Source: Acidobacteriota bacterium
GTDB taxonomy: Bacteria; Acidobacteriota; UBA6911
DNA length: 64,000 bases
Assembly (NCBI GenBank): GCA_963664705.1
Contig: OY761556.1
Location: 2,400,001-2,464,000, forward strand
Direction: 5' to 3'
Shown here: piece after piece, positions 1 to 64,000 of the stretch
How the letters are laid out: each line of letters begins with the position of its first letter
How positions within the stretch are numbered: position 1 is the first letter of the stretch
The notes under the pieces: model-generated
Told to the model about the DNA's origin: nothing
The model's input: only the letters and a program-made list of their open reading frames with translations
Databases searched by the model: none
Made by a program: the position numbers and the translations under genes

Positions 1-1
1 A

Positions 2-805
2 GCTCTTGAAGTCGCCCAGAATGAAGCGCAGGCCGCCTTTGGCTCTGGAGACGTCTATTTCGAAAAATACATTCCGGTCGCCCACCATATCGAGTTTCAG
101 ATCCTTGCCGACCATGAAGGGAATGTCGTACATCTGGGCGAGAGAGAGTGCTCCATTCAGCGCAGGTATCAAAAGCTGATTGAAGAATCCCCTTCCCCCT
201 TTATCACCCCTGAACTCAGACATGAGATCGGCGAACTGGCGGTAAGAGCTGCCCGGAGCGTGAATTATTCAAACGCCGGCACGATGGAGTTCATCGTGGA
301 TGATCAACGCCGCTATTACTTCATGGAGATGAACACACGCATTCAGGTGGAACACCCGGTTACCGAAATGGTGACCGGCTTTGACATGGTAAAGGAACAG
401 ATCCGTATCGCAAGCCGCGCAAAACTGGGGTATACGCAGAAGGACATTCAATTCCGCGGTAATGCCATTGAATGCAGAATCAACGCAGAGCGTCCCGACA
501 CGTTTCTTCCCTGCCCTGGCACCCTCAAGACTTTCCATCAGCCGGCCGGCATTGGAATTCGCGTGGATACTGCCGCCTACAATGAGTATGTCATCACTCC
601 TTATTACGACTCTCTGATCGCAAAAATCATTGCCTACGGAAAAAACCGCACCGAGGCAATTGGCCGCATGAAACGGGCTTTGGAAATGACCGTGATCGAG
701 GGAGTCGAAACCACGATCCCGCTGCATCAGAAGATACTGATTCATGACGATTTCGTGGCGGGGCACATTCATACGCGGTTTCTTGATCAAATCCTTCACA
801 AGTAG
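2..805 (+). CDS. accC: Acetyl-CoA carboxylase biotin carboxylase subunit (5'-truncated by the window edge)
   Basis: Frame is open from position 2 (ALEVAQNEAQAAFGSGDVYFEK...); contains ERECSIQRR, FMEMNTRIQVEHPVTE and YYDSLIAK motifs. Confidence 0.95.
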   Translation, partial: ALEVAQNEAQAAFGSGDVYFEKYIPVAHHIEFQILADHEGNVVHLGERECSIQRRYQKLIEESPSPFITPELRHEIGELAVRAARSVNYSNAGTMEFIVDDQRRYYFMEMNTRIQVEHPVTEMVTGFDMVKEQIRIASRAKLGYTQKDIQFRGNAIECRINAERPDTFLPCPGTLKTFHQPAGIGIRVDTAAYNEYVITPYYDSLIAKIIAYGKNRTEAIGRMKRALEMTVIEGVETTIPLHQKILIHDDFVAGHIHTRFLDQILHK

Positions 806-849
806 CCGCCGGCTCGGGCTTTGAAACCCAGGGCTGAAACCTTTTGCCT

Positions 850-1479
850 ATGAAACTGACGCTTCCCCCGATATACCCAATTACCGACAAAAAGCTGGCG
901 CACCAAGACACGCACTTCGCTATTCTCAAAGAACTCGTTCGTGGAGGAGCACGGCTGGTGCAGATTCGCGACAAGATCACGCCGGCCCATTTGCTTTTAC
1001 GCGATCTGCTGCGCTGTGTCGAATTCGCGCGACAAAAAAAGGTGACACTGATTGTGAATGATCGCTGTGACCTCGTCCTCAGCTGTCACGCTATGGGGGT
1101 TCATTTGGGTCAGGAAGACATCCCGCCGGCCGCAGCAAGGGCAATTCTGGAGAGCAGACAGATCATCGGTTTTTCAACCCATTCCCTGGCACAGGTACGA
1201 GAAGCCGCCGGCATGCCGATTCAATATATCGGCTACGGGCCTGTCTATAATACATCCACCAAGGTAAATGCCTCGCCGACTGTCGGACTCAGGCGACTGC
1301 GAAAAGTATGCCGGATATCGCCGGTGCCGGTTGTCGCAATCGGAGGCATAGGGATCGATGAGGTTCGACCTGTGCTTGACGCGGGAGCCGCGAGCGCCGC
1401 CGTTATTTCTGCGCTGATGACCGCAAAGGATCTAGCGCACCAGATGGAGCGTTTTCTGAAAGAAGCCACGGCGAAATGA
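850..1479 (+). CDS. thiE: Thiamine-phosphate synthase
   Basis: QIRDK, IVNDRCDL, GVHLGQED, STHS, TSTK and VAIGGI motifs. Confidence 0.93.
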   Translation: MKLTLPPIYPITDKKLAHQDTHFAILKELVRGGARLVQIRDKITPAHLLLRDLLRCVEFARQKKVTLIVNDRCDLVLSCHAMGVHLGQEDIPPAAARAILESRQIIGFSTHSLAQVREAAGMPIQYIGYGPVYNTSTKVNASPTVGLRRLRKVCRISPVPVVAIGGIGIDEVRPVLDAGAASAAVISALMTAKDLAHQMERFLKEATAK

Positions 1480-2593
1480 TCGATCTTGAATAGGAAGGAT
1501 AGGTCTCGAGCACAATATCGGTACCGGCGAAGAACGATCGGTTGAGCTTAAACCGCGGAGATTCGGCAATAACGTCATACCCGCTCCCACCCACGGCCGG
1601 AACGGCATCCTTGCCCCCCAACACCATCGGCGCCACCAGGAAATAGAACTTGTCGACCCTGCCCTCGGACAGGAAAGACCAGTGAACCAGGCTTCCCCCT
1701 TCGACGAGCACGCTGAGGACATCTCGTTTGCCCAGCTCTCGCAGGATAGAATGCAAGTCCAAATTATCACCGGATGCGGCGGTGGGCAGAATTTCCGCAC
1801 CCTTCATTTCGAGTTCCGCCTTCCTGGCCGCCGGAGCATCGGGCGCGCAGAAAATCAGCACGGGATAGCGATCGGCCATTTGAAGGAGGCGCGCGTCCGA
1901 TGGCGTCCGGAGATGGGTATCCAGGATGATACGCATTAGTGGCCGTGCCTTGGGATATTTCCCTCTATAGGTCAATTCCGGATCATCGGCAAGAATTGTA
2001 CCCACGCCGACCAAAAGAGCATCCGCATGCCATCGGAGCTTCTGTCCGAATTCCATGCCTTCTATGGAGGAAATATTGCGGTCCATCCGCGAGGCGGTTC
2101 CGATTTTGCCATCCAGGGACATTCCCACCTTCGAAACTACAAGAGGAAGGCCCGTGGTAATGCGGCACGCGAATGCTTCGATAATTCTGCCGGCTTCTTC
2201 AGCCATCAACCCAACATCAACCTGAATCCCGGCAGAACGCAGGCGATCAATACCCTGTCCAGAAACCCTGGGATTCGGATCTATCCGCGCAACCACTACA
2301 CGCGTTATTCCAGCCTCAATCAATCGGTCGGCACAAGGCGGAGTTCGCCCCTGATGGGAACAGGGTTCCAGCGTTACGTACGCGGTGGCGTCCCTCGCTT
2401 GGCCAGCCGATTCTCTCAGCGCGTGCACCTCGGCATGGTCCAGAAGGGCATACTCATGATATCCCTTCCCAATCATCTTCCCCGCTTTGACCACGACACA
2501 GCCGACGCTTGGATTGGGGCTAGCCGCCCCCATCCCTTTCTCGGCAAGAGCCAGGGCTCTTTTCATATATCTGCGATCCTGTGCATCAAACAT
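1403..2593 (-). CDS. ribD: Bifunctional diaminohydroxyphosphoribosylaminopyrimidine deaminase/reductase
   Basis: NPSVGC, HAE, TLEPCSH...PPC and VEGG motifs; start placed at ATG 2593 (MFDAQD). The 3' end overlaps thiE by 77 bp. Confidence 0.93.
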   Translation of the reverse strand: MFDAQDRRYMKRALALAEKGMGAASPNPSVGCVVVKAGKMIGKGYHEYALLDHAEVHALRESAGQARDATAYVTLEPCSHQGRTPPCADRLIEAGITRVVVARIDPNPRVSGQGIDRLRSAGIQVDVGLMAEEAGRIIEAFACRITTGLPLVVSKVGMSLDGKIGTASRMDRNISSIEGMEFGQKLRWHADALLVGVGTILADDPELTYRGKYPKARPLMRIILDTHLRTPSDARLLQMADRYPVLIFCAPDAPAARKAELEMKGAEILPTAASGDNLDLHSILRELGKRDVLSVLVEGGSLVHWSFLSEGRVDKFYFLVAPMVLGGKDAVPAVGGSGYDVIAESPRFKLNRSFFAGTDIVLETYPSYSRSIISPWLLSENAPSGALDPLRSSAQK

Positions 2594-2618
2594 GATCACC
2601 TTGCCTGAAACAAAGATC

Positions 2619-3920
2619 CTATTTATCCTGCGGAGACTCCGATTTCGATTTTTCCGTATCCTCCGGCAGCTGAATGCGGATCCAATGCACCCGCTTACGG
2701 TCGGAATCCAAAATCCGAACACTCATCCCGGCCAGATCAAAAACCTCCCCAGGCGCGGGAACTCGCCCAAGGTATGCCATGACAAGTCCGGCCACGGTCG
2801 AGCTGTTTAAATCGTCAAACTCCCGGCCCGCCAGTTCTTCAAGGCGCGCCAATTCCGTACTGCCTCGAACAACAAATGTCCGTGGACCTTCCTCGATAAT
2901 CTTATTGACCTTGGCTTCATCCTCGTCGCGAATCTCGCCGACAATTTCCTCAACCAGATCCTCAATGGTAACCAGCCCGGCGACTCCACCATACTCGTCA
3001 ATAACAATTGCCGTGTGATCACCCCGCTCCTGCAGTTCCTTCAGGAGCTTGGATACGGGTTTTGTCTCCGGTACGAACAATACGGGGTTGATAAGGCTTG
3101 TGATAGGATCGGATTCTCTCCCTTTGACATACGCAGAGAGAAGCTGCCGGATATAAACAATTCCAATAATATGGTCAATGTCGCCCCGGTAGATTGGGAT
3201 TCTCGAATGGCGATACTGGACCATGGTTTCCCGCAGATCTCCAACCGTTGCCGTTTCCAAACAGCCAATGATCTTGGTTCGCGGCGTCATGACTCGGCCC
3301 ACAAGTGTGTTCCCGAACTCGACAACGGACTGAATAAGCTTGCTGTCCTCCTCCTGGAGAATGCCCTCATCCTCCCCGATTTCCAGGTAAGCCTGGATTT
3401 CCTCCCCGGTTGTCTCTTCATTCTCCTGTTCACGGCCATTCTCCACCTCTTCCTGCAATTTTCTATATAGGTTGAGAATACGCGACATGGGCGAAGCAAC
3501 AAACCGAAGGATCCCGTAGATGGGGCCAACAAGGCGCAAAAGCTGCACCAGTTTTTTTTCCGATTCGTTTTGAGTAAGCAGGCGGGGAAGCAGTTGTCGG
3601 AAAAGGACCGAAACCAGAATAATGAATGCAAAAGAAACAGCAAGGCCGAGCCGGTCCCAGGTCATCAGGCTCAGATGCGTCACCAGGATGGCGATGCTGA
3701 TCACGGAAAGCTGAATCCCGAAATGCAGCGGTACAAGGATCTGCATTCGATCCTCAAGTACGGCTGTGAAAAGGTCCGAATCAGGAGCATCCGGGGGTTC
3801 CGCGATGGTGCGCAACACAACCGGACTCGATTGCGCAATGGCGCTCTCGACAAGAGAAAGCAGGAACAGCAATATCAAAAAAATGGCAATAAAAGCCAAC
3901 TCGATATCGAAACCGGTCAT
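2619..3920 (-). CDS. CNNM/HlyC-CorC family membrane protein with CBS domains
   Basis: N-terminal transmembrane segments, VMTPR, HSRIPIY, IDEYGG...TIEDLVEEIVGEI and a C-terminal CorC domain. Confidence 0.88.
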   Translation of the reverse strand: MTGFDIELAFIAIFLILLFLLSLVESAIAQSSPVVLRTIAEPPDAPDSDLFTAVLEDRMQILVPLHFGIQLSVISIAILVTHLSLMTWDRLGLAVSFAFIILVSVLFRQLLPRLLTQNESEKKLVQLLRLVGPIYGILRFVASPMSRILNLYRKLQEEVENGREQENEETTGEEIQAYLEIGEDEGILQEEDSKLIQSVVEFGNTLVGRVMTPRTKIIGCLETATVGDLRETMVQYRHSRIPIYRGDIDHIIGIVYIRQLLSAYVKGRESDPITSLINPVLFVPETKPVSKLLKELQERGDHTAIVIDEYGGVAGLVTIEDLVEEIVGEIRDEDEAKVNKIIEEGPRTFVVRGSTELARLEELAGREFDDLNSSTVAGLVMAYLGRVPAPGEVFDLAGMSVRILDSDRKRVHWIRIQLPEDTEKSKSESPQDK

Positions 3921-4420
3921 TCCTTTACTTTCAGTTGCGTCAGCAGGGGTGGGTCATCAAAGAACTTGCGACGCATCAGCTTTGCCTGCATCCGGTTCAT
4001 CTGCCCCCTGTCGGTTTCGTGGTCATACCCCATCAGGTGCAGCGTTCCATGCACGAGAAGCTTCCGAAGCTCTTTTTCAGGCTTCACGCCATATTTAACA
4101 GCCTGGTCAGCGGCAATCTCCGGAGCGATAACCACTTCCCCGATGAAGGACATTCCCTCCATGTTCACGCCCCTATAGGCGAAGCTTAACACGTCGGTGG
4201 CATAGTCCTTTCCCCGGTATTTGTGATTGATCGCCCTCATTTCACGCGCGCCGAGAAAGACCACGGAGACTGCGCGGTCGGGCATATCGAGAGTCCGGAG
4301 CAGCTCCGTGCAAAACAATGCGACTGCCCTCCGATCAATTCTATACTGTCGTTGCCGGTTCAGAACCGGAATTCTTCGCAGCAGGTCCTTTGGAATCTTC
4401 GTTCGTGCTTTTAAAGTCAT
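3917..4420 (-). CDS. ybeY: rRNA maturation endoribonuclease YbeY
   Basis: YRGKDYATDVLSF and HGTLHLMGYDH motifs; exact start uncertain because it overlaps the upstream gene. Confidence 0.92.
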   Translation of the reverse strand: MTLKARTKIPKDLLRRIPVLNRQRQYRIDRRAVALFCTELLRTLDMPDRAVSVVFLGAREMRAINHKYRGKDYATDVLSFAYRGVNMEGMSFIGEVVIAPEIAADQAVKYGVKPEKELRKLLVHGTLHLMGYDHETDRGQMNRMQAKLMRRKFFDDPPLLTQLKVKE

Positions 4421-6689
4421 ATCCTGGATAATCAATGCGGTGGTGGAAAATCCCCGTTACTATTTTGACAAAGCTCTCTTTTACAAGCCTGACATCACGA
4501 AGCGTAATATCGCATTCATCAAGCTGGTTGTCCCCTACAATATCGTCAACCAACCGATCGATCATACCCTGAATTTGGGCGGCAGTGGGCTGGGACAAAG
4601 TTCTGGATGCGGCTTCGACCGAATCTGCCATCATCACAATCGCGGCCTCCCGGCTCTGCGGTTTCGGTCCGGGATACCGGAATTCCGATTCTACCGTTTC
4701 CTGAGCATTGCCGTTCGCCGCTTCCCTGGCCTTCTGAAAAAAATATGTCATCATACGCGTCCCGTGGTGCTGCGGGATCACATCGCTGATTCGCTGTGGC
4801 AATCCAATTTCCTTCGCCAGCTGCAGCCCATCCTTTACGTGGCTCGAGATAATCTCGCAACTCGTGTTGGGCGAAAGATCTTCGTGCTTATTTCCTCCAT
4901 ACGCCTGGTTTTCAACAAAGTACTCCGGCTTCAGCAGCTTTCCAACATCGTGATAATAGGCAGCAACGCGGGCAAGCAGTGAATTGGCGCCTATTGATTC
5001 CGCCGCCACCTCTGCCAGCGTCGCCACCATCAGGCTGTGGTGATAGGTGCCGGGAGCCTCGACCGAAAGCCTTCGCAGCACCGGGGCATTCAGATTGGAT
5101 AATTCCAGCAGTCTGATGTCCGTGACTATTTTAAAGATGGATTCTAGTGCCGGCAGAAGCATGGATGCCAGCGCCGCCGCAAGCATCCCGCTGACCAGCG
5201 CCAATACGATGCGGTCCAGGACGCTTGCTACCGTTAATGATGACTGACGCAGGATAGCCAATCCGCACAGGCAAAGGATATTCACAACGCCGATTGTGAG
5301 GCCCGCCTTGAGAATGGCGGCACGGTCCCGGTATTGCCGTATGCCATAGATGCCGGCCAGACTTCCAATGATCAGATAGGCTGCGAGATCGATATTGCCG
5401 TAATACAAGCCTGTGAGAATGGAGAGTACAACCGAGGTTGCAATCCCAATATTTACGTCAATCAGCAGCGTGGCTAGAAGCGCACCAAAAGCCAGGGGAA
5501 TGCCGTAATACAGGATAGACGGATCGTGAAACCGCTGGAATCTCTCCCCGAGAATATCCGCAAGAGCGGTCGCGATCCGAAGGGTCAGCAACTCGCAACC
5601 GATAATCACAAGCGCCAGAGTCATGCGATTCCTGGCTTTGCGATGGCCGGACTGGTTAAAGATAAGGTAGCGCCAGAGAGAATCGACAAAAATGCCGCAC
5701 AAGAGAAAATAGCCTGCAAACTGCCAGATCAGCGAACGCGGCCGCTGCAACTTTTTCAGAGCCTCCAGTTGCAGCAGTACGTTTGGAGATACCTGCTCTC
5801 CGCTGCGAATGATTGTCTGCCCTTGCCGGATCTGTAATTCTACCGGTTGAACGCGCAGGGCCGCCTGAGCGCGACGGTTCTCGGTTTCCGATCGATCATA
5901 AACCAATGTGGGCAGTAGCGAACTCTCAAGAAACTGAATGATGAGGTCCCGCTCCCTGGGCGCAAGATCGGAAAAATCGGAACGGAACTGGCGCAGATAC
6001 TCGCGTGCAGAACCCAGATCCCTTGCGGCATAGGCGTCAGTAAGAGGGTGTTCAAATGGAAATGCCCCATCCCGAATGACAATGCCGGCTCGCTGGTCCT
6101 TGAGGAATTTTGCGCGATCCCCAATGACGCCATCCCGCAAAACGCTGTCCAAAATTTTCAGCATTCTGCTTTCGATGGCAGCACCAAACTTCTGCCGCAG
6201 CAGGACGGCAACCAGTGAATCCGGGAAAACCCGGCCGATTTGGGAAGATAGTTTTTTCTGTAGGTCCCGTTCTTCTGCGAGGGCCGGCGTGGATTTTGCG
6301 GCAGCTATCTGCTGGTTAACTATGTCACGAGCGCGGGCAAACGCTGCGGCGATGGTTTTTTCCTGGTCCGCAATATGGTCGGCATCAAGTCTGTAGACCG
6401 AAGCAACCCCAGCCTCCGCTTCCGCGCGTCGCAGGGCTGTGGCTCCGATATCTTCGTAAGCAATATCCTGAAGGGCACGGACATCCGTGTCGGCGATCTG
6501 CCCGAGCTTGTAATCCGGTATGAATTCGTAACGGAATCCAATAAGGATGCCGGAGAAAACCGCGACGGCACAAAGGCCGACGAGGGCATCCGACCATGTG
6601 AGCCCGCTGCGAAGGTTATCCAGCAGCTTCCAATACCAGCGCTGCGGGGGCCCTTCCCACCATCTCCCAAATCTTGCGAAGGTAGTCAT
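4341..6689 (-). CDS. 7TM-HD family phosphohydrolase (PgpH-like, putative c-di-AMP phosphodiesterase)
   Basis: Extracellular domain, 7TM region, APGTYHHS, YYHDVGK, QHHGT and ADSVEAASR motifs; usual position next to ybeY. Confidence 0.88.
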   Translation of the reverse strand: MTTFARFGRWWEGPPQRWYWKLLDNLRSGLTWSDALVGLCAVAVFSGILIGFRYEFIPDYKLGQIADTDVRALQDIAYEDIGATALRRAEAEAGVASVYRLDADHIADQEKTIAAAFARARDIVNQQIAAAKSTPALAEERDLQKKLSSQIGRVFPDSLVAVLLRQKFGAAIESRMLKILDSVLRDGVIGDRAKFLKDQRAGIVIRDGAFPFEHPLTDAYAARDLGSAREYLRQFRSDFSDLAPRERDLIIQFLESSLLPTLVYDRSETENRRAQAALRVQPVELQIRQGQTIIRSGEQVSPNVLLQLEALKKLQRPRSLIWQFAGYFLLCGIFVDSLWRYLIFNQSGHRKARNRMTLALVIIGCELLTLRIATALADILGERFQRFHDPSILYYGIPLAFGALLATLLIDVNIGIATSVVLSILTGLYYGNIDLAAYLIIGSLAGIYGIRQYRDRAAILKAGLTIGVVNILCLCGLAILRQSSLTVASVLDRIVLALVSGMLAAALASMLLPALESIFKIVTDIRLLELSNLNAPVLRRLSVEAPGTYHHSLMVATLAEVAAESIGANSLLARVAAYYHDVGKLLKPEYFVENQAYGGNKHEDLSPNTSCEIISSHVKDGLQLAKEIGLPQRISDVIPQHHGTRMMTYFFQKAREAANGNAQETVESEFRYPGPKPQSREAAIVMMADSVEAASRTLSQPTAAQIQGMIDRLVDDIVGDNQLDECDITLRDVRLVKESFVKIVTGIFHHRIDYPGYDFKSTNEDSKGPAAKNSGSEPATTV

Positions 6690-6857
6690 TTTAGGTCATC
6701 ACAGACCCTGTAAAAACGACGATCGATCCGGGAATCGACCTAAAGGCAGAATCGGCGCTGAATCCAAATGATTCAGCGCCGATTCTGCATTCCCATACCA
6801 GGAATTATCCTCAATACACGGGAGACAGGCCCCGCCTATTGCAAGGGCAATTCCCTG

Positions 6858-7838
6858 TTAAGATTTGAGCTTCTTGACCGCTTCTGTCAGCGCCGGCACG
6901 ACGGCAAACAAATCTCCCACGATACCGTAATCGGCAACGTTAAAGATCGGAGCTTCCGGGTCTTTGTTGATGGCAACGATGTACTTTGACGAGGACATTC
7001 CCGCCAGATGCTGGATTGCTCCGCTGATCCCGCAGGCAATGTACATCGTGGGCGAAACGGTTTTCCCGGTCTGCCCGACCTGGTGATGATGGTCAATCCA
7101 GCCAGCATCGACCGCGGCGCGCGAAGCACCCAGAGCTCCTCCGAGGGCATCCGCCAGAGCTTCAATCATGGGGAAGTTCTCGGGCCCTTTGACTCCCCTT
7201 CCACCGGAAACAATGATATTCGCCTCCGTGAGCTCGACCTTTTGTCCGGCTGATACCTGGACTTCCTTGACGGAAGCATGGATCTGGTCGGCACTCAATT
7301 CCGGCGTGAAGGCTTCGGTTTCGGCGTTGCGCCCGGAATCGGGGGCGCCCAGGGAAAATACATTCGGCCGAAGCGTCGCCATAGCCGGGCTCATGAGAAG
7401 CTTCACCCGTGCATAGGCCTTCCCTGCAAACATCGGACGGACGCATTCAAGCTGGTTCCCCTCGACGATATGGGCTTCAACGCAATCCTGCGCCAACCCC
7501 ACGCCAAGTCTTGCCGCCACTCTGGGCAGAAGATCCCGGCCCATCGCGCTTGCAGATCCCAGCAGGAACCGCGGCTGAACCTTTTGAACCGCCTGTACCA
7601 CAGCTGCGCAATAGCCTTCGGTCGAATATGCCTTCAGCAGGTCATGTTGCACGTTGATAATTTTATCGGCACCGTAGTGAGCCAGGTTGGCAGAAGGTTC
7701 CCCGCCTGCCAGGCGCAAGGCAACAACAGTTTCCTTCAATGTGTCGGCCAGTTTCCGAGCAGCGAACAAGGCTTCCAGCGACGTTTTTTTGATTTTCCCG
7801 TCGCGTTCTTCCATGAAGACCAGGATTCCCTGAGTCAT
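6858..7838 (-). CDS. etfA: Electron transfer flavoprotein alpha subunit
   Basis: [21 protein letters not shown] and GISGAIQH motifs. Confidence 0.96.
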
Positions 7839-7887
7839 CTCCCCTCCTTAAACATTCATGGCATAAATGAATGACGTCATAGCAGAC

Positions 7888-8664
7888 CTAGATGATTTTC
7901 GCCTCTTCATGAAGCAGCTTCACCAGCTGAGGCACGACTTCCGCAACATCTCCCTTGAGTATCTTGCCGGGCGGGCGAGATGGCGGCAGCGTCATCAGTT
8001 CAACGGAAACGCGAGGCTTCAGATCATCGGCAGTTAGTCCAAGTGCATCCACGGCCTGAATCGCGATCTGTTTTTTCTTGGCAGCCATAATCCCCTTCAA
8101 AGAGGCATAGCGGGGAACGTTTAATCCTTTCTGCGCGGTAATGACGGCAGGCAGGCTTCCCTCGATGATCTCCTGGGCGCCTTCGATGTCTCTCTCTGCG
8201 CGGAAAGTCTTATCATTGATCTCCAACTTCGCAACAACGGACGCCTGGGGAAAGCCGAGCTGCTCAGCCACGACCGATGGGACCTGCCCATTGTCGACGC
8301 CGATAGCATGCTTGCCGAACAGGATCAGGTCAGGGCCGAGATTGCGGCAGACTCGGGCCAGCACCGTACCCAGCACAAATGAATCGGCTTTATCCAGAGA
8401 AGCATCCTGAACCAGGATGGCACTGTCGGCACCCATAGCCAGGCATGTTCTGAGACCAGCAGTAGCCTGGTCGGATCCGGCTCCGACTACGACCACCTCT
8501 CCGCCAAGCTTTTCCTTAATCTTGAGCGCTTCTTCCACGGCGAATTCGTCGTAGGGGTTAACTACGAATGAAACGTCGGCAAGATCGATTTCCTTACCAC
8601 TGGAGGCGATCTTGATCTTGGTCGCTGTATCCGGAACAAACTTGACGCAAACGACTATCTTCAT
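7888..8664 (-). CDS. etfB: Electron transfer flavoprotein beta subunit
   Basis: CVKFVPD, NPYDEFAVEEA and PRYASLKGIM motifs. Confidence 0.96.
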   Translation of the reverse strand: MKIVVCVKFVPDTATKIKIASSGKEIDLADVSFVVNPYDEFAVEEALKIKEKLGGEVVVVGAGSDQATAGLRTCLAMGADSAILVQDASLDKADSFVLGTVLARVCRNLGPDLILFGKHAIGVDNGQVPSVVAEQLGFPQASVVAKLEINDKTFRAERDIEGAQEIIEGSLPAVITAQKGLNVPRYASLKGIMAAKKKQIAIQAVDALGLTADDLKPRVSVELMTLPPSRPPGKILKGDVAEVVPQLVKLLHEEAKII

Positions 8665-8772
8665 GATTAGTTCTCCGTTCTCTGCGAATTCAAGTCCACA
8701 GGCGCCGACACGCTATTCAATACGAATCCAACGCCAATTGCAAAGATATGCCGTTTCACTGTCCGGCTCGCA

Positions 8773-9012
8773 CTAATTTACATGAGCCTCTACATACTCT
8801 ATGGCGTTCTGCACCGTTTTGATCTTTTCAGCATCTTCATCGGGAATCTCGATGCCAAAGGCTTCTTCAAATGCCATCACCAACTCAATAGTGTCCAGGG
8901 AGTCCGCACCCAAGTCGTCCACAAACGACGCACCACCCGTCACTTCAGCCTCGTTGACACCCAACTGATCCACGATGATTGACTTGACCTTTTCTTCTAC
9001 CGATGCTGCCAT
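8773..9012 (-). CDS. acpP: Acyl carrier protein
   Basis: [19 protein letters not shown] motif; start MAASVEEK follows a GGAGG ribosome-binding site. Confidence 0.97.
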
Positions 9013-9215
9013 TCCTATTCCTCCTGTTTCGTTTTGGCCACCAGTGAGCCCTAAAGCTGCGGCGCACATTGTAGCACCCCAAAATACGGAAGCAAGCGCT
9101 TCATGTTCAGTTTTTATCATCCGGGAATTCATGAAACCCGTGGCAAAAGCTCCAGACTGCCAGAAATTACATGAAGGATGTACGTGAGTGAATAGAACTA
9201 TGGATTAGAGGCAGA

Positions 9216-10244
9216 CTATCTGCCCAGAGAGGAAATACCGTCGGTCTCGCCGCTGATTTGCCCCAATTCGGCTTCAAGCTTGGCATTGACCTGGTTTTCC
9301 GCAAACTCTTTGGCAACGCGTATCGCATTTTTAATTGCGTTACTGCTGGATCGTCCATGGCAGATAATCGAAACGCCTCGAAGCCCCAACAATGGTGCTC
9401 CTCCATATTCGGAGTAATCAAGACGCTTTTTGAGCCGCTTGAAAGATCGCTGACTCAGCAAGGCGCCAAGCTTGGCCTGGAGATTCCTGGAAAGCTCATC
9501 CTTTAAAAGCTTTAGCACTGCTTCGATGAGTCCTTCGCTGGTCTTGAGCGCTACATTCCCGGTAAATCCGTCACAGACGATGACATCAGCCCGGCCATTG
9601 TAGATGTCCCGGCCTTCGACGTTGCCTATGAAGTTCAAGTGGAGCTGCTTCAGCGTCTTATGTACTTCCTTGGTAAGATCGTTCCCCTTGGACTCCTCCT
9701 CGCCAACCGACATGAGTCCCACCCGCGGAGAGGAAACGCCGACGATCTTTTTGCTGAACAAATGCCCCATGACCGCGAACTGAACCAAGTGATGCGGCTT
9801 GCAGGCAACATTCGCACCCACATCCAGCAAAACTGCATGTCCCGCCAGCGTAGGTAGAATGGCAGCCAGTGCGGGCCGATCCACGCCCGGAACGGCGCCA
9901 AACACCATTTTGGAAATCGCCATCACCGCCCCGGTATTGCCGGCGCTCACGAGACCGCTGGCGATCTTTTCCCGTACCAGGTCCGCCGCCACCCGAATGG
10001 ACGAATCCCTTTTCCTCCGAAGCGCCGCCGTGGGAAGCTCATCCATGGCGATCACCTGGGTTGCATTCCGGATCTCAATCGATAAGCCGTCACCACCTGC
10101 TTCCTTCAGGAGAGGAGTCAGCAAAGACTCCTTTCCCACAAGGATCACGTGTACGTCGTAGGCTTTTGCAGCCTGAACGGTTCCCTCAATTTCACTATAT
10201 GGGGAATTGTCGCTCCCCATTGCGTCGACGGCAATTTTAATCAT
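9216..10244 (-). CDS. plsX: Phosphate acyltransferase PlsX
   Basis: IAVDAMGSD, SAGNTGA, CDGFTGNVALK and HGRS motifs. Confidence 0.96.
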   Translation of the reverse strand: MIKIAVDAMGSDNSPYSEIEGTVQAAKAYDVHVILVGKESLLTPLLKEAGGDGLSIEIRNATQVIAMDELPTAALRRKRDSSIRVAADLVREKIASGLVSAGNTGAVMAISKMVFGAVPGVDRPALAAILPTLAGHAVLLDVGANVACKPHHLVQFAVMGHLFSKKIVGVSSPRVGLMSVGEEESKGNDLTKEVHKTLKQLHLNFIGNVEGRDIYNGRADVIVCDGFTGNVALKTSEGLIEAVLKLLKDELSRNLQAKLGALLSQRSFKRLKKRLDYSEYGGAPLLGLRGVSIICHGRSSSNAIKNAIRVAKEFAENQVNAKLEAELGQISGETDGISSLGR

Positions 10245-10289
10245 GTGAGCAAGGGACTTGAATAAGCTCGGCCAAGCAACCGGAACAGG

Positions 10290-10475
10290 TTAAATCTCTT
10301 CTTCGCCTTCCATTACCTGTCGACCCTTATAGAAGCCACACTTCGAACATGCTTGGTGCGGCGCTTTGGGTTCCAGGCACTGGGGGCATATGCTCGGATT
10401 CACAACCTGCAAAAAGTCATGCGCCCGTCTTTTTCCGCGGCGCGACTTGGAATGTCTCCTTTTCGGATTCGGCAT
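10290..10475 (-). CDS. rpmF: 50S ribosomal protein L32
   Basis: MPNPKRRHSK...RRAH and CxxC...CxxCG; lies between the DUF177 gene and plsX. Confidence 0.96.
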   Translation of the reverse strand: MPNPKRRHSKSRRGKRRAHDFLQVVNPSICPQCLEPKAPHQACSKCGFYKGRQVMEGEEEI

Positions 10476-10524
10476 GAACGCTGTTCTCCATCTTGTGGAA
10501 ATTAATCTTTACATCACCTGCGAC

Positions 10525-11061
10525 TCAATTTGTGTCCTTCTTCTTTTTCTGGAAATCCAGGAGAACGGACAATCGCGAGTCCGGAGCCTCATTCTGGCAG
10601 GAACAGGCTCCCTCATTCAGATCGGCTCCGCATTTATAACAGAGCCCCTTACAATCCTCGCTGCAAACAAACTGCATGGGCATCGCCAGTTCAATCTGCT
10701 CCAGCACCAGCAGATTCACATCAAAGGCTATGCCGTCATAATACGCAACTTCCATTTCTTCATATCGGAGTTCTATCTCTGCGTCATCATTCGTCCACTT
10801 CGGCTGCGGCAAATACGGCAAGTCGAACTTCGCGGTGATAGAGCGGGAAAACTCCTTTAAGCACCTGGAACACCGGAAACGAATCGCCGTTTCCACCGTT
10901 CCGTCCAAACAAAGATCGCGATCGCTGTGGCTGAGGACGAAATCGGCAGTTACCGGCCCGGCCAGCGTCGCATCTTCGTGAGAAAACTTAATTTCTCCAA
11001 CCGGGAAGACATGGCGGACATGAAGCGGCTCAGGTTTCAGGTCCTCAATTTCAATGAACAC
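10525..11061 (-). CDS. DUF177/YceD family protein
   Basis: CSRCL and CSEDCKGLCYKCG motifs; upstream of rpmF. Confidence 0.9.
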   Translation of the reverse strand: MFIEIEDLKPEPLHVRHVFPVGEIKFSHEDATLAGPVTADFVLSHSDRDLCLDGTVETAIRFRCSRCLKEFSRSITAKFDLPYLPQPKWTNDDAEIELRYEEMEVAYYDGIAFDVNLLVLEQIELAMPMQFVCSEDCKGLCYKCGADLNEGACSCQNEAPDSRLSVLLDFQKKKKDTN

Positions 11062-11220
11062 GGTAAAACTCCTACGTCCAGCGAGGGGGAAAATATATTA
11101 CGGGAAGTCCTTTGTCAAGGATAAAGCCCATGGAAATACAAGGACTTACAGCACCGAGTCGATTCCCGCGTGATCCCGGCTGCATTCAAAAAGTCCCTAA
11201 ATTCCATTCCCGGCAGTGGA

Positions 11221-12006
11221 TTATGGCTGTTGTCCAGGCTTGGCAGCTTTCTGCAGCTTCTCCAACTCCGCCATGACCCTCTGCTGTAGCTGATTGAGCT
11301 GTTGTCCCTGAGAACCGGCCTCACGAAGCACTTTTATTGCCTCATCCCGCTTCCCCTGTGCAACCAGAACCTTCGCCAGATCAATATTTAGATCCTCTTT
11401 GGGCAGATCACATTGCGAATCCCGCAACATCCCGTCAAGGATTTCCTTGGCGCCGCGATAGTTACCGGAACTGGTGTATTCCGTGGCAAGCGCCTTTTTG
11501 GCCAGATATCCAACCGTACGGTCCTTCGAATTGTTGGAAACAGCTTCGAGATTCTCCACCGCTTCCTTTTTCTGTCCCAATTGAAGCTGGCTGAGCCCAA
11601 GATAATATCGCGCTACCACCGATATCTTGGAATACCCAAACCCGGATACAATCGACGAAAATTCTTTGACCGCAGCCTGGTATTTAGCTGTTTCATTCTT
11701 GAAAGTCGGTACCGGCCCCTTTCCATAGGGATCAGCAGTCGCATCCGCAGCAATATCCCCATGGAAATAGCTCATGCCTTTCCACAGCATCTGCTGTGCT
11801 TCCCCCTGCCTGGAGTCAAGGTACTGCAATCCGCCATAAACACCGACCGCCAACAGAACGATCACTGCAGCAACAATGCCGACCTTCTTTCCGTTCATCT
11901 TAAAAAACTCGATCATATGAATCATCGATTCATGAACCGGGTCTTCGGCAAGTATTTCTTTTCGAGTAAGCTTGGTAGTGCCCACGGGTACCTTCCTTGA
12001 ATGCAA
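11221..12006 (-). CDS. Membrane-anchored TPR protein (YfgM-like)
   Basis: Single N-terminal transmembrane helix followed by TPR-like helical repeats (ARYYLG...). Confidence 0.7.
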   Translation of the reverse strand: MHSRKVPVGTTKLTRKEILAEDPVHESMIHMIEFFKMNGKKVGIVAAVIVLLAVGVYGGLQYLDSRQGEAQQMLWKGMSYFHGDIAADATADPYGKGPVPTFKNETAKYQAAVKEFSSIVSGFGYSKISVVARYYLGLSQLQLGQKKEAVENLEAVSNNSKDRTVGYLAKKALATEYTSSGNYRGAKEILDGMLRDSQCDLPKEDLNIDLAKVLVAQGKRDEAIKVLREAGSQGQQLNQLQQRVMAELEKLQKAAKPGQQP

Positions 12007-12356
12007 ATAAGCTTAGAAAAATAGCATACCTGGACACATCAAGCAATCATTAGATACAAAGAAGCCCTCTCGGCCCATTTACGCCTGGGATGCCAATCTG
12101 TACCCACGCCTCGCAGTTCCGAAGGCGCATGTATTTTAGTTATGAATTTCGAAGTCGGACCTGACGTATCCCTAAGGAAACCGGGGAGCATGCCTAGGGC
12201 TGGACAATGAAGGTCAGGACTGATTTTACCTCTGCTCCCAGAAACAGCATGAGAACGCAAGCGTAAGATGCTATGATACTCGGAATTTAGAACACATTCG
12301 GATTTTTGGGGGACTTCGAAGCGTGGGTGCGCACAAGATCCCTCAGGAGGGTGAGG

Positions 12357-13718
12357 ATGAAGAAGACTGTATATTTGACGCTTTTGTTTCTGAGCGCTGC
12401 TATCCTTCTTTCGATCGGTACTTCGATTGACAGCTCTCATGCAGCAGATAGCCCCCAGATTACCGTTGCCTACAGCGGCAATATGATCGCATACATGGAA
12501 CCGTGCGGCTGAGCGGACACGGGAGCACAGCTCGGAGGGCTGTATAAAAAAGCTGCGTATCTGGAACAGTACAGAAAAGACCATGGCGGCCTGGTAATCG
12601 TCGATTCCGGGGACATGTTCAGTGAAGACGAAGAACTGCCTGAGTCCGTTGAAAAATCTGCAAAGCTGAAGGCGGAAACGATCGCCCAGATCTATACAAA
12701 AATCGGGATCGACGCGGTGAACGTCGGCGAACTTGATCTGGTGCTGGGTGTTGAATACCTGAAGGGTCTGGCGAAAAAGCAGAACTTCCCACTTATTTCG
12801 GCCAACATGGTCGACAAAAAAGGGCTGCCTGTTTTCAAACGCTACGTCATCAAGAATGTCAACGGCAAGAATGTCGGTATCTTCGGCATAATCGGCGACA
12901 CTTCTGAGATGACGGCCAAAGTGACCGAGATCACCAAAGGCGCGGTCACGGTGACCGATCCTTTGAAGGCGGCTGAAGCCATCGTCAAAGAACTGAAGGG
13001 CAAAGTGGATTACATGATCGCCCTGACACATCAGGGCACGAATCGTGACTGGGTCATCGCCCGCAGAGTTCAGGGTATCGACCTCGTAGTTGGCGGTCAT
13101 GACAAGCAGAAGACCAAGGATCCTAATGAAGCCGATAAAACCCTGATCGTTCAGGCGGGAGAGAAGAACCAATACCAGGGCATGCTCCAAGTTGCCATGG
13201 ACGGAACGAAGAAATGGACCAACACTCTTCTTCCGATGGGAGACGACATCCCGAGTGATCCCAAAGTTAAACAGATGATCAGCGATTACAATGACAAGGT
13301 CGCCGCTCTGTACGGCGGAACCGGTGAAGCCAAACCGGCCGCAGCCTCAGTAACCCTGAGACTCAGCGTATGCGAACCCTGCCACGCAGATCAGGTTAAG
13401 GCCTGGAAGACATCTCCCCATGCCAAAGCCTATGATACGCTGGTCAAGAAGAATAAGAATTTTGACCCGAAGTGCCTCGCCTGCCATACGACTCGTTTCG
13501 AACAGCCTGATGGCTTCTCCATGAAGACGCAGCAGATGGAACTGGTCAACCTTCAGTGCGAATCCTGCCACGGCTATGCGAAGCAGCATCTTAGCGACGG
13601 CAAGCCGATCCCAACGCCGAAGCCCCCCGTGGCCGTTTGCGTAAAGTGCCACACCGCAGACCGTTGCCCGAACTTTGAGAAGGAGTTCAAGCAGCTGGTG
13701 GAGAAGATCAAGCACTAG
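12357..13718 (+). CDS. Secreted UshA-like selenoprotein fused to a tetraheme c-type cytochrome (Sec at codon 52, TGA 12510-12512)
   Basis: ORFs 12306-12512 and 12615-13718 are in the same frame, separated only by TGA in EPCG*ADTGAQLGGL, and read on through VDSGD. Has a signal peptide, an upstream AGGAGG and four CxxCH motifs (CEPCH, CLACH, CESCH, CVKCH). Confidence 0.82.
12527..12543 (+). promoter_or_regulatory. Putative bacterial SECIS element
   Basis: ACAGCTC-GGA-GGGCTGT hairpin begins 14 nt after the in-frame UGA, with a G-leading apical loop about 22 nt after it. Confidence 0.65.
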
Positions 13719-13750
13719 GGTAAGTCAGGAGTCAGAAGCAAGAAGCAAGA

Positions 13751-13783
13751 AGAGCCAGGGATTTCTCCCTGGCTCTTTTTTTT
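13751..13783 (+). terminator. Rho-independent terminator (possibly bidirectional)
   Basis: AGAGCCAGGGA-TTTC-TCCCTGGCTCT followed by a T run, between convergent genes. Confidence 0.85.
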
Positions 13784-13792
13784 GGGCCAATA

Positions 13793-15169
13793 CTATTTTC
13801 CTATCATGGCATGATGGCGCCGATACGGGCGAATGGTCAGCAGAAATACGAAAAACATCACGATCGAGGCGCTGCCAACTGTCAGCGAAAGAGACACTCC
13901 CAGCATCTGCTCGTTGTGGAACCAATAATCATTGAGCAATCCAGGGATGTACGGCCCCATGGTCAGCCCACCCAGATTGAGGAAAAACAAAAACAGAGCC
14001 GCGACCTGCCCTCTTACCTGGTTAGGGAATATCAGCTGCAGTGCGGCAACAGAAGTGCCCATGGGGAAGGAAAGTAGAAACATACCGACTGCCAGCAATG
14101 CCAGAGTCCAGCGAACGTCCGATACCAGCGTCGCCGGAGTCAAGAAACAGAAAATGCCTATCGCGCTGATCAGCGCGACCCTGATGGGGCCTTCTGCAAT
14201 GCCCCTTTTCTGCCAGCGGTCGCTCAAAAGGCCGCCGATATACATACCCGGGCAGGCAAAGACAATCATGATGATCGCCAGCGTCTTTCCGGTTTGTGTG
14301 GCCGTCCAGCCGTGGATTCTGGGAAGAAAGACCGGGACCCACGAACTGATTGCATAGTTGCAGGTGGATTGAAAAATCATCCCGACCGGAATACCGATCA
14401 CAGACTGCCACCGCAATCCCATTTGTCTGAAGGCTTCGGCAAAGCTGGTTTTGACTGGAACGCCTCCCGCCGCCATCAGCAGATTCCGGCGCAGAGGTTC
14501 CTTGATCGTGAAGACGAGCAGCGCAAACAACAAACCCGGCAATCCTACGATCAGGAATGTCACTCGCCATGATGCAATGGCGCCAAGCAACGGAACGCTG
14601 ATCGTCGGAATGCGGGCCAGGGCATCTACCGTCATGCCGCCAACCAGTAGGGCCAGGCTCGATCCCAGAAAAAGTCCAAAATAGAAAATGCTGATTGCCG
14701 TCCCGATGCGTTCTTTCGGGAAATAATCGGAAATGAGAGAATACGCGGCCGGGCTGAGCCCTGCTTCCCCAACTCCGACGCCAACTCGCGTCATAAACAA
14801 AGAATAGTAGCTCTTGGTTGCGGCACACAGGGCGGTAAAGGCGCTCCAGACAACGACGGAAACGGCAATAACATTGCGACGGCTGTAGGTATCCACCAGC
14901 CTTCCCAAGGGCAATCCCATCAATGTATAAAACAAGGCGAACGAAAAACCCTGCAGGAGGCCAATCAGGCTGTCGCTTACATGCAGGTCTCTTTTGATTA
15001 ACGGAACCAGGAGGCTCAGGATCTGCCGGTCCACAAAAGAAAGCATATACATACCGGTCAATATCGAAAGCACATACCAGGCATAACGAGTATTCGGCTT
15101 CCCTTCACTTCCACCGGAGTCCCTCTCGGATCCCGGAGCGGATGGCTCAGGCTGCACTGCAGTGGCCAT
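13793..15169 (-). CDS. MFS transporter (spinster/ACS-like)
   Basis: About 12 transmembrane segments; SFVDRQ, GRLVDTYSRR and RVGVGVGEA motifs; start ATG 15169 after GGGAGG. Confidence 0.9.
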   Translation of the reverse strand: MATAVQPEPSAPGSERDSGGSEGKPNTRYAWYVLSILTGMYMLSFVDRQILSLLVPLIKRDLHVSDSLIGLLQGFSFALFYTLMGLPLGRLVDTYSRRNVIAVSVVVWSAFTALCAATKSYYSLFMTRVGVGVGEAGLSPAAYSLISDYFPKERIGTAISIFYFGLFLGSSLALLVGGMTVDALARIPTISVPLLGAIASWRVTFLIVGLPGLLFALLVFTIKEPLRRNLLMAAGGVPVKTSFAEAFRQMGLRWQSVIGIPVGMIFQSTCNYAISSWVPVFLPRIHGWTATQTGKTLAIIMIVFACPGMYIGGLLSDRWQKRGIAEGPIRVALISAIGIFCFLTPATLVSDVRWTLALLAVGMFLLSFPMGTSVAALQLIFPNQVRGQVAALFLFFLNLGGLTMGPYIPGLLNDYWFHNEQMLGVSLSLTVGSASIVMFFVFLLTIRPYRRHHAMIGK

Positions 15170-15500
15170 TAAAACCTCCCTGTTACGCAGCGTTATTTGA
15201 TGTGCGGCCATGCTATCGAAAAACCGGCAGGGACGCCACCACTTTCCCGCTTTCCGAAGCGACTCGCACCTCCGTTTCACACAAATGAATGAATCCGTTG
15301 CCTGAGACTATCTTCGAGCGTTACACGCATGTTCAAAACATCCTGAATGCCGGCAAATTGTGATCCGTTTTAATTTGCGCTTCCGCTGAAATTTATGAAG
15401 GGACAACCATTTTTGGTGATATATTGCCCCTCGTGCGTTGCGGTCGATCCCTTGATCGCAGCTCGTTCTTCCCCATCAGCATGCACTAAGAGGAAATGAG

Positions 15501-16964
15501 ATGATCACAAAAGAAAACCTGTTGCAGATTGTAGGCAATGGTCAGGTGAGCCAGGAGCCCGCTGTCCTGGACGCCTACGCCAGGGATATGAGTTTTGTGA
15601 ACGCCATTAAGCCCCGCTATGTTGTAAAGCCTCAAAACGGTCAAATGGTGCAAAACCTGGTGAAACTGGCCAGCGAGACCGGAACACCCTTAGTCCCGGT
15701 CAGTTCCGGACCTCCGCATTTTCGGGGAGATACCGTCCCGAGTGTTGGAGGCGCAGTCGTCGTAGATCTGAGTGAGATGAAGAAAATCATTTTTGTCGAC
15801 CGCCCGCGCAGAGTCGCAATGGTTGAACCGGGCGTAACATTCGGCGAACTGATACCTGCAGTCGAAAAGGAAAATCTCCGGCTCAACATGCCGCTTCTGC
15901 CAAGAGGTTCGAAGTCTGTTGTGGCCAGCATTCTTGAACGAGAGCCCGTGGTGATGCCCAAATATCAATGGGATATGTCCGATCCATTGGCGTGTGCCGG
16001 TCTGTTCTTCGGCACCGGCGACGAATTCCGCACCGGGCAGGCTGCGGGACCTGGAACCATCGACGAACAATGGGAAGTGGGCGGCCTGCAAAAGGCGCCT
16101 TACGGACCCGGCACCGCATCGCTGCACCGTGTGATTCAGGGTGCACAGGGAACCATGGGAATTGTCACATGGGCTTCCATGCGCTGCGAAATACTCCCCA
16201 ATATTGAAGAAGGGTTCGTGGTTGGTGCCGCAAAGCCGGATGCCTTGCTCGAACTCACACACTGGCTCATACGGCTTCGCATCGTGAATGAATGCTTCAT
16301 ACTGAACAGCAGTGAGCTTGCCGCAATCTTTGCGAAAGATGCCAACGAATTCAAAGCCATTAAAGATACGCTGCCCGCGTGGACGCTCTTTTACGCCATC
16401 GCCGGTTATGAATGTCTGCCTGAAGAAAGAGTCAGCTCTTATATCAGGGACATCACGGATCTAACCCAGAGGTTGAACGTACAGGCACTCAAAGCGGTGG
16501 GAGCCATTTCGGCCAATGAAATTTTAAAAGTCGTAAAAAAGCCATCGGCAGAGCCGTACTGGAAGCTTCGCAATAAAGGTGCCAGCGAGGATATATTCTT
16601 TTTAACCATCAATGACAAGCTTGCGGATCAGATTGCGGTAATGGAGGATCTGGCCGATAAAGCGGGCTATCCCACATATCTCATGGGAACCTATATACAA
16701 CCGGTGGTCCAGGGCACCGGCTGTCATTGCGAATTTACGCTCTTCTACGATCCAACCAACCCCAATGAATACAACCGGGTCAAGGAGCTATCCGTCTCCG
16801 CCACCAAAGCCCTGATGGCCAAGGGGGCCTTTTTCTCGCGGCCTTACGGTGAGAATGCAGGAGTGGTTCTCAACCGCGACGCGGCCAATCTTTCCGTTCT
16901 GAACAAATTCAAAAAGATTTTTGATCCGAACAACATCATGAATCCGGGAAAACTGTGCTTCTAG
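15501..16964 (+). CDS. FAD-binding oxidoreductase (VAO/PCMH/GlcD-like), subunit 1
   Basis: VVDLSEMKKI, VEPGVTFGEL, GAQGTMGIVT and C-terminal FDPNNIMNPGK. Confidence 0.85.
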   Translation: MITKENLLQIVGNGQVSQEPAVLDAYARDMSFVNAIKPRYVVKPQNGQMVQNLVKLASETGTPLVPVSSGPPHFRGDTVPSVGGAVVVDLSEMKKIIFVDRPRRVAMVEPGVTFGELIPAVEKENLRLNMPLLPRGSKSVVASILEREPVVMPKYQWDMSDPLACAGLFFGTGDEFRTGQAAGPGTIDEQWEVGGLQKAPYGPGTASLHRVIQGAQGTMGIVTWASMRCEILPNIEEGFVVGAAKPDALLELTHWLIRLRIVNECFILNSSELAAIFAKDANEFKAIKDTLPAWTLFYAIAGYECLPEERVSSYIRDITDLTQRLNVQALKAVGAISANEILKVVKKPSAEPYWKLRNKGASEDIFFLTINDKLADQIAVMEDLADKAGYPTYLMGTYIQPVVQGTGCHCEFTLFYDPTNPNEYNRVKELSVSATKALMAKGAFFSRPYGENAGVVLNRDAANLSVLNKFKKIFDPNNIMNPGKLCF

Positions 16965-17018
16965 GAGAAGCCGAGCGAAGGAAAATTTACGACCCAAAGG
17001 AGATAGGAGGTTCCCATT

Positions 17019-18284
17019 ATGGGACTGGATCAATATAAAGGCGATATGGATATGTGCTGCCGGTGCTCCACCTGCAAATTCATACCTTTGCAACAGGTGA
17101 CCGGCTTCGAATACGCAAATGTTTGTCCCAGCATCTCAAAATATAACTTTCACAGTTACTCGGCGGGCGGCAGATTGAACATCGGCGCAGCGATGTTGAG
17201 GGATGGATTCACTTACTCAGACAAACTCCTTCACATCGTCTACAACTGCCAGATGTGCGGCGCCTGCGGCGTCTCCTGCAATTACGCAATGGATATGGAA
17301 GTCATACAACCGATCCAGGAATTCAGGATGAAATGCGTGGAGGACGAAAAAACCAATCCTGCACTCGATACCGTGATTGCCGGGCTCCGGAAGCAAGGAT
17401 CCATGGTGCCGCCAACCGGCAAACGTGGAGAATGGGCTGCCGGCCTCAAGATCAAAGATGCGACAAAGGAAAAAGTGGACGTGCTTTATCACGTTGGCTG
17501 CCTTACCAGCTTTGACAAAGACAAGCAAAAGCTGGCCAAGGCTACTGCAAAAATCCTCCAGAAAGCCGGAGTTGACTTCGGTATCGCCGGAGACGCGGAA
17601 CCATGCTGCGGTGGGCGTGCCTACCAGATGGGCTATAAGGAGGATTTTCTAAAACAGGCCCAGAAGAATATGGATCTGATAAAAAAGTCAGGCGCAACGA
17701 CTGTCGTAACATCGTGTGCCGACGGGTATCAGGCTTTTAAGGTCCTCTATGACCAGTACGGACTCAAGGGAGACCTCAAAGTACTCCATATCTCGGAATG
17801 CATCGATAGCCTGATTCAGAGCGGCAAGCTGAAACTCGAAAAGAAAGTGGATCTGTCGGTGACCTACCACGATCCCTGCCGGCTGGGAAGGCTGGGCGAG
17901 CCTTGGATCCATTGGGAGGGGAAAAAGATTCCAGGAGACAGATTCGTCTTTGATCCCCCCAAGACATACCGTAAGGGAACGTATGGCGTATACGATCCCC
18001 CACGTCGTGTTTTGAAAAGCATCCCGGGACTGAAGTTCACCGAGATGACCAGGATCAAGGAATACGCCTGGTGCTGCGGCGCCGGCGGCGGTGTCAACGA
18101 ATCCAATCCCGAATTTGCCAAGTGGACGGCAATGGAAAGAATCGAAGAGGCCGGCTCTACCGGTGCAGAGGCGATTGTTACCGCGTGTCCTTGGTGTGAA
18201 AAGACCTTCAATGAAGCCATTCAGAACAACCGCGGCAGTATGAAGGTCTACGACATTGTCGAACTTGTTGAGCAGGCTCTTTAA
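17019..18284 (+). CDS. Fe-S oxidoreductase, GlpC/HdrD-like (two 4Fe-4S motifs plus two CCG domains)
   Basis: CCRCSTC...CP, CQMCGACGVSC, PCCGG, YHDPC, WCCGAGGG and TACPWC motifs. Confidence 0.88.
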   Translation: MGLDQYKGDMDMCCRCSTCKFIPLQQVTGFEYANVCPSISKYNFHSYSAGGRLNIGAAMLRDGFTYSDKLLHIVYNCQMCGACGVSCNYAMDMEVIQPIQEFRMKCVEDEKTNPALDTVIAGLRKQGSMVPPTGKRGEWAAGLKIKDATKEKVDVLYHVGCLTSFDKDKQKLAKATAKILQKAGVDFGIAGDAEPCCGGRAYQMGYKEDFLKQAQKNMDLIKKSGATTVVTSCADGYQAFKVLYDQYGLKGDLKVLHISECIDSLIQSGKLKLEKKVDLSVTYHDPCRLGRLGEPWIHWEGKKIPGDRFVFDPPKTYRKGTYGVYDPPRRVLKSIPGLKFTEMTRIKEYAWCCGAGGGVNESNPEFAKWTAMERIEEAGSTGAEAIVTACPWCEKTFNEAIQNNRGSMKVYDIVELVEQAL

Positions 18285-18302
18285 TTGGGAGGATAACCAG
18301 TC

Positions 18303-19772
18303 ATGGCATTAGACAAGGACATCTATGCGGCATTCGAAGATATAGTGGGACCGGAAAACATCTGCAATGATCCCGTGATCACGCCTTCGTATCACGCAAC
18401 CGAGTTCGCGGCAGTTGTTCTCCCGAAGAATACAGCCGAGGTACAATCCATCGTCCGGTTGTGCAACAAACTCAAATTGAAATTCCGACCGGTCTGCACG
18501 GGATGGACCGGCACATTCCAGCCGGGAATCGTTTATCTCGATCTGCGGCGTATGAATCGTATCATCGAGATCAACGAAAAGAACATGTACGCCGTTGTGG
18601 AACCCTACGTCATCTCGGCCCAGCTGCAGGCAGAACTGATGAAAAGAGGCCTGCACTTCAATGTGAAGGGCGCGGGAACCAACTGCTCCGCGATGCTGAG
18701 AGGACATGGACACCTTGACCAGAGCACCAGCGGTGACGACCGGAACCACCTTGCCATCGAGTGGGTGACTCCGGAAGGAGACATCGTTCGATCGGGCGCT
18801 CTCGGCTCTTCTGACGAATGGTTCAGCGGCGACGGCCCCGGCCCATCCATACGATCCATTCTCACAAGCGCCGTGCCTCCGGGAGTAACTCCGGGCGTAT
18901 TTACCAAGGCCGCGGTAAAGGTCTATCACTGGCCGGGACCCGCCAAATTCCCCATCCAGGGAGTATCGCCGAATTATTCCCTGAGCGAAATTCCCACCAA
19001 CATGATGGCTCGTTACTACAGCTTCCCTTCTGTCGAGAAGATGTGGCAGGCGGAAATCAAGTTGGGAGAAAATGAAATCGCGTTTGAACTGATGGGATTC
19101 AACATCTCGATGGTTGCAGCCAATATCACAACCAGCAACGAGGAGGAGGAAGCCACCTTCAAACGGATGAACCAGGAGGTACAAGGCCCCGGGTTCTTCA
19201 TCATCCTGGCGGGCAATTCCGCCGCAGACTTCGCCTACAAAAAGCTCGCTCTGGAGCAGATCGTGAGCGAAGCCGGCGGCATATCGCTAAAATCGTGCGA
19301 GGACCCAAGAATAGAGGGAATCCTGATTTGTCAGTGCATTCGCGTCTCGGCTTCCATCCGCGAGACTTTCCGCGCAGGCGGCGCTTTCAGTTCAATCCCG
19401 GTGATGGGCCAGCGCGATCTAACGATCAAATGGGCTATCGGTGCCGGCAAGGCCAAGGAGCCGCTGATCCAGCAGGGCCTCATTGTTGATGATGGTGGCG
19501 CCTTCTTCGGCTGGGGCGTTGAGCAGGGCCATCTCGGAAAAACCGAGATTTTCTGCAAATTCGATCCCCAGAATCTGGAAGCAAAAGCAGCCGTGGAAAA
19601 GTGGAACCAGGAACAGAGTGCGCGCGCATTCAAAGAACGCTACTTTGCTCCGTTGATGAGCCCGACAGAGGAGATAGGGCCCGGTATGTCCAACTATCAC
19701 CTATGGTGGAACAAGATTACCAAAGCTCTCGATCCGAATGGCGTGGTCCCCGCAGCGGGAGCGCTAGTGTAA
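18303..19772 (+). CDS. FAD-binding oxidoreductase (VAO/PCMH/GlcD-like), subunit 2
   Basis: VLPKNTAEVQ, LDLRRMNRI, VVEPYV, EWVTPEG, GDGPGPS and C-terminal LDPNG. Confidence 0.82.
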   Translation: MALDKDIYAAFEDIVGPENICNDPVITPSYHATEFAAVVLPKNTAEVQSIVRLCNKLKLKFRPVCTGWTGTFQPGIVYLDLRRMNRIIEINEKNMYAVVEPYVISAQLQAELMKRGLHFNVKGAGTNCSAMLRGHGHLDQSTSGDDRNHLAIEWVTPEGDIVRSGALGSSDEWFSGDGPGPSIRSILTSAVPPGVTPGVFTKAAVKVYHWPGPAKFPIQGVSPNYSLSEIPTNMMARYYSFPSVEKMWQAEIKLGENEIAFELMGFNISMVAANITTSNEEEEATFKRMNQEVQGPGFFIILAGNSAADFAYKKLALEQIVSEAGGISLKSCEDPRIEGILICQCIRVSASIRETFRAGGAFSSIPVMGQRDLTIKWAIGAGKAKEPLIQQGLIVDDGGAFFGWGVEQGHLGKTEIFCKFDPQNLEAKAAVEKWNQEQSARAFKERYFAPLMSPTEEIGPGMSNYHLWWNKITKALDPNGVVPAAGALV

Positions 19773-19861
19773 CAGTAGTCAGTAGTCAGTAGTCAGTAGT
19801 CAGTGGGCAGTGGATGGAACAAGTGTTCACACTGCCTACTGAATACTGCCTACTGACTACT
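19773..19861. repeat. Heptamer tandem repeat with an inverted copy, forming a hairpin of about 90 nt
   Basis: (CAGTAGT)x4 CAGTGGG CAGTGGA ... ACTGCCT ACTGAAT ACTGCCT ACTGACT ACT, between convergent stop codons. Confidence 0.85.
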
Positions 19862-19870
19862 CGCCAGCCG

Positions 19871-21757
19871 TTAGTTGTTCCAATCCTTTACTAATTCTGA
19901 CAAGCCTAATTCCTCTACTGTCTGCTTTGTCGGCATCCCGGTTTTGATATCCCACCCCATTGCGCTAAAATAGCCTTCCTTCAGGGCCTGAAAGTCAATC
20001 TTCGGCGGAGCACCATTCTGAACAGGCAGCGGCTCCTCTTTCATCCTGGCGGGAAGATCAATCTGATCCGGTGTAATCCCTTCCCTGGCTGTGAAAGCCT
20101 GCCGCAGCGTCAGAATCCTGCGTCCGGTTTTGAGCGCCTCCTCCCAACTCAGATCCCATCCTGTTACGCCGGCAAGCAATTCGGCTACGGCCGGAGGCTG
20201 CGTGTTGACCGCATAGAGAGCGCATAGCCCGGACACATCCATCAATAATTGATAGGCGGCTCCGGTCGAATAGATCATTCCCTTCTTATCGAAATCCGCA
20301 AAAGGACTCAGTTTCGGCACCTGCAGCGCCGGATCAGTTCCGAGCGGAGCTCCGTTCTCGAGCATGCCGATGACCTGGCTGTTCATATGGTGGCCGGGAT
20401 TTGCATCAGCAATAAAGGCAGTTCCTCCCGCCGGGCTCATTCGGGGATCATGGAAAGGCAATCCCTTCCCTCGAACTGCCACCGAGAATCGCTCCGATCC
20501 ACGGCCGATCCGTTCGGCGGCCTTTGTGGGACCATCCGCGAGGACAGCTCCGAATCCCTCTCTCCTGGCTATTTTTTCGGTCAGAGCCACGATGGCTTCC
20601 GCATTCCCCCAGGCTAAATCCAGGCCATCCGTATCCTGCATCCCGATCAGCCCGTTTTCATAGCATTCCATTGCGAACGCGATAACCGTACCGGTAGAAA
20701 TGGTATCAATTCCATACCGGTTGCAGATGTCATTGGCCTTGATCACAGCCTCCTGGTTATCATTCACAAGCAGCGTACCCAGAGCGGCCAGCGTCTCATA
20801 TTCGGGCCGGTGCATCTCGCCGGGGATCGCAAAGGGTCCCTCTTTTTGTTCAATGATGGCGCCGCAACGAATAGGGCAGGCCTGGCAGGCATAGCCGCCT
20901 TTTTTGTACTTATCCATGTTGCCGCTGTCGAGCTTGTTGGCTGTCGGCATGGATTCTGTCCCGGTCAGCCGCCAGTTTTTGACCGGAGAATCCCCGATCG
21001 ATACAAGGAAGCTGACTGCGCCGCCAGTGCCGGCCGCCGTTAGCCCTTTTCCAAACTCGCTGGATTTGATAATGGACAAAAAACGATCCGTGGCTTCGCG
21101 CAGTTTGGCTCGGTCCGCGATGGGTATTTTTTTCGTGCCACCTCTGACGGCGACGGCCTTCAATAACTTGGAACCCATGACGGCGCCAACGCCGCCACGA
21201 GCCGCAATCCGTCCTTTCTCATTTACAATACCCGCGAGCAGTGATTGGGCTTCACCCGCAGGACCGATGGAGGCAACCTTCAATCTGTCGTCACCGATCT
21301 CCCTGCAAATCCTCCCTTCCGTTTCATAGGTATCAAGGCCCCACAATCCGGACGCATCACGAAGTTCCGCCTTTCCGTCCCGAATCAGCAGATACACGGG
21401 CCTGGGGGAAGCTCCCTTGAAAAAAATGGCGTCATACCCGGCTGTCTTCAGTTCAGGCCCGAAGGTGCCCCCCGCATTGGATTCGCACCATGTGCCCGTA
21501 AGTGGGGATTTGGTAACGACACCATATCTTCCGCTTCCGGGCACGGTCGTCCCGGTGAGCGTTCCCACAACAAATCCCAACATATTATCTGTGCCGAGTG
21601 GATCGACTCCGGCTTTCATCTGCTCGTATAAAACTCGGATGCCAAATCCGTAGCCGCCGATAAACTGGCGGCACATCTCCTCCGGCAGATCCATTTCCTG
21701 CATTGAATGTTTACTTAGGTCTACAAAAAGAATTCTCCCCGCATATCCGCAGAGCAT
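19871..21757 (-). CDS. aor: Aldehyde:ferredoxin oxidoreductase (tungsten AOR/WOR family)
   Basis: GYAGRILFVDL, KSPLTG, GAVMGSKLLKAV, CQACPIRC, EYET and DTIS motifs; start ATG 21757 after GGAGG. Confidence 0.92.
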   Translation of the reverse strand: MLCGYAGRILFVDLSKHSMQEMDLPEEMCRQFIGGYGFGIRVLYEQMKAGVDPLGTDNMLGFVVGTLTGTTVPGSGRYGVVTKSPLTGTWCESNAGGTFGPELKTAGYDAIFFKGASPRPVYLLIRDGKAELRDASGLWGLDTYETEGRICREIGDDRLKVASIGPAGEAQSLLAGIVNEKGRIAARGGVGAVMGSKLLKAVAVRGGTKKIPIADRAKLREATDRFLSIIKSSEFGKGLTAAGTGGAVSFLVSIGDSPVKNWRLTGTESMPTANKLDSGNMDKYKKGGYACQACPIRCGAIIEQKEGPFAIPGEMHRPEYETLAALGTLLVNDNQEAVIKANDICNRYGIDTISTGTVIAFAMECYENGLIGMQDTDGLDLAWGNAEAIVALTEKIARREGFGAVLADGPTKAAERIGRGSERFSVAVRGKGLPFHDPRMSPAGGTAFIADANPGHHMNSQVIGMLENGAPLGTDPALQVPKLSPFADFDKKGMIYSTGAAYQLLMDVSGLCALYAVNTQPPAVAELLAGVTGWDLSWEEALKTGRRILTLRQAFTAREGITPDQIDLPARMKEEPLPVQNGAPPKIDFQALKEGYFSAMGWDIKTGMPTKQTVEELGLSELVKDWNN

Positions 21758-21851
21758 ACGACCTCCAAAAGAATGACCGATACCTGGACAGACTGCGACG
21801 CCATGGATCAATGATGGTAGGCAGTATACAGGGAAGCTGTATAATGCCGCA

Positions 21852-22598
21852 ATGCGATTGATGATTAGCGTAGTGTCGGCAGTGGAGGCAGCCAGGGCAC
21901 GCAGCGGCGGAGCTTCGCTTCTGGATGTGAAGAATCCAGAGGAGGGGTCCCTGGGTGCCCAGTGCCCCGAGGTAATCCGCGAGATAAGGAATGTTGCGGG
22001 GGCAGGGGCCGATCTCAGTGTTGCAATTGGCGATATGCCCAACCTTCCTGGAACAGCAGCGCTGGCAGCGCTTGGCGCCGCCGCCTGCGGCGCGGACTAC
22101 ATTAAGGTCGGACTCCATGGCGTGCACAACTATATCGATGCGATCCGCCTTCTGCGCGGAATAAAGGAATCGGTCGTCGGATATAAAACAAAGGTCATTG
22201 CCGCCGCCTATGCGGACTATCGCAATATAGGATCCCTTGATCCGGGCTGCCTTCCGCTCGTTGCTGAGTCTGTGGGGGTCGATGGATACTTGATTGATAC
22301 GGCGGTCAAGGATGGAAGGACGCTGTTGGACTATTATTCAGCGGAGGATCTGGCAATCCTTGCCAACGAGGCGCATGCCCGGGGCCTTCTTTTTGGAGCG
22401 GCGGGAGCGCTTCGGAAAGAGCATCTGCCTCTGTTGCAGGCTGCGGGTGTCGATGTTGCCGGACTTCGCTCAGCAGTATGCAATAACGGCATCCGTACCG
22501 GCACGTTGGATTCCGGTCGCGTCCGCGAACTGATTCAGATGTATGGCGGCTTCTTTGCCGCCAGCTCCACGAATTTGCACAAAGCCGATCTAAGGTGA
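21852..22598 (+). CDS. mfnB: (5-formylfuran-3-yl)methyl phosphate synthase (DUF556, Orf22-like)
   Basis: DVKNPEEGSLGA, DYIKVG and IDTAVKDG motifs. Confidence 0.92.
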   Translation: MRLMISVVSAVEAARARSGGASLLDVKNPEEGSLGAQCPEVIREIRNVAGAGADLSVAIGDMPNLPGTAALAALGAAACGADYIKVGLHGVHNYIDAIRLLRGIKESVVGYKTKVIAAAYADYRNIGSLDPGCLPLVAESVGVDGYLIDTAVKDGRTLLDYYSAEDLAILANEAHARGLLFGAAGALRKEHLPLLQAAGVDVAGLRSAVCNNGIRTGTLDSGRVRELIQMYGGFFAASSTNLHKADLR

Positions 22599-23246
22599 AC
22601 TCGACGCTCGGATGTGCGTTCCCATCGTATGTCCTGTTCTCAGCAATTCCGTGAGACGGCCGGGTTGCATACCATTCACGATCCAGGCTTCAACACTGCT
22701 TTCGCCCAATGCCCGGGACAGGTATTCATCGACTCCTCCGCTATGCTCTTTCAACTGCGCGCACGTCATCTCCGCGATTATCCCGTTGGGATTCAATAGT
22801 CCGTCGACATCCTTGAGAAGGATCAGTCGGGCACAGCCGATGCGTGCGGCGATCCATGCCGCAATGGAATCAGAGGTTACATGCCATGAATGCGGCAGAG
22901 GATCTTCGCGCATCATGATTGTCGCGGGAAGAAGTATCGAGGTTTCGCCGGACATGGCTTTGGTGCAGGCAATGTCAAGATCATGGGTAAGACGGCAGTC
23001 CCTCATCAGATGATGCAGAACATAGCCGTATTGATCCATGGCCAGCAACGCCATGTTGTGAGCAGCCGTCTGCTCCAGATGATATCGGCGATCCGCTTTG
23101 CGCACCTGGTCGGCAAAATCTCCTCCACCGGGTATTACCAGCAGTGAGCGCTCTTTCCCCAATCGGTTTATCTCTTCGCAAAGGGTATTCAGTCCGTTCC
23201 CACGGCTAAGACTGCCCCCGACTTTGAGCACCGCGTCGAGATTCAT
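22590..23246 (-). CDS. mfnE: Amino-acid-kinase-fold furan phosphate kinase (MfnE/Orf21-like)
   Basis: VLKVGGSL, PGGGDFAD, SWHVTSDSIA and KDVDG motifs; start overlaps the upstream stop (ATGA). Confidence 0.82.
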   Translation of the reverse strand: MNLDAVLKVGGSLSRGNGLNTLCEEINRLGKERSLLVIPGGGDFADQVRKADRRYHLEQTAAHNMALLAMDQYGYVLHHLMRDCRLTHDLDIACTKAMSGETSILLPATIMMREDPLPHSWHVTSDSIAAWIAARIGCARLILLKDVDGLLNPNGIIAEMTCAQLKEHSGGVDEYLSRALGESSVEAWIVNGMQPGRLTELLRTGHTMGTHIRASSSP

Positions 23247-24286
23247 GCCAATTCCCTGCTCAGATGACGCGCCAGCAACTGCGCCACAGCAAGGCTGGGC
23301 GCAACCGCCGACTCCTTTTTTCCAAGATTGCCGGGGATTGTACCGATGTCCAATCCTGCCTTTTCGGCCGCCGCTTTGGCTAGAAAAGAACCGGCTCCCA
23401 AAACCACGACTGAATGCCTGCGCAATTGCGGCAGCCGGGCAACTACCTGCTCGATTCCTGTTTGAATCTGCCGCACCTGGCATGCGGCCAGATACCGGGC
23501 TATCCCATCAATCTGAGCGGCCTCAAGCGCCTCCATATCTGCACATACGAGACGCGCAATGCGTCTGCGCGCAGAATCGATCGAAACCGATTCGCTATCA
23601 GGTGTCGGGCAATGATACTCGTCGACTTGCAGATTTCCGAGAATCAGGTGGATATCGCCGCTAATCGCAAAATATTCCGAAGCCACCGGACAAAATCGGG
23701 CTGAAACCGGTACGGCCGGTGCAATCGCCGCCAGATTTGTTCGCAGTGCCCCGGTGTACACCAACTCTCCCGCAAGCAGTCGATCCAAATCCGTGCGTCC
23801 CAGGGCAGCCACACGCCCATCAATGATCGGCATTATGTCGGTGGTTGTGCTGCCGGTGTCGATCACCAGGCCGTCCGACATTTGCCGGGCCACCCATTGT
23901 GCCGTGGCCATCCAGTTCGAAGCAGCAAAATCAAGCGGGCGCAGGCCCGCATCCTCCAGCGAAACAAACTCTCCGGCGAGACTAAAAACAAAGGTCTTCA
24001 CTTCAGGAAATGCTGTCTTGAAGCAGCTTAGAACGTACAGGACACCTTCGCGCTTGGTCAGGAATGCATCGGACAGTTCAGCCGTCATGGTGATGGCGGC
24101 AGTGTGCGGATCTGCGGCGCCGCGAACCGCACCCCAAACCTCCAGCAATACCTTGGGCAAGTCCTGCTTATGGCGCCATATCTCAAATGCTTGCGATGCC
24201 ACAAACGCTTCATCGCCCAAAGCTTTCCCGCAATTCCATCGCGCCGCTTTTATATTGGCCGCCCCGATATCCCAACCAACGATCAT
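23243..24286 (-). CDS. mfnF: MfnF/Orf9-like hydantoinase-family protein (methanofuran core coupling)
   Basis: GWDIGAANIK, TMTAELSD, ASNW, DTGSTTTD, ELVYTG and RIARLVCAD motifs. Confidence 0.88.
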   Translation of the reverse strand: MIVGWDIGAANIKAARWNCGKALGDEAFVASQAFEIWRHKQDLPKVLLEVWGAVRGAADPHTAAITMTAELSDAFLTKREGVLYVLSCFKTAFPEVKTFVFSLAGEFVSLEDAGLRPLDFAASNWMATAQWVARQMSDGLVIDTGSTTTDIMPIIDGRVAALGRTDLDRLLAGELVYTGALRTNLAAIAPAVPVSARFCPVASEYFAISGDIHLILGNLQVDEYHCPTPDSESVSIDSARRRIARLVCADMEALEAAQIDGIARYLAACQVRQIQTGIEQVVARLPQLRRHSVVVLGAGSFLAKAAAEKAGLDIGTIPGNLGKKESAVAPSLAVAQLLARHLSRELA

Positions 24287-25377
24287 CCCTGCACCGCCAA
24301 ATTCCCCATAAGCCGATCGGAAAGCCCCCAGGTCCGAAAGTCATTTTTTAGAATAGTGACCTGTCCGGAAATCGGAATCTGCTCAGGCAGCATTCCGTGT
24401 AGACAAGCCTTAAAAATAGCCTCCGCAAGGTTCACCCGGCTTACCTGCCGCAAGCCGATATAGGAAGTCGTCAGCCTCGGATTGATTTCGATCAACTGTG
24501 CCACACCTTCAGTCAAAACAAGATCCACCCCCACATAGCCTTGCAATCCGGGAATGGATCGTACCGCGGAACAGGCCAATTCCGATACATCCCGGGCCAA
24601 TGGGCTTTGAAACGGAACCCGGCTTCCCATGTATTTTAGTTGTGAACCAGTTTCCATCAGCTGTTCATTGAGGCTTATCGCCATGCAATGATCGCGGGAA
24701 GCCAGAACGGATACACTGACGGAACGTCCGGCGACATAGGGCTGCAGCAGGAATTGATTGTGCGATGTGGACTGCCGAACCTGTCGCAGCGCCTTGTTGA
24801 TTTCGCTCCTGTCCTGAACACAACATACGCCATCGCTCCCCGCACCATCCAGCGGCTTGAGCACCAATGGAAAAGCAGACAGGTTGAAAATATCGGTGCC
24901 ACAATCAAAGGGGAGACATCGAGTTTGTGGAGAAGGAAGCTTCCTGTTCAAAAAAACATCGTGGCACAATGCTTTATTCCCGGTCAGCGCCGCAGCAGAA
25001 CTGCAGGAACCCAGAACCGGTATATCCTTATCTTCAGCCTGCTTTGTAAGTGCAGCCAGGATATTATCCGTCTCCGGTGCAATAATAAGCACGGCGTCAC
25101 ATAGTTCCAGTAATGTACCAAACCCATTGCAGGGGCAGTCCTCCGAAATGGAAATGACCTGATCGGCAGGCAGGGTGGTACGGTTGAGTCCGGGAATTCG
25201 ATCTTCAACGTGGGAATCCAGAGCAGCGATTGTCCGAACTTCTCCCCAGTGTTTGAAATCGGTCAGGAGCGCCCAAATCATGCCGAGCGCTTCGATTGCC
25301 AGATCGGCAGGAATATCCTTGCCGAGGCAACCGCCGCCGGTAAAGAATTCATAGACCAGAACTGTTGAGGAAGACAT
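24283..25377 (-). CDS. mfnD: ATP-grasp ligase, MfnD-like (tyramine/tyrosine-glutamate ligase)
   Basis: VYEFFTGGG, IAPE, KPLDGAGS, GYVGVDL and IEINPRLTTSY motifs; start could be 25377, 25386 or 25395. Confidence 0.78.
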   Translation of the reverse strand: MSSSTVLVYEFFTGGGCLGKDIPADLAIEALGMIWALLTDFKHWGEVRTIAALDSHVEDRIPGLNRTTLPADQVISISEDCPCNGFGTLLELCDAVLIIAPETDNILAALTKQAEDKDIPVLGSCSSAAALTGNKALCHDVFLNRKLPSPQTRCLPFDCGTDIFNLSAFPLVLKPLDGAGSDGVCCVQDRSEINKALRQVRQSTSHNQFLLQPYVAGRSVSVSVLASRDHCMAISLNEQLMETGSQLKYMGSRVPFQSPLARDVSELACSAVRSIPGLQGYVGVDLVLTEGVAQLIEINPRLTTSYIGLRQVSRVNLAEAIFKACLHGMLPEQIPISGQVTILKNDFRTWGLSDRLMGNLAVQG

Positions 25378-26155
25378 GCGAATCATACCCGTCATCGATC
25401 TATTAAACGGTTTTGCGGTTCACGCCATCAAGGGGGACCGAAAAAACTACCGGCCGCTTCACAGCATACTATGCAGCCAACCGGATCCTATCACAATCGC
25501 TCGATCTTTTCGGACCCAGCTCGGACTCAAGGAACTTTACCTGGCTGACCTGGATTGCATTCAGTACCGCGACAGCGCAAAGCATCGCCGGTTGATATCC
25601 AGCCTGGCGACAAACGAGTCCATGGATATTATCCTGGATGCAGGCGTTTCCGAGATTGAGGCCGCCATTGATTGGATAAACGCAGGAATCCACAAGATTG
25701 TCATCGGATCTGAGACGCTGCGGGCACTCAGCGTCATTGCGCAAATTCCGCAAACCCTCGACAAAAATCGCATTGTTTTCAGCCTTGATCTCCAGTCCGG
25801 CGCCATCCTGTCTCAATGCAGTGAATTCGCGGCCCTGTCCCCGATCGAAGCACTGGACCTGCTTCAATCGGCTGGATGGCAAGAGGTCATTCTGTTGGAT
25901 CTCACCCGTGTCGGCAGCGGGATGGGCATCGACCGGAATCTGGTTGCCGAGACACGACGAAGATTTCCGGAAATGAACCTGCTGGTTGGAGGCGGGATTG
26001 CCGGCCCTGAACAGATGTCGGAGCTTTGGGAATCAGGCGTTGCCGGGGTATTGCTGGCGACAGCGCTGCATAACGGAACCATTACAACCCAAAACATTTC
26101 CGCAATGCAGGAGCCGCAAAAAAAGAGGTGCCCCGCTTTCACCGCGGGGCACTGA
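25376..26155 (+). CDS. HisA/HisF-related TIM-barrel protein of H4MPT clusters (Orf17-like)
   Basis: MRIIPVIDL, AVHA..G.R..YRP, LYLADLD, LDLTRVGSGMG and GVLLATALH motifs. Confidence 0.85.
   Translation: MRIIPVIDLLNGFAVHAIKGDRKNYRPLHSILCSQPDPITIARSFRTQLGLKELYLADLDCIQYRDSAKHRRLISSLATNESMDIILDAGVSEIEAAIDWINAGIHKIVIGSETLRALSVIAQIPQTLDKNRIVFSLDLQSGAILSQCSEFAALSPIEALDLLQSAGWQEVILLDLTRVGSGMGIDRNLVAETRRRFPEMNLLVGGGIAGPEQMSELWESGVAGVLLATALHNGTITTQNISAMQEPQKKRCPAFTAGH
26118..26152 (-). terminator. Rho-independent terminator for fae, inside the 3' end of the opposite gene
   Basis: Perfect 9-bp stem GTGCCCCGC/GCGGGGCAC followed on the minus strand by CTC and seven T residues. Confidence 0.7.
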
Positions 26156-26185
26156 TATTGAGTCTCCCGATTATGGACTTCGGCT

Positions 26186-26698
26186 TTATTTATATGCCGC
26201 GAAGGGATGAGCCAGCTCACCTTTCTTCGCCTGAATTTCCGCAGCCTTCGGCTCCCCGGCAACAGCGCGCTGGATGGCAAGCTTCGTGGCTTCGTAATTG
26301 AACTTCTGGATCTTGGCATCGTCCTTCGCTTCCCAATGGATGAACACGCCAACCAGAACAAATATATCCTCGGCCTCTGCCGCCGGAATCGTTCCCTCTT
26401 CCACGCAATCGGCCACGGCCATTGCCACAGCCCGCTGTGCAGGCCCAAACATCTGCACCGCCTGCGTCGCATTCTTTATCGTCACTTTATTGAACATGAC
26501 GGTGGAAGGTTTGCATACGAGGTTCGGAGCTACTACGGCCAGCAATGCGGTAAACCCGTCTTTGTTGTTTGTGAGCGTATTGCAAAAAGCTGTTTCGGCA
26601 GCACTCCCGCGAGGTCCCATCAACAGATCGATATGAGCAACTTCATTTCCATCGCCGATCAGAGCTTCGCCTACCATCACACGATTTATTTTTGCCAT
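26186..26698 (-). CDS. fae: Formaldehyde-activating enzyme
   Basis: [29 protein letters not shown] and VFIHWEA motifs; AGGAGG ribosome-binding site. Confidence 0.97.
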
Positions 26699-26741
26699 TT
26701 CGCCTCCTAATAATTCGAGAACCGTTCAGTTTGGTGCTGGA

Positions 26742-26770
26742 TCTATATATCGCATAGTACATTTTGTCAA
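26742..26770 (-). promoter_or_regulatory. Possible sigma70-type internal promoter for fae
   Basis: Minus strand reads TTGACA-N17-TATAGA in the AT-rich gap upstream of fae; the -10 box is imperfect. Confidence 0.4.
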
Positions 26771-26807
26771 CACGATTCGAAATACACCACTTTTAATAAC
26801 TTTGTTT

Positions 26808-27635
26808 TCATAAGATCTGGCATTGAGGACAATAGTAGATTGCGCCACCCAGGTACGCTTCCTTTTTTATTGGTCGTCCGCAGTCGGCACAGGGCTTGTT
26901 CACCGTTTTTTTGCTGAGGATTGTATGATACCCGCCCGACATACCATACAAATCCAATTCGGTATCTCGCCCTCCCTGGATCTCCATGGCGGCCAGGGTT
27001 GACTTAACCGATGCATATAAAGTGGCACGATCTTTCTCCGTAAGCGTCCGGGTCTTCCTCTTGGGATGCAATTTCGCATGGAACAGAATATCCTGCAACG
27101 TCCCATTCCCCAGCCCGGGAATTCTCTGCTCCGTCGCAAGCAAACCCTTGAGACTCAGGTTCCGGACATCGTCCGCAGCAGTGATTTTCTGAAAATAGGA
27201 TTCGCTGAACTTTGAAGCCAGGGGAGAGGGTTTTTCCTTGGCCACCTTATAGTACTTGTTTTCCAATTCCCCTCTTAGACAGCAACCCATGCCTCCGTAC
27301 ATCTGCACACAGGCGGTCAGCGCCGTATGATCGTCAAACTCGATAAGGAGTTGATGCTTCAGAGGGCGCGGTTCACCGGAGGGACAGAACCTGATCCCCA
27401 CTCCCTCACCCAGAAGGATGTCCGCCTCCCCTGCCCCTATCTCCACTAACCCGCCATACGCGATTGCTTTTCCAATTGTCTTTCCCATCAGCAAACGGCT
27501 ATAGCCATCCCGGTCGCCGTAGTACCACATCAACTTATGCGGGGTGTGACCGACCGTTACCCCCACAATCCGCTTCCCCTTGATCGTGGCGTTCAGTTGT
27601 TTGGAAATATTTGATGATTCCGGGAGTTCAATCAT
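26808..27635 (-). CDS. Fpg/Nei-family (endonuclease VIII-like) protein
   Basis: N-terminal MIELPE, H2TH motif IPGLGNG..QDILF and C-terminal CxxC...CxxCQ zinc finger. Confidence 0.85.
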   Translation of the reverse strand: MIELPESSNISKQLNATIKGKRIVGVTVGHTPHKLMWYYGDRDGYSRLLMGKTIGKAIAYGGLVEIGAGEADILLGEGVGIRFCPSGEPRPLKHQLLIEFDDHTALTACVQMYGGMGCCLRGELENKYYKVAKEKPSPLASKFSESYFQKITAADDVRNLSLKGLLATEQRIPGLGNGTLQDILFHAKLHPKRKTRTLTEKDRATLYASVKSTLAAMEIQGGRDTELDLYGMSGGYHTILSKKTVNKPCADCGRPIKKEAYLGGAIYYCPQCQIL

Positions 27636-27644
27636 GGCGACACC

Positions 27645-28541
27645 TCAAGTAACAATTCGCGTCAAACCCGAACCGGCAATGCCCGGCCCAAATCTCCAAT
27701 ACCGATCCAGCAGCACAAGAAAGACGACGGCAGTGGTCAAATCCGCCGTGGTCCCAGGATTCAGAGTATGGCCGGGATCCCGCAACGACCGGTCCAGATC
27801 TTTTATTGCCGACTCGCCCTCCGGCGAAAAAACGCCGCCCCGATCCAGTGCCGCCGCCGCCCTGCAGGAAACGCCTTGCGCCGTCTCCCCATCTTTCTTC
27901 CTAAAAATCAGCGTATCCGGAACACGACTCAGGATGGTAAGGTAGCACTGCACGACTGCACGGGAGAACTCCGCGCCGCGTGCCAATGCCGCCTGCAGCG
28001 CGGGATATCCAATTTCAAAGGATATCTCAAAATCGCTGGAATACTCTCTAGCAATGGAATCCCTTTCCCGCGCCAGTTGCATGGCCTGCAGCAGCGTTAT
28101 GGATGGCTGCGCCGCAATATCGGCAGTCTCCACCCGGCCCATGCCGCCCGGCTTTGCCATGCGAATGGCTTTGTAGGCAAAAACCGCATCCTCCACGCTT
28201 AATTCCTGAAGTACCGTATGGAGCTTTTCGCGAACTTCACCCAGGGAACGCGCGCATTGGCATGATTTCACTAATGGCGCAAGCAAAAGGATGATTCCAA
28301 GGTTGGTATTTGAACTTACCATGCGGTGAGTGGCGTCAACTGCCTGCAGGATGATTTCACCCACTCGGAGGGCTTCTGCTTTATCCAGGGCGGATCCGAT
28401 AGCGATAGCGCTCAGCAGAAAATCACTCATGGTCGCATCACAAAAATCCTGTTCTCGCGACACATTGCCCGGCTTTGAGGAACAAACATCCCATATGCAG
28501 GCCATCTGGGCAAGTTGAGCAATTTCTCCGGGCGTTTTCAT
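27645..28541 (-). CDS. CitG-like protein of H4MPT clusters (Orf7-like)
   Basis: KPGNV, NTNLGIILLLAP, PDTLI.RK and NPGTTADL motifs. Confidence 0.88.
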   Translation of the reverse strand: MKTPGEIAQLAQMACIWDVCSSKPGNVSREQDFCDATMSDFLLSAIAIGSALDKAEALRVGEIILQAVDATHRMVSSNTNLGIILLLAPLVKSCQCARSLGEVREKLHTVLQELSVEDAVFAYKAIRMAKPGGMGRVETADIAAQPSITLLQAMQLARERDSIAREYSSDFEISFEIGYPALQAALARGAEFSRAVVQCYLTILSRVPDTLIFRKKDGETAQGVSCRAAAALDRGGVFSPEGESAIKDLDRSLRDPGHTLNPGTTADLTTAVVFLVLLDRYWRFGPGIAGSGLTRIVT

Positions 28542-28545
28542 TGCA

Positions 28546-29412
28546 TCAGGATTCCAGCACATGATCGACAATGGCTTCGGCAATCTGCAATTCAGTGGTC
28601 TTTTGCAAACCGCGCCAGCCGGGAATGCTGTTTATTTCAATGACGTAAGTCGTTCCGTTCTCCGCAGGCATCAGATCTACGCCAGCGTAGTCCAATCCGA
28701 CAAGACGAGCCGCATCTACAGCCAGAGCCTTCATCTGTTCATCCAAATCAATAGGCTCAGCCGACGCACCCTGTGAAAAATTGGTTTTCCATCCTTTGCC
28801 GCGGCGCCGCATCGCCGCAATCACCCTCTCGCCCACAACAAAGGCACGTATATCCTCCTGCCGATGCGGCAGATATTCCTGAATATAGAAAATATAGCGA
28901 TTCAGTTCCCACGAACGCAGCACACGATAAGCGGTATCTTCATCGCAAATCCGGACCATTCCTTTGCCCTCGGATCCAAACAAGGGTTTGACAATGACAT
29001 CCCCTAATTCGCGACAAGCCTGCATTGCCGTTTCAAAATCTTCCGTTACCAGAGTCCGCGGCGTCTGGATTCCCGCGTCCGCAAGGAGGAAAGACGTGTA
29101 ATACTTATCCACGGTTTTCTCAATCGCGGATGCCGGGTTCACGACACGAACGCCCAACCGCTGCAATCGGTGGAAGGCATCCATTCGGAAGACGATCTGT
29201 TCCAGAGACCCGGTGGGAATGGTCCGAACAAACAACGCACGGCAATCGTCCAGCCGTTGGCCGCGAACATGAAGTGCCGGAGCGCCGTCGATCCAGCCGG
29301 CCATTCGAGTGATCGGGAAAAAAACAGGTTCGCAATTATGGTGGCGCACGGCCGCTTCCAGCGCCTGAACATGATAGCCCCTCTGGGAGGAGAGAATTCC
29401 TATCTTGTCCAT
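28546..29412 (-). CDS. RimK-family alpha-glutamate ligase (Orf5/MyfA/MptN-like)
   Basis: GSLEQIVFR, DKYYT, KPLFGSEGKG, DIRAFV, WKTN and EINSIPG motifs; follows mch as in methylotroph clusters. Confidence 0.88.
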   Translation of the reverse strand: MDKIGILSSQRGYHVQALEAAVRHHNCEPVFFPITRMAGWIDGAPALHVRGQRLDDCRALFVRTIPTGSLEQIVFRMDAFHRLQRLGVRVVNPASAIEKTVDKYYTSFLLADAGIQTPRTLVTEDFETAMQACRELGDVIVKPLFGSEGKGMVRICDEDTAYRVLRSWELNRYIFYIQEYLPHRQEDIRAFVVGERVIAAMRRRGKGWKTNFSQGASAEPIDLDEQMKALAVDAARLVGLDYAGVDLMPAENGTTYVIEINSIPGWRGLQKTTELQIAEAIVDHVLES

Positions 29413-29418
29413 CGTCGG

Positions 29419-30381
29419 CTAGCTTTCCAAAAAGGAGGCACGAATCAAATCGGCATTCAGGGATCCTGATCGGAAGAGTCGTCCCGAATTCAGATTATTG
29501 ATTGCCACCTCAGCAGGGCTGAAAAGCAGTTTGTCGATCTGGTAAAAATCGCCTTTATACTGCATGAAGATATCGTAGAACGGCTTCCCGTAATCGCGAG
29601 AGCTGGCCGAAGGTATCTTATCAATCAACTCGGTAAGAAGCGCATCGTCCGTTCGCACGGAATAGGTGACCTGCGCCCCATAGAGGATTGCGTCATTAGT
29701 ACGCCCGATGGCTTTCAGATCATTGGCAGCCACGGGAGCCAGCGGACACAAACCGATGGCATGTATCACGGTGCGCACATCAAATCCCAGTTCAACCAGC
29801 TTGTGCAAGCCGGTTTCTGCCGAACGGGCGGCAACCTGGACAGACCCTGCAATCGAAGCGGTCGGCGCTACCAACAGGATCAGATGCTCAGGATGAACTT
29901 GGCATTTTTCAGCTACATAGGCTGCAACCTCTGCCGTGGGCAACTCCCTTGTCTCAAGCATCAGGACTGCCGTATCACTCTGGTCGCGGTATTCAAGCTT
30001 TCCAAAAAGCTCCTCATCGGCGCAGCGCGCTCGTGCGGGCCCGGAGCCAATGGCAAAATAGCGATCGAGTTTGATGGCCCATCCCGCGTACTGGGACGCC
30101 ATACAGGCAATCGCGGGATAACTTGCGGTAATCGCTACCGCGGGCACATGGAATGCCTCCGCTCCCGTGTAAAAGCCCTGCTGCGTAAAACTGACCTGGC
30201 CCAATCCGCCCAGGCAGGCGCAGGAGAAAAGACGCCCGGCTTCCAGGCTGCCTGGAACATTAACGCCGGCATCGACCACCGTGGCTCTGTTGGACAACCG
30301 GAAAGTATTCAGGCCAAGGGCCTCGCCATCATCTATCATCTGTTGAACGATCACAGCCGCGCGTCTGTTAACACTGATCAT
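29419..30381 (-). CDS. mch: Methenyl-H4MPT cyclohydrolase
   Basis: CMASQYAGW, GSGPAR, GSVQVAARSAE, GRTNDAILYG and LFSPAE motifs. Confidence 0.96.
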   Translation of the reverse strand: MISVNRRAAVIVQQMIDDGEALGLNTFRLSNRATVVDAGVNVPGSLEAGRLFSCACLGGLGQVSFTQQGFYTGAEAFHVPAVAITASYPAIACMASQYAGWAIKLDRYFAIGSGPARARCADEELFGKLEYRDQSDTAVLMLETRELPTAEVAAYVAEKCQVHPEHLILLVAPTASIAGSVQVAARSAETGLHKLVELGFDVRTVIHAIGLCPLAPVAANDLKAIGRTNDAILYGAQVTYSVRTDDALLTELIDKIPSASSRDYGKPFYDIFMQYKGDFYQIDKLLFSPAEVAINNLNSGRLFRSGSLNADLIRASFLES

Positions 30382-31177
30382 AGACGAGTATCTCTCCCTT
30401 CCCGATCCGATTAAAATCACCGCTATATCGATGGAAACACCCCGTTGAAGCATATTTTGGAACCTGGATCCCGTGCTCGCTCAGGTGTTGGAAGATCAAA
30501 CCTAGAAAACTTGGCTGATATCGACAAGCATATCGATAGGTTGGCAGCAATTCCGGTTTTTCAAAGGTCACAATCGTGCCGCGCAACAGTCCGGCGCCGG
30601 CGCGCACTCCCAGCTTCCCGAACACTACAATGGAGCCGGCGATCATAAAAGCTCCTGCGAAATCACCAACGTCTTTCTGGACGGCAATCAGCCCGCGCCG
30701 CATGCAGGCGCCTACCTCATTTCCCGCGCTTCCTTCTACCAGGATTACCCCACGGTTCATTCCGTGGCGGCTGCCTCGATAGGCTCCGCCCAGGCAATGA
30801 CCGGCATCCCCGCGAATATGGATCCTGCCACCAGCCATCTCGGCGCCAGCCCAATCCCCGGCATTGCCGAAAACATGAATCTCACCACCGCGCATACCGG
30901 CCCCCAGATGCATGCCGATATTTCCCTGAACGGTAAGGCGTCCGGAGGTCATTCCCGACCCGACATTCTTTACCCGGCTCAGATCCCCGCGGAGAACAAC
31001 CTCTTCCGTACCCTGTTCGTCAATCTGAAAGAAATCGCCCAAAGAAACACGCTGATTCCCATGCATGGCGGGAAGCTGGGCGATTTCGAATGCGGATTTG
31101 CCACGCAAGACATCCGGCGTAATGGATCCTGCCTCCAGAGGAGCCTCGGGTTGCACGTGCATTGTCAGCATAGTCAT
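30368..31177 (-). CDS. fwdC: Formylmethanofuran dehydrogenase subunit C
   Basis: GltB/FwdC beta-helix glycine repeats (G..MxGG.I.V.G) and C-terminal GKGEI. Confidence 0.93.
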   Translation of the reverse strand: MTMLTMHVQPEAPLEAGSITPDVLRGKSAFEIAQLPAMHGNQRVSLGDFFQIDEQGTEEVVLRGDLSRVKNVGSGMTSGRLTVQGNIGMHLGAGMRGGEIHVFGNAGDWAGAEMAGGRIHIRGDAGHCLGGAYRGSRHGMNRGVILVEGSAGNEVGACMRRGLIAVQKDVGDFAGAFMIAGSIVVFGKLGVRAGAGLLRGTIVTFEKPELLPTYRYACRYQPSFLGLIFQHLSEHGIQVPKYASTGCFHRYSGDFNRIGKGEILVYDQC

Positions 31178-32073
31178 CTGGAAGCGTCTCCATTCAGAAT
31201 TTTGTGTAAATGGAAATGAAACTTGCCCAGATTGCCTCCGTAGTTGCCCGCGGAAATGCGCAGGACACCCGGGATGCACGCAGCCAACACCCCAACGCGG
31301 GTCGCCTCTTCAATCGATTCGACATCCAGCCCGTCAATAACTATTTCAAGCACTGAGTTCACGCCCTCCGGCAATTCTGTCTTCACCAGCCCTCGCAAAC
31401 TGGGGCAGAATGCATCATTCGTGGATGCTCTCAGGAACTTATACCGTGATCCGACTTTGCTTCCACTGCGGACAATACCGCCGGGAAAAGGCAAAATCAC
31501 GTTGCGAATACGCCTCATGGCATCAACCGCCAATTCAGCAGCCTGTAGTGTGGTTTGCGGATCCTTCCCCAGGATAAGAAAATTCCCGCCACCGATTCCC
31601 CGCTGAAGGCCAAATTTTTCCTCAATGAGAAACTCCCCTTCCATTACCGGTATTCTCCAGTAGCAGCGGCCATCGATAACTTTGCTTGCCTGGAACGTAT
31701 CGCCAAAAAAACGCAACTGGCTTCCCACCGCCACGCGCTCCTCGGAGGACAAACCGTTGTAGCAGGCGGTGGTGGCACAGGTCAGTATCGTCTGTCCGAT
31801 GCGATCGATTAGCTGCTTTGAAAGAGTATCCTTGCCGTAGGCAAACATGAGGATGCTGGCACCCGGCCGCCCATCGGGCGTATTATCCATTTCGCATTCA
31901 AGCCCCGCCTCGCACCCACACCCGATAACGGAGGTGGCAAATCCTGTCATCTGGCGTACCGCTTCGATTACCCATTTGCGATTTACGGCTGTAATGATTA
32001 CGCGAGCCGCCCAGGTACCGAAGGCTTCCGCGTATGTGTCCTCTACTTCAACGCCGTTGATCTGGTATGTCAT
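31174..32073 (-). CDS. ftr: Formylmethanofuran:H4MPT formyltransferase
   Basis: EDTYAEAF, TSVIGCGCEAG, TPDGRPG, GGGNF, RSGSKVG and ISAGNYGG motifs. Confidence 0.97.
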   Translation of the reverse strand: MTYQINGVEVEDTYAEAFGTWAARVIITAVNRKWVIEAVRQMTGFATSVIGCGCEAGLECEMDNTPDGRPGASILMFAYGKDTLSKQLIDRIGQTILTCATTACYNGLSSEERVAVGSQLRFFGDTFQASKVIDGRCYWRIPVMEGEFLIEEKFGLQRGIGGGNFLILGKDPQTTLQAAELAVDAMRRIRNVILPFPGGIVRSGSKVGSRYKFLRASTNDAFCPSLRGLVKTELPEGVNSVLEIVIDGLDVESIEEATRVGVLAACIPGVLRISAGNYGGNLGKFHFHLHKILNGDASR

Positions 32074-32110
32074 AGTCGTAGGTTTGCTTCCATTTACATT
32101 CAGCAGCTCT

Positions 32111-33733
32111 TCACTTCACCGCGACTTCTCGCGGCCGCTGGAGATAATGCTCGGCTTGCACAGGATAGTTCTCGAACTCAATGGTGTAGTATTTGCTGAA
32201 AAAATCCCGAATATCGTTTTCCACGGCCACGTCATACGCAGGAGAAACAAAAAGGGTATGACCGTAGGTCTCCTTGCGAATATGGCCATCCTCCACCAGC
32301 ACTTCCCCTTCCTTGATCACATATCTCGGGTTTGCAAACATCTGCTCTTTGTCATCGTGCTTGTCATAGATGGTGATATCCGCATCCGCGCCACAACCGA
32401 GATGCCCCTTGTGCGTCAGACCTAAGATCTTTGCCGGCGCAGCCCGGGTAATGATTGCAATCTCGTATAGCGAATATTCCCGATCATGATCCGGCAGACT
32501 GGTTTTGGCAATTGCCTTCGGGTTGACCGTTTTCAGGACATCTTTCCGGTATTGCCGATCCATCAACAGCCGGATGATCTGCGGATATGCGACGAAGGAC
32601 GCCCCGTTGGGATGATCGGTAGACAAGGCTATTCGCCAGGGATCATTGACAAGGAGGAACCATTCCAGGCCAATGGCCCACTGAGTAGCATGAACATAAT
32701 TCTTATCTTTGTATTCTATCGGAACGATGCCGCATCCTTCCTCACACTCCACATCCACATTGACCCATTTTCGGCCGCCAATCTGATGCAGAAGGTAAGC
32801 GAGGGGGCCGTCGCCGGTCATAGAGGTGGTTTCCCCGAAAAGAACCTGCCCGATATCCACAGTCACATTTGTGTGCGTATTCACGTACTCGGCCAATTCG
32901 GGCACGCGTGAAGTGAATAATCCACCCGGTCGACCGCCATAGCTGTGAAACTGAATATGCGCCAGGTGCCCCGGCCTGCCATCCAGCGCCTTCATGGTTT
33001 CCAGGGTGGCCTGCCAGTTTCCGGCTATTCCAAGGTTATTGCAATGGATGTGCACGGGGTGCGGCAGTCGCAACTCCATACTCGCTTCGGCAAGAGACGA
33101 GATAATCTGGCGCGGCGTAACGCCAAAGCCCGATACTTCGTCGTCCAGCGCATGAACGTTTCCTCTGAATTTCCACAATTCCACGCCGCCCGGGTTCACA
33201 ATCTTGATGGCATACCCTTTTGTTGCCTGCAGCAGCCATGCTACATAGTGCTTCACTTTTTCACGTTCACCGGCGGCGATCTGCTTCATGATGAATTCGT
33301 TATTCCCCATCAAAACAAAAAAGCCTTTGTCGATGACAGGAGTATCCAGAAATTCCTCATGCGCATGTCGCGCCGCCATTGGAGGAACGGCGGCATCAAA
33401 AGCAGTGGTATATCCCATTGCCGCATAACGGTAGCCTGTAGTAAATGTCGATGGAATCGATTTCCCCACGCCGGATCTGGTAATCGCGGTTTTGGACACC
33501 GGGTCCCGCCTGTGATCCTCCGGGCGCATTTTGCGGGCTGTATTGACCTTTGGCCCGGCAATGTGGCAATGCATATCCACACCACCTGGCATAATCACCA
33601 TTCCGGCGGCATCAATTGTCTTTCCTTCCTTGACGGTATCGACGATCCGCCCTTCGCTGACGCAGATCTCTCTCACCTCGCCGTTGATGCCGTTGATCGG
33701 ATCGTATACTTCACCATTGATGATCTTCAGCAT
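32111..33733 (-). CDS. fwdA: Formylmethanofuran dehydrogenase subunit A (amidohydrolase)
   Basis: DMHCH, KIVNPGG, HIHCNNLG, HIQF and STDHPNG metal-site motifs are intact. Confidence 0.96.
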   Translation of the reverse strand: MLKIINGEVYDPINGINGEVREICVSEGRIVDTVKEGKTIDAAGMVIMPGGVDMHCHIAGPKVNTARKMRPEDHRRDPVSKTAITRSGVGKSIPSTFTTGYRYAAMGYTTAFDAAVPPMAARHAHEEFLDTPVIDKGFFVLMGNNEFIMKQIAAGEREKVKHYVAWLLQATKGYAIKIVNPGGVELWKFRGNVHALDDEVSGFGVTPRQIISSLAEASMELRLPHPVHIHCNNLGIAGNWQATLETMKALDGRPGHLAHIQFHSYGGRPGGLFTSRVPELAEYVNTHTNVTVDIGQVLFGETTSMTGDGPLAYLLHQIGGRKWVNVDVECEEGCGIVPIEYKDKNYVHATQWAIGLEWFLLVNDPWRIALSTDHPNGASFVAYPQIIRLLMDRQYRKDVLKTVNPKAIAKTSLPDHDREYSLYEIAIITRAAPAKILGLTHKGHLGCGADADITIYDKHDDKEQMFANPRYVIKEGEVLVEDGHIRKETYGHTLFVSPAYDVAVENDIRDFFSKYYTIEFENYPVQAEHYLQRPREVAVK

Positions 33734-35016
33734 GCTTTCAGCTCCTTCACTCGCGTCAACAACCGGCTGAGCAATTCCTGATCAGACGGATACGGAGAGG
33801 GCAGGACTTTCCGCAGCAGAATCGGGATGTTATCCATGCGATATACCGTTCCCTCCACATGAATTCCCGCTGTACATGTCGTGAACGCAACATGCGCGAT
33901 TTTCGTGGTTTCACTTTCATGCGTGTCCACCGCGATTGTGGGAATGGAAGCCAGGTGGCGAACCGCTCTTGCGGGCAGCGTTGCCGCCGGATCGGCGGCC
34001 ACCACGATGGCCGCATCGGCCTCCTTTCGACTGCATACATCGACAACCGTATACTCTCCCGGATTGAAACGAGGGTAGCCCAGGCTGAAGTTGACACCGA
34101 AAGGATACCCCGTCTGCCACGCGACGACATTATCCACGCCGGTTACATTGCCGTGGCCTCTCATAGGAATAATGGCAAATTTTGTATGCTGATGAAGCGC
34201 GCGCACCAGCAGAAAAGCGGCGGTAGTATTGAAGTGCTTGCCCCGCGTTTGCGTCAAGCCCTGACCGGCAAAGAGCACGCCAAATTTGCAGTGCATCATC
34301 TTTTCCGCCAGAGCATTCAGCTGATCGATCGTCAGGCCGGTTTCTTCGACGGACGCTTCATCCACCTTTTGGCCCTTCACAAGAGCCTGGAGAGCCCAAA
34401 GCACCTCAAAATCCTTGCCGGGCTTTATCTGAATAAACATATCCACGGCGGCAGCGCTCGCGGTACGGCGTACATCCACAAGCACGACGGTGCGATCTTT
34501 TCGTCCTCGAGGAATAAACATGCCTTTGGGCATTACAGCATAACGCACCATGTGGCGCGGATGCGATTCCCCCGGATTCGATCCCCAATAAATGATCAGG
34601 TCAGCCCGGTTCTTGACCTCACCCAGGGTACAAGTGGGCTCGCCGACGCCCTGCAGCGCCATGCCTGAAGGGCCATGACATACGGAGGTGCAACAATCCA
34701 GGCACCCGCCCAAAAGCTCAGCCAGCGCCACGGCCGAACGCTGTGCTTCACAGGAAGTGCTGCTCAACCCGTAAACGAGCGGATATCGCGATGCAGCCAG
34801 GCAGCGAGCCGCTTCATGAATCCCTTCTTCCAGGCTGACGGCCTGCCCCTGGATCCGGGCCAACGGGAGGTTCGATGGTTGGCCATGGTTCAGAAACCAT
34901 GCTTTCCCAAGAACACAGGCATTCTTAACCTGGGTAACACGATCCTCTTCAACCGTCACCCGGATATCGTCACAATCACACCCGCAAAATGCGCACACTG
35001 CGTGATCCACTTGCAT
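33727..35016 (-). CDS. fwdB: Formylmethanofuran dehydrogenase subunit B (Mo/W-pterin catalytic subunit)
   Basis: CAFCGCDC...C 4Fe-4S motif, SVCHGP metal ligand (Cys113), GEVKNRAD, HPRH and MRGHGNV motifs. Confidence 0.94.
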   Translation of the reverse strand: MQVDHAVCAFCGCDCDDIRVTVEEDRVTQVKNACVLGKAWFLNHGQPSNLPLARIQGQAVSLEEGIHEAARCLAASRYPLVYGLSSTSCEAQRSAVALAELLGGCLDCCTSVCHGPSGMALQGVGEPTCTLGEVKNRADLIIYWGSNPGESHPRHMVRYAVMPKGMFIPRGRKDRTVVLVDVRRTASAAAVDMFIQIKPGKDFEVLWALQALVKGQKVDEASVEETGLTIDQLNALAEKMMHCKFGVLFAGQGLTQTRGKHFNTTAAFLLVRALHQHTKFAIIPMRGHGNVTGVDNVVAWQTGYPFGVNFSLGYPRFNPGEYTVVDVCSRKEADAAIVVAADPAATLPARAVRHLASIPTIAVDTHESETTKIAHVAFTTCTAGIHVEGTVYRMDNIPILLRKVLPSPYPSDQELLSRLLTRVKELKAC

Positions 35017-35025
35017 ACGCCAATC

Positions 35026-35409
35026 CTATGACTCCATTATCCCGGACCCGGGCTTCTGTTCCTGATTTTTGGGAACAGCTCTTGTAATCTCGATCTCCAC
35101 GTGTTTTGAATCGGGCATTCCTGACGCGTAGGTTTCACCGCCAACCAATCGGTTGCACGCCGGACCGAATGCAATGAACGCCATCCCCGGGGGTATATCG
35201 GCAGCACGGCATATGACTTCCGCCGATCCATACTCCGTGGTTATCCGAACGGCATCTCCCTCAGCCAATCCTGACCTCTCCAGATCAACAGTATTCACAT
35301 CCAGGATGCGGGTAGCCTCTTGATAATCCAGGTATTCCTTACCGCTCGAAATTCCAGCACCCTGCTTGGTGGACCTGCCGGTAACCAACATCAGCTTAAG
35401 CGTTGCCAT
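35026..35409 (-). CDS. fwdD: Formylmethanofuran dehydrogenase subunit D (molybdopterin-dinucleotide-binding domain)
   Basis: TGRSTKQG, G.AFI.FGP..N and GMPDSK motifs; directly upstream of fwdB. Confidence 0.85.
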   Translation of the reverse strand: MATLKLMLVTGRSTKQGAGISSGKEYLDYQEATRILDVNTVDLERSGLAEGDAVRITTEYGSAEVICRAADIPPGMAFIAFGPACNRLVGGETYASGMPDSKHVEIEITRAVPKNQEQKPGSGIMES

Positions 35410-36589
35410 AAATCCGATCTCTCAACAATCGAGCCTGTCGAACCAACTCGCCATACGTTTCCGCCCGCGTTGCCCCTTGCGCAAGCAGGGTACAAACCGG
35501 ACTGCCTTTCCGCAATAACTGATCCGGGGCCGGAATATCCCTGAGCTGGCAGCCCGGCATATTCAAGACTCCCGGGCAGACGGAATCTTTTTCGCAAAAC
35601 AGAATGCTTTTACCGAAAAAACGGTCGGAACTCAATCGCGATTCCAGTCGAAATTCCGGCAATCTTCGATCGACAACCGCCTCCATATGACAACCAAAAA
35701 TCGACAAGCCATATGCCCGTTCGATCAATTCCATAGAAGCGGAATATCGGGGATTCACCTCGATAAGATATACTTCATCACGATTCAGGATAAAATCAAA
35801 ACCATTGATGCCTATTAATCCATATTCACGGACAAGGAATTCGCATAACCGCCTAACCCGGCTAACCACGGGCAGGCCGGGTTCAAGAGCCTCCGGCAAA
35901 GGCAGGATATTTCCGCAATAGCGATAGCCCTGTGTCCCAAAGTGGCAGTCCCCGATCAATTGCTCCGTGATTCCAAGGAGTACGGTTTCCGATCCGTTGG
36001 CAACAAATGTTGCCGAACAGGCTTTTCCTGCAATGAATTCCTGCACCAGCGTTTCTTTTTCAGGCGTCTGTCCATGAAGGAGGAAGATGCCATGCCCCCC
36101 TCCACTCTTAACCGGTTTACTGAGCCACTGACGTCCCTCATCCAATCCGCGACTATTCTGGCGGGAAAGGGTCTCCGGAACGGAAAAGCCACCCGCCCGC
36201 AGGCGAGCAAATAAAACCGGCCAATCACGGATGGCGGCAACGCTGGCAGGAGAGTTGCCAGCCAGCGGATGGGTCGATTCAAACCTTTGAAGTATTTCAG
36301 GATGGTTCTCGAGATTGGAGGTATAGGCAACGGAGTGAAAATCAAGTTGTCGACTCGCCTCAAACAGCGCACGGGCGCTATAGGGGACATTAAAATCCCG
36401 CGGGAGGGAATAGCAACCGGCAAGTGCTCGCAAATCCTCATCCCCAAAAGCATCCAATGCAACGACCGGGTAGCGGCTTTGGACCGCCGACTCGACAAAG
36501 GCGCGCACACTGATGCCAATGACCAAAATTCTGCATTCTTGCGAAGACGTCATTTCACTCCCTGATTTTCTCCGCAGGTCTTCAGACAT
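35396..36589 (-). CDS. ATP-grasp protein (OrfY/MyfB-like)
   Basis: SVRAFVESA, DAFGDEDL, KP..SGGG.GI, YCGNI and IEVNPRYSAS motifs. Confidence 0.82.
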   Translation of the reverse strand: MSEDLRRKSGSEMTSSQECRILVIGISVRAFVESAVQSRYPVVALDAFGDEDLRALAGCYSLPRDFNVPYSARALFEASRQLDFHSVAYTSNLENHPEILQRFESTHPLAGNSPASVAAIRDWPVLFARLRAGGFSVPETLSRQNSRGLDEGRQWLSKPVKSGGGHGIFLLHGQTPEKETLVQEFIAGKACSATFVANGSETVLLGITEQLIGDCHFGTQGYRYCGNILPLPEALEPGLPVVSRVRRLCEFLVREYGLIGINGFDFILNRDEVYLIEVNPRYSASMELIERAYGLSIFGCHMEAVVDRRLPEFRLESRLSSDRFFGKSILFCEKDSVCPGVLNMPGCQLRDIPAPDQLLRKGSPVCTLLAQGATRAETYGELVRQARLLRDRIYGNA

Positions 36590-36793
36590 TAAAGATCATC
36601 CATCCATATTGAAAAGGTGCTCAGTCTATCACAGGGATGAGACTTCCCACACTGGAAGCTCCGGCATATTTCCCGCTCCGGGATTTGCTAAATCCTTCTG
36701 TGCCTGTTTTGCGGCGCGTGAGGTAATATAGCTGTCGTTGCGGAGTTTATTTCGCAGTACAAAACCGAAAAGGCTTCCGGAGGATACCACCGC

Positions 36794-37651
36794 ATGAAGA
36801 AGATACTTATCCAACTCGACAGTGACCGTGTGCCCAGCGTATTTGACGCCGTAACGGCTTACGATGCGGGAGCGGATCGATTGCTTCAACATGGTGGAAT
36901 CGTTCCCACTGAAGTGCGCGACCTCGTTTACGGAGCCATGTTCACGCGCGGACCTTCGGATTTGAAAAACACCGCTGTATTCATCGGGGGAATCAGCGTT
37001 GCAAAAGGAGAGGCCATTCTCAAGGAAACCCTGGCAGCATTCTTCAACCCCTTGAGAGTCTCGGTAATGCTTGACTCCAACGGCTGCAACACAACGGCCA
37101 CGGCCGCGGTGGTCAAAGTCATTTCCGCAGTCCCGGTCCGCGGACAAAAAGTGGTTGTGCTGGCGGGAACCGGACCCGTAGGCCAAAGGGTTGCCGCCCT
37201 CCTCGCCAAAGAGGGAGCCGAAGTCACACTCACATCACGCACTTTTGAGCGAGCCAAAACCGCTTGCGATGCTTTGAAAGAGCGATTTGGGTCGAATGCA
37301 ATTCCGGCAGCCGCGGCCGACTTCGCGGCCACAGCAGCGGTACTTGAAGATGCATGCGCCGCCATCTGCACCGGAGTGGAAGGGGTCATGCTCATTCCGG
37401 AAGATGTCTGGAAAAAGCACCCGACGCTGCAGGTCCTGGCAGACGTCAATGCAGTCCCTCCCCTTGGAATCGAGGGAACGCAATCTCATTGGGACGGTCA
37501 GCAGGTCAATGACAAGCGGATATTCGGTGCCATTGGAATCGGCGGCCTCAAAATGAAAGTCCACAAGAGATGTATTGCACGGCTTTTTGAGCGCAATGAC
37601 CTGGTATTGGACGCAGAGGAGATAATGGTCATCGCCAAGGAATTGGCCTGA
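36794..37651 (+). CDS. mtd: NAD(P)-dependent methylene-H4MPT dehydrogenase (MtdA/MtdC-like)
   Basis: PSVFD, FTRG, MLDSNGCNTTA, AGTGPVG, DVNAVPPLGI and IGGLKMKVH motifs. Confidence 0.93.
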   Translation: MKKILIQLDSDRVPSVFDAVTAYDAGADRLLQHGGIVPTEVRDLVYGAMFTRGPSDLKNTAVFIGGISVAKGEAILKETLAAFFNPLRVSVMLDSNGCNTTATAAVVKVISAVPVRGQKVVVLAGTGPVGQRVAALLAKEGAEVTLTSRTFERAKTACDALKERFGSNAIPAAAADFAATAAVLEDACAAICTGVEGVMLIPEDVWKKHPTLQVLADVNAVPPLGIEGTQSHWDGQQVNDKRIFGAIGIGGLKMKVHKRCIARLFERNDLVLDAEEIMVIAKELA

Positions 37652-37673
37652 GGAAATGCGCGGAGGGCTTGTC

Positions 37674-38696
37674 TCAAAGGAGGAGGGTGCTGCGGGACAC
37701 GAAGGCTTCGGATTTTTGAATCTTCACCTGAGCGCCCCTGTTTCGGGGCTGTACGCAGAGAACCTGTCCTTCGCCGCAGGTTTGGAGAAAGTCCTTCACC
37801 TGCTGAGTCAGTTTTCGTGCGGACGCTCGCCCCTGGACCAGGCCATAAACAGCGGGTCCCCAGGAACTCTGCCCTGCTCCGACCGCTCCGTTCGCCAGCA
37901 GAAAGTCGATTATCTTTTCGGATAGAGGATTCGAATATCGCCCCCCCTGAACGGCGGCAAAACAATCTCCTATCATCTGCTGTATGATCGTCATCGCCTT
38001 TCCGAAACCATCGATATCTTTTTCAACAAGCGCGGGCAGCATTTTCATCAGAAGCAGATGACTGACTTTTCCCACCAGATCCGGGTTTGCCTCCGGCAAA
38101 TGCGAAAAAGCGCTGCATTCCCTTTCACCGCTGATACCTTGCCCGGTGCCCGGAATACATACAATGAAAAACCAGTCTTTCGGCACCGCACGGTGAAACA
38201 GGATAGGAGGGACATGCTTTCCTGCCTGCCGGGTTGCCCTCGCGGAATCAACGGGCTCGGGGATTCGGTGCCCACCATCCAGAACGAAACCGCCATGTTG
38301 GAAGGTTGCAATCCCTATGCCCGATCTCATGCCCCTTCCGGCATCCAGTGCAATCTCCTCGACGCTCAACGGCAAACCCGCCAGATGAGCCAGTGCCGTC
38401 CCAACCGCAAGCGCTATCTGGGTCCCCGAACCCAGGCCGACGTGCGCGGGGATTCCCGAGATCAGTTGAAGGCGCGCTCCGGCAGGAATCCCATATTTTT
38501 CCACGAAGCGGACGGCGTAAGTTTTTACGCGGTCCGATTCCGCACCCTCGATTATCAGGTCATCCGCCGATTCGGCCTTTAGCCGCAGCTGCGGATGATC
38601 CACCGCCACACCAATGCTGCCATACAGCCGGCCACACTCCCCATTGTGATCCAGCAAACCCAGATGAAGGCGCGCACAGGTTCTGACCTCAATCAT
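37674..38696 (-). CDS. mptG: Beta-ribofuranosylaminobenzene 5'-phosphate synthase
   Basis: RLHLGLLD, HVGLGSGTQ, GRGMRSGIG, GGFVLDGG and GQSSWGP motifs. Confidence 0.93.
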   Translation of the reverse strand: MIEVRTCARLHLGLLDHNGECGRLYGSIGVAVDHPQLRLKAESADDLIIEGAESDRVKTYAVRFVEKYGIPAGARLQLISGIPAHVGLGSGTQIALAVGTALAHLAGLPLSVEEIALDAGRGMRSGIGIATFQHGGFVLDGGHRIPEPVDSARATRQAGKHVPPILFHRAVPKDWFFIVCIPGTGQGISGERECSAFSHLPEANPDLVGKVSHLLLMKMLPALVEKDIDGFGKAMTIIQQMIGDCFAAVQGGRYSNPLSEKIIDFLLANGAVGAGQSSWGPAVYGLVQGRASARKLTQQVKDFLQTCGEGQVLCVQPRNRGAQVKIQKSEAFVSRSTLLL

Positions 38697-39244
38697 TACG
38701 CTCCCTTTCGAACAAAGTCTTGTACCATCTGTAAGGCTTGTTTATCGATCGCATCCCCGGTTTTTTCTACGATCTCCCCATACTGCATCAGCTTTTCTTC
38801 CACCCAAAGCGGTTCGTAGAACATCCGTCGCGTGGCCACGATGGTCGCTTCCAGCACGGCATTGCTGCCGCGACGAAACCCAAGGAATTCCTTCTGCCGG
38901 CCCTCGTAGAGCACCCTGCATTGGATATTGGCTCGCACATCGTCCCCTGAATCGGAAATCACCTCCATTTCCCGCCAGGAACAAGTTTCGCTGAACACGA
39001 CACACGGGCTCGCCTTCCCCGGGAAATGAGGAAGCACTGCATCATATAGCGCACTCCGGACATACGCCAGAATATCATCGCTTATGTTTGCTACTCCATA
39101 CCTGGTAGAGAGAAGGTTCCGACAGGTATGGCTGTCACGGAATGGCCTCACGACGACAATGTTCCGGTCCCACACCACTCCCATAGGTGCGAAGTTGGGT
39201 TTCCCGCTCTCATCCAGAGTGGAGAAAATCGTCTCAACAATCAT
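38696..39244 (-). CDS. DUF447 family protein (Orf19-like)
   Basis: MIVETIFST, NFAPMG and AVLEATIVATR motifs; translationally coupled to mptG. Confidence 0.85.
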   Translation of the reverse strand: MIVETIFSTLDESGKPNFAPMGVVWDRNIVVVRPFRDSHTCRNLLSTRYGVANISDDILAYVRSALYDAVLPHFPGKASPCVVFSETCSWREMEVISDSGDDVRANIQCRVLYEGRQKEFLGFRRGSNAVLEATIVATRRMFYEPLWVEEKLMQYGEIVEKTGDAIDKQALQMVQDFVRKGA

Positions 39245-39317
39245 ATTTCGAATTTTGCATAAAACTCAGCACCGTGAGTTTAACCCAAAAAACCGAGGAC
39301 TCAGATAACAAAACAAA

Positions 39318-41216
39318 TCACTGAACCACAGACAAAACCCGATAGGAATGCGGCTTGATCTGCAGCGGGAATTGCAGCCTGTTGCCGCCCCCTTGCCCGA
39401 ACCCAAACCAGGCAGGAGCAGAGTTCTTGGGCGGCGTCTGAGGGGAAAACTCCTCGCCACTGACGATATCCCTCAGCCGGGGAAATTTCGGATCGAGCGA
39501 GATTCTGATATCCACGCTATCGGGAAGGAAGGACTCCACGATAAACGTATTATTGTCATACATGAACAGACTGACATCCCCCGGGCTTTCAATACGGACA
39601 AAGGAGTCCCGCAACAATACATTTCGGATTTGAGTTAGAACAGGAGCAGGAAAACTATACAGGTCGCTGAAGTTTTCCGGAACCGTCAAAACATAGAGCT
39701 GCCCTTTTGAGTATCCAGCCTGGATCAGCAGCGGATAGCCCAGATCATTCTGCGTCATGCCGCTGACCAGTTCCCATGCATCGTTAGTGAGATACTGCAG
39801 TTCCGGTATGATGATGTGGAGATCAGGCGAGACCGCGCTTTGCCCTCTGAAACTCTTTATAATCGCCTTTCTATCTGTCACGCGAATTTCCGCAATATCC
39901 TCGATACCCCTCCCCTGGAGAGCCCGCAGAAGGCCGGAGGTGATGACCACAGACTTCCCATCTACCAATTGTTTTTTGATTTTCACAACGACAGAAGGAT
40001 CCGCCGCCGCACTTTCGGTAAGCAGTACCATCGCGGCTTCGCTTGGGAACTCCGGCACGAGGTCGATTGGAATGCCCACCATGCCGAGGTAGGTCTGAAG
40101 GAAATCCTCGCCGGTGGAATGATAGGGGCGATAGCTTTTGAGACCAACCGGTTTCCCCAGCTTGCCCAGGAAGGTATCCGCCTGTTCAAAGGCAACGCCG
40201 GCCGCGCGGGCGATGGTCGTGGGCTTGATGGAGCTTCCATCCTGCTGTTTGATCGGCTCCATCATCCGGTCAAAATCGAAGCTTGTTTGCTGCCCCTGCC
40301 ACGGTCCACGGTCTGCCGGCCGAAGCTGCCGCTGCAGTTGGGCAAAATCGAACAGTGTAACTTCCGGCGTTTTGGCAAAAAGTGTCAGCCAGAGCTGCTC
40401 TGCATAGCGGTCCAGAAACCGGCTTGCCGCGGTATCGACCCAGCCACCGCCATTCCCGCCGGGCTTTAAATTCTCAAAGTACCGAAAAATGGAGTATCCC
40501 AGGTACTCCTGCAGATGCTGATCGCCGGTTCGATCCCGTGTTTCTGTTCCGGTATAGATCCCATCAAATAGCTTTGGCTCGGTTTCCAGGTTGAAACCAA
40601 GTCCCTGAAAGTGCTCATACCAATTGGGATACTTAATGACCAGCTTTACTTTCGGATTCACAGCCTTGGCCGGCTTGACCACAAGCTCACGGGCTGCTTC
40701 ATCCATCAAGGCCAGCCGAAACTGGGTCCAGCTTCGGGTTCCCTTGGCACGAATACAGGCATCGCATTTGCAGTTCGTAAAGAAGAAATCGTCAAAAATG
40801 ATCTCGTCAAAAAGGCCGGCCGTAAATTCCACTACCTGCTTCAAGTGCTTCCGATGTTCCGGGTTGGTATAACAGAATGTCTCAAAACGGTTCATCTCGT
40901 TCACAGTGGCTGTGATTCCACCTGCCACCGTAACCCCGCGATCCTGAAAAAAGCGTTTCAGCTTGAGAATAGTATCCTTCCCCGCCACCTTCATGTCCCG
41001 GTGAGTTTCCAGATATATCTTGTCTACCTTTACCTGCCGCGCAATCTCATTCCAGCGAGGCTCGAGCCACGAGAGGTCGTCCATGCGAAGCACTTCATAG
41101 ACGCGGGCGTAAACAGACACCTTAAAGTTGTTGTAATGATCTGCAGCACCGGCTGCATAGGGAATCAGTGAGCATGCGAAAACAACCAGCAATCGAAGAG
41201 CAAGAGAACGTTTCAT
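39318..41216 (-). CDS. Secreted hypothetical protein, possibly a glycoside-hydrolase-like TIM barrel
   Basis: Signal peptide, DDFFFTNCKCDAC motif and 632 aa length; the fold call is inference. Confidence 0.55.
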   Translation of the reverse strand: MKRSLALRLLVVFACSLIPYAAGAADHYNNFKVSVYARVYEVLRMDDLSWLEPRWNEIARQVKVDKIYLETHRDMKVAGKDTILKLKRFFQDRGVTVAGGITATVNEMNRFETFCYTNPEHRKHLKQVVEFTAGLFDEIIFDDFFFTNCKCDACIRAKGTRSWTQFRLALMDEAARELVVKPAKAVNPKVKLVIKYPNWYEHFQGLGFNLETEPKLFDGIYTGTETRDRTGDQHLQEYLGYSIFRYFENLKPGGNGGGWVDTAASRFLDRYAEQLWLTLFAKTPEVTLFDFAQLQRQLRPADRGPWQGQQTSFDFDRMMEPIKQQDGSSIKPTTIARAAGVAFEQADTFLGKLGKPVGLKSYRPYHSTGEDFLQTYLGMVGIPIDLVPEFPSEAAMVLLTESAAADPSVVVKIKKQLVDGKSVVITSGLLRALQGRGIEDIAEIRVTDRKAIIKSFRGQSAVSPDLHIIIPELQYLTNDAWELVSGMTQNDLGYPLLIQAGYSKGQLYVLTVPENFSDLYSFPAPVLTQIRNVLLRDSFVRIESPGDVSLFMYDNNTFIVESFLPDSVDIRISLDPKFPRLRDIVSGEEFSPQTPPKNSAPAWFGFGQGGGNRLQFPLQIKPHSYRVLSVVQ

Positions 41217-41288
41217 ACATCAACCTCGATAAAAATGGCTTGTACCGCCATACACCTGCGCACCCGGCACCGGCCATTTTGGTGTAAA

Positions 41289-41813
41289 TTACCAACCCAT
41301 CCGTTTTTTTAGTTCGGTAATGTGCGCCGTGTGATGCCTGCCGTGCCAGGCCATCATCGGCAACAGCGTATCCAGCGTCATCAACCCTCGCTCAGGGTGG
41401 ATAAGCTTCCGGGACCAATCTGCAGGCTGCAGCGATTCAAACATCTGCGTCCAGCGTCCATGGAGACCATCGAGCAGCGCAAGCGAATGCAGGACCGGAG
41501 ATGTGCGCGCATCAGACAATTCGGCCCAGAGGGCCTCATCGAAAGGTTTGATGATCGGCTCATTTTCCGTCAATCCAAGCTTTGTACGCACATACCAGTT
41601 CATATGAGAATCAGCCAAGTGATGAACAACCTGGCGCACAGTCCATCCCTCCGGACGATACACCGTATCCAGTTGGCTGTCGGCAAGGCCCTGCACAGCC
41701 AGGCGCAGCAGATTCGGCAACTCTCCTATCTGCCGCATGCAGAGAATCCGCTCCGCTGGTGTTGTTGTGGAAGCTGCCTGGTATTGTCCAATCGGGTATC
41801 GCAAATCAGACAT
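41289..41813 (-). CDS. YfiT/BstA-family (DinB) putative thiol S-transferase
   Basis: DLRYPIG, YRPEGWTVRQVVHHLADSH and WHGRHH motifs. Confidence 0.9.
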   Translation of the reverse strand: MSDLRYPIGQYQAASTTTPAERILCMRQIGELPNLLRLAVQGLADSQLDTVYRPEGWTVRQVVHHLADSHMNWYVRTKLGLTENEPIIKPFDEALWAELSDARTSPVLHSLALLDGLHGRWTQMFESLQPADWSRKLIHPERGLMTLDTLLPMMAWHGRHHTAHITELKKRMGW

Positions 41814-41848
41814 CGTCTCCTCCATTACTCAACGGAAAACATGGAATT

Positions 41849-43198
41849 CTAGTCCGCCTTCGGTGTTCTCCGCGTTTTCAAATCTTTCGACAGATAACCC
41901 CAGCGCAGTTCCTCTTCCTGCGCATATGTCTTTCCCAGTTTTATGGCAATCGATGCTTTCTGGAGTTCCCTGCCCAGGTAAAAGGCATGGGCTCCATCCA
42001 CCTCTCCCAACTCTCTGAAAATGGAGTCAATCTCAATCCCTTTTACAAACAGCTCTCGATTGAAAACATAAATGAACTCGCGATCAGTGAATATACGAAA
42101 GTGGCGGTCCTTGATGTTCGACTGCATTGAACGCAGTTCATCCTCTCGAAAGCTCTCAAAAGACGGATCCTTAACCGTAAGTAATCCATCGTTCAAGTGC
42201 TTGGGCAGAACGCGGTTCATTTGAGCATAGTGCATCAGACGCCGGGCATGATCCAGCTCACACACTGCTCCGCGCGCCCAATGCCCGACTTCCGTCGTCA
42301 GCACATAATCAATACCCAGTTCTGCAACGATACCCGCGATCAGAGCATTCATTCCGGTTGTGTCGGCATCCGTCAATTCGGTGATATTCCCGGCACCCAG
42401 GAGCATTTCGGATTTCGGATATTTCCGCCGGATGGAAGCAAAGCTTTCAATGGATTCGGTAAAACCGAAACAAACCGGCTTCAAAATCGGGTCAATGATG
42501 TATGGAACGCGCCAGGATTCCAGCTTTGCGATATTGGCCGACAGCGATTCCAGCTCGCTCGCTTCGTCCGGAATAACAACCACCTTGCAGTGCAGATGGC
42601 GCGCGACATCAATATTCCTCGAGTTAACGCTCAAAACAAAATCCACGCCGGCGCGATCGGCACTCAGGATATCGTCCGGATTGAAGGAATCGATGCTGAC
42701 AGCATAGCCTGCCTGCTTCAAAGCCCGCACCGTTATCTCGATTTCGGGGAAAGAGCCGCTGACCGGGCATCCCAGGTCGATAATGTCCGCGCCGCTCGCC
42801 CGGTAATAGCTCGCGCGATTTAGAATCTCCTCCAGGGTCATGCGATGCGCATCCACAATTTCAGCCAGGATCTTCGCATGATATTCGCCGTAGCCCTCCA
42901 GTCTTTGGGAGGCGCCAAAATAGCCTGGGATATCCTTCAGGCTTTTGGGGCCCCGGATGACCTCCGCACCGGTCTTCTGCTCAACCAGAGCCAGATCCCC
43001 CTCGCAGGAACCGGGAATCATGATCCTGTCGCATCCGTTGCTTCCGCTTATATGTTTTGAGATGAAACGGGTATCCATGAGCGCGGCCACCGAAATCGGC
43101 ATGACAGACACATCGTATTCAAGGGCTTGTATCCCCTGCAAACAGTCGCGCAAAGACTGTTCTGCCAGTTTTCCCGTTATAAACAGGTACCGAGGCAT
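41849..43198 (-). CDS. Dihydropteroate-synthase-related protein of H4MPT clusters (Orf20-like)
   Basis: FITGKLA, ISVAALM, AEIVDA, GADIIDLG, GNITELTDAD, HAFYLG.EL and YAQEEEL.WG motifs. Confidence 0.88.
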   Translation of the reverse strand: MPRYLFITGKLAEQSLRDCLQGIQALEYDVSVMPISVAALMDTRFISKHISGSNGCDRIMIPGSCEGDLALVEQKTGAEVIRGPKSLKDIPGYFGASQRLEGYGEYHAKILAEIVDAHRMTLEEILNRASYYRASGADIIDLGCPVSGSFPEIEITVRALKQAGYAVSIDSFNPDDILSADRAGVDFVLSVNSRNIDVARHLHCKVVVIPDEASELESLSANIAKLESWRVPYIIDPILKPVCFGFTESIESFASIRRKYPKSEMLLGAGNITELTDADTTGMNALIAGIVAELGIDYVLTTEVGHWARGAVCELDHARRLMHYAQMNRVLPKHLNDGLLTVKDPSFESFREDELRSMQSNIKDRHFRIFTDREFIYVFNRELFVKGIEIDSIFRELGEVDGAHAFYLGRELQKASIAIKLGKTYAQEEELRWGYLSKDLKTRRTPKAD

Positions 43199-43331
43199 TT
43201 GGCTCCCCCTGCCATATCTAACTAATGTACCCGTTTGGCCATGATTTACATATTGAAAAGGAGGCCTCGTCGGCGTTTTGCTGTGATGGAATGATAGCGA
43301 ATGAGCGGAGGATTGAAGGAATCTCTGTCGG

Positions 43332-44372
43332 CTAGCCTGGCCGTGTTTTGATCATTGTATCCAGTGGGGAGTTACCCAGCAACAATCGGTAATGAATCCG
43401 GCCTTTGCTGTTCTCGAGCCTTTCGACGGTGCCGGTGGCGACTACAGCGTCGCCAATACAGGCCTGTTCGCAGAACCTGCCGCGAAATGAGACGATTTCA
43501 TCAATAGGGATTTCCGGGCCGTCCAGAATCTTGACGCCGGACACCCCATATCTGCAGGGAGTAAATATTGCATCCTGATCGTCAACTATACTGGCTTCAA
43601 TGGTAGCGCGCCCCATGGCCGAATATCGTATTTCTCCATAGTTTTCCTGGATCTCTTGAGGATCTTTGAGAAAACGGATGAAATAGGGGCGCGCACGAAA
43701 GCTGCCTTGACAGATCTTGTTTCTCTCGGATGCCACAAAGTCATCAAACGCCATCTGCGTATCCGGAGTGCGCTGCTCGTATAGCTCCGCAACACCAGCC
43801 GCGTCGAGCCGATTCCATTCCGGATCAGATCCCGACTGCAAAATGGATTGCAGAGCCTGATACACTTTTTGGCTGTTTTGCAGCCCAAAAACGGAGATAT
43901 CCAGGTCAGAGGAATCCCTATGCATGTCGATAAGAATCGATCCCGAAATTCCAATCGCGGAGGACGGAACACCGGATCTTGTCTGAAGTGACTTAATGAA
44001 ATCGGCAGCATCGGTCAAAACCGGATGAGATTGTTGCTCAGAGCATAATTCGACGGCGCGTGTGCGCGGATCATACACTCGCCCAATCAGGGTTCGGGGC
44101 ACGCTCTGCAGAGTGGTCTGAAAAACCGGATCGTGTTTGAGGTAATGCGGAAATTGCGACCGAAGCAGCTGTTCCTGTTCCGGGAAATGATAGAGCCGCC
44201 GATAAGCCATCCCGGATCTTACCCTGCTTCCATGATCCGCGTCCGGCACATAGCGAACGACGCCAATCACACGATCCGGAGGATGTACCAATCCTTTTAC
44301 GGCAAAGAAGAGACCTTCCCGCGTTTCCAGATAAAAGCTCTCAATAATGCCAAGTGCAGCAAGAGCATCCAC
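43332..44372 (-). CDS. Archaeal-type (COG1665-like) nucleotidyltransferase-domain protein
   Basis: F.VKG..HPPDR...RY N-terminus and Pol-beta motif GISGS-x10-DLD; GTG start. Confidence 0.72.
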   Translation of the reverse strand: MDALAALGIIESFYLETREGLFFAVKGLVHPPDRVIGVVRYVPDADHGSRVRSGMAYRRLYHFPEQEQLLRSQFPHYLKHDPVFQTTLQSVPRTLIGRVYDPRTRAVELCSEQQSHPVLTDAADFIKSLQTRSGVPSSAIGISGSILIDMHRDSSDLDISVFGLQNSQKVYQALQSILQSGSDPEWNRLDAAGVAELYEQRTPDTQMAFDDFVASERNKICQGSFRARPYFIRFLKDPQEIQENYGEIRYSAMGRATIEASIVDDQDAIFTPCRYGVSGVKILDGPEIPIDEIVSFRGRFCEQACIGDAVVATGTVERLENSKGRIHYRLLLGNSPLDTMIKTRPG

Positions 44373-44395
44373 AAGGGTGACCCCGGCAAACGCAA

Positions 44396-44453
44396 AAACG
44401 CCACAAATTGCAGGAATTTCAACTATCGGAAATTCATGCGATTCGTGGCGTTT
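44396..44453. repeat. Imperfect 25-bp inverted repeat (intergenic hairpin)
   Basis: AAACGCCACAAATTGCAGGAATTTC / GAAATTCATGCGATTCGTGGCGTTT with an 8-nt loop. Confidence 0.7.
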
Positions 44454-44462
44454 CCGCTCTGC

Positions 44463-46040
44463 TTATCTAATATCCGCTGCCGGCGAACTCACCGAAGGCT
44501 TCTGAATATCGGCAACTTTTGCCTTGCTATAGTCGACGCGCACCCGCTCCACGATCGCGTTGACCGGTTCATCCAGGTATTTTGTAAAATACGTTGGATA
44601 GATTCCAATCCAGAACGACAGGATGATCAGCGGAACGAAGGTGACGATCTCCCTCAGGTTCAGATCCGGCAAAGCCTTATTCAACGGGTTTTCCAGTTTT
44701 CCAAACATCACGCGCTGGTACAACCAAAGCATATACGCGGCTCCCAGCACAATCCCGATCACAGCCAGGGCTGCATAGGGCCAGAGTCCAGGAGCAGCGA
44801 AGGTACCCTGAAGAATAAAGAATTCGCCGATGAATCCATTCAGCCCGGGCATGCCAATCGAGCTGAGAGTCATGATCAGGAAAATCGTGGCATAGACCGG
44901 CATAATATGGCTCAACCCACCGTAATCGGCGATCATACGGGTATGCCGTCTTTCATATACGATACCGACAATCAAGAAGAGCGCTCCGGTCGAAATACCG
45001 TGGTTCAGCATCTGCAGTACTCCGCCCTGCAGGGCAACCGGTGTTGCAGCAAACACGCCGAGCATCACAAAACCGAGGTGACTGACGGAGGAATATGCAA
45101 CCAACGATTTCATATCCTTCTGCATCATGGCTACCAGGCCGCCATAAATGATCCCGATCAGGGAAAGGATCAACATTGGCTTCAGGAAATGCATGGTTGC
45201 CCACGGGAACATCGGAAGGGAGAATCGAACGAATCCGTAGGTCCCCATCTTCAGCAAAACGCCGGCCAGGATCACGGAGCCAGCGGTCGGAGCTTCCACG
45301 TGTGCATCCGGCAACCAGGTGTGAAACGGAAACATCGGAACCTTGATTGCAAACCCCACGAAGAAGGCCAGGAAGACCCACCATTGAAGACCGGTCGGAA
45401 AACCCAGTTTTTGGAAATTAATGATGTCGAACGAATAGATGCCGCTGACATCGTGTTGATAAAAATAAATCGCCAGGATTCCAACCAGCATCAACACAGA
45501 ACCAGCCAGCGTATACAGGAAGAACTTGATGGCGGCATAGAGTTTTCGCGGACCGCCCCATACTCCGATCAGGAAGTACATGGGGACCAGCATCACTTCC
45601 CAGAACACATAAAAGACCAGGAAGTCCAGGGACATGAAAACACCCAGCATGCCGGTCTGCAGCAGGAGCATAAAGGCATAATATTCTTTCACTCTGTCCT
45701 TGATAGCGGTCCATGATGAAAGAATGGCAATGAACCCCAGAAGCGTTGTCAACATGATGAGCAGCATGCTGATGCCATCAATCCCGATTTTATAATTCGC
45801 TCCGATCAACGGGATCCATGAGTGCTCATAGTTGAACCTGAATCCATTGGATCCGATATACCGCGGATTGTTGAACAAAGTCAGGAGCGGGATGGAAATG
45901 AGAAAACCGATGAAAGCGGTGATGTTTGCGACCCATCTGATCGCATTCCCATTATCCCGCTTGATGAACATAATCAGAATCATCCCGACCAGCGGAAGAT
46001 AGCAGACAATGTTCAAAATGTTGTTCATGAAGAAGTCCAT
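44463..46040 (-). CDS. nuoM: NADH-quinone oxidoreductase subunit M (antiporter-like)
   Basis: GIDGIS, FWEVMLVPMY, IKVPMFPFHTWLPDAH, LKMG and AYSSVSHLG motifs. Confidence 0.95.
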   Translation of the reverse strand: MDFFMNNILNIVCYLPLVGMILIMFIKRDNGNAIRWVANITAFIGFLISIPLLTLFNNPRYIGSNGFRFNYEHSWIPLIGANYKIGIDGISMLLIMLTTLLGFIAILSSWTAIKDRVKEYYAFMLLLQTGMLGVFMSLDFLVFYVFWEVMLVPMYFLIGVWGGPRKLYAAIKFFLYTLAGSVLMLVGILAIYFYQHDVSGIYSFDIINFQKLGFPTGLQWWVFLAFFVGFAIKVPMFPFHTWLPDAHVEAPTAGSVILAGVLLKMGTYGFVRFSLPMFPWATMHFLKPMLILSLIGIIYGGLVAMMQKDMKSLVAYSSVSHLGFVMLGVFAATPVALQGGVLQMLNHGISTGALFLIVGIVYERRHTRMIADYGGLSHIMPVYATIFLIMTLSSIGMPGLNGFIGEFFILQGTFAAPGLWPYAALAVIGIVLGAAYMLWLYQRVMFGKLENPLNKALPDLNLREIVTFVPLIILSFWIGIYPTYFTKYLDEPVNAIVERVRVDYSKAKVADIQKPSVSSPAADIR

Positions 46041-46109
46041 TGCGTTCCAATTCCCTTTCGATTCGAGATCAGAGAAGAAAACCCAAATCCAAAATCTCGT
46101 TCGTCGAAC

Positions 46110-48194
46110 CTAGTAAAAGGTCACCCATTGTTTCCAGAAGCCGGGGTTTAACAAACCGTTATGGTAAATCAGGACGAAAACTACAATACCCAGAACGGCT
46201 ACAAGCACATAGCGCTGCACCAGCCCCGTCTGAAACGATGTAACAATGCGATTTAAACCCATATTTATCCAGCCAATCAGATTCACCAAACCGTCGACAA
46301 CGTATTTGTCAAAAAGCCTGGAGAGGCTGGAAGCGCCGCGCGTGGTTGCGGCCGTTCCGTTCACCGCGCCGTCTACGAATTTCGAGTCCACCCAGAAAAA
46401 TGCTCTTCCCAGGTCTTTGGCACGGTTAACGAACAAAGCATCATAAAGCTCATCCACGTAATACTTGTGGAATACCAGATTGTAGAATCCTTTGATTCTT
46501 TCTGTGACCCGATCCGCCAATCCCGGCTTGGAAATATAGAACCGGTAGGCCAGGGAAATTCCCGTAACAGCAATAGCCACCGAAAGCAGGGTAAACAGCA
46601 ATTCCTGGCTTGCGTGATGAGCCACCGGCTCAGCGTTTTCGGGGAGCCGAAGTACCGGTTCAAGAAAATGTTCAAACCGATTTGAGAGTCCGGTCCATCC
46701 CGGGAAACCGACCAGGCCGCCTATGGTGGAGAGCACGGCAAGCGCAGCCAGCGGATATACGACGCGCTTCGGAGATTCATGGAGGTGATGTTTCGTGTGC
46801 TCATCCATTCTCTCCTCTCCCCAGAACGTCAGGAAAAGGAGCCGGAACATATAGAAGGCCGTCATCCCGGCGCCGCACCAAAGCAGGAACCAGATGACCG
46901 GATGGCCATTGCTCCATGCCTTCCAGAGTATCTCGTCTTTGCTGAAGAATCCTGCAAAAGGAGGAATGCCGGCGATGGCAATAGTGCCGACAAACATGGT
47001 CCGGTAGGTCCATGGCAGGTGCTTTCTAAGCCCGCCCATCTTCATCATATCCTGCTCATGATGCATGGCCATAATTACGGATCCGGATCCAAGGAAGAGG
47101 AGCGCCTTGAAAAATGCATGGGTCATCAGATGGAACACGCCGCCCACGAAAGCGCCCACACCCAAAGCCGCAAACATATATCCAAGCTGGCTAACGGTGG
47201 AGTAGGCGAGCACGCGCTTGATATCCGTCTGGGTAAATCCGATCGTGGCCGCGAAGATGGCCGTCAGCGAACCGACAACAGCAACAATCACCAGGGTTTC
47301 CGGAGCACGGCTGTAAAGCGCATTGCTGCGGCAGACCATGTAGACACCGGCAGTCACCATCGTGGCGGCATGGATGAGAGCAGAAACAGGAGTCGGCCCT
47401 TCCATCGCATCCGGCAACCACACATACAATGGTATCTGCGCGCTTTTTCCGCAGGCACCAACAAAGAAACAGAGGGTCGCCCAAAAGAGGAATGTGTGCC
47501 CGGTTTGGACCGGGAGTTCTGCCGCCCTGCTGAAGACCTCTTCAAACCGAAGCGAGCCGAAATGGACAAAGACGAGCATCATACCCAGGATAAAGCCGGC
47601 ATCGCCGATCCTGTTTACAACGAATGCTTTCTTCCCTGCATCGCCGGCACTCTTTTTGTCGAAATAAAAGCCGATCAGCAGATACGAACATAGACCTACG
47701 CCCTCCCACCCGACAAACATCATCACATAGTTGTTTGCGAGTATCAGGGTCAACATCGCAAACATGAACAGATTCAAATAGGCAAAGAAACGATAGTATC
47801 CGCTATCGTCCCACATATATCCCGTGGAATAGATGTGGATCAGAAAGCCTACTCCTGTAACGACGAGCACCATGATTGAGGACAGTGCATCAAGCTGAAA
47901 TCCCCAGGGCACCTCGAAGTTGGCCATGCCGCCATTGGCTAGCGGGAGAGCTCCGCCGCGAAACCACGTACACAGGTCTCTGGTAAAGAGCTCTTTGTGT
48001 TCAACGCCGAAGAGCTGGTACACAAGCAGAAGGCTCAGGATAAAGGCCAGACCAACGGAAGCCAGGGCAATGAACGACACAATCCTTTTGTCGAGCTTAT
48101 TGCCGCCGCTCCGCACTTTGGCAAGCCCCAGAAGACCTATCAGAGCACTGCCGGTAAACGGTAAAATCGGTATCAACCAGATATAGTTCAACAT
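46110..48194 (-). CDS. nuoL: NADH-quinone oxidoreductase subunit L (antiporter-like)
   Basis: GWEGVG, KSAQIPL..WLPDAMEGPTPVSALIHAATMV, THAFFKA and a C-terminal lateral helix region. Confidence 0.95.
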   Translation of the reverse strand: MLNYIWLIPILPFTGSALIGLLGLAKVRSGGNKLDKRIVSFIALASVGLAFILSLLLVYQLFGVEHKELFTRDLCTWFRGGALPLANGGMANFEVPWGFQLDALSSIMVLVVTGVGFLIHIYSTGYMWDDSGYYRFFAYLNLFMFAMLTLILANNYVMMFVGWEGVGLCSYLLIGFYFDKKSAGDAGKKAFVVNRIGDAGFILGMMLVFVHFGSLRFEEVFSRAAELPVQTGHTFLFWATLCFFVGACGKSAQIPLYVWLPDAMEGPTPVSALIHAATMVTAGVYMVCRSNALYSRAPETLVIVAVVGSLTAIFAATIGFTQTDIKRVLAYSTVSQLGYMFAALGVGAFVGGVFHLMTHAFFKALLFLGSGSVIMAMHHEQDMMKMGGLRKHLPWTYRTMFVGTIAIAGIPPFAGFFSKDEILWKAWSNGHPVIWFLLWCGAGMTAFYMFRLLFLTFWGEERMDEHTKHHLHESPKRVVYPLAALAVLSTIGGLVGFPGWTGLSNRFEHFLEPVLRLPENAEPVAHHASQELLFTLLSVAIAVTGISLAYRFYISKPGLADRVTERIKGFYNLVFHKYYVDELYDALFVNRAKDLGRAFFWVDSKFVDGAVNGTAATTRGASSLSRLFDKYVVDGLVNLIGWINMGLNRIVTSFQTGLVQRYVLVAVLGIVVFVLIYHNGLLNPGFWKQWVTFY

Positions 48195-48401
48195 AGCGTA
48201 TGTCTTGGTGAATTTGCGAGCTCTGCTATTACCCGAACCTCAGCCCCTATTGCTGTGGATAGATTCCGGCAGGTCTCTTAACAAACCGTATATAGTAACA
48301 CTCGAATCAGCAACTAGTAACACAGGAAACAAGAATAAGTCAATTGCTCAATCCTGGGGATAAACTCCTGGCGAGGCAAATGAGGAAGGCATTAAAAAGC
48401 C

Positions 48402-49034
48402 CTAATGGCGCTCCTTAAGCCGGATTTCCTGAATCAAAAGATCTCGATAGATGGCTTCAGCCTGGTCCCTTGTCTGCTTAAGCGTTCCGGATGTATCGAT
48501 TGTGTAGTCCGCCAGCTTCAGCTTTTCCTCGATCGGCATTTGCGAATCCATGCGGGCGCGGGCCTCTCTCTCGCTAAGCTGGTCGCGACTCATCAGCCGA
48601 ACCAGCTGAAGAGAAGGATCGCAGGTGACCACAATCAATCGGTCGTATATCTTATACCCTCCTGTTTCAATCATCAGCGCGGCATCAACAATAACAATTC
48701 CACGCGAAAATGTCTGCTCCAGTTCGAAGATTTCATGAAGAATTGCCGCCCCCACATCGTGATGAGTCAGCTGATTGAGCAGCTTTCGTTTTTCTTCGTC
48801 GAAAAACACGATTCGACCCAGTTTTTTACGGTCGATCTCGCCTCCGACACCAAGGATCTGTTCTCCAAATGTGTCGACGATCCCCTGGTAGGTTTTGGTC
48901 CCCGGGCACAGCAGGTTATGCGCAACAATATCCGCATCGATAACGTGCGCCCCCATCTCCGCAAAAAGCAAAGACGTATGGCTTTTCCCTGAGGCGATAT
49001 TCCCCGTAAGGCCAACATGCAACATGGCCGACAT
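48402..49034 (-). CDS. coaE: Dephospho-CoA kinase
   Basis: GLTGNIASGKS, IDAD and SQMP motifs. Confidence 0.94.
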   Translation of the reverse strand: MSAMLHVGLTGNIASGKSHTSLLFAEMGAHVIDADIVAHNLLCPGTKTYQGIVDTFGEQILGVGGEIDRKKLGRIVFFDEEKRKLLNQLTHHDVGAAILHEIFELEQTFSRGIVIVDAALMIETGGYKIYDRLIVVTCDPSLQLVRLMSRDQLSEREARARMDSQMPIEEKLKLADYTIDTSGTLKQTRDQAEAIYRDLLIQEIRLKERH

Positions 49035-49129
49035 AATAGCACAGCCAGAGGATTGACTCCCCTCTCATAAATCGGATAGTTTGACAGTTCAACTCGGGGG
49101 GCAGCAAACCATTCTGATGGAGACTAGTC

Positions 49130-50077
49130 ATGCGAGTGCTCATCACCGGCGGCGCAGGGTTTATTGCTTATCATCTGGCTTCGGCATTGCTTCGAAACAA
49201 GGCCGATGTTGTCCTGCTCGACAATTTCAACACCTTCTACAATCCGGAACTCAAAAGAAAAAACGTGCGGGATCTGCAGTCTCAGGGAACGGTGCCGCTG
49301 CATGAGGTTGATATTCTCGATCGAGAAAGCCTTCAGGCGGTATTTCACGCCATGCGTCCAGAGGTGGTGGTTCATCTTGCCGCCTGGGCGGGTGTGCGCC
49401 CATCCCTTGAAAAACCAGCCCTGTATTCAGATGTAAACGTCACCGGAACCGTCAACCTGCTTGAGATGGCAAAGGAATATTCCACGCGGTGTTTTATTTT
49501 CGGTTCTTCATCATCGGTGTATGGAGGAAACACCAAGGTTCCATTTTCCGAAGAGGACCTGGTCGACAGACCGGTATCGCCATATGCGGCGACCAAGAAA
49601 GCGGGAGAACTCCTTTGCCACACGTATGCTCACAATTTTGGGATGCACATCACCTGCCTTCGTTTCTTCACGGTGTATGGCCCCAGGCAACGCCCGGAGA
49701 TGGCAATTCACAAGTTTGCCCAGCTAATGGCGGCCGGGAAGGAAATCCCAGTCTTCGGATCGGGGGAATCGCGCCGGGACTACACCTATGTCGAAGACAT
49801 CGTATCCGGAATCCTCGGTTCAATTGAAGCAAATCTCCCGTACGAAATCCTCAACCTTGGGGAATCCCAAACCATTACCCTTATTGAAATGATCCGTCAC
49901 CTGGAGGACGCTCTGAGTCTGAAGGCTCAATTGCGCTTGCTGCCCAATCAGGCGGGAGATATGGAAATCACGTATGCAGACATTGCCAGGGCTCGAAGGA
50001 TGATCGGGTATGCCCCCCAGAAGCCCTTCAAAGAAGGTATTCGTCTATTTGCGGACTGGTTCCAGCACAATGCGTGA
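49130..50077 (+). CDS. NAD-dependent nucleotide-sugar epimerase (UDP-glucuronate 4-epimerase-like)
   Basis: TGGAGFI, HLAAWAGVR, SPYAATKK and RFFTVYGP motifs. Confidence 0.9.
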   Translation: MRVLITGGAGFIAYHLASALLRNKADVVLLDNFNTFYNPELKRKNVRDLQSQGTVPLHEVDILDRESLQAVFHAMRPEVVVHLAAWAGVRPSLEKPALYSDVNVTGTVNLLEMAKEYSTRCFIFGSSSSVYGGNTKVPFSEEDLVDRPVSPYAATKKAGELLCHTYAHNFGMHITCLRFFTVYGPRQRPEMAIHKFAQLMAAGKEIPVFGSGESRRDYTYVEDIVSGILGSIEANLPYEILNLGESQTITLIEMIRHLEDALSLKAQLRLLPNQAGDMEITYADIARARRMIGYAPQKPFKEGIRLFADWFQHNA

Positions 50078-50164
50078 TTTCGCGGGCAGGCTTTCGGCGT
50101 AAGGGCGCGCTTGCTGCGAACCAGGCTATCGGCCGTAGCCTCGGCAAAGGCGACGATCGCCGTA

Positions 50165-51130
50165 TCACTCAAACTCTGCGATCACCACAGTACCGGAGAG
50201 TTCGTTAACGACATAGACGGTGTGGCCGTCAGGTCCAACCTTGATATCTGTGGGGCCTCGATCAACCGCAAAGGTTTCGGGATCCAGACTACTGAGATCG
50301 GTCGGCAGCATGGATACCATCCTGGCTTCACTATTGACCACAAATACCCTCTTCCCATCCTTGCTGATCGCCACCCCAAACGGTGACTTGCCAATCGGGA
50401 CTGTAACGATAACCTTCCGGGTTTGCGCATCGATAACAGAAAGGTCGTTGCTTTTACTGTTGGCGACGAATATCCGCTTCCCATCCGGCGTTATCGCAAT
50501 CCCATCAGGGGCATCTCCTACCGCGATTTTTTGCACGACCGACTTTCTGTCGGGATCAATGACCCAGACTTCATTGTTGCCGCCCATAATAACGTAAACC
50601 AGCTCCGTGGTGGGCGAGACCGCGATGGAGAATGGAGAGACCCCGACTTTCAGGCTTTGAATCAGCGTGCGCTCACGAATGTCGATAATGTAGACGGACC
50701 CTTCGCGTGACCGGCCATAGGCGGACACATAAGCCTGATACCCACGCGGGCTAACGGCCACGGAAGTGGGCTGCCCTCCAACATTGAGATCTCGCAGGAC
50801 CGTGAAGGTCTCCAGGTCCACAAACGTAACAGTGCCGGATTCCTTGCACGCAACCAGCGCCAGTTTCCCCTGGTCCGCGATTGCCAGCCCCAGGGGAGCC
50901 GCTCCCACGGTCACACTTCTCGTAACAAGCTTCTGCGCCAAATCGATTTCCAGCAATTCATCGGTGCCATAGGATGTTGCATACATCTTCTTTCCATCCG
51001 GACTCAGGGCGATAAAATTGGGAGAACGCCCTACCTTGCGCACCCGGGAGATTTTAGCTGCGCTGCCATAAAGCGGCAGAATGAAGAGCAGCGAAATTAT
51101 GACGACACAGATTCGGCGCAATCCCTTCAT
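50165..51130 (-). CDS. Secreted YVTN/YncE-type beta-propeller protein
   Basis: Signal peptide and about seven repeats of VG..P..IA.SPDG..YV.N. Confidence 0.85.
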   Translation of the reverse strand: MKGLRRICVVIISLLFILPLYGSAAKISRVRKVGRSPNFIALSPDGKKMYATSYGTDELLEIDLAQKLVTRSVTVGAAPLGLAIADQGKLALVACKESGTVTFVDLETFTVLRDLNVGGQPTSVAVSPRGYQAYVSAYGRSREGSVYIIDIRERTLIQSLKVGVSPFSIAVSPTTELVYVIMGGNNEVWVIDPDRKSVVQKIAVGDAPDGIAITPDGKRIFVANSKSNDLSVIDAQTRKVIVTVPIGKSPFGVAISKDGKRVFVVNSEARMVSMLPTDLSSLDPETFAVDRGPTDIKVGPDGHTVYVVNELSGTVVIAEFE

Positions 51131-51143
51131 ACGAGTTTCCTTG

Positions 51144-51887
51144 CTATTTGGTAGCAGCAATCAGGCTGAACACCCCTGAATTGGGATTTTCAGGCACACT
51201 CAAACCTTGGATGATAACCTGTCGGAAGCCGACCTTGAAAAACAAATCAACAATTTCCTCTCGGTCATAATATACGGCGCGCGCTTCTGTGGGGTTCTTC
51301 TGAACAAACTGCAGGTGGGCCCTGCGCCACAAACGCGACCAGGAAAGTGAAGAGGACTTCGGCTCGAGCATTTCCGCAACAATCAAATATCCATCCGGAA
51401 CCAAAACCCTCAAGGCCTCCGTCAGATATTGCTCGGCGGGATGCCGGTGAAGGTCGAAAATGGAGACGGCAAGATCGCAATAGCTATCGGGAACGGGATA
51501 TCGCGGCTCCTGAAAGTGCCTGAAGTCCACAGTCTGCTGCATATTCAGATGCACGGCTCGTTGCTTCGCCCGTTCCAGCAAAGTGATGTTGTTGTCATAA
51601 GAAAATATGCGGCCCGGAAATGCCTTGCGGCCAGCCAGCCGAAGCGAAAAAACAGCCGTGTCGGTCAGAAGATCCAGAACTTTCACTCTCCGGGTATTGA
51701 CCACAAAATCCACGATCTGATCCATTGTCAGGTAGTAATCCAATCCCGTCCGCCACCGAAAGAAGCGCGCAACCCCTTCTTCATAGGTGTCGATTCTGGC
51801 GGGTAGATTGGCCAGGAATGGCCGAGGCTGGGCCGCCGAAAAATTGAATTTTTTCTGATGCTCCTGGGCAGAAGTTTCGGTTTTCAA
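51144..51887 (-). CDS. Class I SAM-dependent methyltransferase-like protein with a degenerate motif I
   Basis: VLDLLTDTA, D...LLERAK, DLAVSIFDLH and RVLVPDG motifs. Confidence 0.65.
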   Translation of the reverse strand: MKTETSAQEHQKKFNFSAAQPRPFLANLPARIDTYEEGVARFFRWRTGLDYYLTMDQIVDFVVNTRRVKVLDLLTDTAVFSLRLAGRKAFPGRIFSYDNNITLLERAKQRAVHLNMQQTVDFRHFQEPRYPVPDSYCDLAVSIFDLHRHPAEQYLTEALRVLVPDGYLIVAEMLEPKSSSLSWSRLWRRAHLQFVQKNPTEARAVYYDREEIVDLFFKVGFRQVIIQGLSVPENPNSGVFSLIAATK

Positions 51888-51977
51888 TCGAGTCGCCCAA
51901 TCCTAGAAGTCGCCATTCCGGGCTGACACAAAACCATCGAGACTTTCAAATCAGACCTTGAATCGAGCCCGGAATCA

Positions 51978-53612
51978 TTATTTCAATCTATATAAGGAAA
52001 AATGCTCGGTTTTCACCGCAAGAGCATACCCAGCCGTCCAATTGGGGTCAACCTGCATGCGTTCCCAAATGGCATCGCCGTTTTCCGTGCACATCCATCC
52101 CACCACGCGCGCGGGATTTTGTAGCGCATCATGCCAAAGCGATTCGCCGCCTTCGTTATAAACAAACTCCTTCACGTTAATGCCTAGATCATAGACCAGT
52201 GGAGCCTGTTTTCCCATGTCGATAAGAATTCGCTTCCCATCGTAATTCTGTCGGATATATCGCATGACTTCCTGCCGCTCCGGCTCAATAAACCCATGCT
52301 CCATTGTCTCGACAAGCATTGGATGGTACTCGCGCTCCAACGGTGGAATCTGCATCCCCAGAACACACAGCAAAAGCAATGCCCAGACATATTGCCGGCT
52401 TACCCTCGCCACCATAAACAGAATCAATGCCGCTATTGGCACAATCGATGCGCCGGGTCCGGCGACCAGCCGTCCGTCCGGATCTGTTTGCGCATAATAC
52501 CAGGAGAGCCACGGCAAACCCGATACCACAAACGTCAAAAGGAGCAAAGCCCGTTTCTTCGCGGCTTCCGAGGTAAAAACCATACTGGCAAACACCACAA
52601 CCGCCGGCAGCAGAAGAACTGAATATCGAAGACGGTATACCAACCCCCAGTACAAAGCGGAGATGTTTATAAGCGATGGAAGCCAGAGCAGGAATAAGGG
52701 CAGCCGGAATGCCAGCAGTTTCCGCTGGCACACAATCAGCATCATGCCAGCAGCAGCCACCAGAAGTGGCAGCAGTGCAGACATCTGGGAAAGCTCTCCC
52801 AGATGATAAACAGCCGACATGATCGGATGCTTATAAGTGAGGTACGGACTGGGATGGCCACCCGCAACCCGGCCGAAAAAGCTGTCTCCCAGGCGCAGGT
52901 ATATATATCCGAAGTGGGCAAGAGCCGGAATGCCAAAAACCGTCGCAAACACAAAAGCTGCCTGAATTACCTTTTGCCTCGGCATATACCTGCGGCAGTA
53001 ATCATGAAACAGAAGCAGCAGGACGCCAACGATTACGTACCATCCTTCGTACCGGCAAAGCCCTCCCAGGGAAAACCATAGGGCCGCCATCCATGGTTGT
53101 CTGGAATGATCGGATTCCCGCCAGGCAAGCAGGCTGTCCATTGCCAATAACAGGAGCATCATGTACAGAGGCTCTGTCAGCGGGCAACTCTGCAGGTATT
53201 GGAGATTTGGATTTGCCAGAAGAATGGCTGCGGCAAAAATCCCGGCCGAAATCGAACCGGTAAAACGATAGGAGATCCGGTATGTCATCCACCCGGATAC
53301 CGCAAAGGCAACAACGGAAATCAAACTGGGTAACAGCCCGGAGTGATATTGCGAATCAAACAAGACCAGCGGCAGGTAAACAAGATGGAGCAGCGGCAGC
53401 CAATTCACACCCATCTGACCATAGCCGGGCTCCAGCGAATCAAACATCCGCCGCGCCACAAGCAGATGCGCCTTGGCGTCGTAATGGGCAACGGTCAAGC
53501 CTTGCCTGTAATAGTAAACAAAAAAGGCAATCCCTGTAATCAGACCCGCCAGGAAAACCAGATAAGGTACTCTTTTTGCCAACAAGCTTCGGTTTTGAAT
53601 TGTAAGGCTCAT
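51978..53612 (-). CDS. GT-C fold membrane glycosyltransferase (ArnT/PMT-like)
   Basis: HYDAKAH, WLPL, TEP and RYEGW motifs; many transmembrane helices. Confidence 0.75.
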   Translation of the reverse strand: MSLTIQNRSLLAKRVPYLVFLAGLITGIAFFVYYYRQGLTVAHYDAKAHLLVARRMFDSLEPGYGQMGVNWLPLLHLVYLPLVLFDSQYHSGLLPSLISVVAFAVSGWMTYRISYRFTGSISAGIFAAAILLANPNLQYLQSCPLTEPLYMMLLLLAMDSLLAWRESDHSRQPWMAALWFSLGGLCRYEGWYVIVGVLLLLFHDYCRRYMPRQKVIQAAFVFATVFGIPALAHFGYIYLRLGDSFFGRVAGGHPSPYLTYKHPIMSAVYHLGELSQMSALLPLLVAAAGMMLIVCQRKLLAFRLPLFLLWLPSLINISALYWGLVYRLRYSVLLLPAVVVFASMVFTSEAAKKRALLLLTFVVSGLPWLSWYYAQTDPDGRLVAGPGASIVPIAALILFMVARVSRQYVWALLLLCVLGMQIPPLEREYHPMLVETMEHGFIEPERQEVMRYIRQNYDGKRILIDMGKQAPLVYDLGINVKEFVYNEGGESLWHDALQNPARVVGWMCTENGDAIWERMQVDPNWTAGYALAVKTEHFSLYRLK

Positions 53613-54904
53613 CAGGGGTAAATCCTGTAAAGCATGCGAGGAAAAGCAATGGCCTCGCGCAGATGGCTCAGGTTGCATATCCAGGCCACCATTCTTTCAA
53701 TCCCCATTCCAAAACCCGCATGAGGCACACTTCCGTATTGGCGCAGATCCAAATACCACTGGAAGGGTTCAACCGAAAGATTATGTTCCTTGATTCGCTT
53801 CATCAATAGGTCGTAGTCGTGAATGCGCTGCCCACCGCCAATGATCTCGCCATACCCTTCAGGAGCAAGGACGTCCACGCACAAAGCAACTTCCGGACGC
53901 TCTGGATCCGGCTGCATATAAAAAGCCTTCACATCCGATGGGTATCGATGGACCATCACCGGAGACGTATACTGCTCTGACAGGATCGTTTCATCTCCGC
54001 CACCAAAATCCCCGCCCCATTGTATTTCCGATCCGGCCGCCTGCATCTTCTTTACGGCCTCATCATAGCTGAGGCGCGGGAAGGGCTTGGTTATTCGTTC
54101 CAGGTTGGCGACATTTCGTTCCAGTATTTCCAGTTGAGGCCTGCGTCTCGTCAGTACACGCTCAAGGATGAAACAGATCATCCCTTCCGCCAGTTGCATC
54201 GTATCCTCGAGATTTGCATAAGCCACTTCCGGCTCAACCATCCAGAATTCCATCAGGTGCCTTCGCGTTTTGGACTTCTCAGCACGAAATGTCGGGCCAA
54301 AACAGTATGTTTTTCCGAAGGCGGCCGCGGTCGCTTCGTTATAAAGCTGCCCACTCTGGGTCAAATAGGCCATCTGATCGAAATACTGGGTTTCGAATAG
54401 TGTCGTGGTGCCTTCACAGGCATTTGGGGTGAATATCGGTGTGTCCACCAGCGTAAATCCGAGATCGTCAAAATAGTCTCTGCAGGCTTTGATGACCTCA
54501 TGCCGGATCTTGATGATGGCATGCTGCCGGGAACTCCGAAGCCACAGGTGGCGGTTTTCCATAAGGAAGGCCGTCCCGTGCTCCTTGGGAGTAATCGGAT
54601 AATTCTCTGTCTGCTGGACAACCGTGAAACCGGTCACATCGACTTCATATCCGCCGGGAGAACGCACATCCTTCCGAACCTTGCCCTGGATCTCGATACT
54701 GGATTCCTGCGTGAGCTTATCGAGCGCATCGAACTGCTCTGGAGAAAAATTTCCTTTGAAGGCAACGCACTGGATTGTACCTGTACCGTCACGCAGGAGA
54801 ATGAACTGCAGTTTCCCGCTACTGCGCTTGTTATAGACCCAGCCACGCAGCGTGACTTCGTTCCCTTCGTGGTCACCAATGTTTTCGATATATGCTACCG
54901 GCAT
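53612..54904 (-). CDS. asnS: Asparagine--tRNA ligase
   Basis: OB fold [32 protein letters not shown] and GFGMGIER motifs. Confidence 0.95.
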
Positions 54905-54949
54905 AACGATCCTTTGAAGATTCGAGATTCGCTTCTGCAAATCTCGGGA

Positions 54950-55507
54950 TTAAGTCTCGTGTTCAAACACCATGAAGCCGGGAGTCACTCCCCGCTCACT
55001 GCAATACTCGAGATAAAGTGAATAATAGCTGGAACGAAGAAACTGCGTTCGCGCTATCCCCAACTTTTCGGCAACATGCAAAATTCCCTGCTCCAGGCCT
55101 TCCAGCTCCACATAATTCCCGATCGGGGTCTCGTCAACCGCAACATGCACCCCGCCAACCAGAAATTCCCTGCGGTATTTTTGATACCGGAAGGCAACGA
55201 CCAGTCCAATCCTCTCCAACGCCTGCAGGAGAATTGTCCCATCGCCGACGGGAGTTTCCAACTCCTCTCGAGTCTTGAATATCCCGTTGGGTTGAGGGGG
55301 GCCTTTATAGGTAAATGAATGCTTCCCGTCTTCGAGCCGCACCCGGATCAGCGAACGACTCGATGCCAGCCTGCGATCGGAAAAATCGAGCAGATTGTTG
55401 TCTTCCAGGTGCCTTGCGGACAGAATCTCCGGATTCAATACACTCAGGCTGCGGCAGAAATCCTCCGCTTCTCGGATCCTGATTTTAACTTCGGTTTCTA
55501 TGCCCAA
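54950..55507 (-). CDS. CYTH-domain protein (class IV adenylate cyclase-like / triphosphate tunnel enzyme)
   Basis: ETEVK, TYKGP, REELET, KYR and YVELEG motifs; TTG start at 55507 is inferred. Confidence 0.85.
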   Translation of the reverse strand: MGIETEVKIRIREAEDFCRSLSVLNPEILSARHLEDNNLLDFSDRRLASSRSLIRVRLEDGKHSFTYKGPPQPNGIFKTREELETPVGDGTILLQALERIGLVVAFRYQKYRREFLVGGVHVAVDETPIGNYVELEGLEQGILHVAEKLGIARTQFLRSSYYSLYLEYCSERGVTPGFMVFEHET

Positions 55508-55517
55508 TTGAATCCGC

Positions 55518-56516
55518 TCACATCCTGCAGCGGCGCAGAACAACTCCACATTCGGCCAATAGTGACAGCGCCCTGTCGTTCAATGGATATTCTTGATTGT
55601 AAACTACTTCGACGATGCCGCTGTTGATGATCATCTTCGTGCAGAGGAGACACGGCGCAAAGGTTGTATAGAGGGTCGATCCCTTCAAGCTCGTTCCATG
55701 ATAAGCCGCCTGCGTGATGGCATTTTCCTCTCCGTGACAGCACAGGCATTCGTCCAGAGCCGTCCCGCTCTGCGCCATGCTGTTGCAGCGCGGGCAGCCG
55801 CCTTCATTACAGTTCTTTGCACCACGTGGCGTCCCGTTATACCCGGTCGAAACAACTCTCCGGTCCTTCACAATGATGGCGGCAACCTTTCGTTTCATGC
55901 AGTTGCTTCGCATTGCCACAACCTTGGCAATGTTCATGAAATACTCATCCCAGCTCGGACGCATAAAGCGGCTCATCAGTGGAGGCAGCATTTCATCCAG
56001 CCGTCGATGTAAGTCTTCCAAAGTCCCATTGTTGTCGACGACAATGTCCGCCTTTTCCCTCGTTGCCAGGAGTTGCTGGTTTGCCGGGTTTTTCGACTCC
56101 AGCTCACGGTTTTCCTCAGCTGTAAACTGCTCAAAGCTCTGGGCAGCACTCTCCCGTCCCCTGACCCGGCTGCGCTCAAACCGGATTTGCGGGTCCGCCT
56201 CGATAGCCATCAGGACAAAATCCTGACGCCTCCGGAGGACATCCACCTCCATGGGGTTTCGGATAGAGTCCACCACATAGTTATGCTCTCTTTCAAGGCT
56301 TCCAAGAATCCTCTCCGCCAGAATGCCCGGGCCGAAAGTCTCACGCAAATCATTGCCCACAACAATCAGGACATCCCGCGTTATTTCCTTTCCACGCCGT
56401 CGTATCTCCTCCCGAATTGCATCGGAAAGCGAGTGATACTCAAATCCACGGCTTTTCAGATAATCCGAAACCGCTGTTTTGCCCGATCCATTTTTTCCTG
56501 TCAGTCCAATGATCAT
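55518..56516 (-). CDS. P-loop NMP-kinase-like domain fused to dCMP deaminase
   Basis: GKNGSGKT and DSIR in the N-terminal half; RPSWDEYFM, GYNG, HGE and PCLLC in the C-terminal half. Confidence 0.88.
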   Translation of the reverse strand: MIIGLTGKNGSGKTAVSDYLKSRGFEYHSLSDAIREEIRRRGKEITRDVLIVVGNDLRETFGPGILAERILGSLEREHNYVVDSIRNPMEVDVLRRRQDFVLMAIEADPQIRFERSRVRGRESAAQSFEQFTAEENRELESKNPANQQLLATREKADIVVDNNGTLEDLHRRLDEMLPPLMSRFMRPSWDEYFMNIAKVVAMRSNCMKRKVAAIIVKDRRVVSTGYNGTPRGAKNCNEGGCPRCNSMAQSGTALDECLCCHGEENAITQAAYHGTSLKGSTLYTTFAPCLLCTKMIINSGIVEVVYNQEYPLNDRALSLLAECGVVLRRCRM

Positions 56517-56596
56517 AAGCCCAGTATGTTAACACATTTAGAGGTTTGCCGTTCCCGTTTTCCCTTCACCTTCGCATGACAAAGGGTGTCACCATC

Positions 56597-57766
56597 TCAA
56601 TAAAGCAAATAGGGCTTCCGTCGGCTTCGAAACTGCTCCAGCTCCGTCTGCCAGCTTTGCCTTACCTGATTCATCGGAATTCCCCTCATGATCATCTCCG
56701 GGATCTCTGTTCCACCGCACAATATCTCGATGGGCAGCTTCTCGAGCTCGTACTCATAGGGCGGCTTGCGCCACTCAAATGACTCCGGATACAAAGCCTT
56801 CGCCACGGATAAAATTGCAATGCCGGTGAGATACGGCTCATAGGCGTTGCGATCGAGAACATGAATTTGCACCCCTCCACACATCTGGCCAGCCCACTTC
56901 TGAAATGTCGGCTGAAAATGGGCCGGCCTGAATTGAACACCGGGCAAATGCAGAGAATTCAGTGCTTCTGCATATTGTCGACTGCGGATAAAGGGCGCTC
57001 CGATCAGTTCAAAGGGGCGCGTTGTTCCCCGCCCTTCCGACAGACAGCTTCCCTCAAGGAGCACCATTCCAGGATACACAACTGTAGAATCCATGGTGGG
57101 AAGGTTTGGCGAAGGGAGCACCCACGGTAAGCCTGTTTGATCAAAGTAATAGTCTCTGTTCCAGCCCACCATTGGAACAACTTCCAGATCGCAGCATATC
57201 CCGAATTCGGAATTAAAAAACAAAGCAAGTTCGCCCACGGTCATTCCGTGGCGCATCGGTATCGGATAAAGCCCAACAAAGGAGCGATAAGCCGGATCCA
57301 ACAGGTTCCCCTCCACGGCATTGCCATTGATCGGATTGGGCCGATCCAAAACAAGCATCTTCTTTCCATACCTGGCACACGCTTCCATGCAATAGGCCAT
57401 CGTATAGATGAATGTGTAGACTCTGGTTCCCGCATCCTGCAGGTCAAAAAGAAGAACCTCTACATCGGACAACATCTCTTCCGTAGGACGACGTGTTTCT
57501 CCATACAGACTGTGCACCGGCAGGTTGGTGTCCGGATCCCGATAAAACTGCGACTCCACCATGTTGTCCTGCTTTTCGCCGCGAGCCCCATGCTGCGGGC
57601 CAAACAGAGAAACAAGTTCACAACCGTCCATACGATGGAGCACATCGGCTGCATGCCGCAGATCGGGCAGAATCGAAGCAGGATGAACGACAATGCCGGC
57701 ACGCAATCCGCGCACAAGATCCGTTCTTCTGGTTACCAGCACTTCAATTCCCGGTATCACGCGCAT
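56597..57766 (-). CDS. namZ: Exo-beta-N-acetylmuramidase NamZ family (DUF1343)
   Basis: FGPQHG, SLYG, DLQD.G.R.YT, LDRPNP, RHGMTVGE and SEGRGTTRPFE motifs. Confidence 0.9.
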   Translation of the reverse strand: MRVIPGIEVLVTRRTDLVRGLRAGIVVHPASILPDLRHAADVLHRMDGCELVSLFGPQHGARGEKQDNMVESQFYRDPDTNLPVHSLYGETRRPTEEMLSDVEVLLFDLQDAGTRVYTFIYTMAYCMEACARYGKKMLVLDRPNPINGNAVEGNLLDPAYRSFVGLYPIPMRHGMTVGELALFFNSEFGICCDLEVVPMVGWNRDYYFDQTGLPWVLPSPNLPTMDSTVVYPGMVLLEGSCLSEGRGTTRPFELIGAPFIRSRQYAEALNSLHLPGVQFRPAHFQPTFQKWAGQMCGGVQIHVLDRNAYEPYLTGIAILSVAKALYPESFEWRKPPYEYELEKLPIEILCGGTEIPEMIMRGIPMNQVRQSWQTELEQFRSRRKPYLLY

Positions 57767-58003
57767 CGATTTCCTCTGATAAAATGAATAGGATGAAAAA
57801 AACTCAAAGAAAGGCAGGCAAAGCCCAGGAGATTATGGCTGTACCGCCTATCCGGTGAATCCCGGAAAAGCGCTTGACTTAAAAAAATGGTTATATTTGA
57901 ATTACCTCAGCTTGCGCCAAGGCTTGATTTCGCTACCATTCCCAAATTGATTCGTTGCCCCGCTGAACCAGTAAGCCTGGCCTAAACACTGCGAGTACTG
58001 GCA

Positions 58004-58543
58004 ATGGAACATACGCTGGTTTTAAATGCGACCTATGAACCGATCAACATTGTCACCTGGAAAAGGGCGCTCAGCCTGCTATGCCAGGGCAAAGTTGAAG
58101 TTCTAGCCGAATATGACCGCGAAGTCCGAAGCATCAGCTTTACCATCAGGATGCCCAGTGTCCTCCGTCTGCTCAAATATGTAAAGGTCAGAAAACAATT
58201 CCAGCACGTAAAATTCTGTAGAGCCAATATCTACGCCAGGGATCATCATACCTGCCAGTACTGTGGCAAAAAATGCTCAACTGAAAACCTCACCTTCGAC
58301 CATGTTACCCCGATCGTCAAAGGAGGGGCAAAGACCTGGGACAATATCGTAACCTGCTGCTTTGAGTGCAATCACAAAAAAGGAGGGCGCACTCCCGAAG
58401 AAGCCGGAATGCGGCTGGTCCGCCGGCCAAAGGAACCGGAATGGGTCCCCTCGATGCTACATATAACTATCGGCTTCAAAACAGCCCCGCAGGCCTGGCG
58501 AGACTACTTCTATTGGAATGTGGAGCTGGAAAAGGAGGAATAA
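58004..58543 (+). CDS. Stand-alone HNH endonuclease (McrA-like)
   Basis: VLNATYEP, RD..TCQYCG, DHV.P...GG and CCFECN.KK motifs. Confidence 0.9.
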   Translation: MEHTLVLNATYEPINIVTWKRALSLLCQGKVEVLAEYDREVRSISFTIRMPSVLRLLKYVKVRKQFQHVKFCRANIYARDHHTCQYCGKKCSTENLTFDHVTPIVKGGAKTWDNIVTCCFECNHKKGGRTPEEAGMRLVRRPKEPEWVPSMLHITIGFKTAPQAWRDYFYWNVELEKEE

Positions 58544-58567
58544 AAGATAGAAGCCAGGAGACAGGGA

Positions 58568-59362
58568 TCAGGAGGCGAAGCGCAGACTTCGCACCTCCGG
58601 AATCAGTGCCTGCTCTTTCGCCAGCTCATAAAAGCGATTTAATCCATTAATATGGCCATCTTCCATGTCGTAGTTAATGTTCTGATGCAGATATTCCTCC
58701 AAAAATTCCTTCGGTAAACCCAAAGAGCGCGAAAACACGGAAGCAATTTCATCCCTGCGCTGCAGGCCCCATTCCTTGGCCTCCTGGAAAATGGAGACCA
58801 GGTTTTCCGGCAGGCGGGCTTTCGTTCGACACGCCCACACGGCACACACGAACGGCCTCTGCTGCCACTCCACCCATGTCTCGGTAAGATCTATGGTCTC
58901 ATAATCTTCCGGATGTACCTTCAAGGCGGTGTCCCCGATGAGGAGAGCAGCGTCACAGACTTTGAGCATAGCCACCGGATCCGGAGGATGAGGCACAAAC
59001 ACGGGGCGCAATCCCATTTTGGCCTGTACCAGAATCTTCGTCAGCGCCACCGATGTCCGCGATGTGGTATCCAAGGCCACCGAACGGATCAGGCGAGTAC
59101 CTTTATGCCTGATCAGCAGAAGGCTGCGGACAGCAGCCAGCGATGAAATGGAAATACCCGGAATTATCTGAAGATCGGGAATGGTCTGATATTCGATGCT
59201 CGGGATAAGACCTATATCCACTTCTCCTTTGGAGAGTTGGTCTGCGCACACGGCAGGAAAGGAAGGAATGACTTCGAACTGATCTCGAAAGGGCCCATGT
59301 AGAAAGGCCCAACCCAGCGGCGCTGAATTCAGGTATTGCACAAGGGAAACTTTGATTTTCAT
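58568..59362 (-). CDS. mqnA: Chorismate dehydratase (futalosine menaquinone pathway)
   Basis: YLNSAPL, SRTSVAL, LLIGD.AL and PFV.AVW motifs. Confidence 0.9.
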   Translation of the reverse strand: MKIKVSLVQYLNSAPLGWAFLHGPFRDQFEVIPSFPAVCADQLSKGEVDIGLIPSIEYQTIPDLQIIPGISISSLAAVRSLLLIRHKGTRLIRSVALDTTSRTSVALTKILVQAKMGLRPVFVPHPPDPVAMLKVCDAALLIGDTALKVHPEDYETIDLTETWVEWQQRPFVCAVWACRTKARLPENLVSIFQEAKEWGLQRRDEIASVFSRSLGLPKEFLEEYLHQNINYDMEDGHINGLNRFYELAKEQALIPEVRSLRFAS

Positions 59363-59538
59363 AATTCCGATCTTACAATAATCAAACAGATACAAATTCC
59401 GCGAAATAAACCGCGTCTCACCCAAACAGTTATCCCGGCGATTATATCTGAATTGCGCTCCATGTTGCAGATTTCAGGTTGTGGACCGAAACCTGCAACA
59501 TGAGCTTTGCATGGGAACCGCACAGCCAACAAACGCCT

Positions 59539-60681
59539 ATGACACTTGCAACCGATGAAATAATCAAAATGGCCATTGAGCTTACCCTGATACCTGGGCT
59601 TGGGACCATTACCCAGAACCGAATCTGGAACACGCTTGCCGACATCTCCTCCCTTTTCCAAATGAAGGATAAATCGCTCGAATCTTTTGGTCTTCCCAGC
59701 GAAACCTGCACCATCTTGCGATCGCGCGCCTACAGGGCGATCGCGTCCGAGCTTTTTGACTGGGGCACGCGCGAGGGATGTCTGTTCCTCGTGCGTGGCA
59801 TGCCGGAATACCCTGCGCCGCTGGAGGAGATTTACGATCCGCCGCTGGTCCTCTATGCACGCGGTCACATGGATATCCTGGTCAAACCCTGCATTGCTAT
59901 CGTAGGAACGCGAAAGCCGACAGTCTATGGCTTGCAGATGGCTCAGGGATTGGCCTCTGATTTGGGCAGCCGCGGAATCACGATCATCAGCGGACTTGCC
60001 CGCGGGATCGATTCCGCCGCACACCGCGGATGCCTTCAGGGAGGAGCGGGGACGGTGGCCGTTCTTGGATCCGGAATCGATGTCATCTATCCTCGTGAAA
60101 ATCGACAGCTTTCCGAACAGATTCTTGGAAGTGGCCTGATTATTTCCGAATTTCCTCCCGGCACATCGCCGACTCCGCAAAACTTTCCGGTCCGAAATCG
60201 CATCATTAGTGGGTTGGCGCTGGGAGCCATCATTATTGAAGCCAGTGAATACAGTGGATCTTTGATTACGGCAAGATTGTCGATGGAACAGAATCGAGAG
60301 GTCTTTGCAATTCCCGGAAACCTGACTACGCCACAAAGTTTTGGGCCGAACTTCCTGATCAAGCAAGGTGCAAAACTGGTGCAGTCGTGGAGAGATGTTG
60401 TCGAGGAATTGCCGCCCGAGCTCCGGCAGGATATTTTGGTTCGAGAAGACGCGAAACCTCCAGGAAAGCTGGAATTGGAGCTCTTGTCGCCGGAGGAAAT
60501 TTCCGTTCTGGATCACCTGAAGATGGACGAAGCAACACAATTTGATAAGATTTTCCGCAGCAGTGGTGCCGATATTTCTAAGTTGAGCGGCCTGCTGCTA
60601 AATCTGGAAATGGGCGGCTGGATACGCCAGCTGCCGGGCAACATGTATGTGAAGCTCAGAAAGAGACAAACCGAATCATAA
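59539..60681 (+). CDS. dprA: DNA-processing protein DprA
   Basis: AIVGTR, ISGLARGIDSAAH and NFPVRNRIISG motifs; start uncertain. Confidence 0.95.
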   Translation: MTLATDEIIKMAIELTLIPGLGTITQNRIWNTLADISSLFQMKDKSLESFGLPSETCTILRSRAYRAIASELFDWGTREGCLFLVRGMPEYPAPLEEIYDPPLVLYARGHMDILVKPCIAIVGTRKPTVYGLQMAQGLASDLGSRGITIISGLARGIDSAAHRGCLQGGAGTVAVLGSGIDVIYPRENRQLSEQILGSGLIISEFPPGTSPTPQNFPVRNRIISGLALGAIIIEASEYSGSLITARLSMEQNREVFAIPGNLTTPQSFGPNFLIKQGAKLVQSWRDVVEELPPELRQDILVREDAKPPGKLELELLSPEEISVLDHLKMDEATQFDKIFRSSGADISKLSGLLLNLEMGGWIRQLPGNMYVKLRKRQTES

Positions 60682-60743
60682 ATATGGGCGCTCTGATATT
60701 TTTTCTGGAATTTCTTTCTGGCTTGGTATAGTTTGCGCGCGCT

Positions 60744-63149
60744 ATGGCTAAATCACTTGTCGTCGTCGAATCACCCGCTAAAGCAAAAACGATTAGTAAG
60801 TATCTTGGCAAAAACTTCGTCGTCAAAGCATCAGTGGGCCACATCAAGGACCTGCCCAAAAGCAAGCTGGGCGTTGACGTTGAGGAAGATTTCACTCCGC
60901 ATTATGCGGTGATTCCAACGAAAACCAAGGTAGTCAAGGAGCTGAAAGCCGCGGCTAAAGGCATTCAGGATGTCTACCTGGCAGCGGACCCTGACCGCGA
61001 GGGAGAGGCCATTTGCCAGCACCTCTTTGAGGAGCTTTCAAGCAAATCCCGCAATATCTACCGGGTGCTTTTTCATGAGATAACGAAAAATGCTATCGAG
61101 GAAGCGTTCAAAAATCCGGGACGCATTAACCAGAACAAAGTCGATGCCCAATTGACCCGACGGATTCTGGACCGGCTGGTTGGATACAAAATCAGCCCGC
61201 TCCTCTGGGATAAGGTCAGACGCGGATTGTCAGCCGGCAGAGTTCAAACGGTAGCCTTGCGCCTCATCGTGGAGCGAGAACAGGAAATCCGCGCCTTCAA
61301 ATCGGAGGAATACTGGAGCCTGGACGCAAAGCTTGAAGGCAAAACCCCGCCGGAATTTCTCGCGAAAGCCCGGTTGCTCGATGGCGCCAAATGGGATGTT
61401 ACGGATGGCAGCACAACGAACGCCCTCACGGAGGAATTGAAGCAGGCTCGATTCGTCGTTCGTGGGATCCGACGCAGGGAAAAAAAGAAATATCCCGTCC
61501 CTCCCTTTATCACCAGCAAACTGCAGCAGGATGCCGCCCGGAAACTGAATTTCTCGGTTAAGCGGACCATGGTCCTGGCACAACGGCTCTATGAAGGCAT
61601 AGAAATCGGAAATGAGGGGGCTGTTGGTCTGATTACCTACATGCGAACCGACTCCAGCCGAGTGGCCGAAAGCGCCTTGCAGGAGGTGCGCAGTCTCATT
61701 CATCGGGATTTTGGCGAAAACTACCTGCCGCACCATCCGATTTATTACAAATCAAAGAAAACGGCACAAGACGCCCACGAAGCGATTCGACCGACGTCCG
61801 TTGAGCGTACCCCGGAAAGTCTGAAGAACGACCTGGAACCGGATTTATGGAAACTGTATTCCCTCATCTGGACTCGCTTTGTGGCATCCCAGATGAACCC
61901 CGCCGTATTTGATCAGACAGACGTTCAAATCGAAGCCGGGCGGGTGGAATTCAAGGCGACCGGATCGATCACCAAATTCGCAGGGTTCCTGGCGGTATAC
62001 CAGGAGTCCAAGCCCGAGGACCGCGATGGATCTCAGGAGGAAGAATTGGTGCTGCCTGAAATGCAGGAAGGCGAAGAGCTGTCGTTGAAAGAGCTTCTTC
62101 CTGCGCAGCATTTTACTCAACCACCCGCACGCTATAACGAAGCCAGCCTTGTAAAGGCGCTTGAGGCCAAGGGGATTGGCAGACCCAGTACCTATGCGAG
62201 CATCTTGAGCACTATCCAGGATCGCGATTACGTGGACAAGCATGACGGAAAGTTCTACCCGTCCGAAATCGGAGAGGTGGTGCTCGAACTGCTTGTCGCC
62301 AGTTTCCAAGAGCTTTTCGATTACGAATATACCGCCCGCATGGAGGATCATCTCGACAGAATCGAATCGGGACGAGAGCAGTGGAAACAGGCAATGCGGG
62401 ATTTCTACGATCGCTTCTCCAGCAAATTGGAGATCGCGGTCAAGGAAATGCGCGATGTCAAGACCGAGGCTATCGAAACCGATGAGGTCTGCGACAAATG
62501 CGGCAGTAAGATGGTGATCAAGTGGGGCAAATTCGGCAGGTTCCTTGCCTGCTCCGGATATCCAGGTTGCCGCAACACAAGGGAAATACCGAAAGCTGGC
62601 GGCTCGGACGAACAGGAAAAGCCCAAAGTAGAAGAAATACAGTGTGAGAAGTGCGGGAAACCGATGGTGCTGAAGCGCGGGCGCTTTGGTGAATTTATGG
62701 CCTGCTCAGGATACCCGGATTGCCGAAACACAAAGAAAATCGTTAAATCGGCACAGGAAATGACCGTCAAGCAGGACATACCTCTCGACGAAGATTGCCC
62801 CGTTTGCGGAAAGAAGCTGGCTATCAAGCACGGCCGGTTTGGTGAATTCACGGCATGCAGCGATTACCCTACTTGCAAGTACATCAAATTGAAAACAACG
62901 GGCGTTCGCTGCGGCAAGGAAGGCTGTACCGGCGAAATCGTAGAACGGAAATCCCGCCGGGGAAAGACATTTTACGGCTGCTCGAACTATCCTGATTGCG
63001 ATTTCGTGCTTTGGAACAAGCCCGTTCCCGAGCCCTGTCCGCTATGCGGCGCTCCGTTTACAGTGATGAAGACAACGAAACGGACAGGCACCGTCAGGCT
63101 CTGCAATAATGAGAATTGTGACTTTAAGGAAACCGTTGAAGATCAATAA
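60744..63149 (+). CDS. topA: DNA topoisomerase I with C-terminal zinc ribbons
   Basis: VESPAKAK, DPDREGE, SAGRVQ, ITYMRTD and repeated C4 zinc fingers. Confidence 0.97.
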   Translation: MAKSLVVVESPAKAKTISKYLGKNFVVKASVGHIKDLPKSKLGVDVEEDFTPHYAVIPTKTKVVKELKAAAKGIQDVYLAADPDREGEAICQHLFEELSSKSRNIYRVLFHEITKNAIEEAFKNPGRINQNKVDAQLTRRILDRLVGYKISPLLWDKVRRGLSAGRVQTVALRLIVEREQEIRAFKSEEYWSLDAKLEGKTPPEFLAKARLLDGAKWDVTDGSTTNALTEELKQARFVVRGIRRREKKKYPVPPFITSKLQQDAARKLNFSVKRTMVLAQRLYEGIEIGNEGAVGLITYMRTDSSRVAESALQEVRSLIHRDFGENYLPHHPIYYKSKKTAQDAHEAIRPTSVERTPESLKNDLEPDLWKLYSLIWTRFVASQMNPAVFDQTDVQIEAGRVEFKATGSITKFAGFLAVYQESKPEDRDGSQEEELVLPEMQEGEELSLKELLPAQHFTQPPARYNEASLVKALEAKGIGRPSTYASILSTIQDRDYVDKHDGKFYPSEIGEVVLELLVASFQELFDYEYTARMEDHLDRIESGREQWKQAMRDFYDRFSSKLEIAVKEMRDVKTEAIETDEVCDKCGSKMVIKWGKFGRFLACSGYPGCRNTREIPKAGGSDEQEKPKVEEIQCEKCGKPMVLKRGRFGEFMACSGYPDCRNTKKIVKSAQEMTVKQDIPLDEDCPVCGKKLAIKHGRFGEFTACSDYPTCKYIKLKTTGVRCGKEGCTGEIVERKSRRGKTFYGCSNYPDCDFVLWNKPVPEPCPLCGAPFTVMKTTKRTGTVRLCNNENCDFKETVEDQ

Positions 63150-63151
63150 GC

Positions 63152-63186
63152 GCAGGAGACAGGAATCTGTGTCTCCTGTCTCCTGC
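63152..63186. terminator. Hairpin between convergent topA and M28 genes, built from heptamer repeats
   Basis: Perfect 13-bp stem GCAGGAGACAGGA/TCCTGTCTCCTGC with a 9-nt loop. Confidence 0.65.
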
Positions 63187-63207
63187 TAGCTGTCTCTTGT
63201 TTTCTGA

Positions 63208-64000
63208 TTACTGTTGCAATTCTGGAAGCATTGCCAACACGACCTTCCCGACTTTCTCCATGCTTTGCGGGCTGATTTTGTCCAGCGTGTCCGCTGGCGT
63301 GTGCCAGTAGGAATTCTGCGGACCATAATTGAAATCAATGATGTCAACGCAGGGGATTCCTACATCAAGAAATGCAAGGTGATCGTCTCCGATCCCACTT
63401 TTCACTTGGGAGAGAATGGAGCTGAGGCCGATACGTTCAGCGGTCGACCAGAACAGATCCATCAGTCGCTTCGTGGAATTGGTTTCATACCAGACATCCA
63501 GATCCTTATCGCCGATCATATCGAGAAGAATCAGCGCGCGGACCTTAGCGGCTACGTTTTCGTTCTTCCACCTTTGTGCCAGGTGTCGGCTTCCGTAGGT
63601 GCTGTCAAAGGTACTCCATTCGACAAACGCCTCTTCGCCATCCAAAAAAACAAACCAATAATCCACGGCATCATTGCTGCCCGACAGGACTCGCGCCAGC
63701 TCGAGCAAAAGGCCCGTGCTGCTGCCGGCATCGTTAGCCCCCACAAAAGTTTGCCCTTCCATCAGTTTTGTATCGTAATGACTCGCGATGGCCACTACAT
63801 TCCGGCCGCCGTTCCCTTTATGCGCGATCAGGTTTTTCATAGCAATCGGCCCGTAGGGTGTTTGAGCCACAAAGGCATCCTCATCGATCTTGTACCCGTA
63901 GCTGCTTAACTGCTGCCGGATATAGGTCCGGCACTTTTCCAATGCCGGCGAGCCGGGAGGACGAGGACCAAAGGATACCTGCGCCCGTACTTGCTCCATT
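63208..64000 (-). CDS. M28-family peptidase / glutaminyl cyclase-like protein (5'-truncated by the window edge)
   Basis: SHYD, GAND, DGEE, LLDMIG, DDH and WHT..D motifs. Confidence 0.88.
   Translation of the reverse strand, partial: MEQVRAQVSFGPRPPGSPALEKCRTYIRQQLSSYGYKIDEDAFVAQTPYGPIAMKNLIAHKGNGGRNVVAIASHYDTKLMEGQTFVGANDAGSSTGLLLELARVLSGSNDAVDYWFVFLDGEEAFVEWSTFDSTYGSRHLAQRWKNENVAAKVRALILLDMIGDKDLDVWYETNSTKRLMDLFWSTAERIGLSSILSQVKSGIGDDHLAFLDVGIPCVDIIDFNYGPQNSYWHTPADTLDKISPQSMEKVGKVVLAMLPELQQ

What the first reader, a model, noticed from the sequence alone, without database searches (positions are those of the whole stretch)
12357..13718. Hidden selenoprotein: UshA-like CxU domain fused to a tetraheme cytochrome c
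Seen: the ORF track splits this gene, but one in-frame TGA (12510-12512) in EPCG-U-ADTGAQLGGL links a signal-peptide ORF to the rest with no other stop, giving 453 aa. A hairpin with a G-leading loop follows at SECIS distance (12527-12543). The metallophosphoesterase motifs are eroded: motif I DxH is replaced by the C-G-U segment, GNHE becomes GELD and GHxH becomes GHD, while DSGD is kept. Four CxxCH motifs lie at the C-terminus. Known: UshA-like CxU selenoproteins have been predicted, but their function is not established. Inference: a periplasmic redox enzyme with a Cys/Sec pair wired to hemes, possibly acting on sulfur or selenium oxyanions or thiols, rather than a nucleotidase.
Basis: partly seen in the sequence, partly recalled or inferred. 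Interest (0 to 1): 0.8.

Follow-up and report, generated by a model that had tools for sequence, protein, structure and literature searches.

The report
Known UshA-like tetrahaem selenoprotein gene
An apparent stop codon inside this bacterial gene very likely encodes selenocysteine, giving one predicted-exported four-haem protein of an already catalogued family of unknown function; neighbouring genes of its relatives suggest it likely handles disulfide bonds in the cell envelope rather than cutting nucleotides.

Summary
In detail: one in-frame TGA (12510-12512), 453 aa, four CxxCH motifs and a hairpin at 12527-12543. Selenocysteine is very likely. The genome has two sets of selA/B/C/D, relatives carry TGA or Cys there, and the hairpin follows the TGA (44 of 50 against 2 of 36). 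The protein passes NCBIfam NF041198 (UshA-like PCGU), whose model already spans the haem domain, so the fusion is not new. This scan found the family on three other genomes before.

Added here: the haem domain has the cytochrome c554 fold with three conserved distal His for four haems, so haem 2 is predicted open. It covaries with the UshA-like domain (K105-D370). The nucleotidase metal site is lost in most members. In 40 of 180 family loci a DsbA-like, thioredoxin-like, MauE or DUF1573 gene is adjacent, and fusions exist. Best reading (0.42): a periplasmic haem-linked thiol-disulfide oxidoreductase. Against it: 39 of those 40 loci are Cys-type, this gene stands alone, and it does not replace DsbB/VKOR/MauE (33 of 37 against 235 of 264 genomes have one). 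An MccSep-like polysulfide or selenite reductase is the main rival (0.25).

The parts
12357..13718 (+). Gene for a 453-aa UshA-like (seleno)protein with a c554-type tetrahaem domain (NF041198)
12345..12350 (+). Shine-Dalgarno-like AGGAGG before the ATG
   Evidence: sequence
12357..12443 (+). Predicted signal peptide, residues 1-29 (basic N-terminus, hydrophobic core, SHA/AD); judged by eye, no predictor run
   Evidence: kept in full-length Cys homologues
12504..12512 (+). C50-G51-U52 motif; TGA at 12510-12512
12527..12543 (+). SECIS-like hairpin; loop G lies 22 nt after the TGA
12450..13310 (+). 5'-nucleotidase-fold domain. D-x-H and the catalytic His are lost (N42, I44, L126); putative second-metal ligands D86, E125, H225, H248 are kept in this clade
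13371..13385 (+). Haem 1 motif CEPCH
13473..13487 (+). Haem 2 motif CLACH; predicted to lack a conserved distal His, as in c554
13557..13571 (+). Haem 3 motif CESCH
13638..13652 (+). Haem 4 motif CVKCH
13419..13715 (+). Span holding the three conserved distal-His candidates H355 (13419), H411 (13587) and H453 (13713), and the clade-specific C437 (13665)
13750..13783 (.). Inverted repeat with T-runs on both sides, a likely bidirectional terminator between this gene and the convergent MFS gene

Best explanation
The gene has one in-frame TGA that is very likely read as selenocysteine, giving a predicted periplasmic protein that likely works as a haem-linked thiol-disulfide oxidoreductase. A C50-G-U52 pair on a nucleotidase-fold scaffold that has lost most of its hydrolase site would exchange two electrons with protein dithiols or disulfides of the envelope (DsbA-, thioredoxin- or DUF1573-type partners). 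It would pass them one at a time through the predicted open haem 2 and three likely bis-His haems to or from a respiratory partner. Shown: the sequence, the family membership, the Sec machinery, the conservation pattern and the neighbour counts. Predicted: export, the c554 fold, haem ligation and domain docking. Inferred: the chemistry, the partners and the direction of electron flow. The Sec reading by itself has a confidence of about 0.97; the number below is for the mechanism.
For: Sec: two selA, two selB, two selD and two tRNA-Sec genes with UCA anticodons. 81 of 180 family loci have TGA and 99 have Cys. The hairpin tracks the TGA. Not a hydrolase family-wide: D-x-H is intact in 6 of 162 loci, the catalytic His in 8 of 162, and all four second-metal ligands in 47 of 162. 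Haem domain: best match c554, Z 10.9, rmsd 2.6, 119 residues aligned, next hit Z 4.8. Only three His outside the CxxCH motifs are conserved: H355 in 144, H411 in 142 and H453 in 116 of 144. Haem 2 is the open active-site haem in OcwA and is called the active site in c554 (10.1101/641308, passages). Docking: whole-chain pTM 0.93. K105-D370, three residues before the haem 2 motif, is the top inter-domain coupling: z 7.7, z 8.6 without the close clade, shuffled maxima 3.6 and 5.5. Context: 40 of 180 loci have a same-strand neighbour from the thiol-redox set (19 DUF1573, 10 DsbA-like, 6 thioredoxin/TlpA-like, 5 MauE), against about 18 such genes in roughly 6,300 in this genome. Three DsbA fusions and three DUF1573 fusions were found among 31 long representatives scanned out of 150 listed. 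A CGC motif is the active site of the disulfide generator MauE (10.64898/2026.03.05.709764, parts 1-2 of 4).
Against: 39 of the 40 loci with a thiol-redox neighbour are Cys-type, and this gene is monocistronic beside housekeeping genes. The associations are clustered on the tree: 2-3 changes per neighbour kind, with well-supported branches forcing only 1 each, so there are 4 to 9 independent events, not 40. The function of DUF1573 is itself unknown. The family does not stand in for known generators: 33 of 37 carrier genomes against 235 of 264 others have DsbB, VKOR or MauE, and this genome has a dsbA-dsbA-mauE cluster and a DsbD. 18 Acidobacteriota loci encode a haem-less form with no c554-type gene within about 5 kb. 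Couplings that would put the C-G-U loop itself near a haem are weak: Y46-Q400 at z about 5 lies inside the shuffled range. This clade keeps a possible single-metal site.
Confidence: 0.42

Rival explanations
1. MccSep-like reductase of small sulfur or selenium species (polysulfide, selenite, persulfides). U52 attacks the substrate, and a Cys at haem 2 (C50, or C437 in this clade) resolves the adduct with electrons from the haems.
For: MccSep is a periplasmic multihaem selenoenzyme with a His/Cys haem 2 and a nearby Sec that reduces polysulfide and selenite (10.1101/2025.11.18.688581, parts 1-3 of 6). The haem profile hits MccSep weakly (E 5e-4). Haem 2 is predicted open. C437 is present in 24 of 25 Sec members of the close clade and absent from all 10 members of the sub-branch that changed to Cys. 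The fold is shared with the thiosulfohydrolase SoxB.
Against: No MccSep family (NF040886) hit at E 0.01. No sulfur-respiration gene recurs among the neighbours scanned. The family also occurs in Nitrospinaceae, SAR324, Planctomycetota and Armatimonadota, which are not known as sulfur respirers (own knowledge). The C437 link is one evolutionary event, distant Sec members lack it, and 2 of 5 Desulfobacterota Cys members keep it.
Confidence: 0.25
2. A metal-dependent hydrolase or metal/ligand-binding sensor with a changed active site, in which C50 and U52 bind metal or form a regulatory disulfide and the haems set the redox state.
For: This protein keeps D86, E125, H225 and H248, which covary as one unit (z 5.6-14). 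The closest structures are 5'-nucleotidases.
Against: The site is kept whole in only 47 of 162 loci, and 91 keep at most one ligand. The catalytic His is Leu here. The nucleotide-binding C-terminal domain is replaced by haems. Scores are far below the UshA (48.9 against 600) and SoxB (87.5 against 550) cut-offs.
Confidence: 0.13
3. A detoxifying haem enzyme (peroxide, NO, hydroxylamine) or plain electron carrier, in which the open haem 2 binds the substrate and C-G-U serves only as a two-electron store.
For: c554 fold with a predicted open haem 2. c554 binds NO according to a reference title in PMC6967387.
Against: Haem-less forms keep C-G-U, which points to the thiol pair as the core function. 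The same title says c554 lacks NO reductase activity.
Confidence: 0.12
4. The TGA is a real stop or an assembly error, so the gene is broken or only the 367-aa tail is made.
For: Gene callers give the 367-aa form. No independent reads or protein data cover the site.
Against: The TGA sits at the same codon in dozens of genomes and alternates only with Cys codons. The tail would lack the signal peptide needed for haem attachment. The Sec machinery is complete.
Confidence: 0.02

Closest known systems
NCBIfam NF041198 UshA_like_PCGU, 'UshA-like (seleno)protein' (COG0737 UshA-like, CxU; listed in PMC2398784, PMC9312934 and PMC13188914, passages seen)
   Same: Passes the cut-off (338.2 against 275). 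Same PCGU motif. The model's positions 349-517 cover the haem domain.
   Different: Nothing defining. This clade places its hairpin 22 nt after the TGA (26-29 nt in distant clades), keeps a possible single-metal site and has an extra Cys437. The passages seen give no function and do not mention the haems.
MccSep (ExtKL, NF040886) polysulfide reductase of Geobacter sulfurreducens
   Same: Periplasmic multihaem protein with Sec and Cys; haem 2 lacks a distal His; Sec and Cys forms both occur.
   Different: Five haems and an Ig-like domain there; four haems and a nucleotidase fold here. Cys and Sec are far apart in sequence there and form C-x-U here. No family hit.
Cytochrome c554 of Nitrosomonas europaea (1bvb)
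   Same: Fold, four haems and matching His positions.
   Different: About 20 fewer residues between the haem 4 His and the terminal His (21 against 41). That c554's haem 2 lid lies in this stretch is recalled. Fused to a C-x-U domain. Scores 37 against the cut-off of 400.
5'-nucleotidase UshA/CD73 and thiosulfohydrolase SoxB
   Same: N-terminal calcineurin-like fold, TM about 0.59 of the query.
   Different: Motif I, the catalytic His and the substrate-binding domain are lost; far below the cut-offs.
MauE, DsbB and VKOR disulfide generators
   Same: MauE uses a CGC active site and is the upstream neighbour in 5 Desulfobacterota loci.
   Different: Those are quinone-linked membrane helical bundles; this is a soluble haem protein that co-occurs with them rather than replacing them.

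Membership tests
NF041198 UshA-like (seleno)protein | HMM score above the curated cut-off of 275 | tested here: met
   338.2 bits; 330.5 on DNA
NF041198 UshA-like (seleno)protein | PCG[U/C] motif, with Cys homologues | tested here: met
NF041198 UshA-like (seleno)protein | C-terminal haem domain covered by the model | tested here: met
   model 349-517 matches at 129 bits
Bacterial selenoprotein | selA, selB, selC and selD in the genome | tested here: met
   two of each
Bacterial selenoprotein | SECIS-like hairpin with a G-leading loop just after the UGA | tested here: met
   44 of 50 against 2 of 36; no compensatory changes within the close clade; the distance rule is recalled and bSECISearch was not run
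Bacterial selenoprotein | Selenium found in the protein | not testable with these tools
   needs 75Se or MS
UshA 5'-nucleotidase (NF007109) | Score above 600; D-x-H, GNH and GHxH/Q motifs; nucleotide-binding C-terminal domain | tested here: not met
   48.9 bits; N42/I44/L126; no PF02872 hit
SoxB thiosulfohydrolase (TIGR04486) | Score above 550 | tested here: not met
   87.5 bits
[quoted passage not shown] | Score above 140; CxxU motif | tested here: not met
   36.6 bits; the motif here is CxU
MccSep/ExtKL (NF040886) | Family HMM hit and five haems | tested here: not met
   not among the 17 families at E 0.01; four CxxCH motifs
MccSep/ExtKL (NF040886) | His/Cys haem 2 with Sec beside it | tested here: inconclusive
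   no conserved fourth distal His; model coordinates could not be read; loop couplings weak
Cytochrome c554 fold | Structural match over the whole domain | tested here: met
   Z 10.9, rmsd 2.6, 119 aligned
Stand-in for DsbB/VKOR/MauE | Present mainly where these generators are missing | tested here: not met
   33 of 37 against 235 of 264 genomes carry one

The most novel reading that the evidence does not exclude
This family is a widespread soluble periplasmic enzyme that links protein disulfide chemistry directly to c-type haems through a C-G-C/U loop at an open c554-type haem. That would be a quinone-independent branch of the Dsb network, working with DsbA-like, thioredoxin-like and DUF1573 partners in many little-studied phyla, and a function for a selenoprotein family listed without one since 2008.
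Probability: 0.25. Interest if true: 0.75.

Novelty: new member of a known kind. Interest (0 to 1): 0.33.

Why it matters
As a gene, this is an annotation repair. Callers cut it at the UGA: 110 of the 120 best database hits lack the N-terminus. The family has been listed since 2008 with no function in the passages read. The open haem 2, the lost metal site and the repeated links to DsbA, thioredoxin, MauE and DUF1573 genes give a specific hypothesis that can be tested on natural Cys homologues without any Sec expression system. If right, it adds a haem-coupled route to bacterial envelope disulfide chemistry.

Tried and rejected
(1) Stand-in for DsbB/VKOR: suggested by their absence here and rejected. 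The genome has MauE. Over 301 genomes of the phylum, DsbB or VKOR occurs in 12 of 37 carriers against 124 of 264 others, MauE in 29 of 37 against 177 of 264, DUF1573 in 21 of 37 against 135 of 264, and any generator in 33 of 37 against 235 of 264. Non-carriers were defined at E 1e-30 and may hide distant members; kin are not independent. G024, flagged unpublished, enters only the MauE and DUF1573 background tallies.
(2) C437 as a general partner of Sec: 103 of 110 truncated hits have it and 0 of 9 natural Cys hits do, but this is one event on the tree.
(3) Base-pair covariation in the hairpin: none in 23 distinct close sequences.
(4) Reads: no RNA holder listed; run X5 did not span the TGA, and X6 gave no reads.
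(5) No two-domain complex prediction with haems was obtained and model coordinates could not be read, so the distance from C-G-U to the haems stays open.
(6) Literature: searches found only the catalogue tables for this family. BSepDB's main text has no mention. No usable source for UshA or c554 residue roles was found, so those roles are recalled. The NCBIfam free-text comment, subscription papers and preprint supplements were not visible and may already describe the haem domain or a function.
(7) The ESM Atlas returned only uncharacterised c554/metallophosphoesterase clusters.
(8) The neighbour scan picked the longest same-strand ORF, and many picks in GC-rich loci were shadow ORFs. The DUF1573, DsbA and thioredoxin profiles were built from 3 to 11 seeds taken from these same loci, so counts are approximate.

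Full report
Observation. Window 12357-13718 (+) reads as 453 aa with one internal TGA at codon 52; the standard caller sees only a 367-aa tail. The N-terminus looks like a signal peptide (judged by eye). Four CxxCH motifs lie at residues 339-432. The gene is monocistronic: it diverges from a TPR-yceD-plsX-acpP-etfBA cluster and ends at a two-way terminator-like repeat facing an MFS gene. The upstream cluster is conserved in 10 to 18 of 60 related loci. The genome is one 6.9-Mb contig. A protein from a same-genus genome is identical to one in a record titled Acidobacteriota, so I treat the phylum as Acidobacteriota.

Is the TGA selenocysteine? Very likely. The genome has two selA, two selB, two selD (one with its own TGA) and two tRNA-Sec genes, and cytochrome c assembly genes. 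In 90 distinct motif rows read from DNA the codon was TGA in 51 and TGC/TGT in 39, never TGG. One of the 39 was a mis-hit whose true site is TGA. In the larger set, 81 of 180 loci have TGA and 99 have Cys; 14 further loci with profile hits lacked the motif or scored low and were dropped. One database protein shows Trp (P0007); I infer a caller that read TGA as Trp, but its DNA was not seen. The hairpin is modest alone and shows no compensatory changes among 23 close sequences. It is present after 44 of 50 TGA codons and 2 of 36 Cys codons, at 22 nt in this clade and 26-29 nt, on different codons, in distant clades; G+C content is equal in the two groups. Contigs from one sample, possibly the source, agree with the window; no independent run spans the site.

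Is it known? Yes. The protein scores 338.2 against a cut-off of 275 on NCBIfam NF041198, the UshA-like (seleno)protein. The 519-position model also matches the haem domain (positions 349-517), so the fusion is built into the family. The family is tabulated as a predicted CxU selenoprotein in PMC2398784 (76 Sec and 92 Cys sequences), PMC9312934 and PMC13188914 (passages only); these passages give no function. Three earlier follow-ups in this scan reached the same assignment on other genomes. The family is broad: 37 of 301 sampled genomes of the phylum carry the haem-fused form and 17 more a haem-less form, and relatives occur in Desulfobacterota, Nitrospirota, Nitrospinota, SAR324, Planctomycetota, Armatimonadota and others.

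Anatomy. The AlphaFold model is confident over the whole chain (pLDDT 95, pTM 0.93), and its best matches are 5'-nucleotidases. The hydrolase site is eroded. Among 162 gap-free loci, D-x-H is intact in 6, the catalytic His in 8, and the four second-metal ligands (D86, E125, H225, H248 here) in 47; 91 keep at most one (ligand roles recalled). These four residues covary as a block, so a single-metal site is optional and is kept in this clade. The GG motif is nearly invariant; C-x-C/U was a selection criterion, so its invariance is partly by construction. The haem domain, folded alone, matches cytochrome c554 over its full length (Z 10.9, next 4.8; model 4-123 to c554 6-179). Three His outside the CxxCH motifs are conserved (H355 in 144, H411 in 142, H453 in 116 of 144, with Cys in 17). 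By alignment to c554 this leaves haem 2 without a His, as described for OcwA, where haem 2 is open and aligned with the active-site haem 2 of c554 (10.1101/641308, passages). M389 or C437 could fill the site in this clade only. Mean-field covariation on 424 sequences recovers sheet and metal-site contacts. It ranks K105-D370, next to the haem 2 motif, as the top inter-domain pair (z 7.7; 8.6 in 274 distant sequences; shuffled maxima 3.6 and 5.5). Pairs involving the C-G-U loop (Y46-Q400, P49-E402) are within noise. Docking of the haem 2 segment on the UshA-like domain is therefore supported, but nearness of U52 to a haem is not shown.

Context. Of 180 family loci (136 and 131 with 2.5 kb of flank upstream and downstream), 19 have a DUF1573 gene just upstream, 16 of which showed a C-x-C-like motif in the matched stretch. 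Ten have a DsbA-like gene just downstream, 6 a thioredoxin/TlpA-like gene and 5 a MauE gene, all on the same strand. Eight close relatives have an FKBP isomerase upstream. Among 31 long representatives scanned, three are fused to DsbA-like domains and three to DUF1573; others carry TPR or LysM domains. Such genes make up about 0.3% of this genome. The links fall on 4 to 9 independent branches. MauE was shown to replace DsbB through a CGC motif (10.64898/2026.03.05.709764, parts 1-2 of 4). Other recurring neighbours are envelope and housekeeping genes such as ruvX-mltG, dciA, lptD and lytic transglycosylases; no sulfur-respiration gene recurred. Against this reading, 39 of the 40 loci are Cys-type. 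The family also does not substitute for DsbB, VKOR or MauE across 301 genomes (33 of 37 against 235 of 264; G024, unpublished, is only in background tallies). This genome lacks DsbB and VKOR but has dsbA-dsbA-mauE and a DsbD. Eighteen haem-less loci have no c554-type gene nearby.

Mechanism. The best reading (0.42) is a periplasmic thiol-disulfide oxidoreductase: C50/U52 exchange electrons with envelope protein thiols and relay them through haem 2 to the other haems. The direction is unknown. The main rival (0.25) is MccSep-like reduction of polysulfide or selenite (10.1101/2025.11.18.688581, parts 1-3 of 6). It is attractive because of the open haem 2 and C437, but C437 tracks Sec through one event only and the protein is not in that family. 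A metal-dependent hydrolase or sensor (0.13), a detoxifying haem enzyme (0.12) and a broken gene (0.02) follow.

Verdict. A real and very probably recoded selenoprotein gene, and an ordinary member of a catalogued family that this scan had already met three times. The added value is a testable functional lead. I found no paper linking this family to disulfide chemistry, with the limits of that library. Interest 0.33.

Noticed in passing
G000:C1 3072623-3078309, plus 3461774, 3657373, 2046792 and 6559014: Two complete Sec machineries on one contig: a selB-selA-selD-selC cluster and a second, scattered set whose selD has its own TGA.
   Followed up: no
L003 1327-2679 (G000:C1 about 6756400-6757750): A stand-alone c554-type tetrahaem gene, homologous to this haem domain, followed by a DUF1573 gene with an in-frame TGA in a U-x-C motif. 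The same pair occurs in L066. It may be a sister module of haems plus a thiol pair.
   Followed up: partly
L083 5731-11335: Three tandem paralogues (Cys, Sec, Cys) in an Eisenbacteria contig, with a TlpA-like gene between the first two.
   Followed up: partly
P0125, P0152, P0163: Proteins of about 1,200 aa: an UshA-like domain with C-x-C, a DsbA-like CxxC domain, a Cys-rich linker, a second UshA-like domain and four haems. Good targets for testing the disulfide hypothesis.
   Followed up: partly
L166-L183: Haem-less UshA-like forms (14 C-G-U, 4 Cys) in Acidobacteriota, several beside ruvX-mltG or dciA like the haem-fused forms.
   Followed up: partly
L074 and L077: Close relatives whose haem domain lies in another frame; frameshift or assembly error not resolved.
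   Followed up: no
G000:C1 3933655-3937049 (L264, L266): A TlpA-like gene, two DsbA-like genes and a mauE gene with CGC, close together.
   Followed up: partly
window 15501-22042: Two FAD-linked oxidase genes around a CCG/4Fe-4S gene, converging on an aldehyde ferredoxin oxidoreductase.
   Followed up: no

Follow-up and report, generated by a model that had tools for sequence, protein, structure and literature searches.

A methanopterin/methanofuran-linked C1 gene cluster with a redox-type terminal enzyme in the Acidobacteriota family UBA6911 and its probable role in formaldehyde oxidation

The stretch of DNA that we have analyzed (64,000 nucleotides, hereafter the window) carries a gene cluster that, judged from its sequence, encodes the complete enzyme set for a methanopterin/methanofuran C1 route and the greater part of the synthesis of its cofactors. 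We propose that this route runs from formaldehyde to CO2, with a probability of roughly 0.68; its direction, electron carriers and substrate source are what we infer. An earlier note on this DNA had already suggested formaldehyde oxidation to CO2, and this is still the best reading, with Fae retained together with the redox module and neither ACS nor Mer found in the genome.

The genome is a single contig, 98% complete, with a contamination estimate of 6.18%. The host had been taken for an acidobacterium, and its TopA agrees, being 79-81% identical to those of two genomes of family UBA6911, versus 38-59% to two other Acidobacteriota and 53% to one Chloroflexia genome. It had also been taken for an anaerobe, which fits the 23 AOR-family genes and the corrinoid systems of the genome; nevertheless, a heme-copper oxidase subunit I is also encoded (E 1.9e-145), and an anaerobic host is thus supported only in part. 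One contig of run X1 covers positions 19775-49000 of the window with zero differences, but this run may be the source sample and therefore does not count as independent support; runs X5 and X6, in which such support was sought, gave small pieces only, or none.

The following genes were identified among the 62 ORFs of the window, most of them by profile scans (NCBIfam, Pfam).

19871..21757, - strand: tungsten aldehyde:ferredoxin oxidoreductase, flanking gene (1AOR, E 1.5e-112)
21852..22598, + strand: mfnB (Orf22), furan ring synthase for methanofuran (PF04476, E 8e-66; NF002575, 224 bits, under cut-off)
22590..23246, - strand: mfnE (Orf21), kinase (NF040622, E 9e-37; PF00696; start from codon model)
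23243..24286, - strand: mfnF (Orf9) (TIGR03123, 321 bits, over cut-off; NF040623)
24283..25395, - strand: mfnD-like ATP-grasp ligase (Orf1) (NF040722, E 4e-32; PF02655; PF18301)
25376..26155, + strand: Orf17, HisA/HisF-like (TIGR00734, E 4e-37)
26186..26698, - strand: fae, formaldehyde-activating enzyme, proteobacterial type (TIGR03126, 255 bits; 1Y5Y, E 2e-80)
26808..27635, - strand: Fpg/Nei-like DNA glycosylase, passenger gene (PF06831; NF002211, under cut-off)
27645..28541, - strand: Orf7, CitG-family triphosphoribosyl transferase (PF01874, E 1e-73)
28546..29412, - strand: Orf5/MyfB, MptN/RimK-like glutamate ligase (NF040720, 292 bits; TIGR00768)
29419..30381, - strand: mch, methenyl-H4MPT cyclohydrolase (TIGR03120, 409 bits)
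30368..31177, - strand: fwdC (TIGR03122, 263 bits)
31174..32073, - strand: ftr, formyl-MFR:H4MPT formyltransferase (TIGR03119, 428 bits)
32111..33733, - strand: fwdA, amidohydrolase subunit (TIGR03121, 779 bits)
33727..35016, - strand: fwdB, W/Mo-pterin subunit (NCBIfam, 521 bits, over cut-off; N-terminal cysteine cluster, C-H-G-P ligand motif)
35026..35409, - strand: fwdD, molybdopterin-dinucleotide binding subunit (NF042908, E 6e-21; PF01568)
35396..36589, - strand: OrfY/MyfA-like ATP-grasp ligase (PF02655; 32% to an Azoarcus gene equally placed between mtd and mch)
36794..37651, + strand (inverted): mtd, MtdA-like methylene-H4MPT dehydrogenase (MtdA 6TGE/1LU9, E 8e-80)
37674..38696, - strand: mptG, RFA-P synthase (TIGR00144, 228 bits; NF040726, 246 bits)
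38696..39244, - strand: Orf19 (DUF447; PF04289)
39318..41216, - strand: probable secreted glycosyl hydrolase, passenger gene (Atlas feature score 0.99 to GH_cat/SSO3021 clusters)
41289..41825, - strand: YfiT/DinB-family thiol transferase, passenger or detoxification gene (NF009807, 230 bits)
41849..43198, - strand: Orf20, dihydropteroate-synthase-like (DUF6513; TIGR00284, 218 bits; PF20123)
43332..44372, - strand: archaeal-type Pol-beta nucleotidyltransferase, candidate cofactor-biosynthesis enzyme (C-terminal OB fold; PF01909 in homologues)

The scans thus recovered every gene that the earlier note had named in 21852-44372 (fae, mtd, mch, ftr, fwdABCD, mptG and the Orf/mfn genes) and, as it had read, gave no match for mer, mtr, mcr or methanol/amine dehydrogenase among the 62 ORFs. 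The fae, mch, ftr, fwdA, fwdB and fwdC genes, the MptG-family RFA-P synthase and the MfnF/Orf9 family lie above the curated NCBIfam cut-offs, and fwdD, mtd (Mpt_N), mfnB, mfnE, mfnD, Orf17, Orf7, Orf19, Orf20, Orf5/MyfB and OrfY/MyfA were detected by Pfam or under the NCBIfam cut-off. All cluster reading frames are open, and the genome holds one copy each of mch, ftr, fae, fwdABCD and mtd. The name MyfB for Orf5 comes from the accessible part of PMC8141765, which also reports that the Orf17 homologue of M. extorquens is required for methylofuran synthesis. Cofactor biosynthesis genes are present, including one for a dihydromethanopterin reductase, an Afp/DmrX-like gene (C1:870827) that scores under both cut-offs and adjoins orf20 in congeners; no FolE2-type MptA was matched in the genome. 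Four genes have no C1 link or no assigned role: the Fpg-like glycosylase (none was seen in congener clusters), the YfiT/DinB protein, the probable glycosyl hydrolase (equally placed in one congener among the regions displayed) and the nucleotidyltransferase. The flanking AOR gene has an orthologue (76-78%) adjoining the cluster in 4 congener regions among those displayed. The flanking FAD/CCG/FAD operon was rejected as a part of the system, since it has a paralogue elsewhere and, of the congener regions displayed, one has it adjoining the cluster.

Fae, Mtd, Mch and Ftr, which the bacterial H4MPT/MFR formaldehyde-oxidation module requires, are all present and intact. Fae would condense formaldehyde with H4MPT, the MtdA-like enzyme would convert methylene-H4MPT into methenyl-H4MPT, probably with NADP+ as the acceptor, and Mch and then Ftr would pass the formyl group on to methanofuran. 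FwdA would free formate, and FwdBD would oxidize it to CO2, the low-potential electrons probably going to free ferredoxin. No FwdF/FwdG-like polyferredoxin was found in the cluster or, by a motif scan, in the genome, where the scan gave six small two-cluster ferredoxins; rnfD was not found. Candidate electron sinks are the heme-copper oxidase and the product of dsrA, a gene present in 10 of the 20 fae-positive congeners and 0 of the 9 fae-negative ones.

The terminal enzyme appears to be of the redox type. FwdB scores 405-413 bits against archaeal FwdB (5T5I, 8RJA) versus 58 bits against FhcB (6S6Y), and by these similarities it is a true W/Mo dehydrogenase subunit and not a degenerate FhcB. 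An Fhc complex would have a degenerate B subunit without the metal ligand and no D subunit; here the ligand motif and fwdD are present, and the N-terminal Fe-S cysteines and Cys-His ligand motif of the B subunit, together with the A, C and D subunits, are those of Fwd/Fmd. Five congeners carry a putative selenocysteine-type fwdB that contains a TGA. The 63-nt stretches 3' of the TGA, scanned for a SECIS element, fold no better than shuffles (6/6); only an 18-nt hairpin, which was picked post hoc, folds better than shuffles. In two congeners, the cluster lacks fwdBD but the genome retains a TGA-containing fwdDBC operon apart from it, suggesting that the redox step is under selection; decay of the complex to an Fhc-like hydrolase in them was rejected, since fwdB is encoded elsewhere in those genomes. 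The TGA-containing genes suggest a bacterial selenoprotein stored in databases as split fragments.

The mch gene is found in 22 of 29 congeners versus 0 of 21 other genomes of family UBA6911, and 12 genomes from other acidobacterial families are mch-positive. Each of the 20 fae-positive congeners carries fwdB, and 19 carry mch as well; such counts overstate the co-occurrence, since congeners are related to one another and several of their genomes are incomplete. Gene order is kept across congeners, with proteins 42-91% identical, and the same housekeeping genes adjoin the cluster in two of them (G439 and G440). The region had been called an island, a term that does not suit it: its composition is host-like (GC 53.8% vs 53.2% in the genome; GC3 0.593 vs 0.604), no boundary repeats were found around it and it is kept in close kin. 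The cluster is intact and, by composition, gene order and distribution, inherited within the genus and not recently acquired.

Its parts differ in their affinities. In the Mch tree, the nearest Mch outside the genus are those of Anaerolineae, Chloroflexia and Thermoleophilia MAGs (99/97). Fae shares 73-79% identity with its betaproteobacterial counterparts and groups with them (100/100 support), whereas the other 12 cluster proteins with a match are 26-42% identical to the same betaproteobacterial loci; it is also the most conserved cluster protein among congeners (85-91%). In these comparisons, the pathway core groups with Chloroflexota and Fae with Betaproteobacteria. Five Chloroflexota/Actinomycetota genomes whose core is nearest, all of them incomplete MAGs, gave no fae over cut-off, suggesting that the formaldehyde-capturing enzyme was added to this core. 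Mtd is 75% identical to a Thermoleophilia Mtd versus 42-46% to most congeners, and on these identities its lineage differs from that of most congeners.

With regard to direction, the genome gave 0 matches to CdhC/ACS (PF03598) and 0 to the Mer family (PF00296), so that neither Mer nor acetyl-CoA synthase, the markers of an archaeal H4MPT Wood-Ljungdahl pathway or methanogenesis, was found, and no PQQ alcohol dehydrogenase match of dehydrogenase length, which favours formaldehyde oxidation to CO2. Hps over cut-off was not found either, and thus no sink for reduced C1 was detected.

As the internal source of formaldehyde, we tentatively favour the expanded corrinoid demethylase system of the genus, the likeliest candidate even though its chances fall short of even; the main alternative is formaldehyde from neighbours. 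A methyl ether would yield methyl-corrinoid, then methyl-H4folate and, through MetVF (encoded in the genome), methylene-H4folate, which would exchange with free formaldehyde. All the parts of a three-component corrinoid O-demethylase are present (first methyltransferase, corrinoid protein, second methyltransferase and activator), and in two operons outside the window UroD-family methyltransferases stand alongside an AcsE-like methyltransferase and a corrinoid protein, accompanied by AcsV-like activators. The genome has 13 UroD-family paralogues (411-461 aa), whose nearest solved structure is CdmB (E 9e-39). The CdmB clade includes the O-demethylases MtoB/MtvB/OdmB (PMC13222342); the substrates of CdmB itself are haloalkanes, not aromatics. 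This methyltransferase family has members in all 29 congeners versus 1 of the 21 other genomes of family UBA6911, with a median of 11 copies in fae-positive versus 5 in fae-negative congeners (2.42 vs 1.58 per Mb). Against this feed, congeners that lack the pathway have members of the methyltransferase family as well, and Fhs and FolD are present, giving an ATP-yielding folate route independent of H4MPT. The AcsE-like operon at C1:1152 kb was rejected as tracking the pathway, with close orthologues in 6/20 fae-positive and 8/9 fae-negative congeners.

Formaldehyde might instead come only from outside, from other microbes or abiotically, as suggested in the accessible text of Yadav et al. (10.1101/2021.04.09.439258). 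This variant of the proposed route, with the same chemistry and direction, is less probable than the internal feed. In its favour, other internal feeds were rejected (PQQ-type, no match; MttB-type, no match in the genome; reverse ribulose-monophosphate, no Hps over cut-off), the single GcvT-family gene lies in the glycine-cleavage locus, and the cluster has no conserved feeding-enzyme neighbour, methyltransferase genes included, in the regions displayed. However, about 20 genes and a metalloenzyme would be costly for mere scavenging, and within the genus the pathway goes with a higher number of methyltransferase copies.

Fwd can work in either direction, and that of methanogens reduces CO2; therefore, sequence alone does not fix the direction. 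The reverse route, which the earlier note had kept as an alternative, would have Fwd reduce CO2 with AOR-derived ferredoxin, methylene-H4MPT serving as an electron sink or C1 supply. The archaeal, CO2-reducing type of FwdB, the abundance of AOR-family genes, the ACS of 7/29 congeners and the Wood-Ljungdahl electron sink proposed for the genus in the accessible text of Yadav et al. (10.1101/2021.04.09.439258) speak for it, but we consider it unlikely: neither ACS nor Mer was matched in this genome, ACS occurs independently of the pathway (5/20 fae-positive vs 2/9 fae-negative), Fhs and FolD already provide C1 units and the imported Fae would be unneeded.

Even less probable is a methoxydotrophy like that of Archaeoglobus, with a second methyltransferase placing the methyl group straight on H4MPT, MetVF replacing the missing Mer and free formaldehyde as a side issue. 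Such an aryl-methyl transfer has been proposed for A. fulgidus and M. shengliensis (PMC8359953, PMC8630106), and the methyltransferase expansion and the H4MPT cluster are limited to the same genus; nevertheless, both second methyltransferases found are of the AcsE-like folate type, not MtrH/MtoA-like (the MtrH family itself lay outside the search), Mer is missing and the strong retention of Fae would be unexplained. That the cluster is decaying, silent or an assembly chimera is very improbable, since the loss or erosion in some congeners (7/29 without mch; a lone mch in G426) and the contamination estimate stand against intact frames, kept order and identity across congeners, shared housekeeping neighbours and host-like composition.

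The nucleotidyltransferase is possibly a missing enzyme of H4MPT biosynthesis. Its gene co-travels with the pathway across genomes, residues G141/G144/S145/D156/D158 are invariant, PF01909 was detected in 76/90 homologues, and its structure model (pLDDT 93.7) has OB and NTase folds. It had no Foldseek match at E <= 0.001, no PDB sequence relative and no NCBIfam family; no long fusion was found among proteins of 675-2000 aa, which is weak evidence. It was not found in Desulfosporosinus lacus, in one genome each of Hadarchaeota, Gemmatimonadales and a deltaproteobacterium, or in any of the 12 genomes from other acidobacterial families that have mch. This hypothesis predicts its presence in methanogens, and a literature search on methanopterin biosynthesis with hydroxyglutarate, CitG and a nucleotidyltransferase found nothing relevant. 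A bolder and rather doubtful proposal is that the genus comprises overlooked anaerobic-to-microoxic methyl-ether degraders, in which up to 18 paralogous corrinoid methyltransferases would strip methyl groups, e.g., from lignin-derived aromatics, and a mosaic pathway, with Fae of proteobacterial and tungsten Fwd of Chloroflexota type and, in some species, a selenocysteine FwdB, would take the C1 units to CO2; the nucleotidyltransferase would add the terminal phosphodiester after the CitG-like Orf7, yielding full rather than dephospho H4MPT and filling an unassigned biosynthesis step.

The role of H4MPT/methanofuran genes in bacteria that are neither methanogenic nor methylotrophic is a stated open question (PMC5020050), also for the genus UBA6911 in the accessible text of Yadav et al. 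(10.1101/2021.04.09.439258). This genome makes it testable, through the argument on direction (imported Fae, no reductive sink) and a named candidate feed. The redox terminal enzyme might allow energy to be gained from oxidizing C1 units in sediments, soils and digesters, and the nucleotidyltransferase gives a handle on a candidate cofactor-tailoring step.

Compared with methylotrophic Proteobacteria (Methylorubrum extorquens, Paraburkholderia, Azoarcus), the cluster has Fae, Mtd, Mch, Ftr and Orf5/7/9/17/19/20/21/22/Y in common and in similar order, but Fae is 73-79% identical and most other proteins only 26-42%. It has a redox FwdB with FwdD instead of a degenerate FhcB, an MtdA-like instead of an MtdB-like Mtd and an extra nucleotidyltransferase, and PQQ dehydrogenase was not found. 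With the FwdABCD(FG) of methanogens and ANME (5T5I, 8RJA, 7BKB) it shares the cluster cysteines and ligand motif of the B subunit and the A, C and D subunits, whereas its Fae is of proteobacterial type and no FwdF/G-like protein, Mer or ACS was found. The Anaerolineae, Chloroflexia and Thermoleophilia MAG clusters have the nearest Mch and share fwdD and a nucleotidyltransferase adjoining Orf20 or DmrX; fae over cut-off is found in 0/5 of these genomes, and several have DUF1464 and HPPK-FolE2, absent here. The Mto/Mtv/Odm/Cdm systems likewise combine a UroD-family first methyltransferase, a corrinoid protein, a second methyltransferase and an AcsV-like activator, but in the candidate system here the second methyltransferase is AcsE-like, not MtoA-like, and the ACS methyl acceptor was not found. 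Finally, the earlier note had thought the lineage not usually credited with this route, which is incorrect, since the accessible text of Yadav et al. (2021; 10.1101/2021.04.09.439258) already reports H4MPT-linked formaldehyde oxidation in the genus UBA6911; a lineage already known for the cluster was among the outcomes that the note itself had named as refuting it. Lineage and pathway are the same, and one of the genomes of that paper, JAFGTD (locus L017), matches this gene order, with identities of 42-85%; the route in that text stops at formate, with upstream genes not found, whereas here a redox-type FwdABCD comes last and a candidate feed is named. Thus, H4MPT genes in this lineage were already known, and what is added here is the redox-type identity of FwdB, the apparent mosaic origin of Fae versus the core and the candidate feed.

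NCBIfam and Pfam scans of the 62 ORFs spanning the window recovered, intact, all the C1 and cofactor genes that the earlier note had named; they lie in the methanopterin (H4MPT)/methanofuran cluster (window 21852..44372), arranged as follows:

Minus strand, first part: nucleotidyltransferase (window 43332-44372), orf20, yfiT, glycosyl hydrolase, orf19, mptG, mtd (inverted), orfY
Minus strand, second part, after orfY: fwdD, fwdB, fwdA, ftr, fwdC, mch, orf5, orf7
Minus strand, third part, after orf7: fpg, fae, (orf17), mfnD, mfnF, mfnE, (mfnB); then an aldehyde:ferredoxin oxidoreductase (AOR) gene

Orf7, Orf19 and Orf20 are the labels that we take these genes to bear. The other Orf names come from passages of PMC8141765, and that of Orf1 from PMC5020050. 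A dihydromethanopterin-reductase-like gene lies outside the cluster, at C1:870827 of the host contig, and adjoins orf20 in several of the 29 relatives of genus UBA6911 (congeners) compared here.

This cluster is a real, inherited and previously reported pathway. Passages of Yadav et al. (10.1101/2021.04.09.439258) already describe the oxidation of formaldehyde to formate via the H4MPT pathway in several genus-UBA6911 genomes, with upstream genes "surprisingly" missing and the value of the machinery called unclear, so the idea that the lineage is not usually credited with this route has to be given up, and the headline surprise falls with it. Acidobacteria are not among the taxa listed in PMC5020050, which describes the role in non-methylotrophs as "enigmatic". 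The interest left lies in a predicted redox end step, a candidate feed and two candidate enzyme leads.

The host genome is a single contig of 6.89 Mb, 98% complete. Its TopA shares 79% and 81% identity with those of the genomes of loci L014 (UBA6911) and L017 (JAFGTD, a family-UBA6911 genome according to parts of Yadav et al. 10.1101/2021.04.09.439258), 38-59% with two other Acidobacteriota and 53% with one Chloroflexia genome, and of the best nine Mch matches in species genomes, 8 come from Acidobacteriota, UBA6911 included. These results agree with the acidobacterial host proposed earlier; its placement in family UBA6911 is well supported, and it likely belongs to genus UBA6911. The anaerobic lifestyle stands in part: the 23 AOR-family genes speak for it, and an encoded heme-copper oxidase, accompanied by a second, longer member of the family, speaks against it, the host being better called facultative than strictly anaerobic. 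This AOR-family set is unusually large for one genome, and one member lies at window 19871-21757. SelA and SelB are encoded in the host genome; neither dsrA nor rnfD was found there.

Several other features occur in the window. An operon of an FAD-oxidoreductase, a CCG iron-sulfur protein and a second FAD-oxidoreductase (15501-19772) has a paralogue at C1:6676747-6681197. Between two convergent genes, an inverted repeat of 7-bp tandem units (19774-19861) may be dispersed, since other contigs of run X1 have its unit. The gene at 12615-13718 encodes a UshA-like (seleno)protein that includes a cytochrome c554 domain; its profile match begins at position 77, and an upstream part of this gene may lie past a stop codon. 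A nucleotide-kinase/dCMP-deaminase fusion resembling anti-phage dCTP deaminases (55518-56516) and a small HNH nuclease (58004-58543) are both under the NCBIfam model cut-off.

Surveying Acidobacteriota genomes for the cluster showed mch in 15 of 401 genomes of an even phylum-wide sample (12 of them from four other families), in 22 of the 29 congeners and in none of the 21 other genomes of the family; fwdB is found in 22 congeners and fae in 20. Congeners keep the gene order, with varying passenger genes inserted, and the GC and GC3 of the cluster are like those of the host; together with the distribution, this shows that the genus has had the cluster for a long time. An Mch tree of 53 rows puts the window, together with UBA6911, in a clade of 11 Acidobacteriota rows (support 100/100), nested in a 24-row clade that adds Chloroflexota, Actinomycetota and Desulfosporosinus (99/97); the remaining acidobacterial Mch fall outside it, pointing to several independent acquisitions or losses within the phylum. 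A single clade of all Acidobacteriota Mch was rejected (p-AU 0.00013) in a test using a simpler model and a 28-row subset, set up only after the first Mch tree was known. The Mch trees, which lack rows from methanogens and planctomycetes as well as a true root, do not fix the donor. Other Acidobacteriota families with mch are represented by L001, L002, L005, L007-L010, L058, L080 and L085, and in one of the other families all four sampled genomes have it. Further loci show stages in which the cluster has changed: L109-L110 (G426) have a lone mch; L125 (G444) lacks both mch and fae, and in its FwdB the motif His is replaced by Gln; and L126 (G442) is a divergent fwdDBAC operon adjoining genes for an NADH-linked iron-sulfur complex.

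Fae and Mtd have a different kinship. Fae is 79% identical to the Paraburkholderia and 73% to the Azoarcus enzyme and groups with both (100/100), in a tree with these two proteobacterial rows only; the 12 other proteins with a match in their loci are only 26-42% identical. No fae over the cut-off was found in the five Chloroflexota/Actinomycetota genomes with the nearest core, which are incomplete MAGs, two of them with weaker Fae-like genes. The order orf7 then fae is the same here and in Paraburkholderia/Azoarcus, which counts against a clean import of Fae, as does the presence of just two proteobacterial rows in the tree; an old arrangement could also account for the shared order. The Mtd of the host is MtdA-like (E 8e-80). 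In the host and three congeners it is inverted, and a Thermoleophilia enzyme joins these Mtd in one group (100/100), from which those of other congeners stand apart. In L101 (G439) and L107 (G434) an iron-containing alcohol dehydrogenase gene is inserted directly upstream of fae on the opposite strand, accompanied in L101 by an aldehyde dehydrogenase; no homologue of this alcohol dehydrogenase was found in the host genome.

The FwdB subunit matches archaeal FwdB structures at 405-413 bits and its degenerate M. extorquens counterpart FhcB at 58 bits. Its N-terminal cysteines are retained, as is the ligand motif Cys-His-Gly-Pro; fwdD is also in the cluster. The prediction from sequence is a W/Mo dehydrogenase, and the end product would then be CO2, not formate. 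A motif scan found no FwdF/G-like polyferredoxin, and six small ferredoxins instead. Redox-type fwdDBAC sets also occur in L049, L075 and L078 (Gemmatimonadales and deltaproteobacterial loci), L075 having a second, more divergent set beside it.

Between the two directions that had been proposed, oxidation of formaldehyde to CO2 is favoured over the reverse, with a probability of about 0.68, given the retention of Fae and the evidence that follows. The reductive route is disfavoured since it would need a consumer of methylene- or methyl-H4MPT, and the host genome yielded no ACS, no Mer-family protein and no Hps over the cut-off; Fhs and FolD (the latter assigned by inspection) cover C1 supply. 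ACS does not follow the pathway among congeners (5/20 fae-positive vs 2/9 fae-negative) and dsrA is confined to fae-positive ones (10/20 vs 0/9), counts taken from kin, not independent genomes, of which the fae-negative are smaller (median 3.4 vs 4.65 Mb). Nor is the cluster read as a branch of methanogenesis or of the Wood-Ljungdahl pathway.

A second type of fwdB is found in 5 of the 29 congeners, where six copies have one in-frame TGA at the ligand cysteine:

TGA-containing fwdD-fwdB-fwdC operons, separate from the cluster: loci L119-L124, in G445, G443, G441, G428 and G434 (twice)

All five genomes have selB, as a partial match in one. Of 113 full-length homologues, 100 have cysteine at this position, as does the FwdB of the window; among 120 matches, 7 are halves beginning immediately past it. 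A conserved hairpin with an AGUU loop 25 nt downstream of the UGA fits the bacterial SECIS model of PMC13188914; a longer stretch after the TGA folded no better than shuffles. These copies likely encode a bacterial selenocysteine FwdB, kept in databases as split fragments; the relevant passages of two reviews cite selenocysteine FwdB from methanogenic archaea only.

As to the feed, neither a PQQ dehydrogenase nor MttB was found in the host genome, which encodes 24 UroD-family proteins. Thirteen of them form a 411-461 aa group, scattered over the genome, with CdmB as nearest solved structure; parts of PMC13222342 place CdmB in the clade of the MtoB, MtvB and OdmB O-demethylases, and a passage of PMC8630106 gives MtoB 47-48 kDa. 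In two loci, genes of this group are combined with an AcsE-like methyltransferase gene and one for a corrinoid protein:

C1:4331726-4334591, corrinoid methyltransferase operon
C1:1149038-1162972 (L128), corrinoid methyltransferase operon

Three AcsV-like activators are also encoded. The group has the same taxonomic range as the H4MPT cluster (29/29 congeners, 2-18 matches each, vs 1/21 other family genomes), at 2.42 per Mb in fae-positive vs 1.58 per Mb in fae-negative congeners. Methyl-H4folate is oxidised by MetVF to methylene-H4folate, which is in exchange with free formaldehyde. Corrinoid demethylases would thus deliver methyl-H4folate, MetVF would convert it, and the exchange would supply the H4MPT route as an overflow and detoxifying sink. 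Such a feed, from putative substrates, is a tentative proposal with the odds somewhat against it: the folate route alone could complete C1 oxidation, congeners without the pathway carry the methyltransferases too, and one of the AcsE-like operons occurs more often in genomes that lack the pathway. Another methyltransferase cluster, L095 (C1:3064251-3072369), with two MtaA/CmuA-like methyltransferases, a corrinoid protein, an AcsV-like activator, a hydantoinase-like gene and DUF1638, directly adjoins selB and selA.

The 346-aa nucleotidyltransferase belongs to a mainly archaeal family whose Pol-beta-type motif is invariant across 90 homologues, and its confident model shows an NTase domain (Z about 7) and, at the C-terminus, an OB fold (Z up to 9). 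It is found in 18 of 29 congeners vs 0 of 21 others, namely in 17/20 fae-positive and 1/9 fae-negative ones, the latter carrier having mch and fwdB; none was found in the 12 other mch-positive acidobacteria. It lies inside 11 of 80 Mch loci (Chloroflexota, Actinomycetota and one spirochaete), often beside orf20, DmrX or HPPK-FolE2, and 4 of 120 homologues are fused to HPPK. Some role in pterin cofactor synthesis is probable; the literature searches brought up no paper on this protein. CitG-family enzymes form triphosphoribosyl adducts, which NTase-fold partners transfer, and by this partnership Orf7 and the nucleotidyltransferase could build the ribose-phosphate-hydroxyglutarate tail. Such a tail-building step, argued by analogy, seems unlikely, nucleic acids being the usual OB-fold ligands; that the 12 other mch-positive acidobacteria yielded no match also counts against it. 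M. extorquens dH4MPT is described without this tail in part of PMC8141765. In the NC10 H4MPT cluster L141 (G456), a 47-residue match to the C-terminus of the protein (E 4e-6) is possibly a remnant.

Compared with known systems, the cluster works like the formaldehyde module of methylotrophs, and it differs from the Fhc system of M. extorquens, which it is not.

What the first reader, a model, noticed from the sequence alone, without database searches (positions are those of the whole stretch)
30368..35409. Hybrid formyl-MFR complex: bacterial fhcB-A-D-C gene order with a redox-intact FwdB and an FwdD
Seen: the order is fwdD-fwdB-fwdA-ftr-fwdC-mch. FwdB keeps the N-terminal CxxCxxxC...C 4Fe-4S motif, the SVCHGP Cys/His site (Cys113, codon 34678-34680) and the MRGH arginine, and a separate FwdD is present. 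Known: FhcB of aerobic methylotrophs has lost the pterin and Fe-S sites and has no FwdD, so Fhc only hydrolyses formyl-MFR to formate, whereas archaeal Fwd/Fmd interconverts it with CO2. Inference: this is a true W/Mo formylmethanofuran dehydrogenase that may bind Ftr physically, an evolutionary intermediate between Fwd and Fhc.
Basis: partly seen in the sequence, partly recalled or inferred. Interest (0 to 1): 0.8.

Follow-up and report, generated by a model that had tools for sequence, protein, structure and literature searches.

The report
Bacterial formyl dehydrogenase with docked formyltransferase
This bacterium encodes a methanogen-style metal enzyme that keeps the catalytic residues needed to turn a carrier-bound formyl group into CO2 and carries the docking helix that is predicted to hold its partner transferase, so it likely preserves the ancestral form of a methylotroph enzyme; the gene arrangement is common in bacteria and already published.

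Summary
Observation confirmed. Intact fwdD-fwdB-fwdA-ftr-fwdC-mch sits in a near-complete H4MPT/methylofuran island of a probable Acidobacteriota genome. FwdB keeps C8/C11/C15/C34, Cys113-His114, Arg286 and His288; the genome has moaA, moaC, moeA, mobA-like and tupAB-like genes. It is not unusual: the order occurs in 29 of 45 bacterial loci fetched, it is published for an actinobacterial genome (PMC7325909), and this scan noted the type in 7 earlier findings on other genomes. It is not a chimera: A, B and C all group with bacteria, and proteobacterial FhcA nests among redox-type bacterial FwdA. Added here: subunit C has the FhcC-type C-terminal helix-loop-helix (33 of 33 bacterial redox rows, 0 of 56 archaeal rows), and a predicted C-Ftr complex docks on it (0.68 against 0.00; possibly recalled from the solved Fhc). 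Best reading: a W/Mo enzyme with bound Ftr that oxidises formaldehyde-derived formyl groups to CO2. No dedicated ferredoxin is encoded nearby, and activity is untested. The Fe-S motif is not diagnostic, since 8 of 8 full-length FhcB rows also keep it.

The parts
35026..35409 (-). fwdD, pterin-capping fourth domain (127 aa)
   Evidence: PF01568; 5T5I_D E 4e-16; NF042908 75 bits, below its cut-off of 175
33727..35016 (-). fwdB, W/Mo-bisPGD formate-oxidising subunit with C8/C11/C15/C34, C113-H114, R286, H288
   Evidence: (TIGR03129 521 bits); fold Z 39-40 to FwdB against 25.7 to FhcB
32111..33733 (-). fwdA, binuclear formyl-MFR amidohydrolase (H55, H57, K177, H230, H259, D373 by alignment)
   Evidence: TIGR03121 779 bits; alignments to 5T5I_A and 8RJA_A
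31174..32073 (-). ftr/fhcD formyltransferase
   Evidence: TIGR03119 428 bits
30368..31177 (-). fwdC/fhcC beta-helix with an FhcC-type C-terminal helix-loop-helix (helices 223-234 and 241-244), the predicted Ftr dock
29419..30381 (-). mch, methenyl-H4MPT cyclohydrolase
   Evidence: TIGR03120 410 bits
28546..29412 (-). orf5/myfB-like RimK glutamate ligase (polyglutamylates methylofuran in M. extorquens)
   Evidence: TIGR00768; 41% to the mch-adjacent RimK gene of an Azospirillum Fhc island; function from PMC8141765
27645..28583 (-). CitG-like gene (orf7; label recalled)
   Evidence: PF01874
26186..26698 (-). fae, formaldehyde-activating enzyme; a terminator-like hairpin follows at 26152-26128
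   Evidence: TIGR03126 255 bits; (14 such sites found against 11.8 expected, so weak)
25376..26155 (+). orf17, HisA/HisF-related methylofuran biosynthesis gene
   Evidence: TIGR00734 below cut-off; role
21852..25395 (.). furan-carrier biosynthesis genes mfnB (+, 21852-22598), mfnE (-), mfnF (-), mfnD (-)
35396..36589 (-). ATP-grasp gene, orfY/myfA-like
   Evidence: PF02655; 25% identity, E 2e-23, to the ATP-grasp between mtd and mch in an Azospirillum island
36794..37651 (+). methylene-H4MPT dehydrogenase, closer to MtdA than to MtdB
   Evidence: 271 bits to M. extorquens MtdA; 32% to an Azospirillum MtdB-type protein
37674..39244 (-). mptG (RFAP synthase) and DUF447
41849..43198 (-). dihydropteroate-synthase-like H4MPT biosynthesis gene
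   Evidence: TIGR00284 below cut-off

Best explanation
The operon encodes a bacterial formylmethanofuran dehydrogenase whose B and D subunits keep the W/Mo-pterin catalytic residues and whose C subunit carries the FhcC-type helix, so it likely forms a single FwdABCD-Ftr complex that would oxidise formyl-H4MPT to CO2. Proposed flow: (1) Fae joins formaldehyde to H4MPT; Mtd and Mch oxidise it to formyl-H4MPT (genes shown, reactions from established knowledge). (2) Ftr, docked on the C-terminal helix of subunit C (helix shown by alignment and model; docking predicted), passes the formyl group to a polyglutamylated furan carrier (myfB, orf17 and myfA-like genes shown; tethering inferred). (3) The binuclear site of A hydrolyses it to formate (ligands shown). 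(4) Formate moves internally to the W/Mo-bisPGD site of B/D and is oxidised to CO2 (residues shown; activity inferred from archaeal Fwd). (5) Electrons leave through the [4Fe-4S] cluster of B to an unlinked acceptor, most likely a general small ferredoxin (inferred). Evolutionarily it is the retained ancestral bacterial state from which redox-dead Fhc likely arose by loss.
For: Catalytic residues: C113 in 42 of 42, H114 in 41 of 42 and R286 in 42 of 42 bacterial redox-type FwdB rows, against 0 of 8 Fhc rows. Related bacterial FwdBs carry an in-frame TGA at that Cys, the UHxP selenocysteine motif known for FwdB. Cofactor supply: moaA (35), moaC (20), four moeA including a MoeA-PBP fusion beside an AOR gene, mobA-like, tupA/tupB-like below cut-off, and 12 PF00384 matches in the genome. 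Ftr dock: C aligns to FhcC over 15-265 but to M. wolfeii FwdC only over 3-216. The P212-G253 segment is 40-41 residues in 33 of 33 bacterial redox rows, 40-58 in 9 of 9 Fhc rows and 20-30 in 56 of 56 archaeal rows. The model has helices 223-234 and 241-244 and aligns 265 of 265 residues of 6S6Y_C (74). The Fhc structure paper names this element as the FhcD binding site. Predicted C-Ftr complex: score 0.68, best control 0.00; the mark was reached by 116 of 157 solved and 2 of 215 mismatched pairs; runs agree in at least 93% of contacts; partner pLDDT at least 90; interface on C residues 218-231. Direction: Fae present; AcsB, CODH and Mer not found in this 98% complete genome. Trees: proteobacterial FhcA nests within redox-type bacteria; a clade of redox types without Fhc is rejected at p-AU 0.013.
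Against: No ORF with a CxxCxxCxxxC motif lies in the island or in 0 of 45 bacterial loci, so no FwdF/G-type electron outlet is linked. The genome has two separate formate dehydrogenases and FTHFS (96, 24), so released formate could be used. The complex pass may be recalled from 6S6Y. The helix is also kept in five fwdD-B-C modules with no neighbouring fwdA or ftr. Only 3 of 9 Fhc-specific basic columns of C, 5 of 11 of A and 1 of 3 of B are basic here. A close Acidobacteriota relative (L038) has His114Gln, His288Arg and no fwdD found, so the redox site can decay in this lineage. No formaldehyde source was found: no PQQ methanol dehydrogenase and no MttB (87). In the FwdB tree the place of Fhc is unresolved and carries a long-branch warning. 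The AU groups were named after seeing the tree.
Confidence: 0.55

Rival explanations
1. Redox-active FwdABCD, but Ftr works as a free enzyme with a diffusing carrier, as in archaea; the helix serves another purpose.
For: The helix is retained in fwdD-B-C modules with no adjacent ftr. Some Chloroflexota loci separate ftr-C from D-B-A (L024, L028). The basic methylofuran patch is only partial. The complex score may reflect likeness to 6S6Y.
Against: The predicted interface lies on the bacteria-specific helix. ftr and fwdC overlap by ATGA. ftr precedes C in 29 of 45 bacterial loci, and ftr is in 0 of 35 archaeal loci fetched.
Confidence: 0.18
2. It works like Fhc: formate is released and handled by separate formate dehydrogenases or FTHFS; B and D are structural or only recently idle.
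For: No linked ferredoxin. An NAD-linked FDH, a TGA-containing FdhF beside hydrogenase-type genes, and FTHFS are present. Relative L038 shows decay of the site.
Against: The catalytic residues are near-invariant over sequences 47-81% identical. FwdD is retained in 42 of 45 bacterial loci. Selenocysteine-type forms exist. FwdB branches are short next to FhcB branches.
Confidence: 0.12
3. The complex runs reductively in vivo, fixing CO2 onto the furan carrier as an electron sink or C1 source, bridged to folate by the MtdA-like enzyme.
For: Fwd is reversible, and its direction is suggested to lie in the electron partner (PMC11493965). The genome has Hdr/Mvh-type flavoproteins and a metF cluster. 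The Mtd is MtdA-like.
Against: AcsB, CODH and Mer were not found. Fae sits in the same gene run. There is no polyferredoxin relay.
Confidence: 0.1
4. A true chimera: archaeal fwdB/fwdD recently grafted onto a bacterial Fhc operon.
For: FwdB is 47-49% identical to archaeal FwdB but only 25-29% to proteobacterial FhcB.
Against: In the FwdB tree all bacterial rows, Fhc included, form one side of a 99-supported branch. The A and C trees agree. The identity gap reflects long FhcB branches. GC content is even across the window.
Confidence: 0.03

Closest known systems
Tungsten formylmethanofuran dehydrogenase FwdABCD(FG) of Methanothermobacter wolfeii (PDB 5T5I) and FwdABCDGI of Ca. Ethanoperedens thermophilum (8RJA)
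   Same: Separate FwdD; FwdB with the Fe-S cysteines, Cys-His and Arg; binuclear FwdA; fold Z 39-40. 8RJA is a CO2-releasing enzyme.
   Different: No linked FwdF/G/I; ftr inside the operon; subunit C with a helix-loop-helix instead of the beta-hairpin; methylofuran-type glutamate ligases in the island.
Formyltransferase/hydrolase complex FhcABCD of Methylorubrum extorquens (PDB 6S6Y)
   Same: B-A-D(ftr)-C order; FhcC-type C-terminus; part of the basic carrier-binding patch; fae, mtd, mch, orf5 and orf17 neighbours.
   Different: FhcB lacks Cys118, His119, Arg288, the Fe-S domain and FwdD; all are present here.
Bacterial fwdDBA-ftr-fwdC operon of Hakuba actinobacterial SAG S47 (Merino et al. 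2020, PMC7325909); bacterial fwdD homologues (Chistoserdova 2016, PMC5020050)
   Same: Identical gene order; FwdB with the [4Fe-4S] domain and Cys118; no fwdFG; proposed to be active. fwdD noted in Synergistetes, Firmicutes and NC10.
   Different: That genome lacked H4MPT biosynthesis genes and the authors said its FwdB lacked tungstopterin motifs; here the cofactor island is present. The passages seen did not discuss the C-terminal helix or Ftr docking.

Membership tests
Archaeal Fwd/Fmd | FwdB with [4Fe-4S] cysteines, Cys/Sec-His metal site and Arg | tested here: met
Archaeal Fwd/Fmd | Separate FwdD capping domain | tested here: met
Archaeal Fwd/Fmd | FwdA binuclear metal site | tested here: met
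   alignments; K177 and H230 invariant
Archaeal Fwd/Fmd | Molybdopterin/bisPGD biosynthesis in the genome | tested here: met
   mobA-like below its cut-off (22, 96); MoaD/MoaE not searched
Archaeal Fwd/Fmd | Dedicated Fe-S relay subunits (FwdG/F or I) | tested here: inconclusive
   none in the island or in 45 bacterial loci; 13 small two-motif ferredoxins elsewhere in the genome
Archaeal Fwd/Fmd | FwdC with short beta-hairpin tail; ftr outside the fwd cluster | tested here: not met
Archaeal Fwd/Fmd | Bound W/Mo-bisPGD and formyl-MFR:acceptor oxidoreductase activity | not testable with these tools
   needs purified enzyme
Fhc (M. extorquens type) | Gene order B-A-D(ftr)-C | tested here: met
   compare
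Fhc (M. extorquens type) | FhcC C-terminal helix-loop-helix | tested here: met
Fhc (M. extorquens type) | Ftr physically bound to subunit C | tested here: inconclusive
   prediction passes, 0.68 against 0.00, but a like complex is solved
Fhc (M. extorquens type) | Basic patch that anchors polyglutamylated methylofuran | tested here: inconclusive
   3 of 9 (C), 5 of 11 (A) and 1 of 3 (B) Fhc-specific basic columns; residue numbers of Fig. S13 were not in the text held
Fhc (M. extorquens type) | Degenerate B without the metal ligand, and no FwdD | tested here: not met
Bacterial fwdDBA-ftr-fwdC type (Merino 2020) | Order fwdD-B-A-ftr-C, with Fe-S domain and catalytic Cys, without fwdFG | tested here: met

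The most novel reading that the evidence does not exclude
The ancestral bacterial enzyme is a three-active-site channelling machine (Ftr, Zn hydrolase, W-pterin dehydrogenase) with a tethered furan carrier that takes formyl-H4MPT to CO2 without releasing intermediates. Ftr docking came before loss of the redox site, which orders two of the three steps proposed for the Fwd-to-Fhc transition. The redox site was then lost repeatedly (Proteobacteria, other lineages, and incipiently in a close Acidobacteriota relative), leaving an unknown electron acceptor to be found.
Probability: 0.4. Interest if true: 0.65.

Novelty: new member of a known kind. Interest (0 to 1): 0.45.

Why it matters
If active, many facultative and anaerobic bacteria oxidise H4MPT-bound C1 straight to CO2 and capture low-potential electrons, rather than releasing formate as model methylotrophs do. 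That would bear on the role of H4MPT genes in non-methylotrophs, called enigmatic in PMC5020050 and unclear for the UBA6911 genus. It also gives a testable order for the Fwd-to-Fhc transition, and a compact bacterial CO2/formyl-interconverting complex. I found no biochemical study of a bacterial enzyme of this type in 8 literature searches, but the gene-level observation is not new.

Tried and rejected
Recent archaeal graft: rejected. Fe-S motif as a diagnostic: rejected. Missing molybdopterin biosynthesis: rejected. Search for a linked electron partner: none among the unmatched neighbour ORFs or motif scans; the scan misses 2Fe-2S proteins and genes beyond the fetched flanks. Formaldehyde source: no PQQ dehydrogenase over cut-off (88) and no MttB (87); other demethylases and Afp/DmrA reductase were not searched. 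Expression: no RNA holder listed (94). The FwdB model is poor in the cofactor loops (pLDDT under 50 at 110-129 and 289-305), so the pterin pocket could not be judged from it. The careful FwdA tree did not finish; the quick mixture-model tree is reported (77). The promoter scan was below chance (124). Adam et al. 2019 (Nat Microbiol), the most relevant phylogeny, was not held and may already cover the evolutionary points. bioRxiv supplements were not seen; they may list fwd genes for the UBA6911 family. Scan look-ups for the docking helix and for nearby notes returned nothing.
Full report
Observation. The six genes are intact on the minus strand in the order fwdD-fwdB-fwdA-ftr-fwdC-mch, with overlapping or closely spaced stops and starts. 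Family assignments pass curated cut-offs for B, A, Ftr, C and Mch; FwdD matches its NCBIfam model below cut-off, but matches Pfam PF01568 and the solved FwdD of 5T5I. Codon 34678-34680 is TGT (Cys113); the four N-terminal cysteines and MRGH are present. The likely fwdC start is 31177, and mch lies outside the quoted interval.

Context. The operon is the centre of a C1 island spanning about 21.9-43.2 kb: mfnB/E/F/D, orf17, fae, citG-like, a RimK ligase, an ATP-grasp gene, mtd, mptG, DUF447 and a DHPS-like gene. The RimK and ATP-grasp genes match the myfB and myfA positions of an Azospirillum Fhc island (41% and 25% identity). These genes build the polyglutamate tail of methylofuran in methylotrophs (PMC8141765, passages). 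The closest named relatives of FwdB (75-81%) are mostly Acidobacteriota MAGs, one labelled UBA6911, so the host likely belongs to that group (inference). A preprint on that family reports H4MPT-linked formaldehyde oxidation without upstream C1 genes and calls its value unclear (10.1101/2021.04.09.439258, passages).

How common. Of the 80 loci kept, 45 are bacterial and 35 archaeal. 42 of 45 have D-B-A, and 29 of 45 have D-B-A-ftr-C with at most about one gene between A and ftr; several others end at a contig edge. 0 of 35 archaeal loci have ftr. The bacterial loci are labelled Acidobacteriota, Chloroflexota, Thermodesulfobacteriota, Desulfatiglans, Thermoleophilia and Planctomycetota. 18 of 24 other genomes of the genus have an FwdB match below 1e-100, against 0 of 16 further genomes of the class; 10 of 301 genomes of the phylum match at 1e-25. 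These sets were chosen by similarity to the query and include close kin, so counts are not independent. In print: the same order with Fe-S domain and Cys118, without fwdFG, in an actinobacterial SAG (PMC7325909, passages); bacterial fwdD in three phyla (PMC5020050, parts 1-2 of 3); 149 bacterial FwdB-family hits, some lacking the Cys (PMC10100899, passages). An earlier paper had stated that bacterial FwdB was absent (PMC7331816, passages). The scan's own notes list 7 similar findings on other genomes (unchecked).

Redox site. FwdB scores 405-413 bits to archaeal FwdB and 58 to FhcB. Its model gives Z 39-40 (rmsd 3.3-3.5, 390-393 aligned) to FwdB and 25.7 (3.8, 314) to FhcB, though the cofactor loops are low-confidence. 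In an alignment of rows of 400 aa or more, C113/H114/R286/H288 occur in 42/41/42/41 of 42 bacterial redox rows and 57 of 57 archaeal rows. C113, H114 and R286 occur in 0 of 8 Fhc rows, while all 8 keep the four Fe-S cysteines. So the metal ligand, the Arg and FwdD are diagnostic, and the Fe-S motif is not. Related bacterial FwdBs have TGA at the Cys position: five fwdD-B-C modules and two loci with fwdA and ftr, matching the UHxP motif tabulated for FwdB (PMC13188914, passages). The genome has moaA, moaC, four moeA, a mobA-like gene, tupA/B-like genes and 12 PF00384 matches. Tungsten is plausible; the metal is undetermined.

Ftr docking. The Fhc structure paper attributes FhcD binding mainly to a helix-loop-helix at FhcC 216-246 that replaces the FwdC hairpin (PMC6926001, parts 2-3 of 7, passages and supplement text). 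The window's C aligns with FhcC over 15-265, but with M. wolfeii FwdC only over 3-216. The segment is 40-41 residues in 33 of 33 bacterial redox rows, 40-58 in 9 of 9 Fhc rows and 20-30 in 56 of 56 archaeal rows. The model (mean pLDDT 95) has helices at 223-234 and 241-244. Z scores to FwdC and FhcC are tied (34-36), but 265 of 265 FhcC residues align, against 244-255 for FwdC. The predicted C-Ftr complex scores 0.68, best of 3 controls 0.00; 116 of 157 solved and 2 of 215 mismatched pairs reached the mark; runs share at least 93% of contacts; partner pLDDT is at least 90; contacts centre on C 218-231. Because 6S6Y is solved, this shows likeness rather than binding. Against: the helix also persists in modules with no neighbouring ftr, and the basic carrier patch is partial (3 of 9 Fhc-specific basic columns in C, 5 of 11 in A, 1 of 3 in B).

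Evolution. I built trees on subsets: 51 of 137 FwdA rows, 46 of 125 FwdB rows and 44 of 114 FwdC rows, dropping near-duplicates by hand. Each separates all bacterial rows from all archaeal rows (SH-aLRT 99-100). In FwdA, under both LG+G4 and the mixture model (quick searches), nine proteobacterial FhcA rows nest inside redox-type bacteria. On 31 rows, a clade of redox types without Fhc is rejected at p-AU 0.013, and the window's group joined with archaea at 6e-5; both groups were named after seeing the tree. In the B and C trees the place of Fhc is unresolved, with a long-branch warning for B. Archaea came mainly from Halobacteriota and Asgard, and NC10, Firmicutes and Synergistota were not sampled. 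The operon is therefore a conserved bacterial form, not a graft. With an archaeal root, Ftr docking features predate loss of the redox site (inference).

Direction and gaps. AcsB, CODH and Mer were not found in the genome (98% complete). Fae, FTHFS, two formate dehydrogenases, Hdr-type proteins and heme-copper oxidases are present. Oxidation of formaldehyde to CO2 is thus most likely; archaeal work suggests direction depends on the electron partner (PMC11493965, passages). No ferredoxin-motif ORF lies in the island or in 45 bacterial loci (25 of 82 archaeal loci have one), and the genome has 13 small two-motif ferredoxins but no ORF with more than four motifs. The acceptor and the formaldehyde source stay open. 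PMC11264602 (passages) added nothing.

Verdict. Real, probably redox-active, and probably Ftr-bound; a new member of a kind already described from genomes and uncharacterised biochemically in the 8 searches made. Only the Fhc paper held FhcC, FwdC and formyltransferase together. Adam et al. 2019 could not be read. Interest 0.45.

Noticed in passing
L038:8001-9290 (genome G041): An Acidobacteriota FwdB 68% identical to the window's has SVCQGP and MRDRG, no fwdD in the locus, and none found in its assembly: apparently an independent, early decay towards Fhc.
   Followed up: partly
L091-L095 (G005, G006, G012, G024): fwdD-fwdB(TGA at the metal ligand)-fwdC modules with no fwdA or ftr nearby and no H4MPT genes in the fetched stretch; C keeps the helix. 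Possibly a stand-alone selenium formate dehydrogenase module.
   Followed up: partly
L203, L204 (G291, G320): Other Acidobacteriota carry TGA-type fwdB in fwdD-B-A-C clusters with ftr nearby: candidate bacterial selenoprotein FwdB.
   Followed up: partly
L201, L202 (G552, G483): Acidobacteriota genomes with degenerate FhcB; L202 has B-A-ftr-C-mch with no fwdD hit, so both types exist in one phylum.
   Followed up: partly
L163-L169: Stand-alone fwdA genes with no B, C or ftr within about 5 kb, in 7 genomes of G042's phylum; the four placed on the tree form one clade.
   Followed up: no
L189:2914-11178 (G000 C1 ~42.9-51.2 kb): hdrC-hdrB-hdrA(large)-mvhD-metV-like-metF cluster in a genome where AcsB and CODH were not found; the metV and hdrC labels rest on position and recall.
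   Followed up: partly
window 15501-21757: Two FAD-linked oxidase genes, a CCG Fe-S gene and an aldehyde:ferredoxin oxidoreductase flank the island; the AOR is not conserved beside related clusters.
   Followed up: no
window 39318-41216 (-) and 43332-44372 (-): A 632-aa protein with a signal-peptide-like start and a 346-aa protein, neither with a Pfam or NCBIfam hit; the latter has relatives in two related clusters (L017, L041).
   Followed up: no
window 26808-27635 (-) and 41289-41825 (-): Fpg-like glycosylase and YfiT/DinB genes inserted in the C1 island.
   Followed up: no
L014:2751-3842, L016:1532-3079 and similar: DUF1464 (15 loci) and DUF2193 (13 loci) recur in related clusters, mostly Chloroflexota; both are candidates for missing cofactor steps.
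   Followed up: no
G000 C1:1625651, 3078215, 6559014: ARAGORN calls three tRNA-SeC genes, one only 72 nt long.
   Followed up: no
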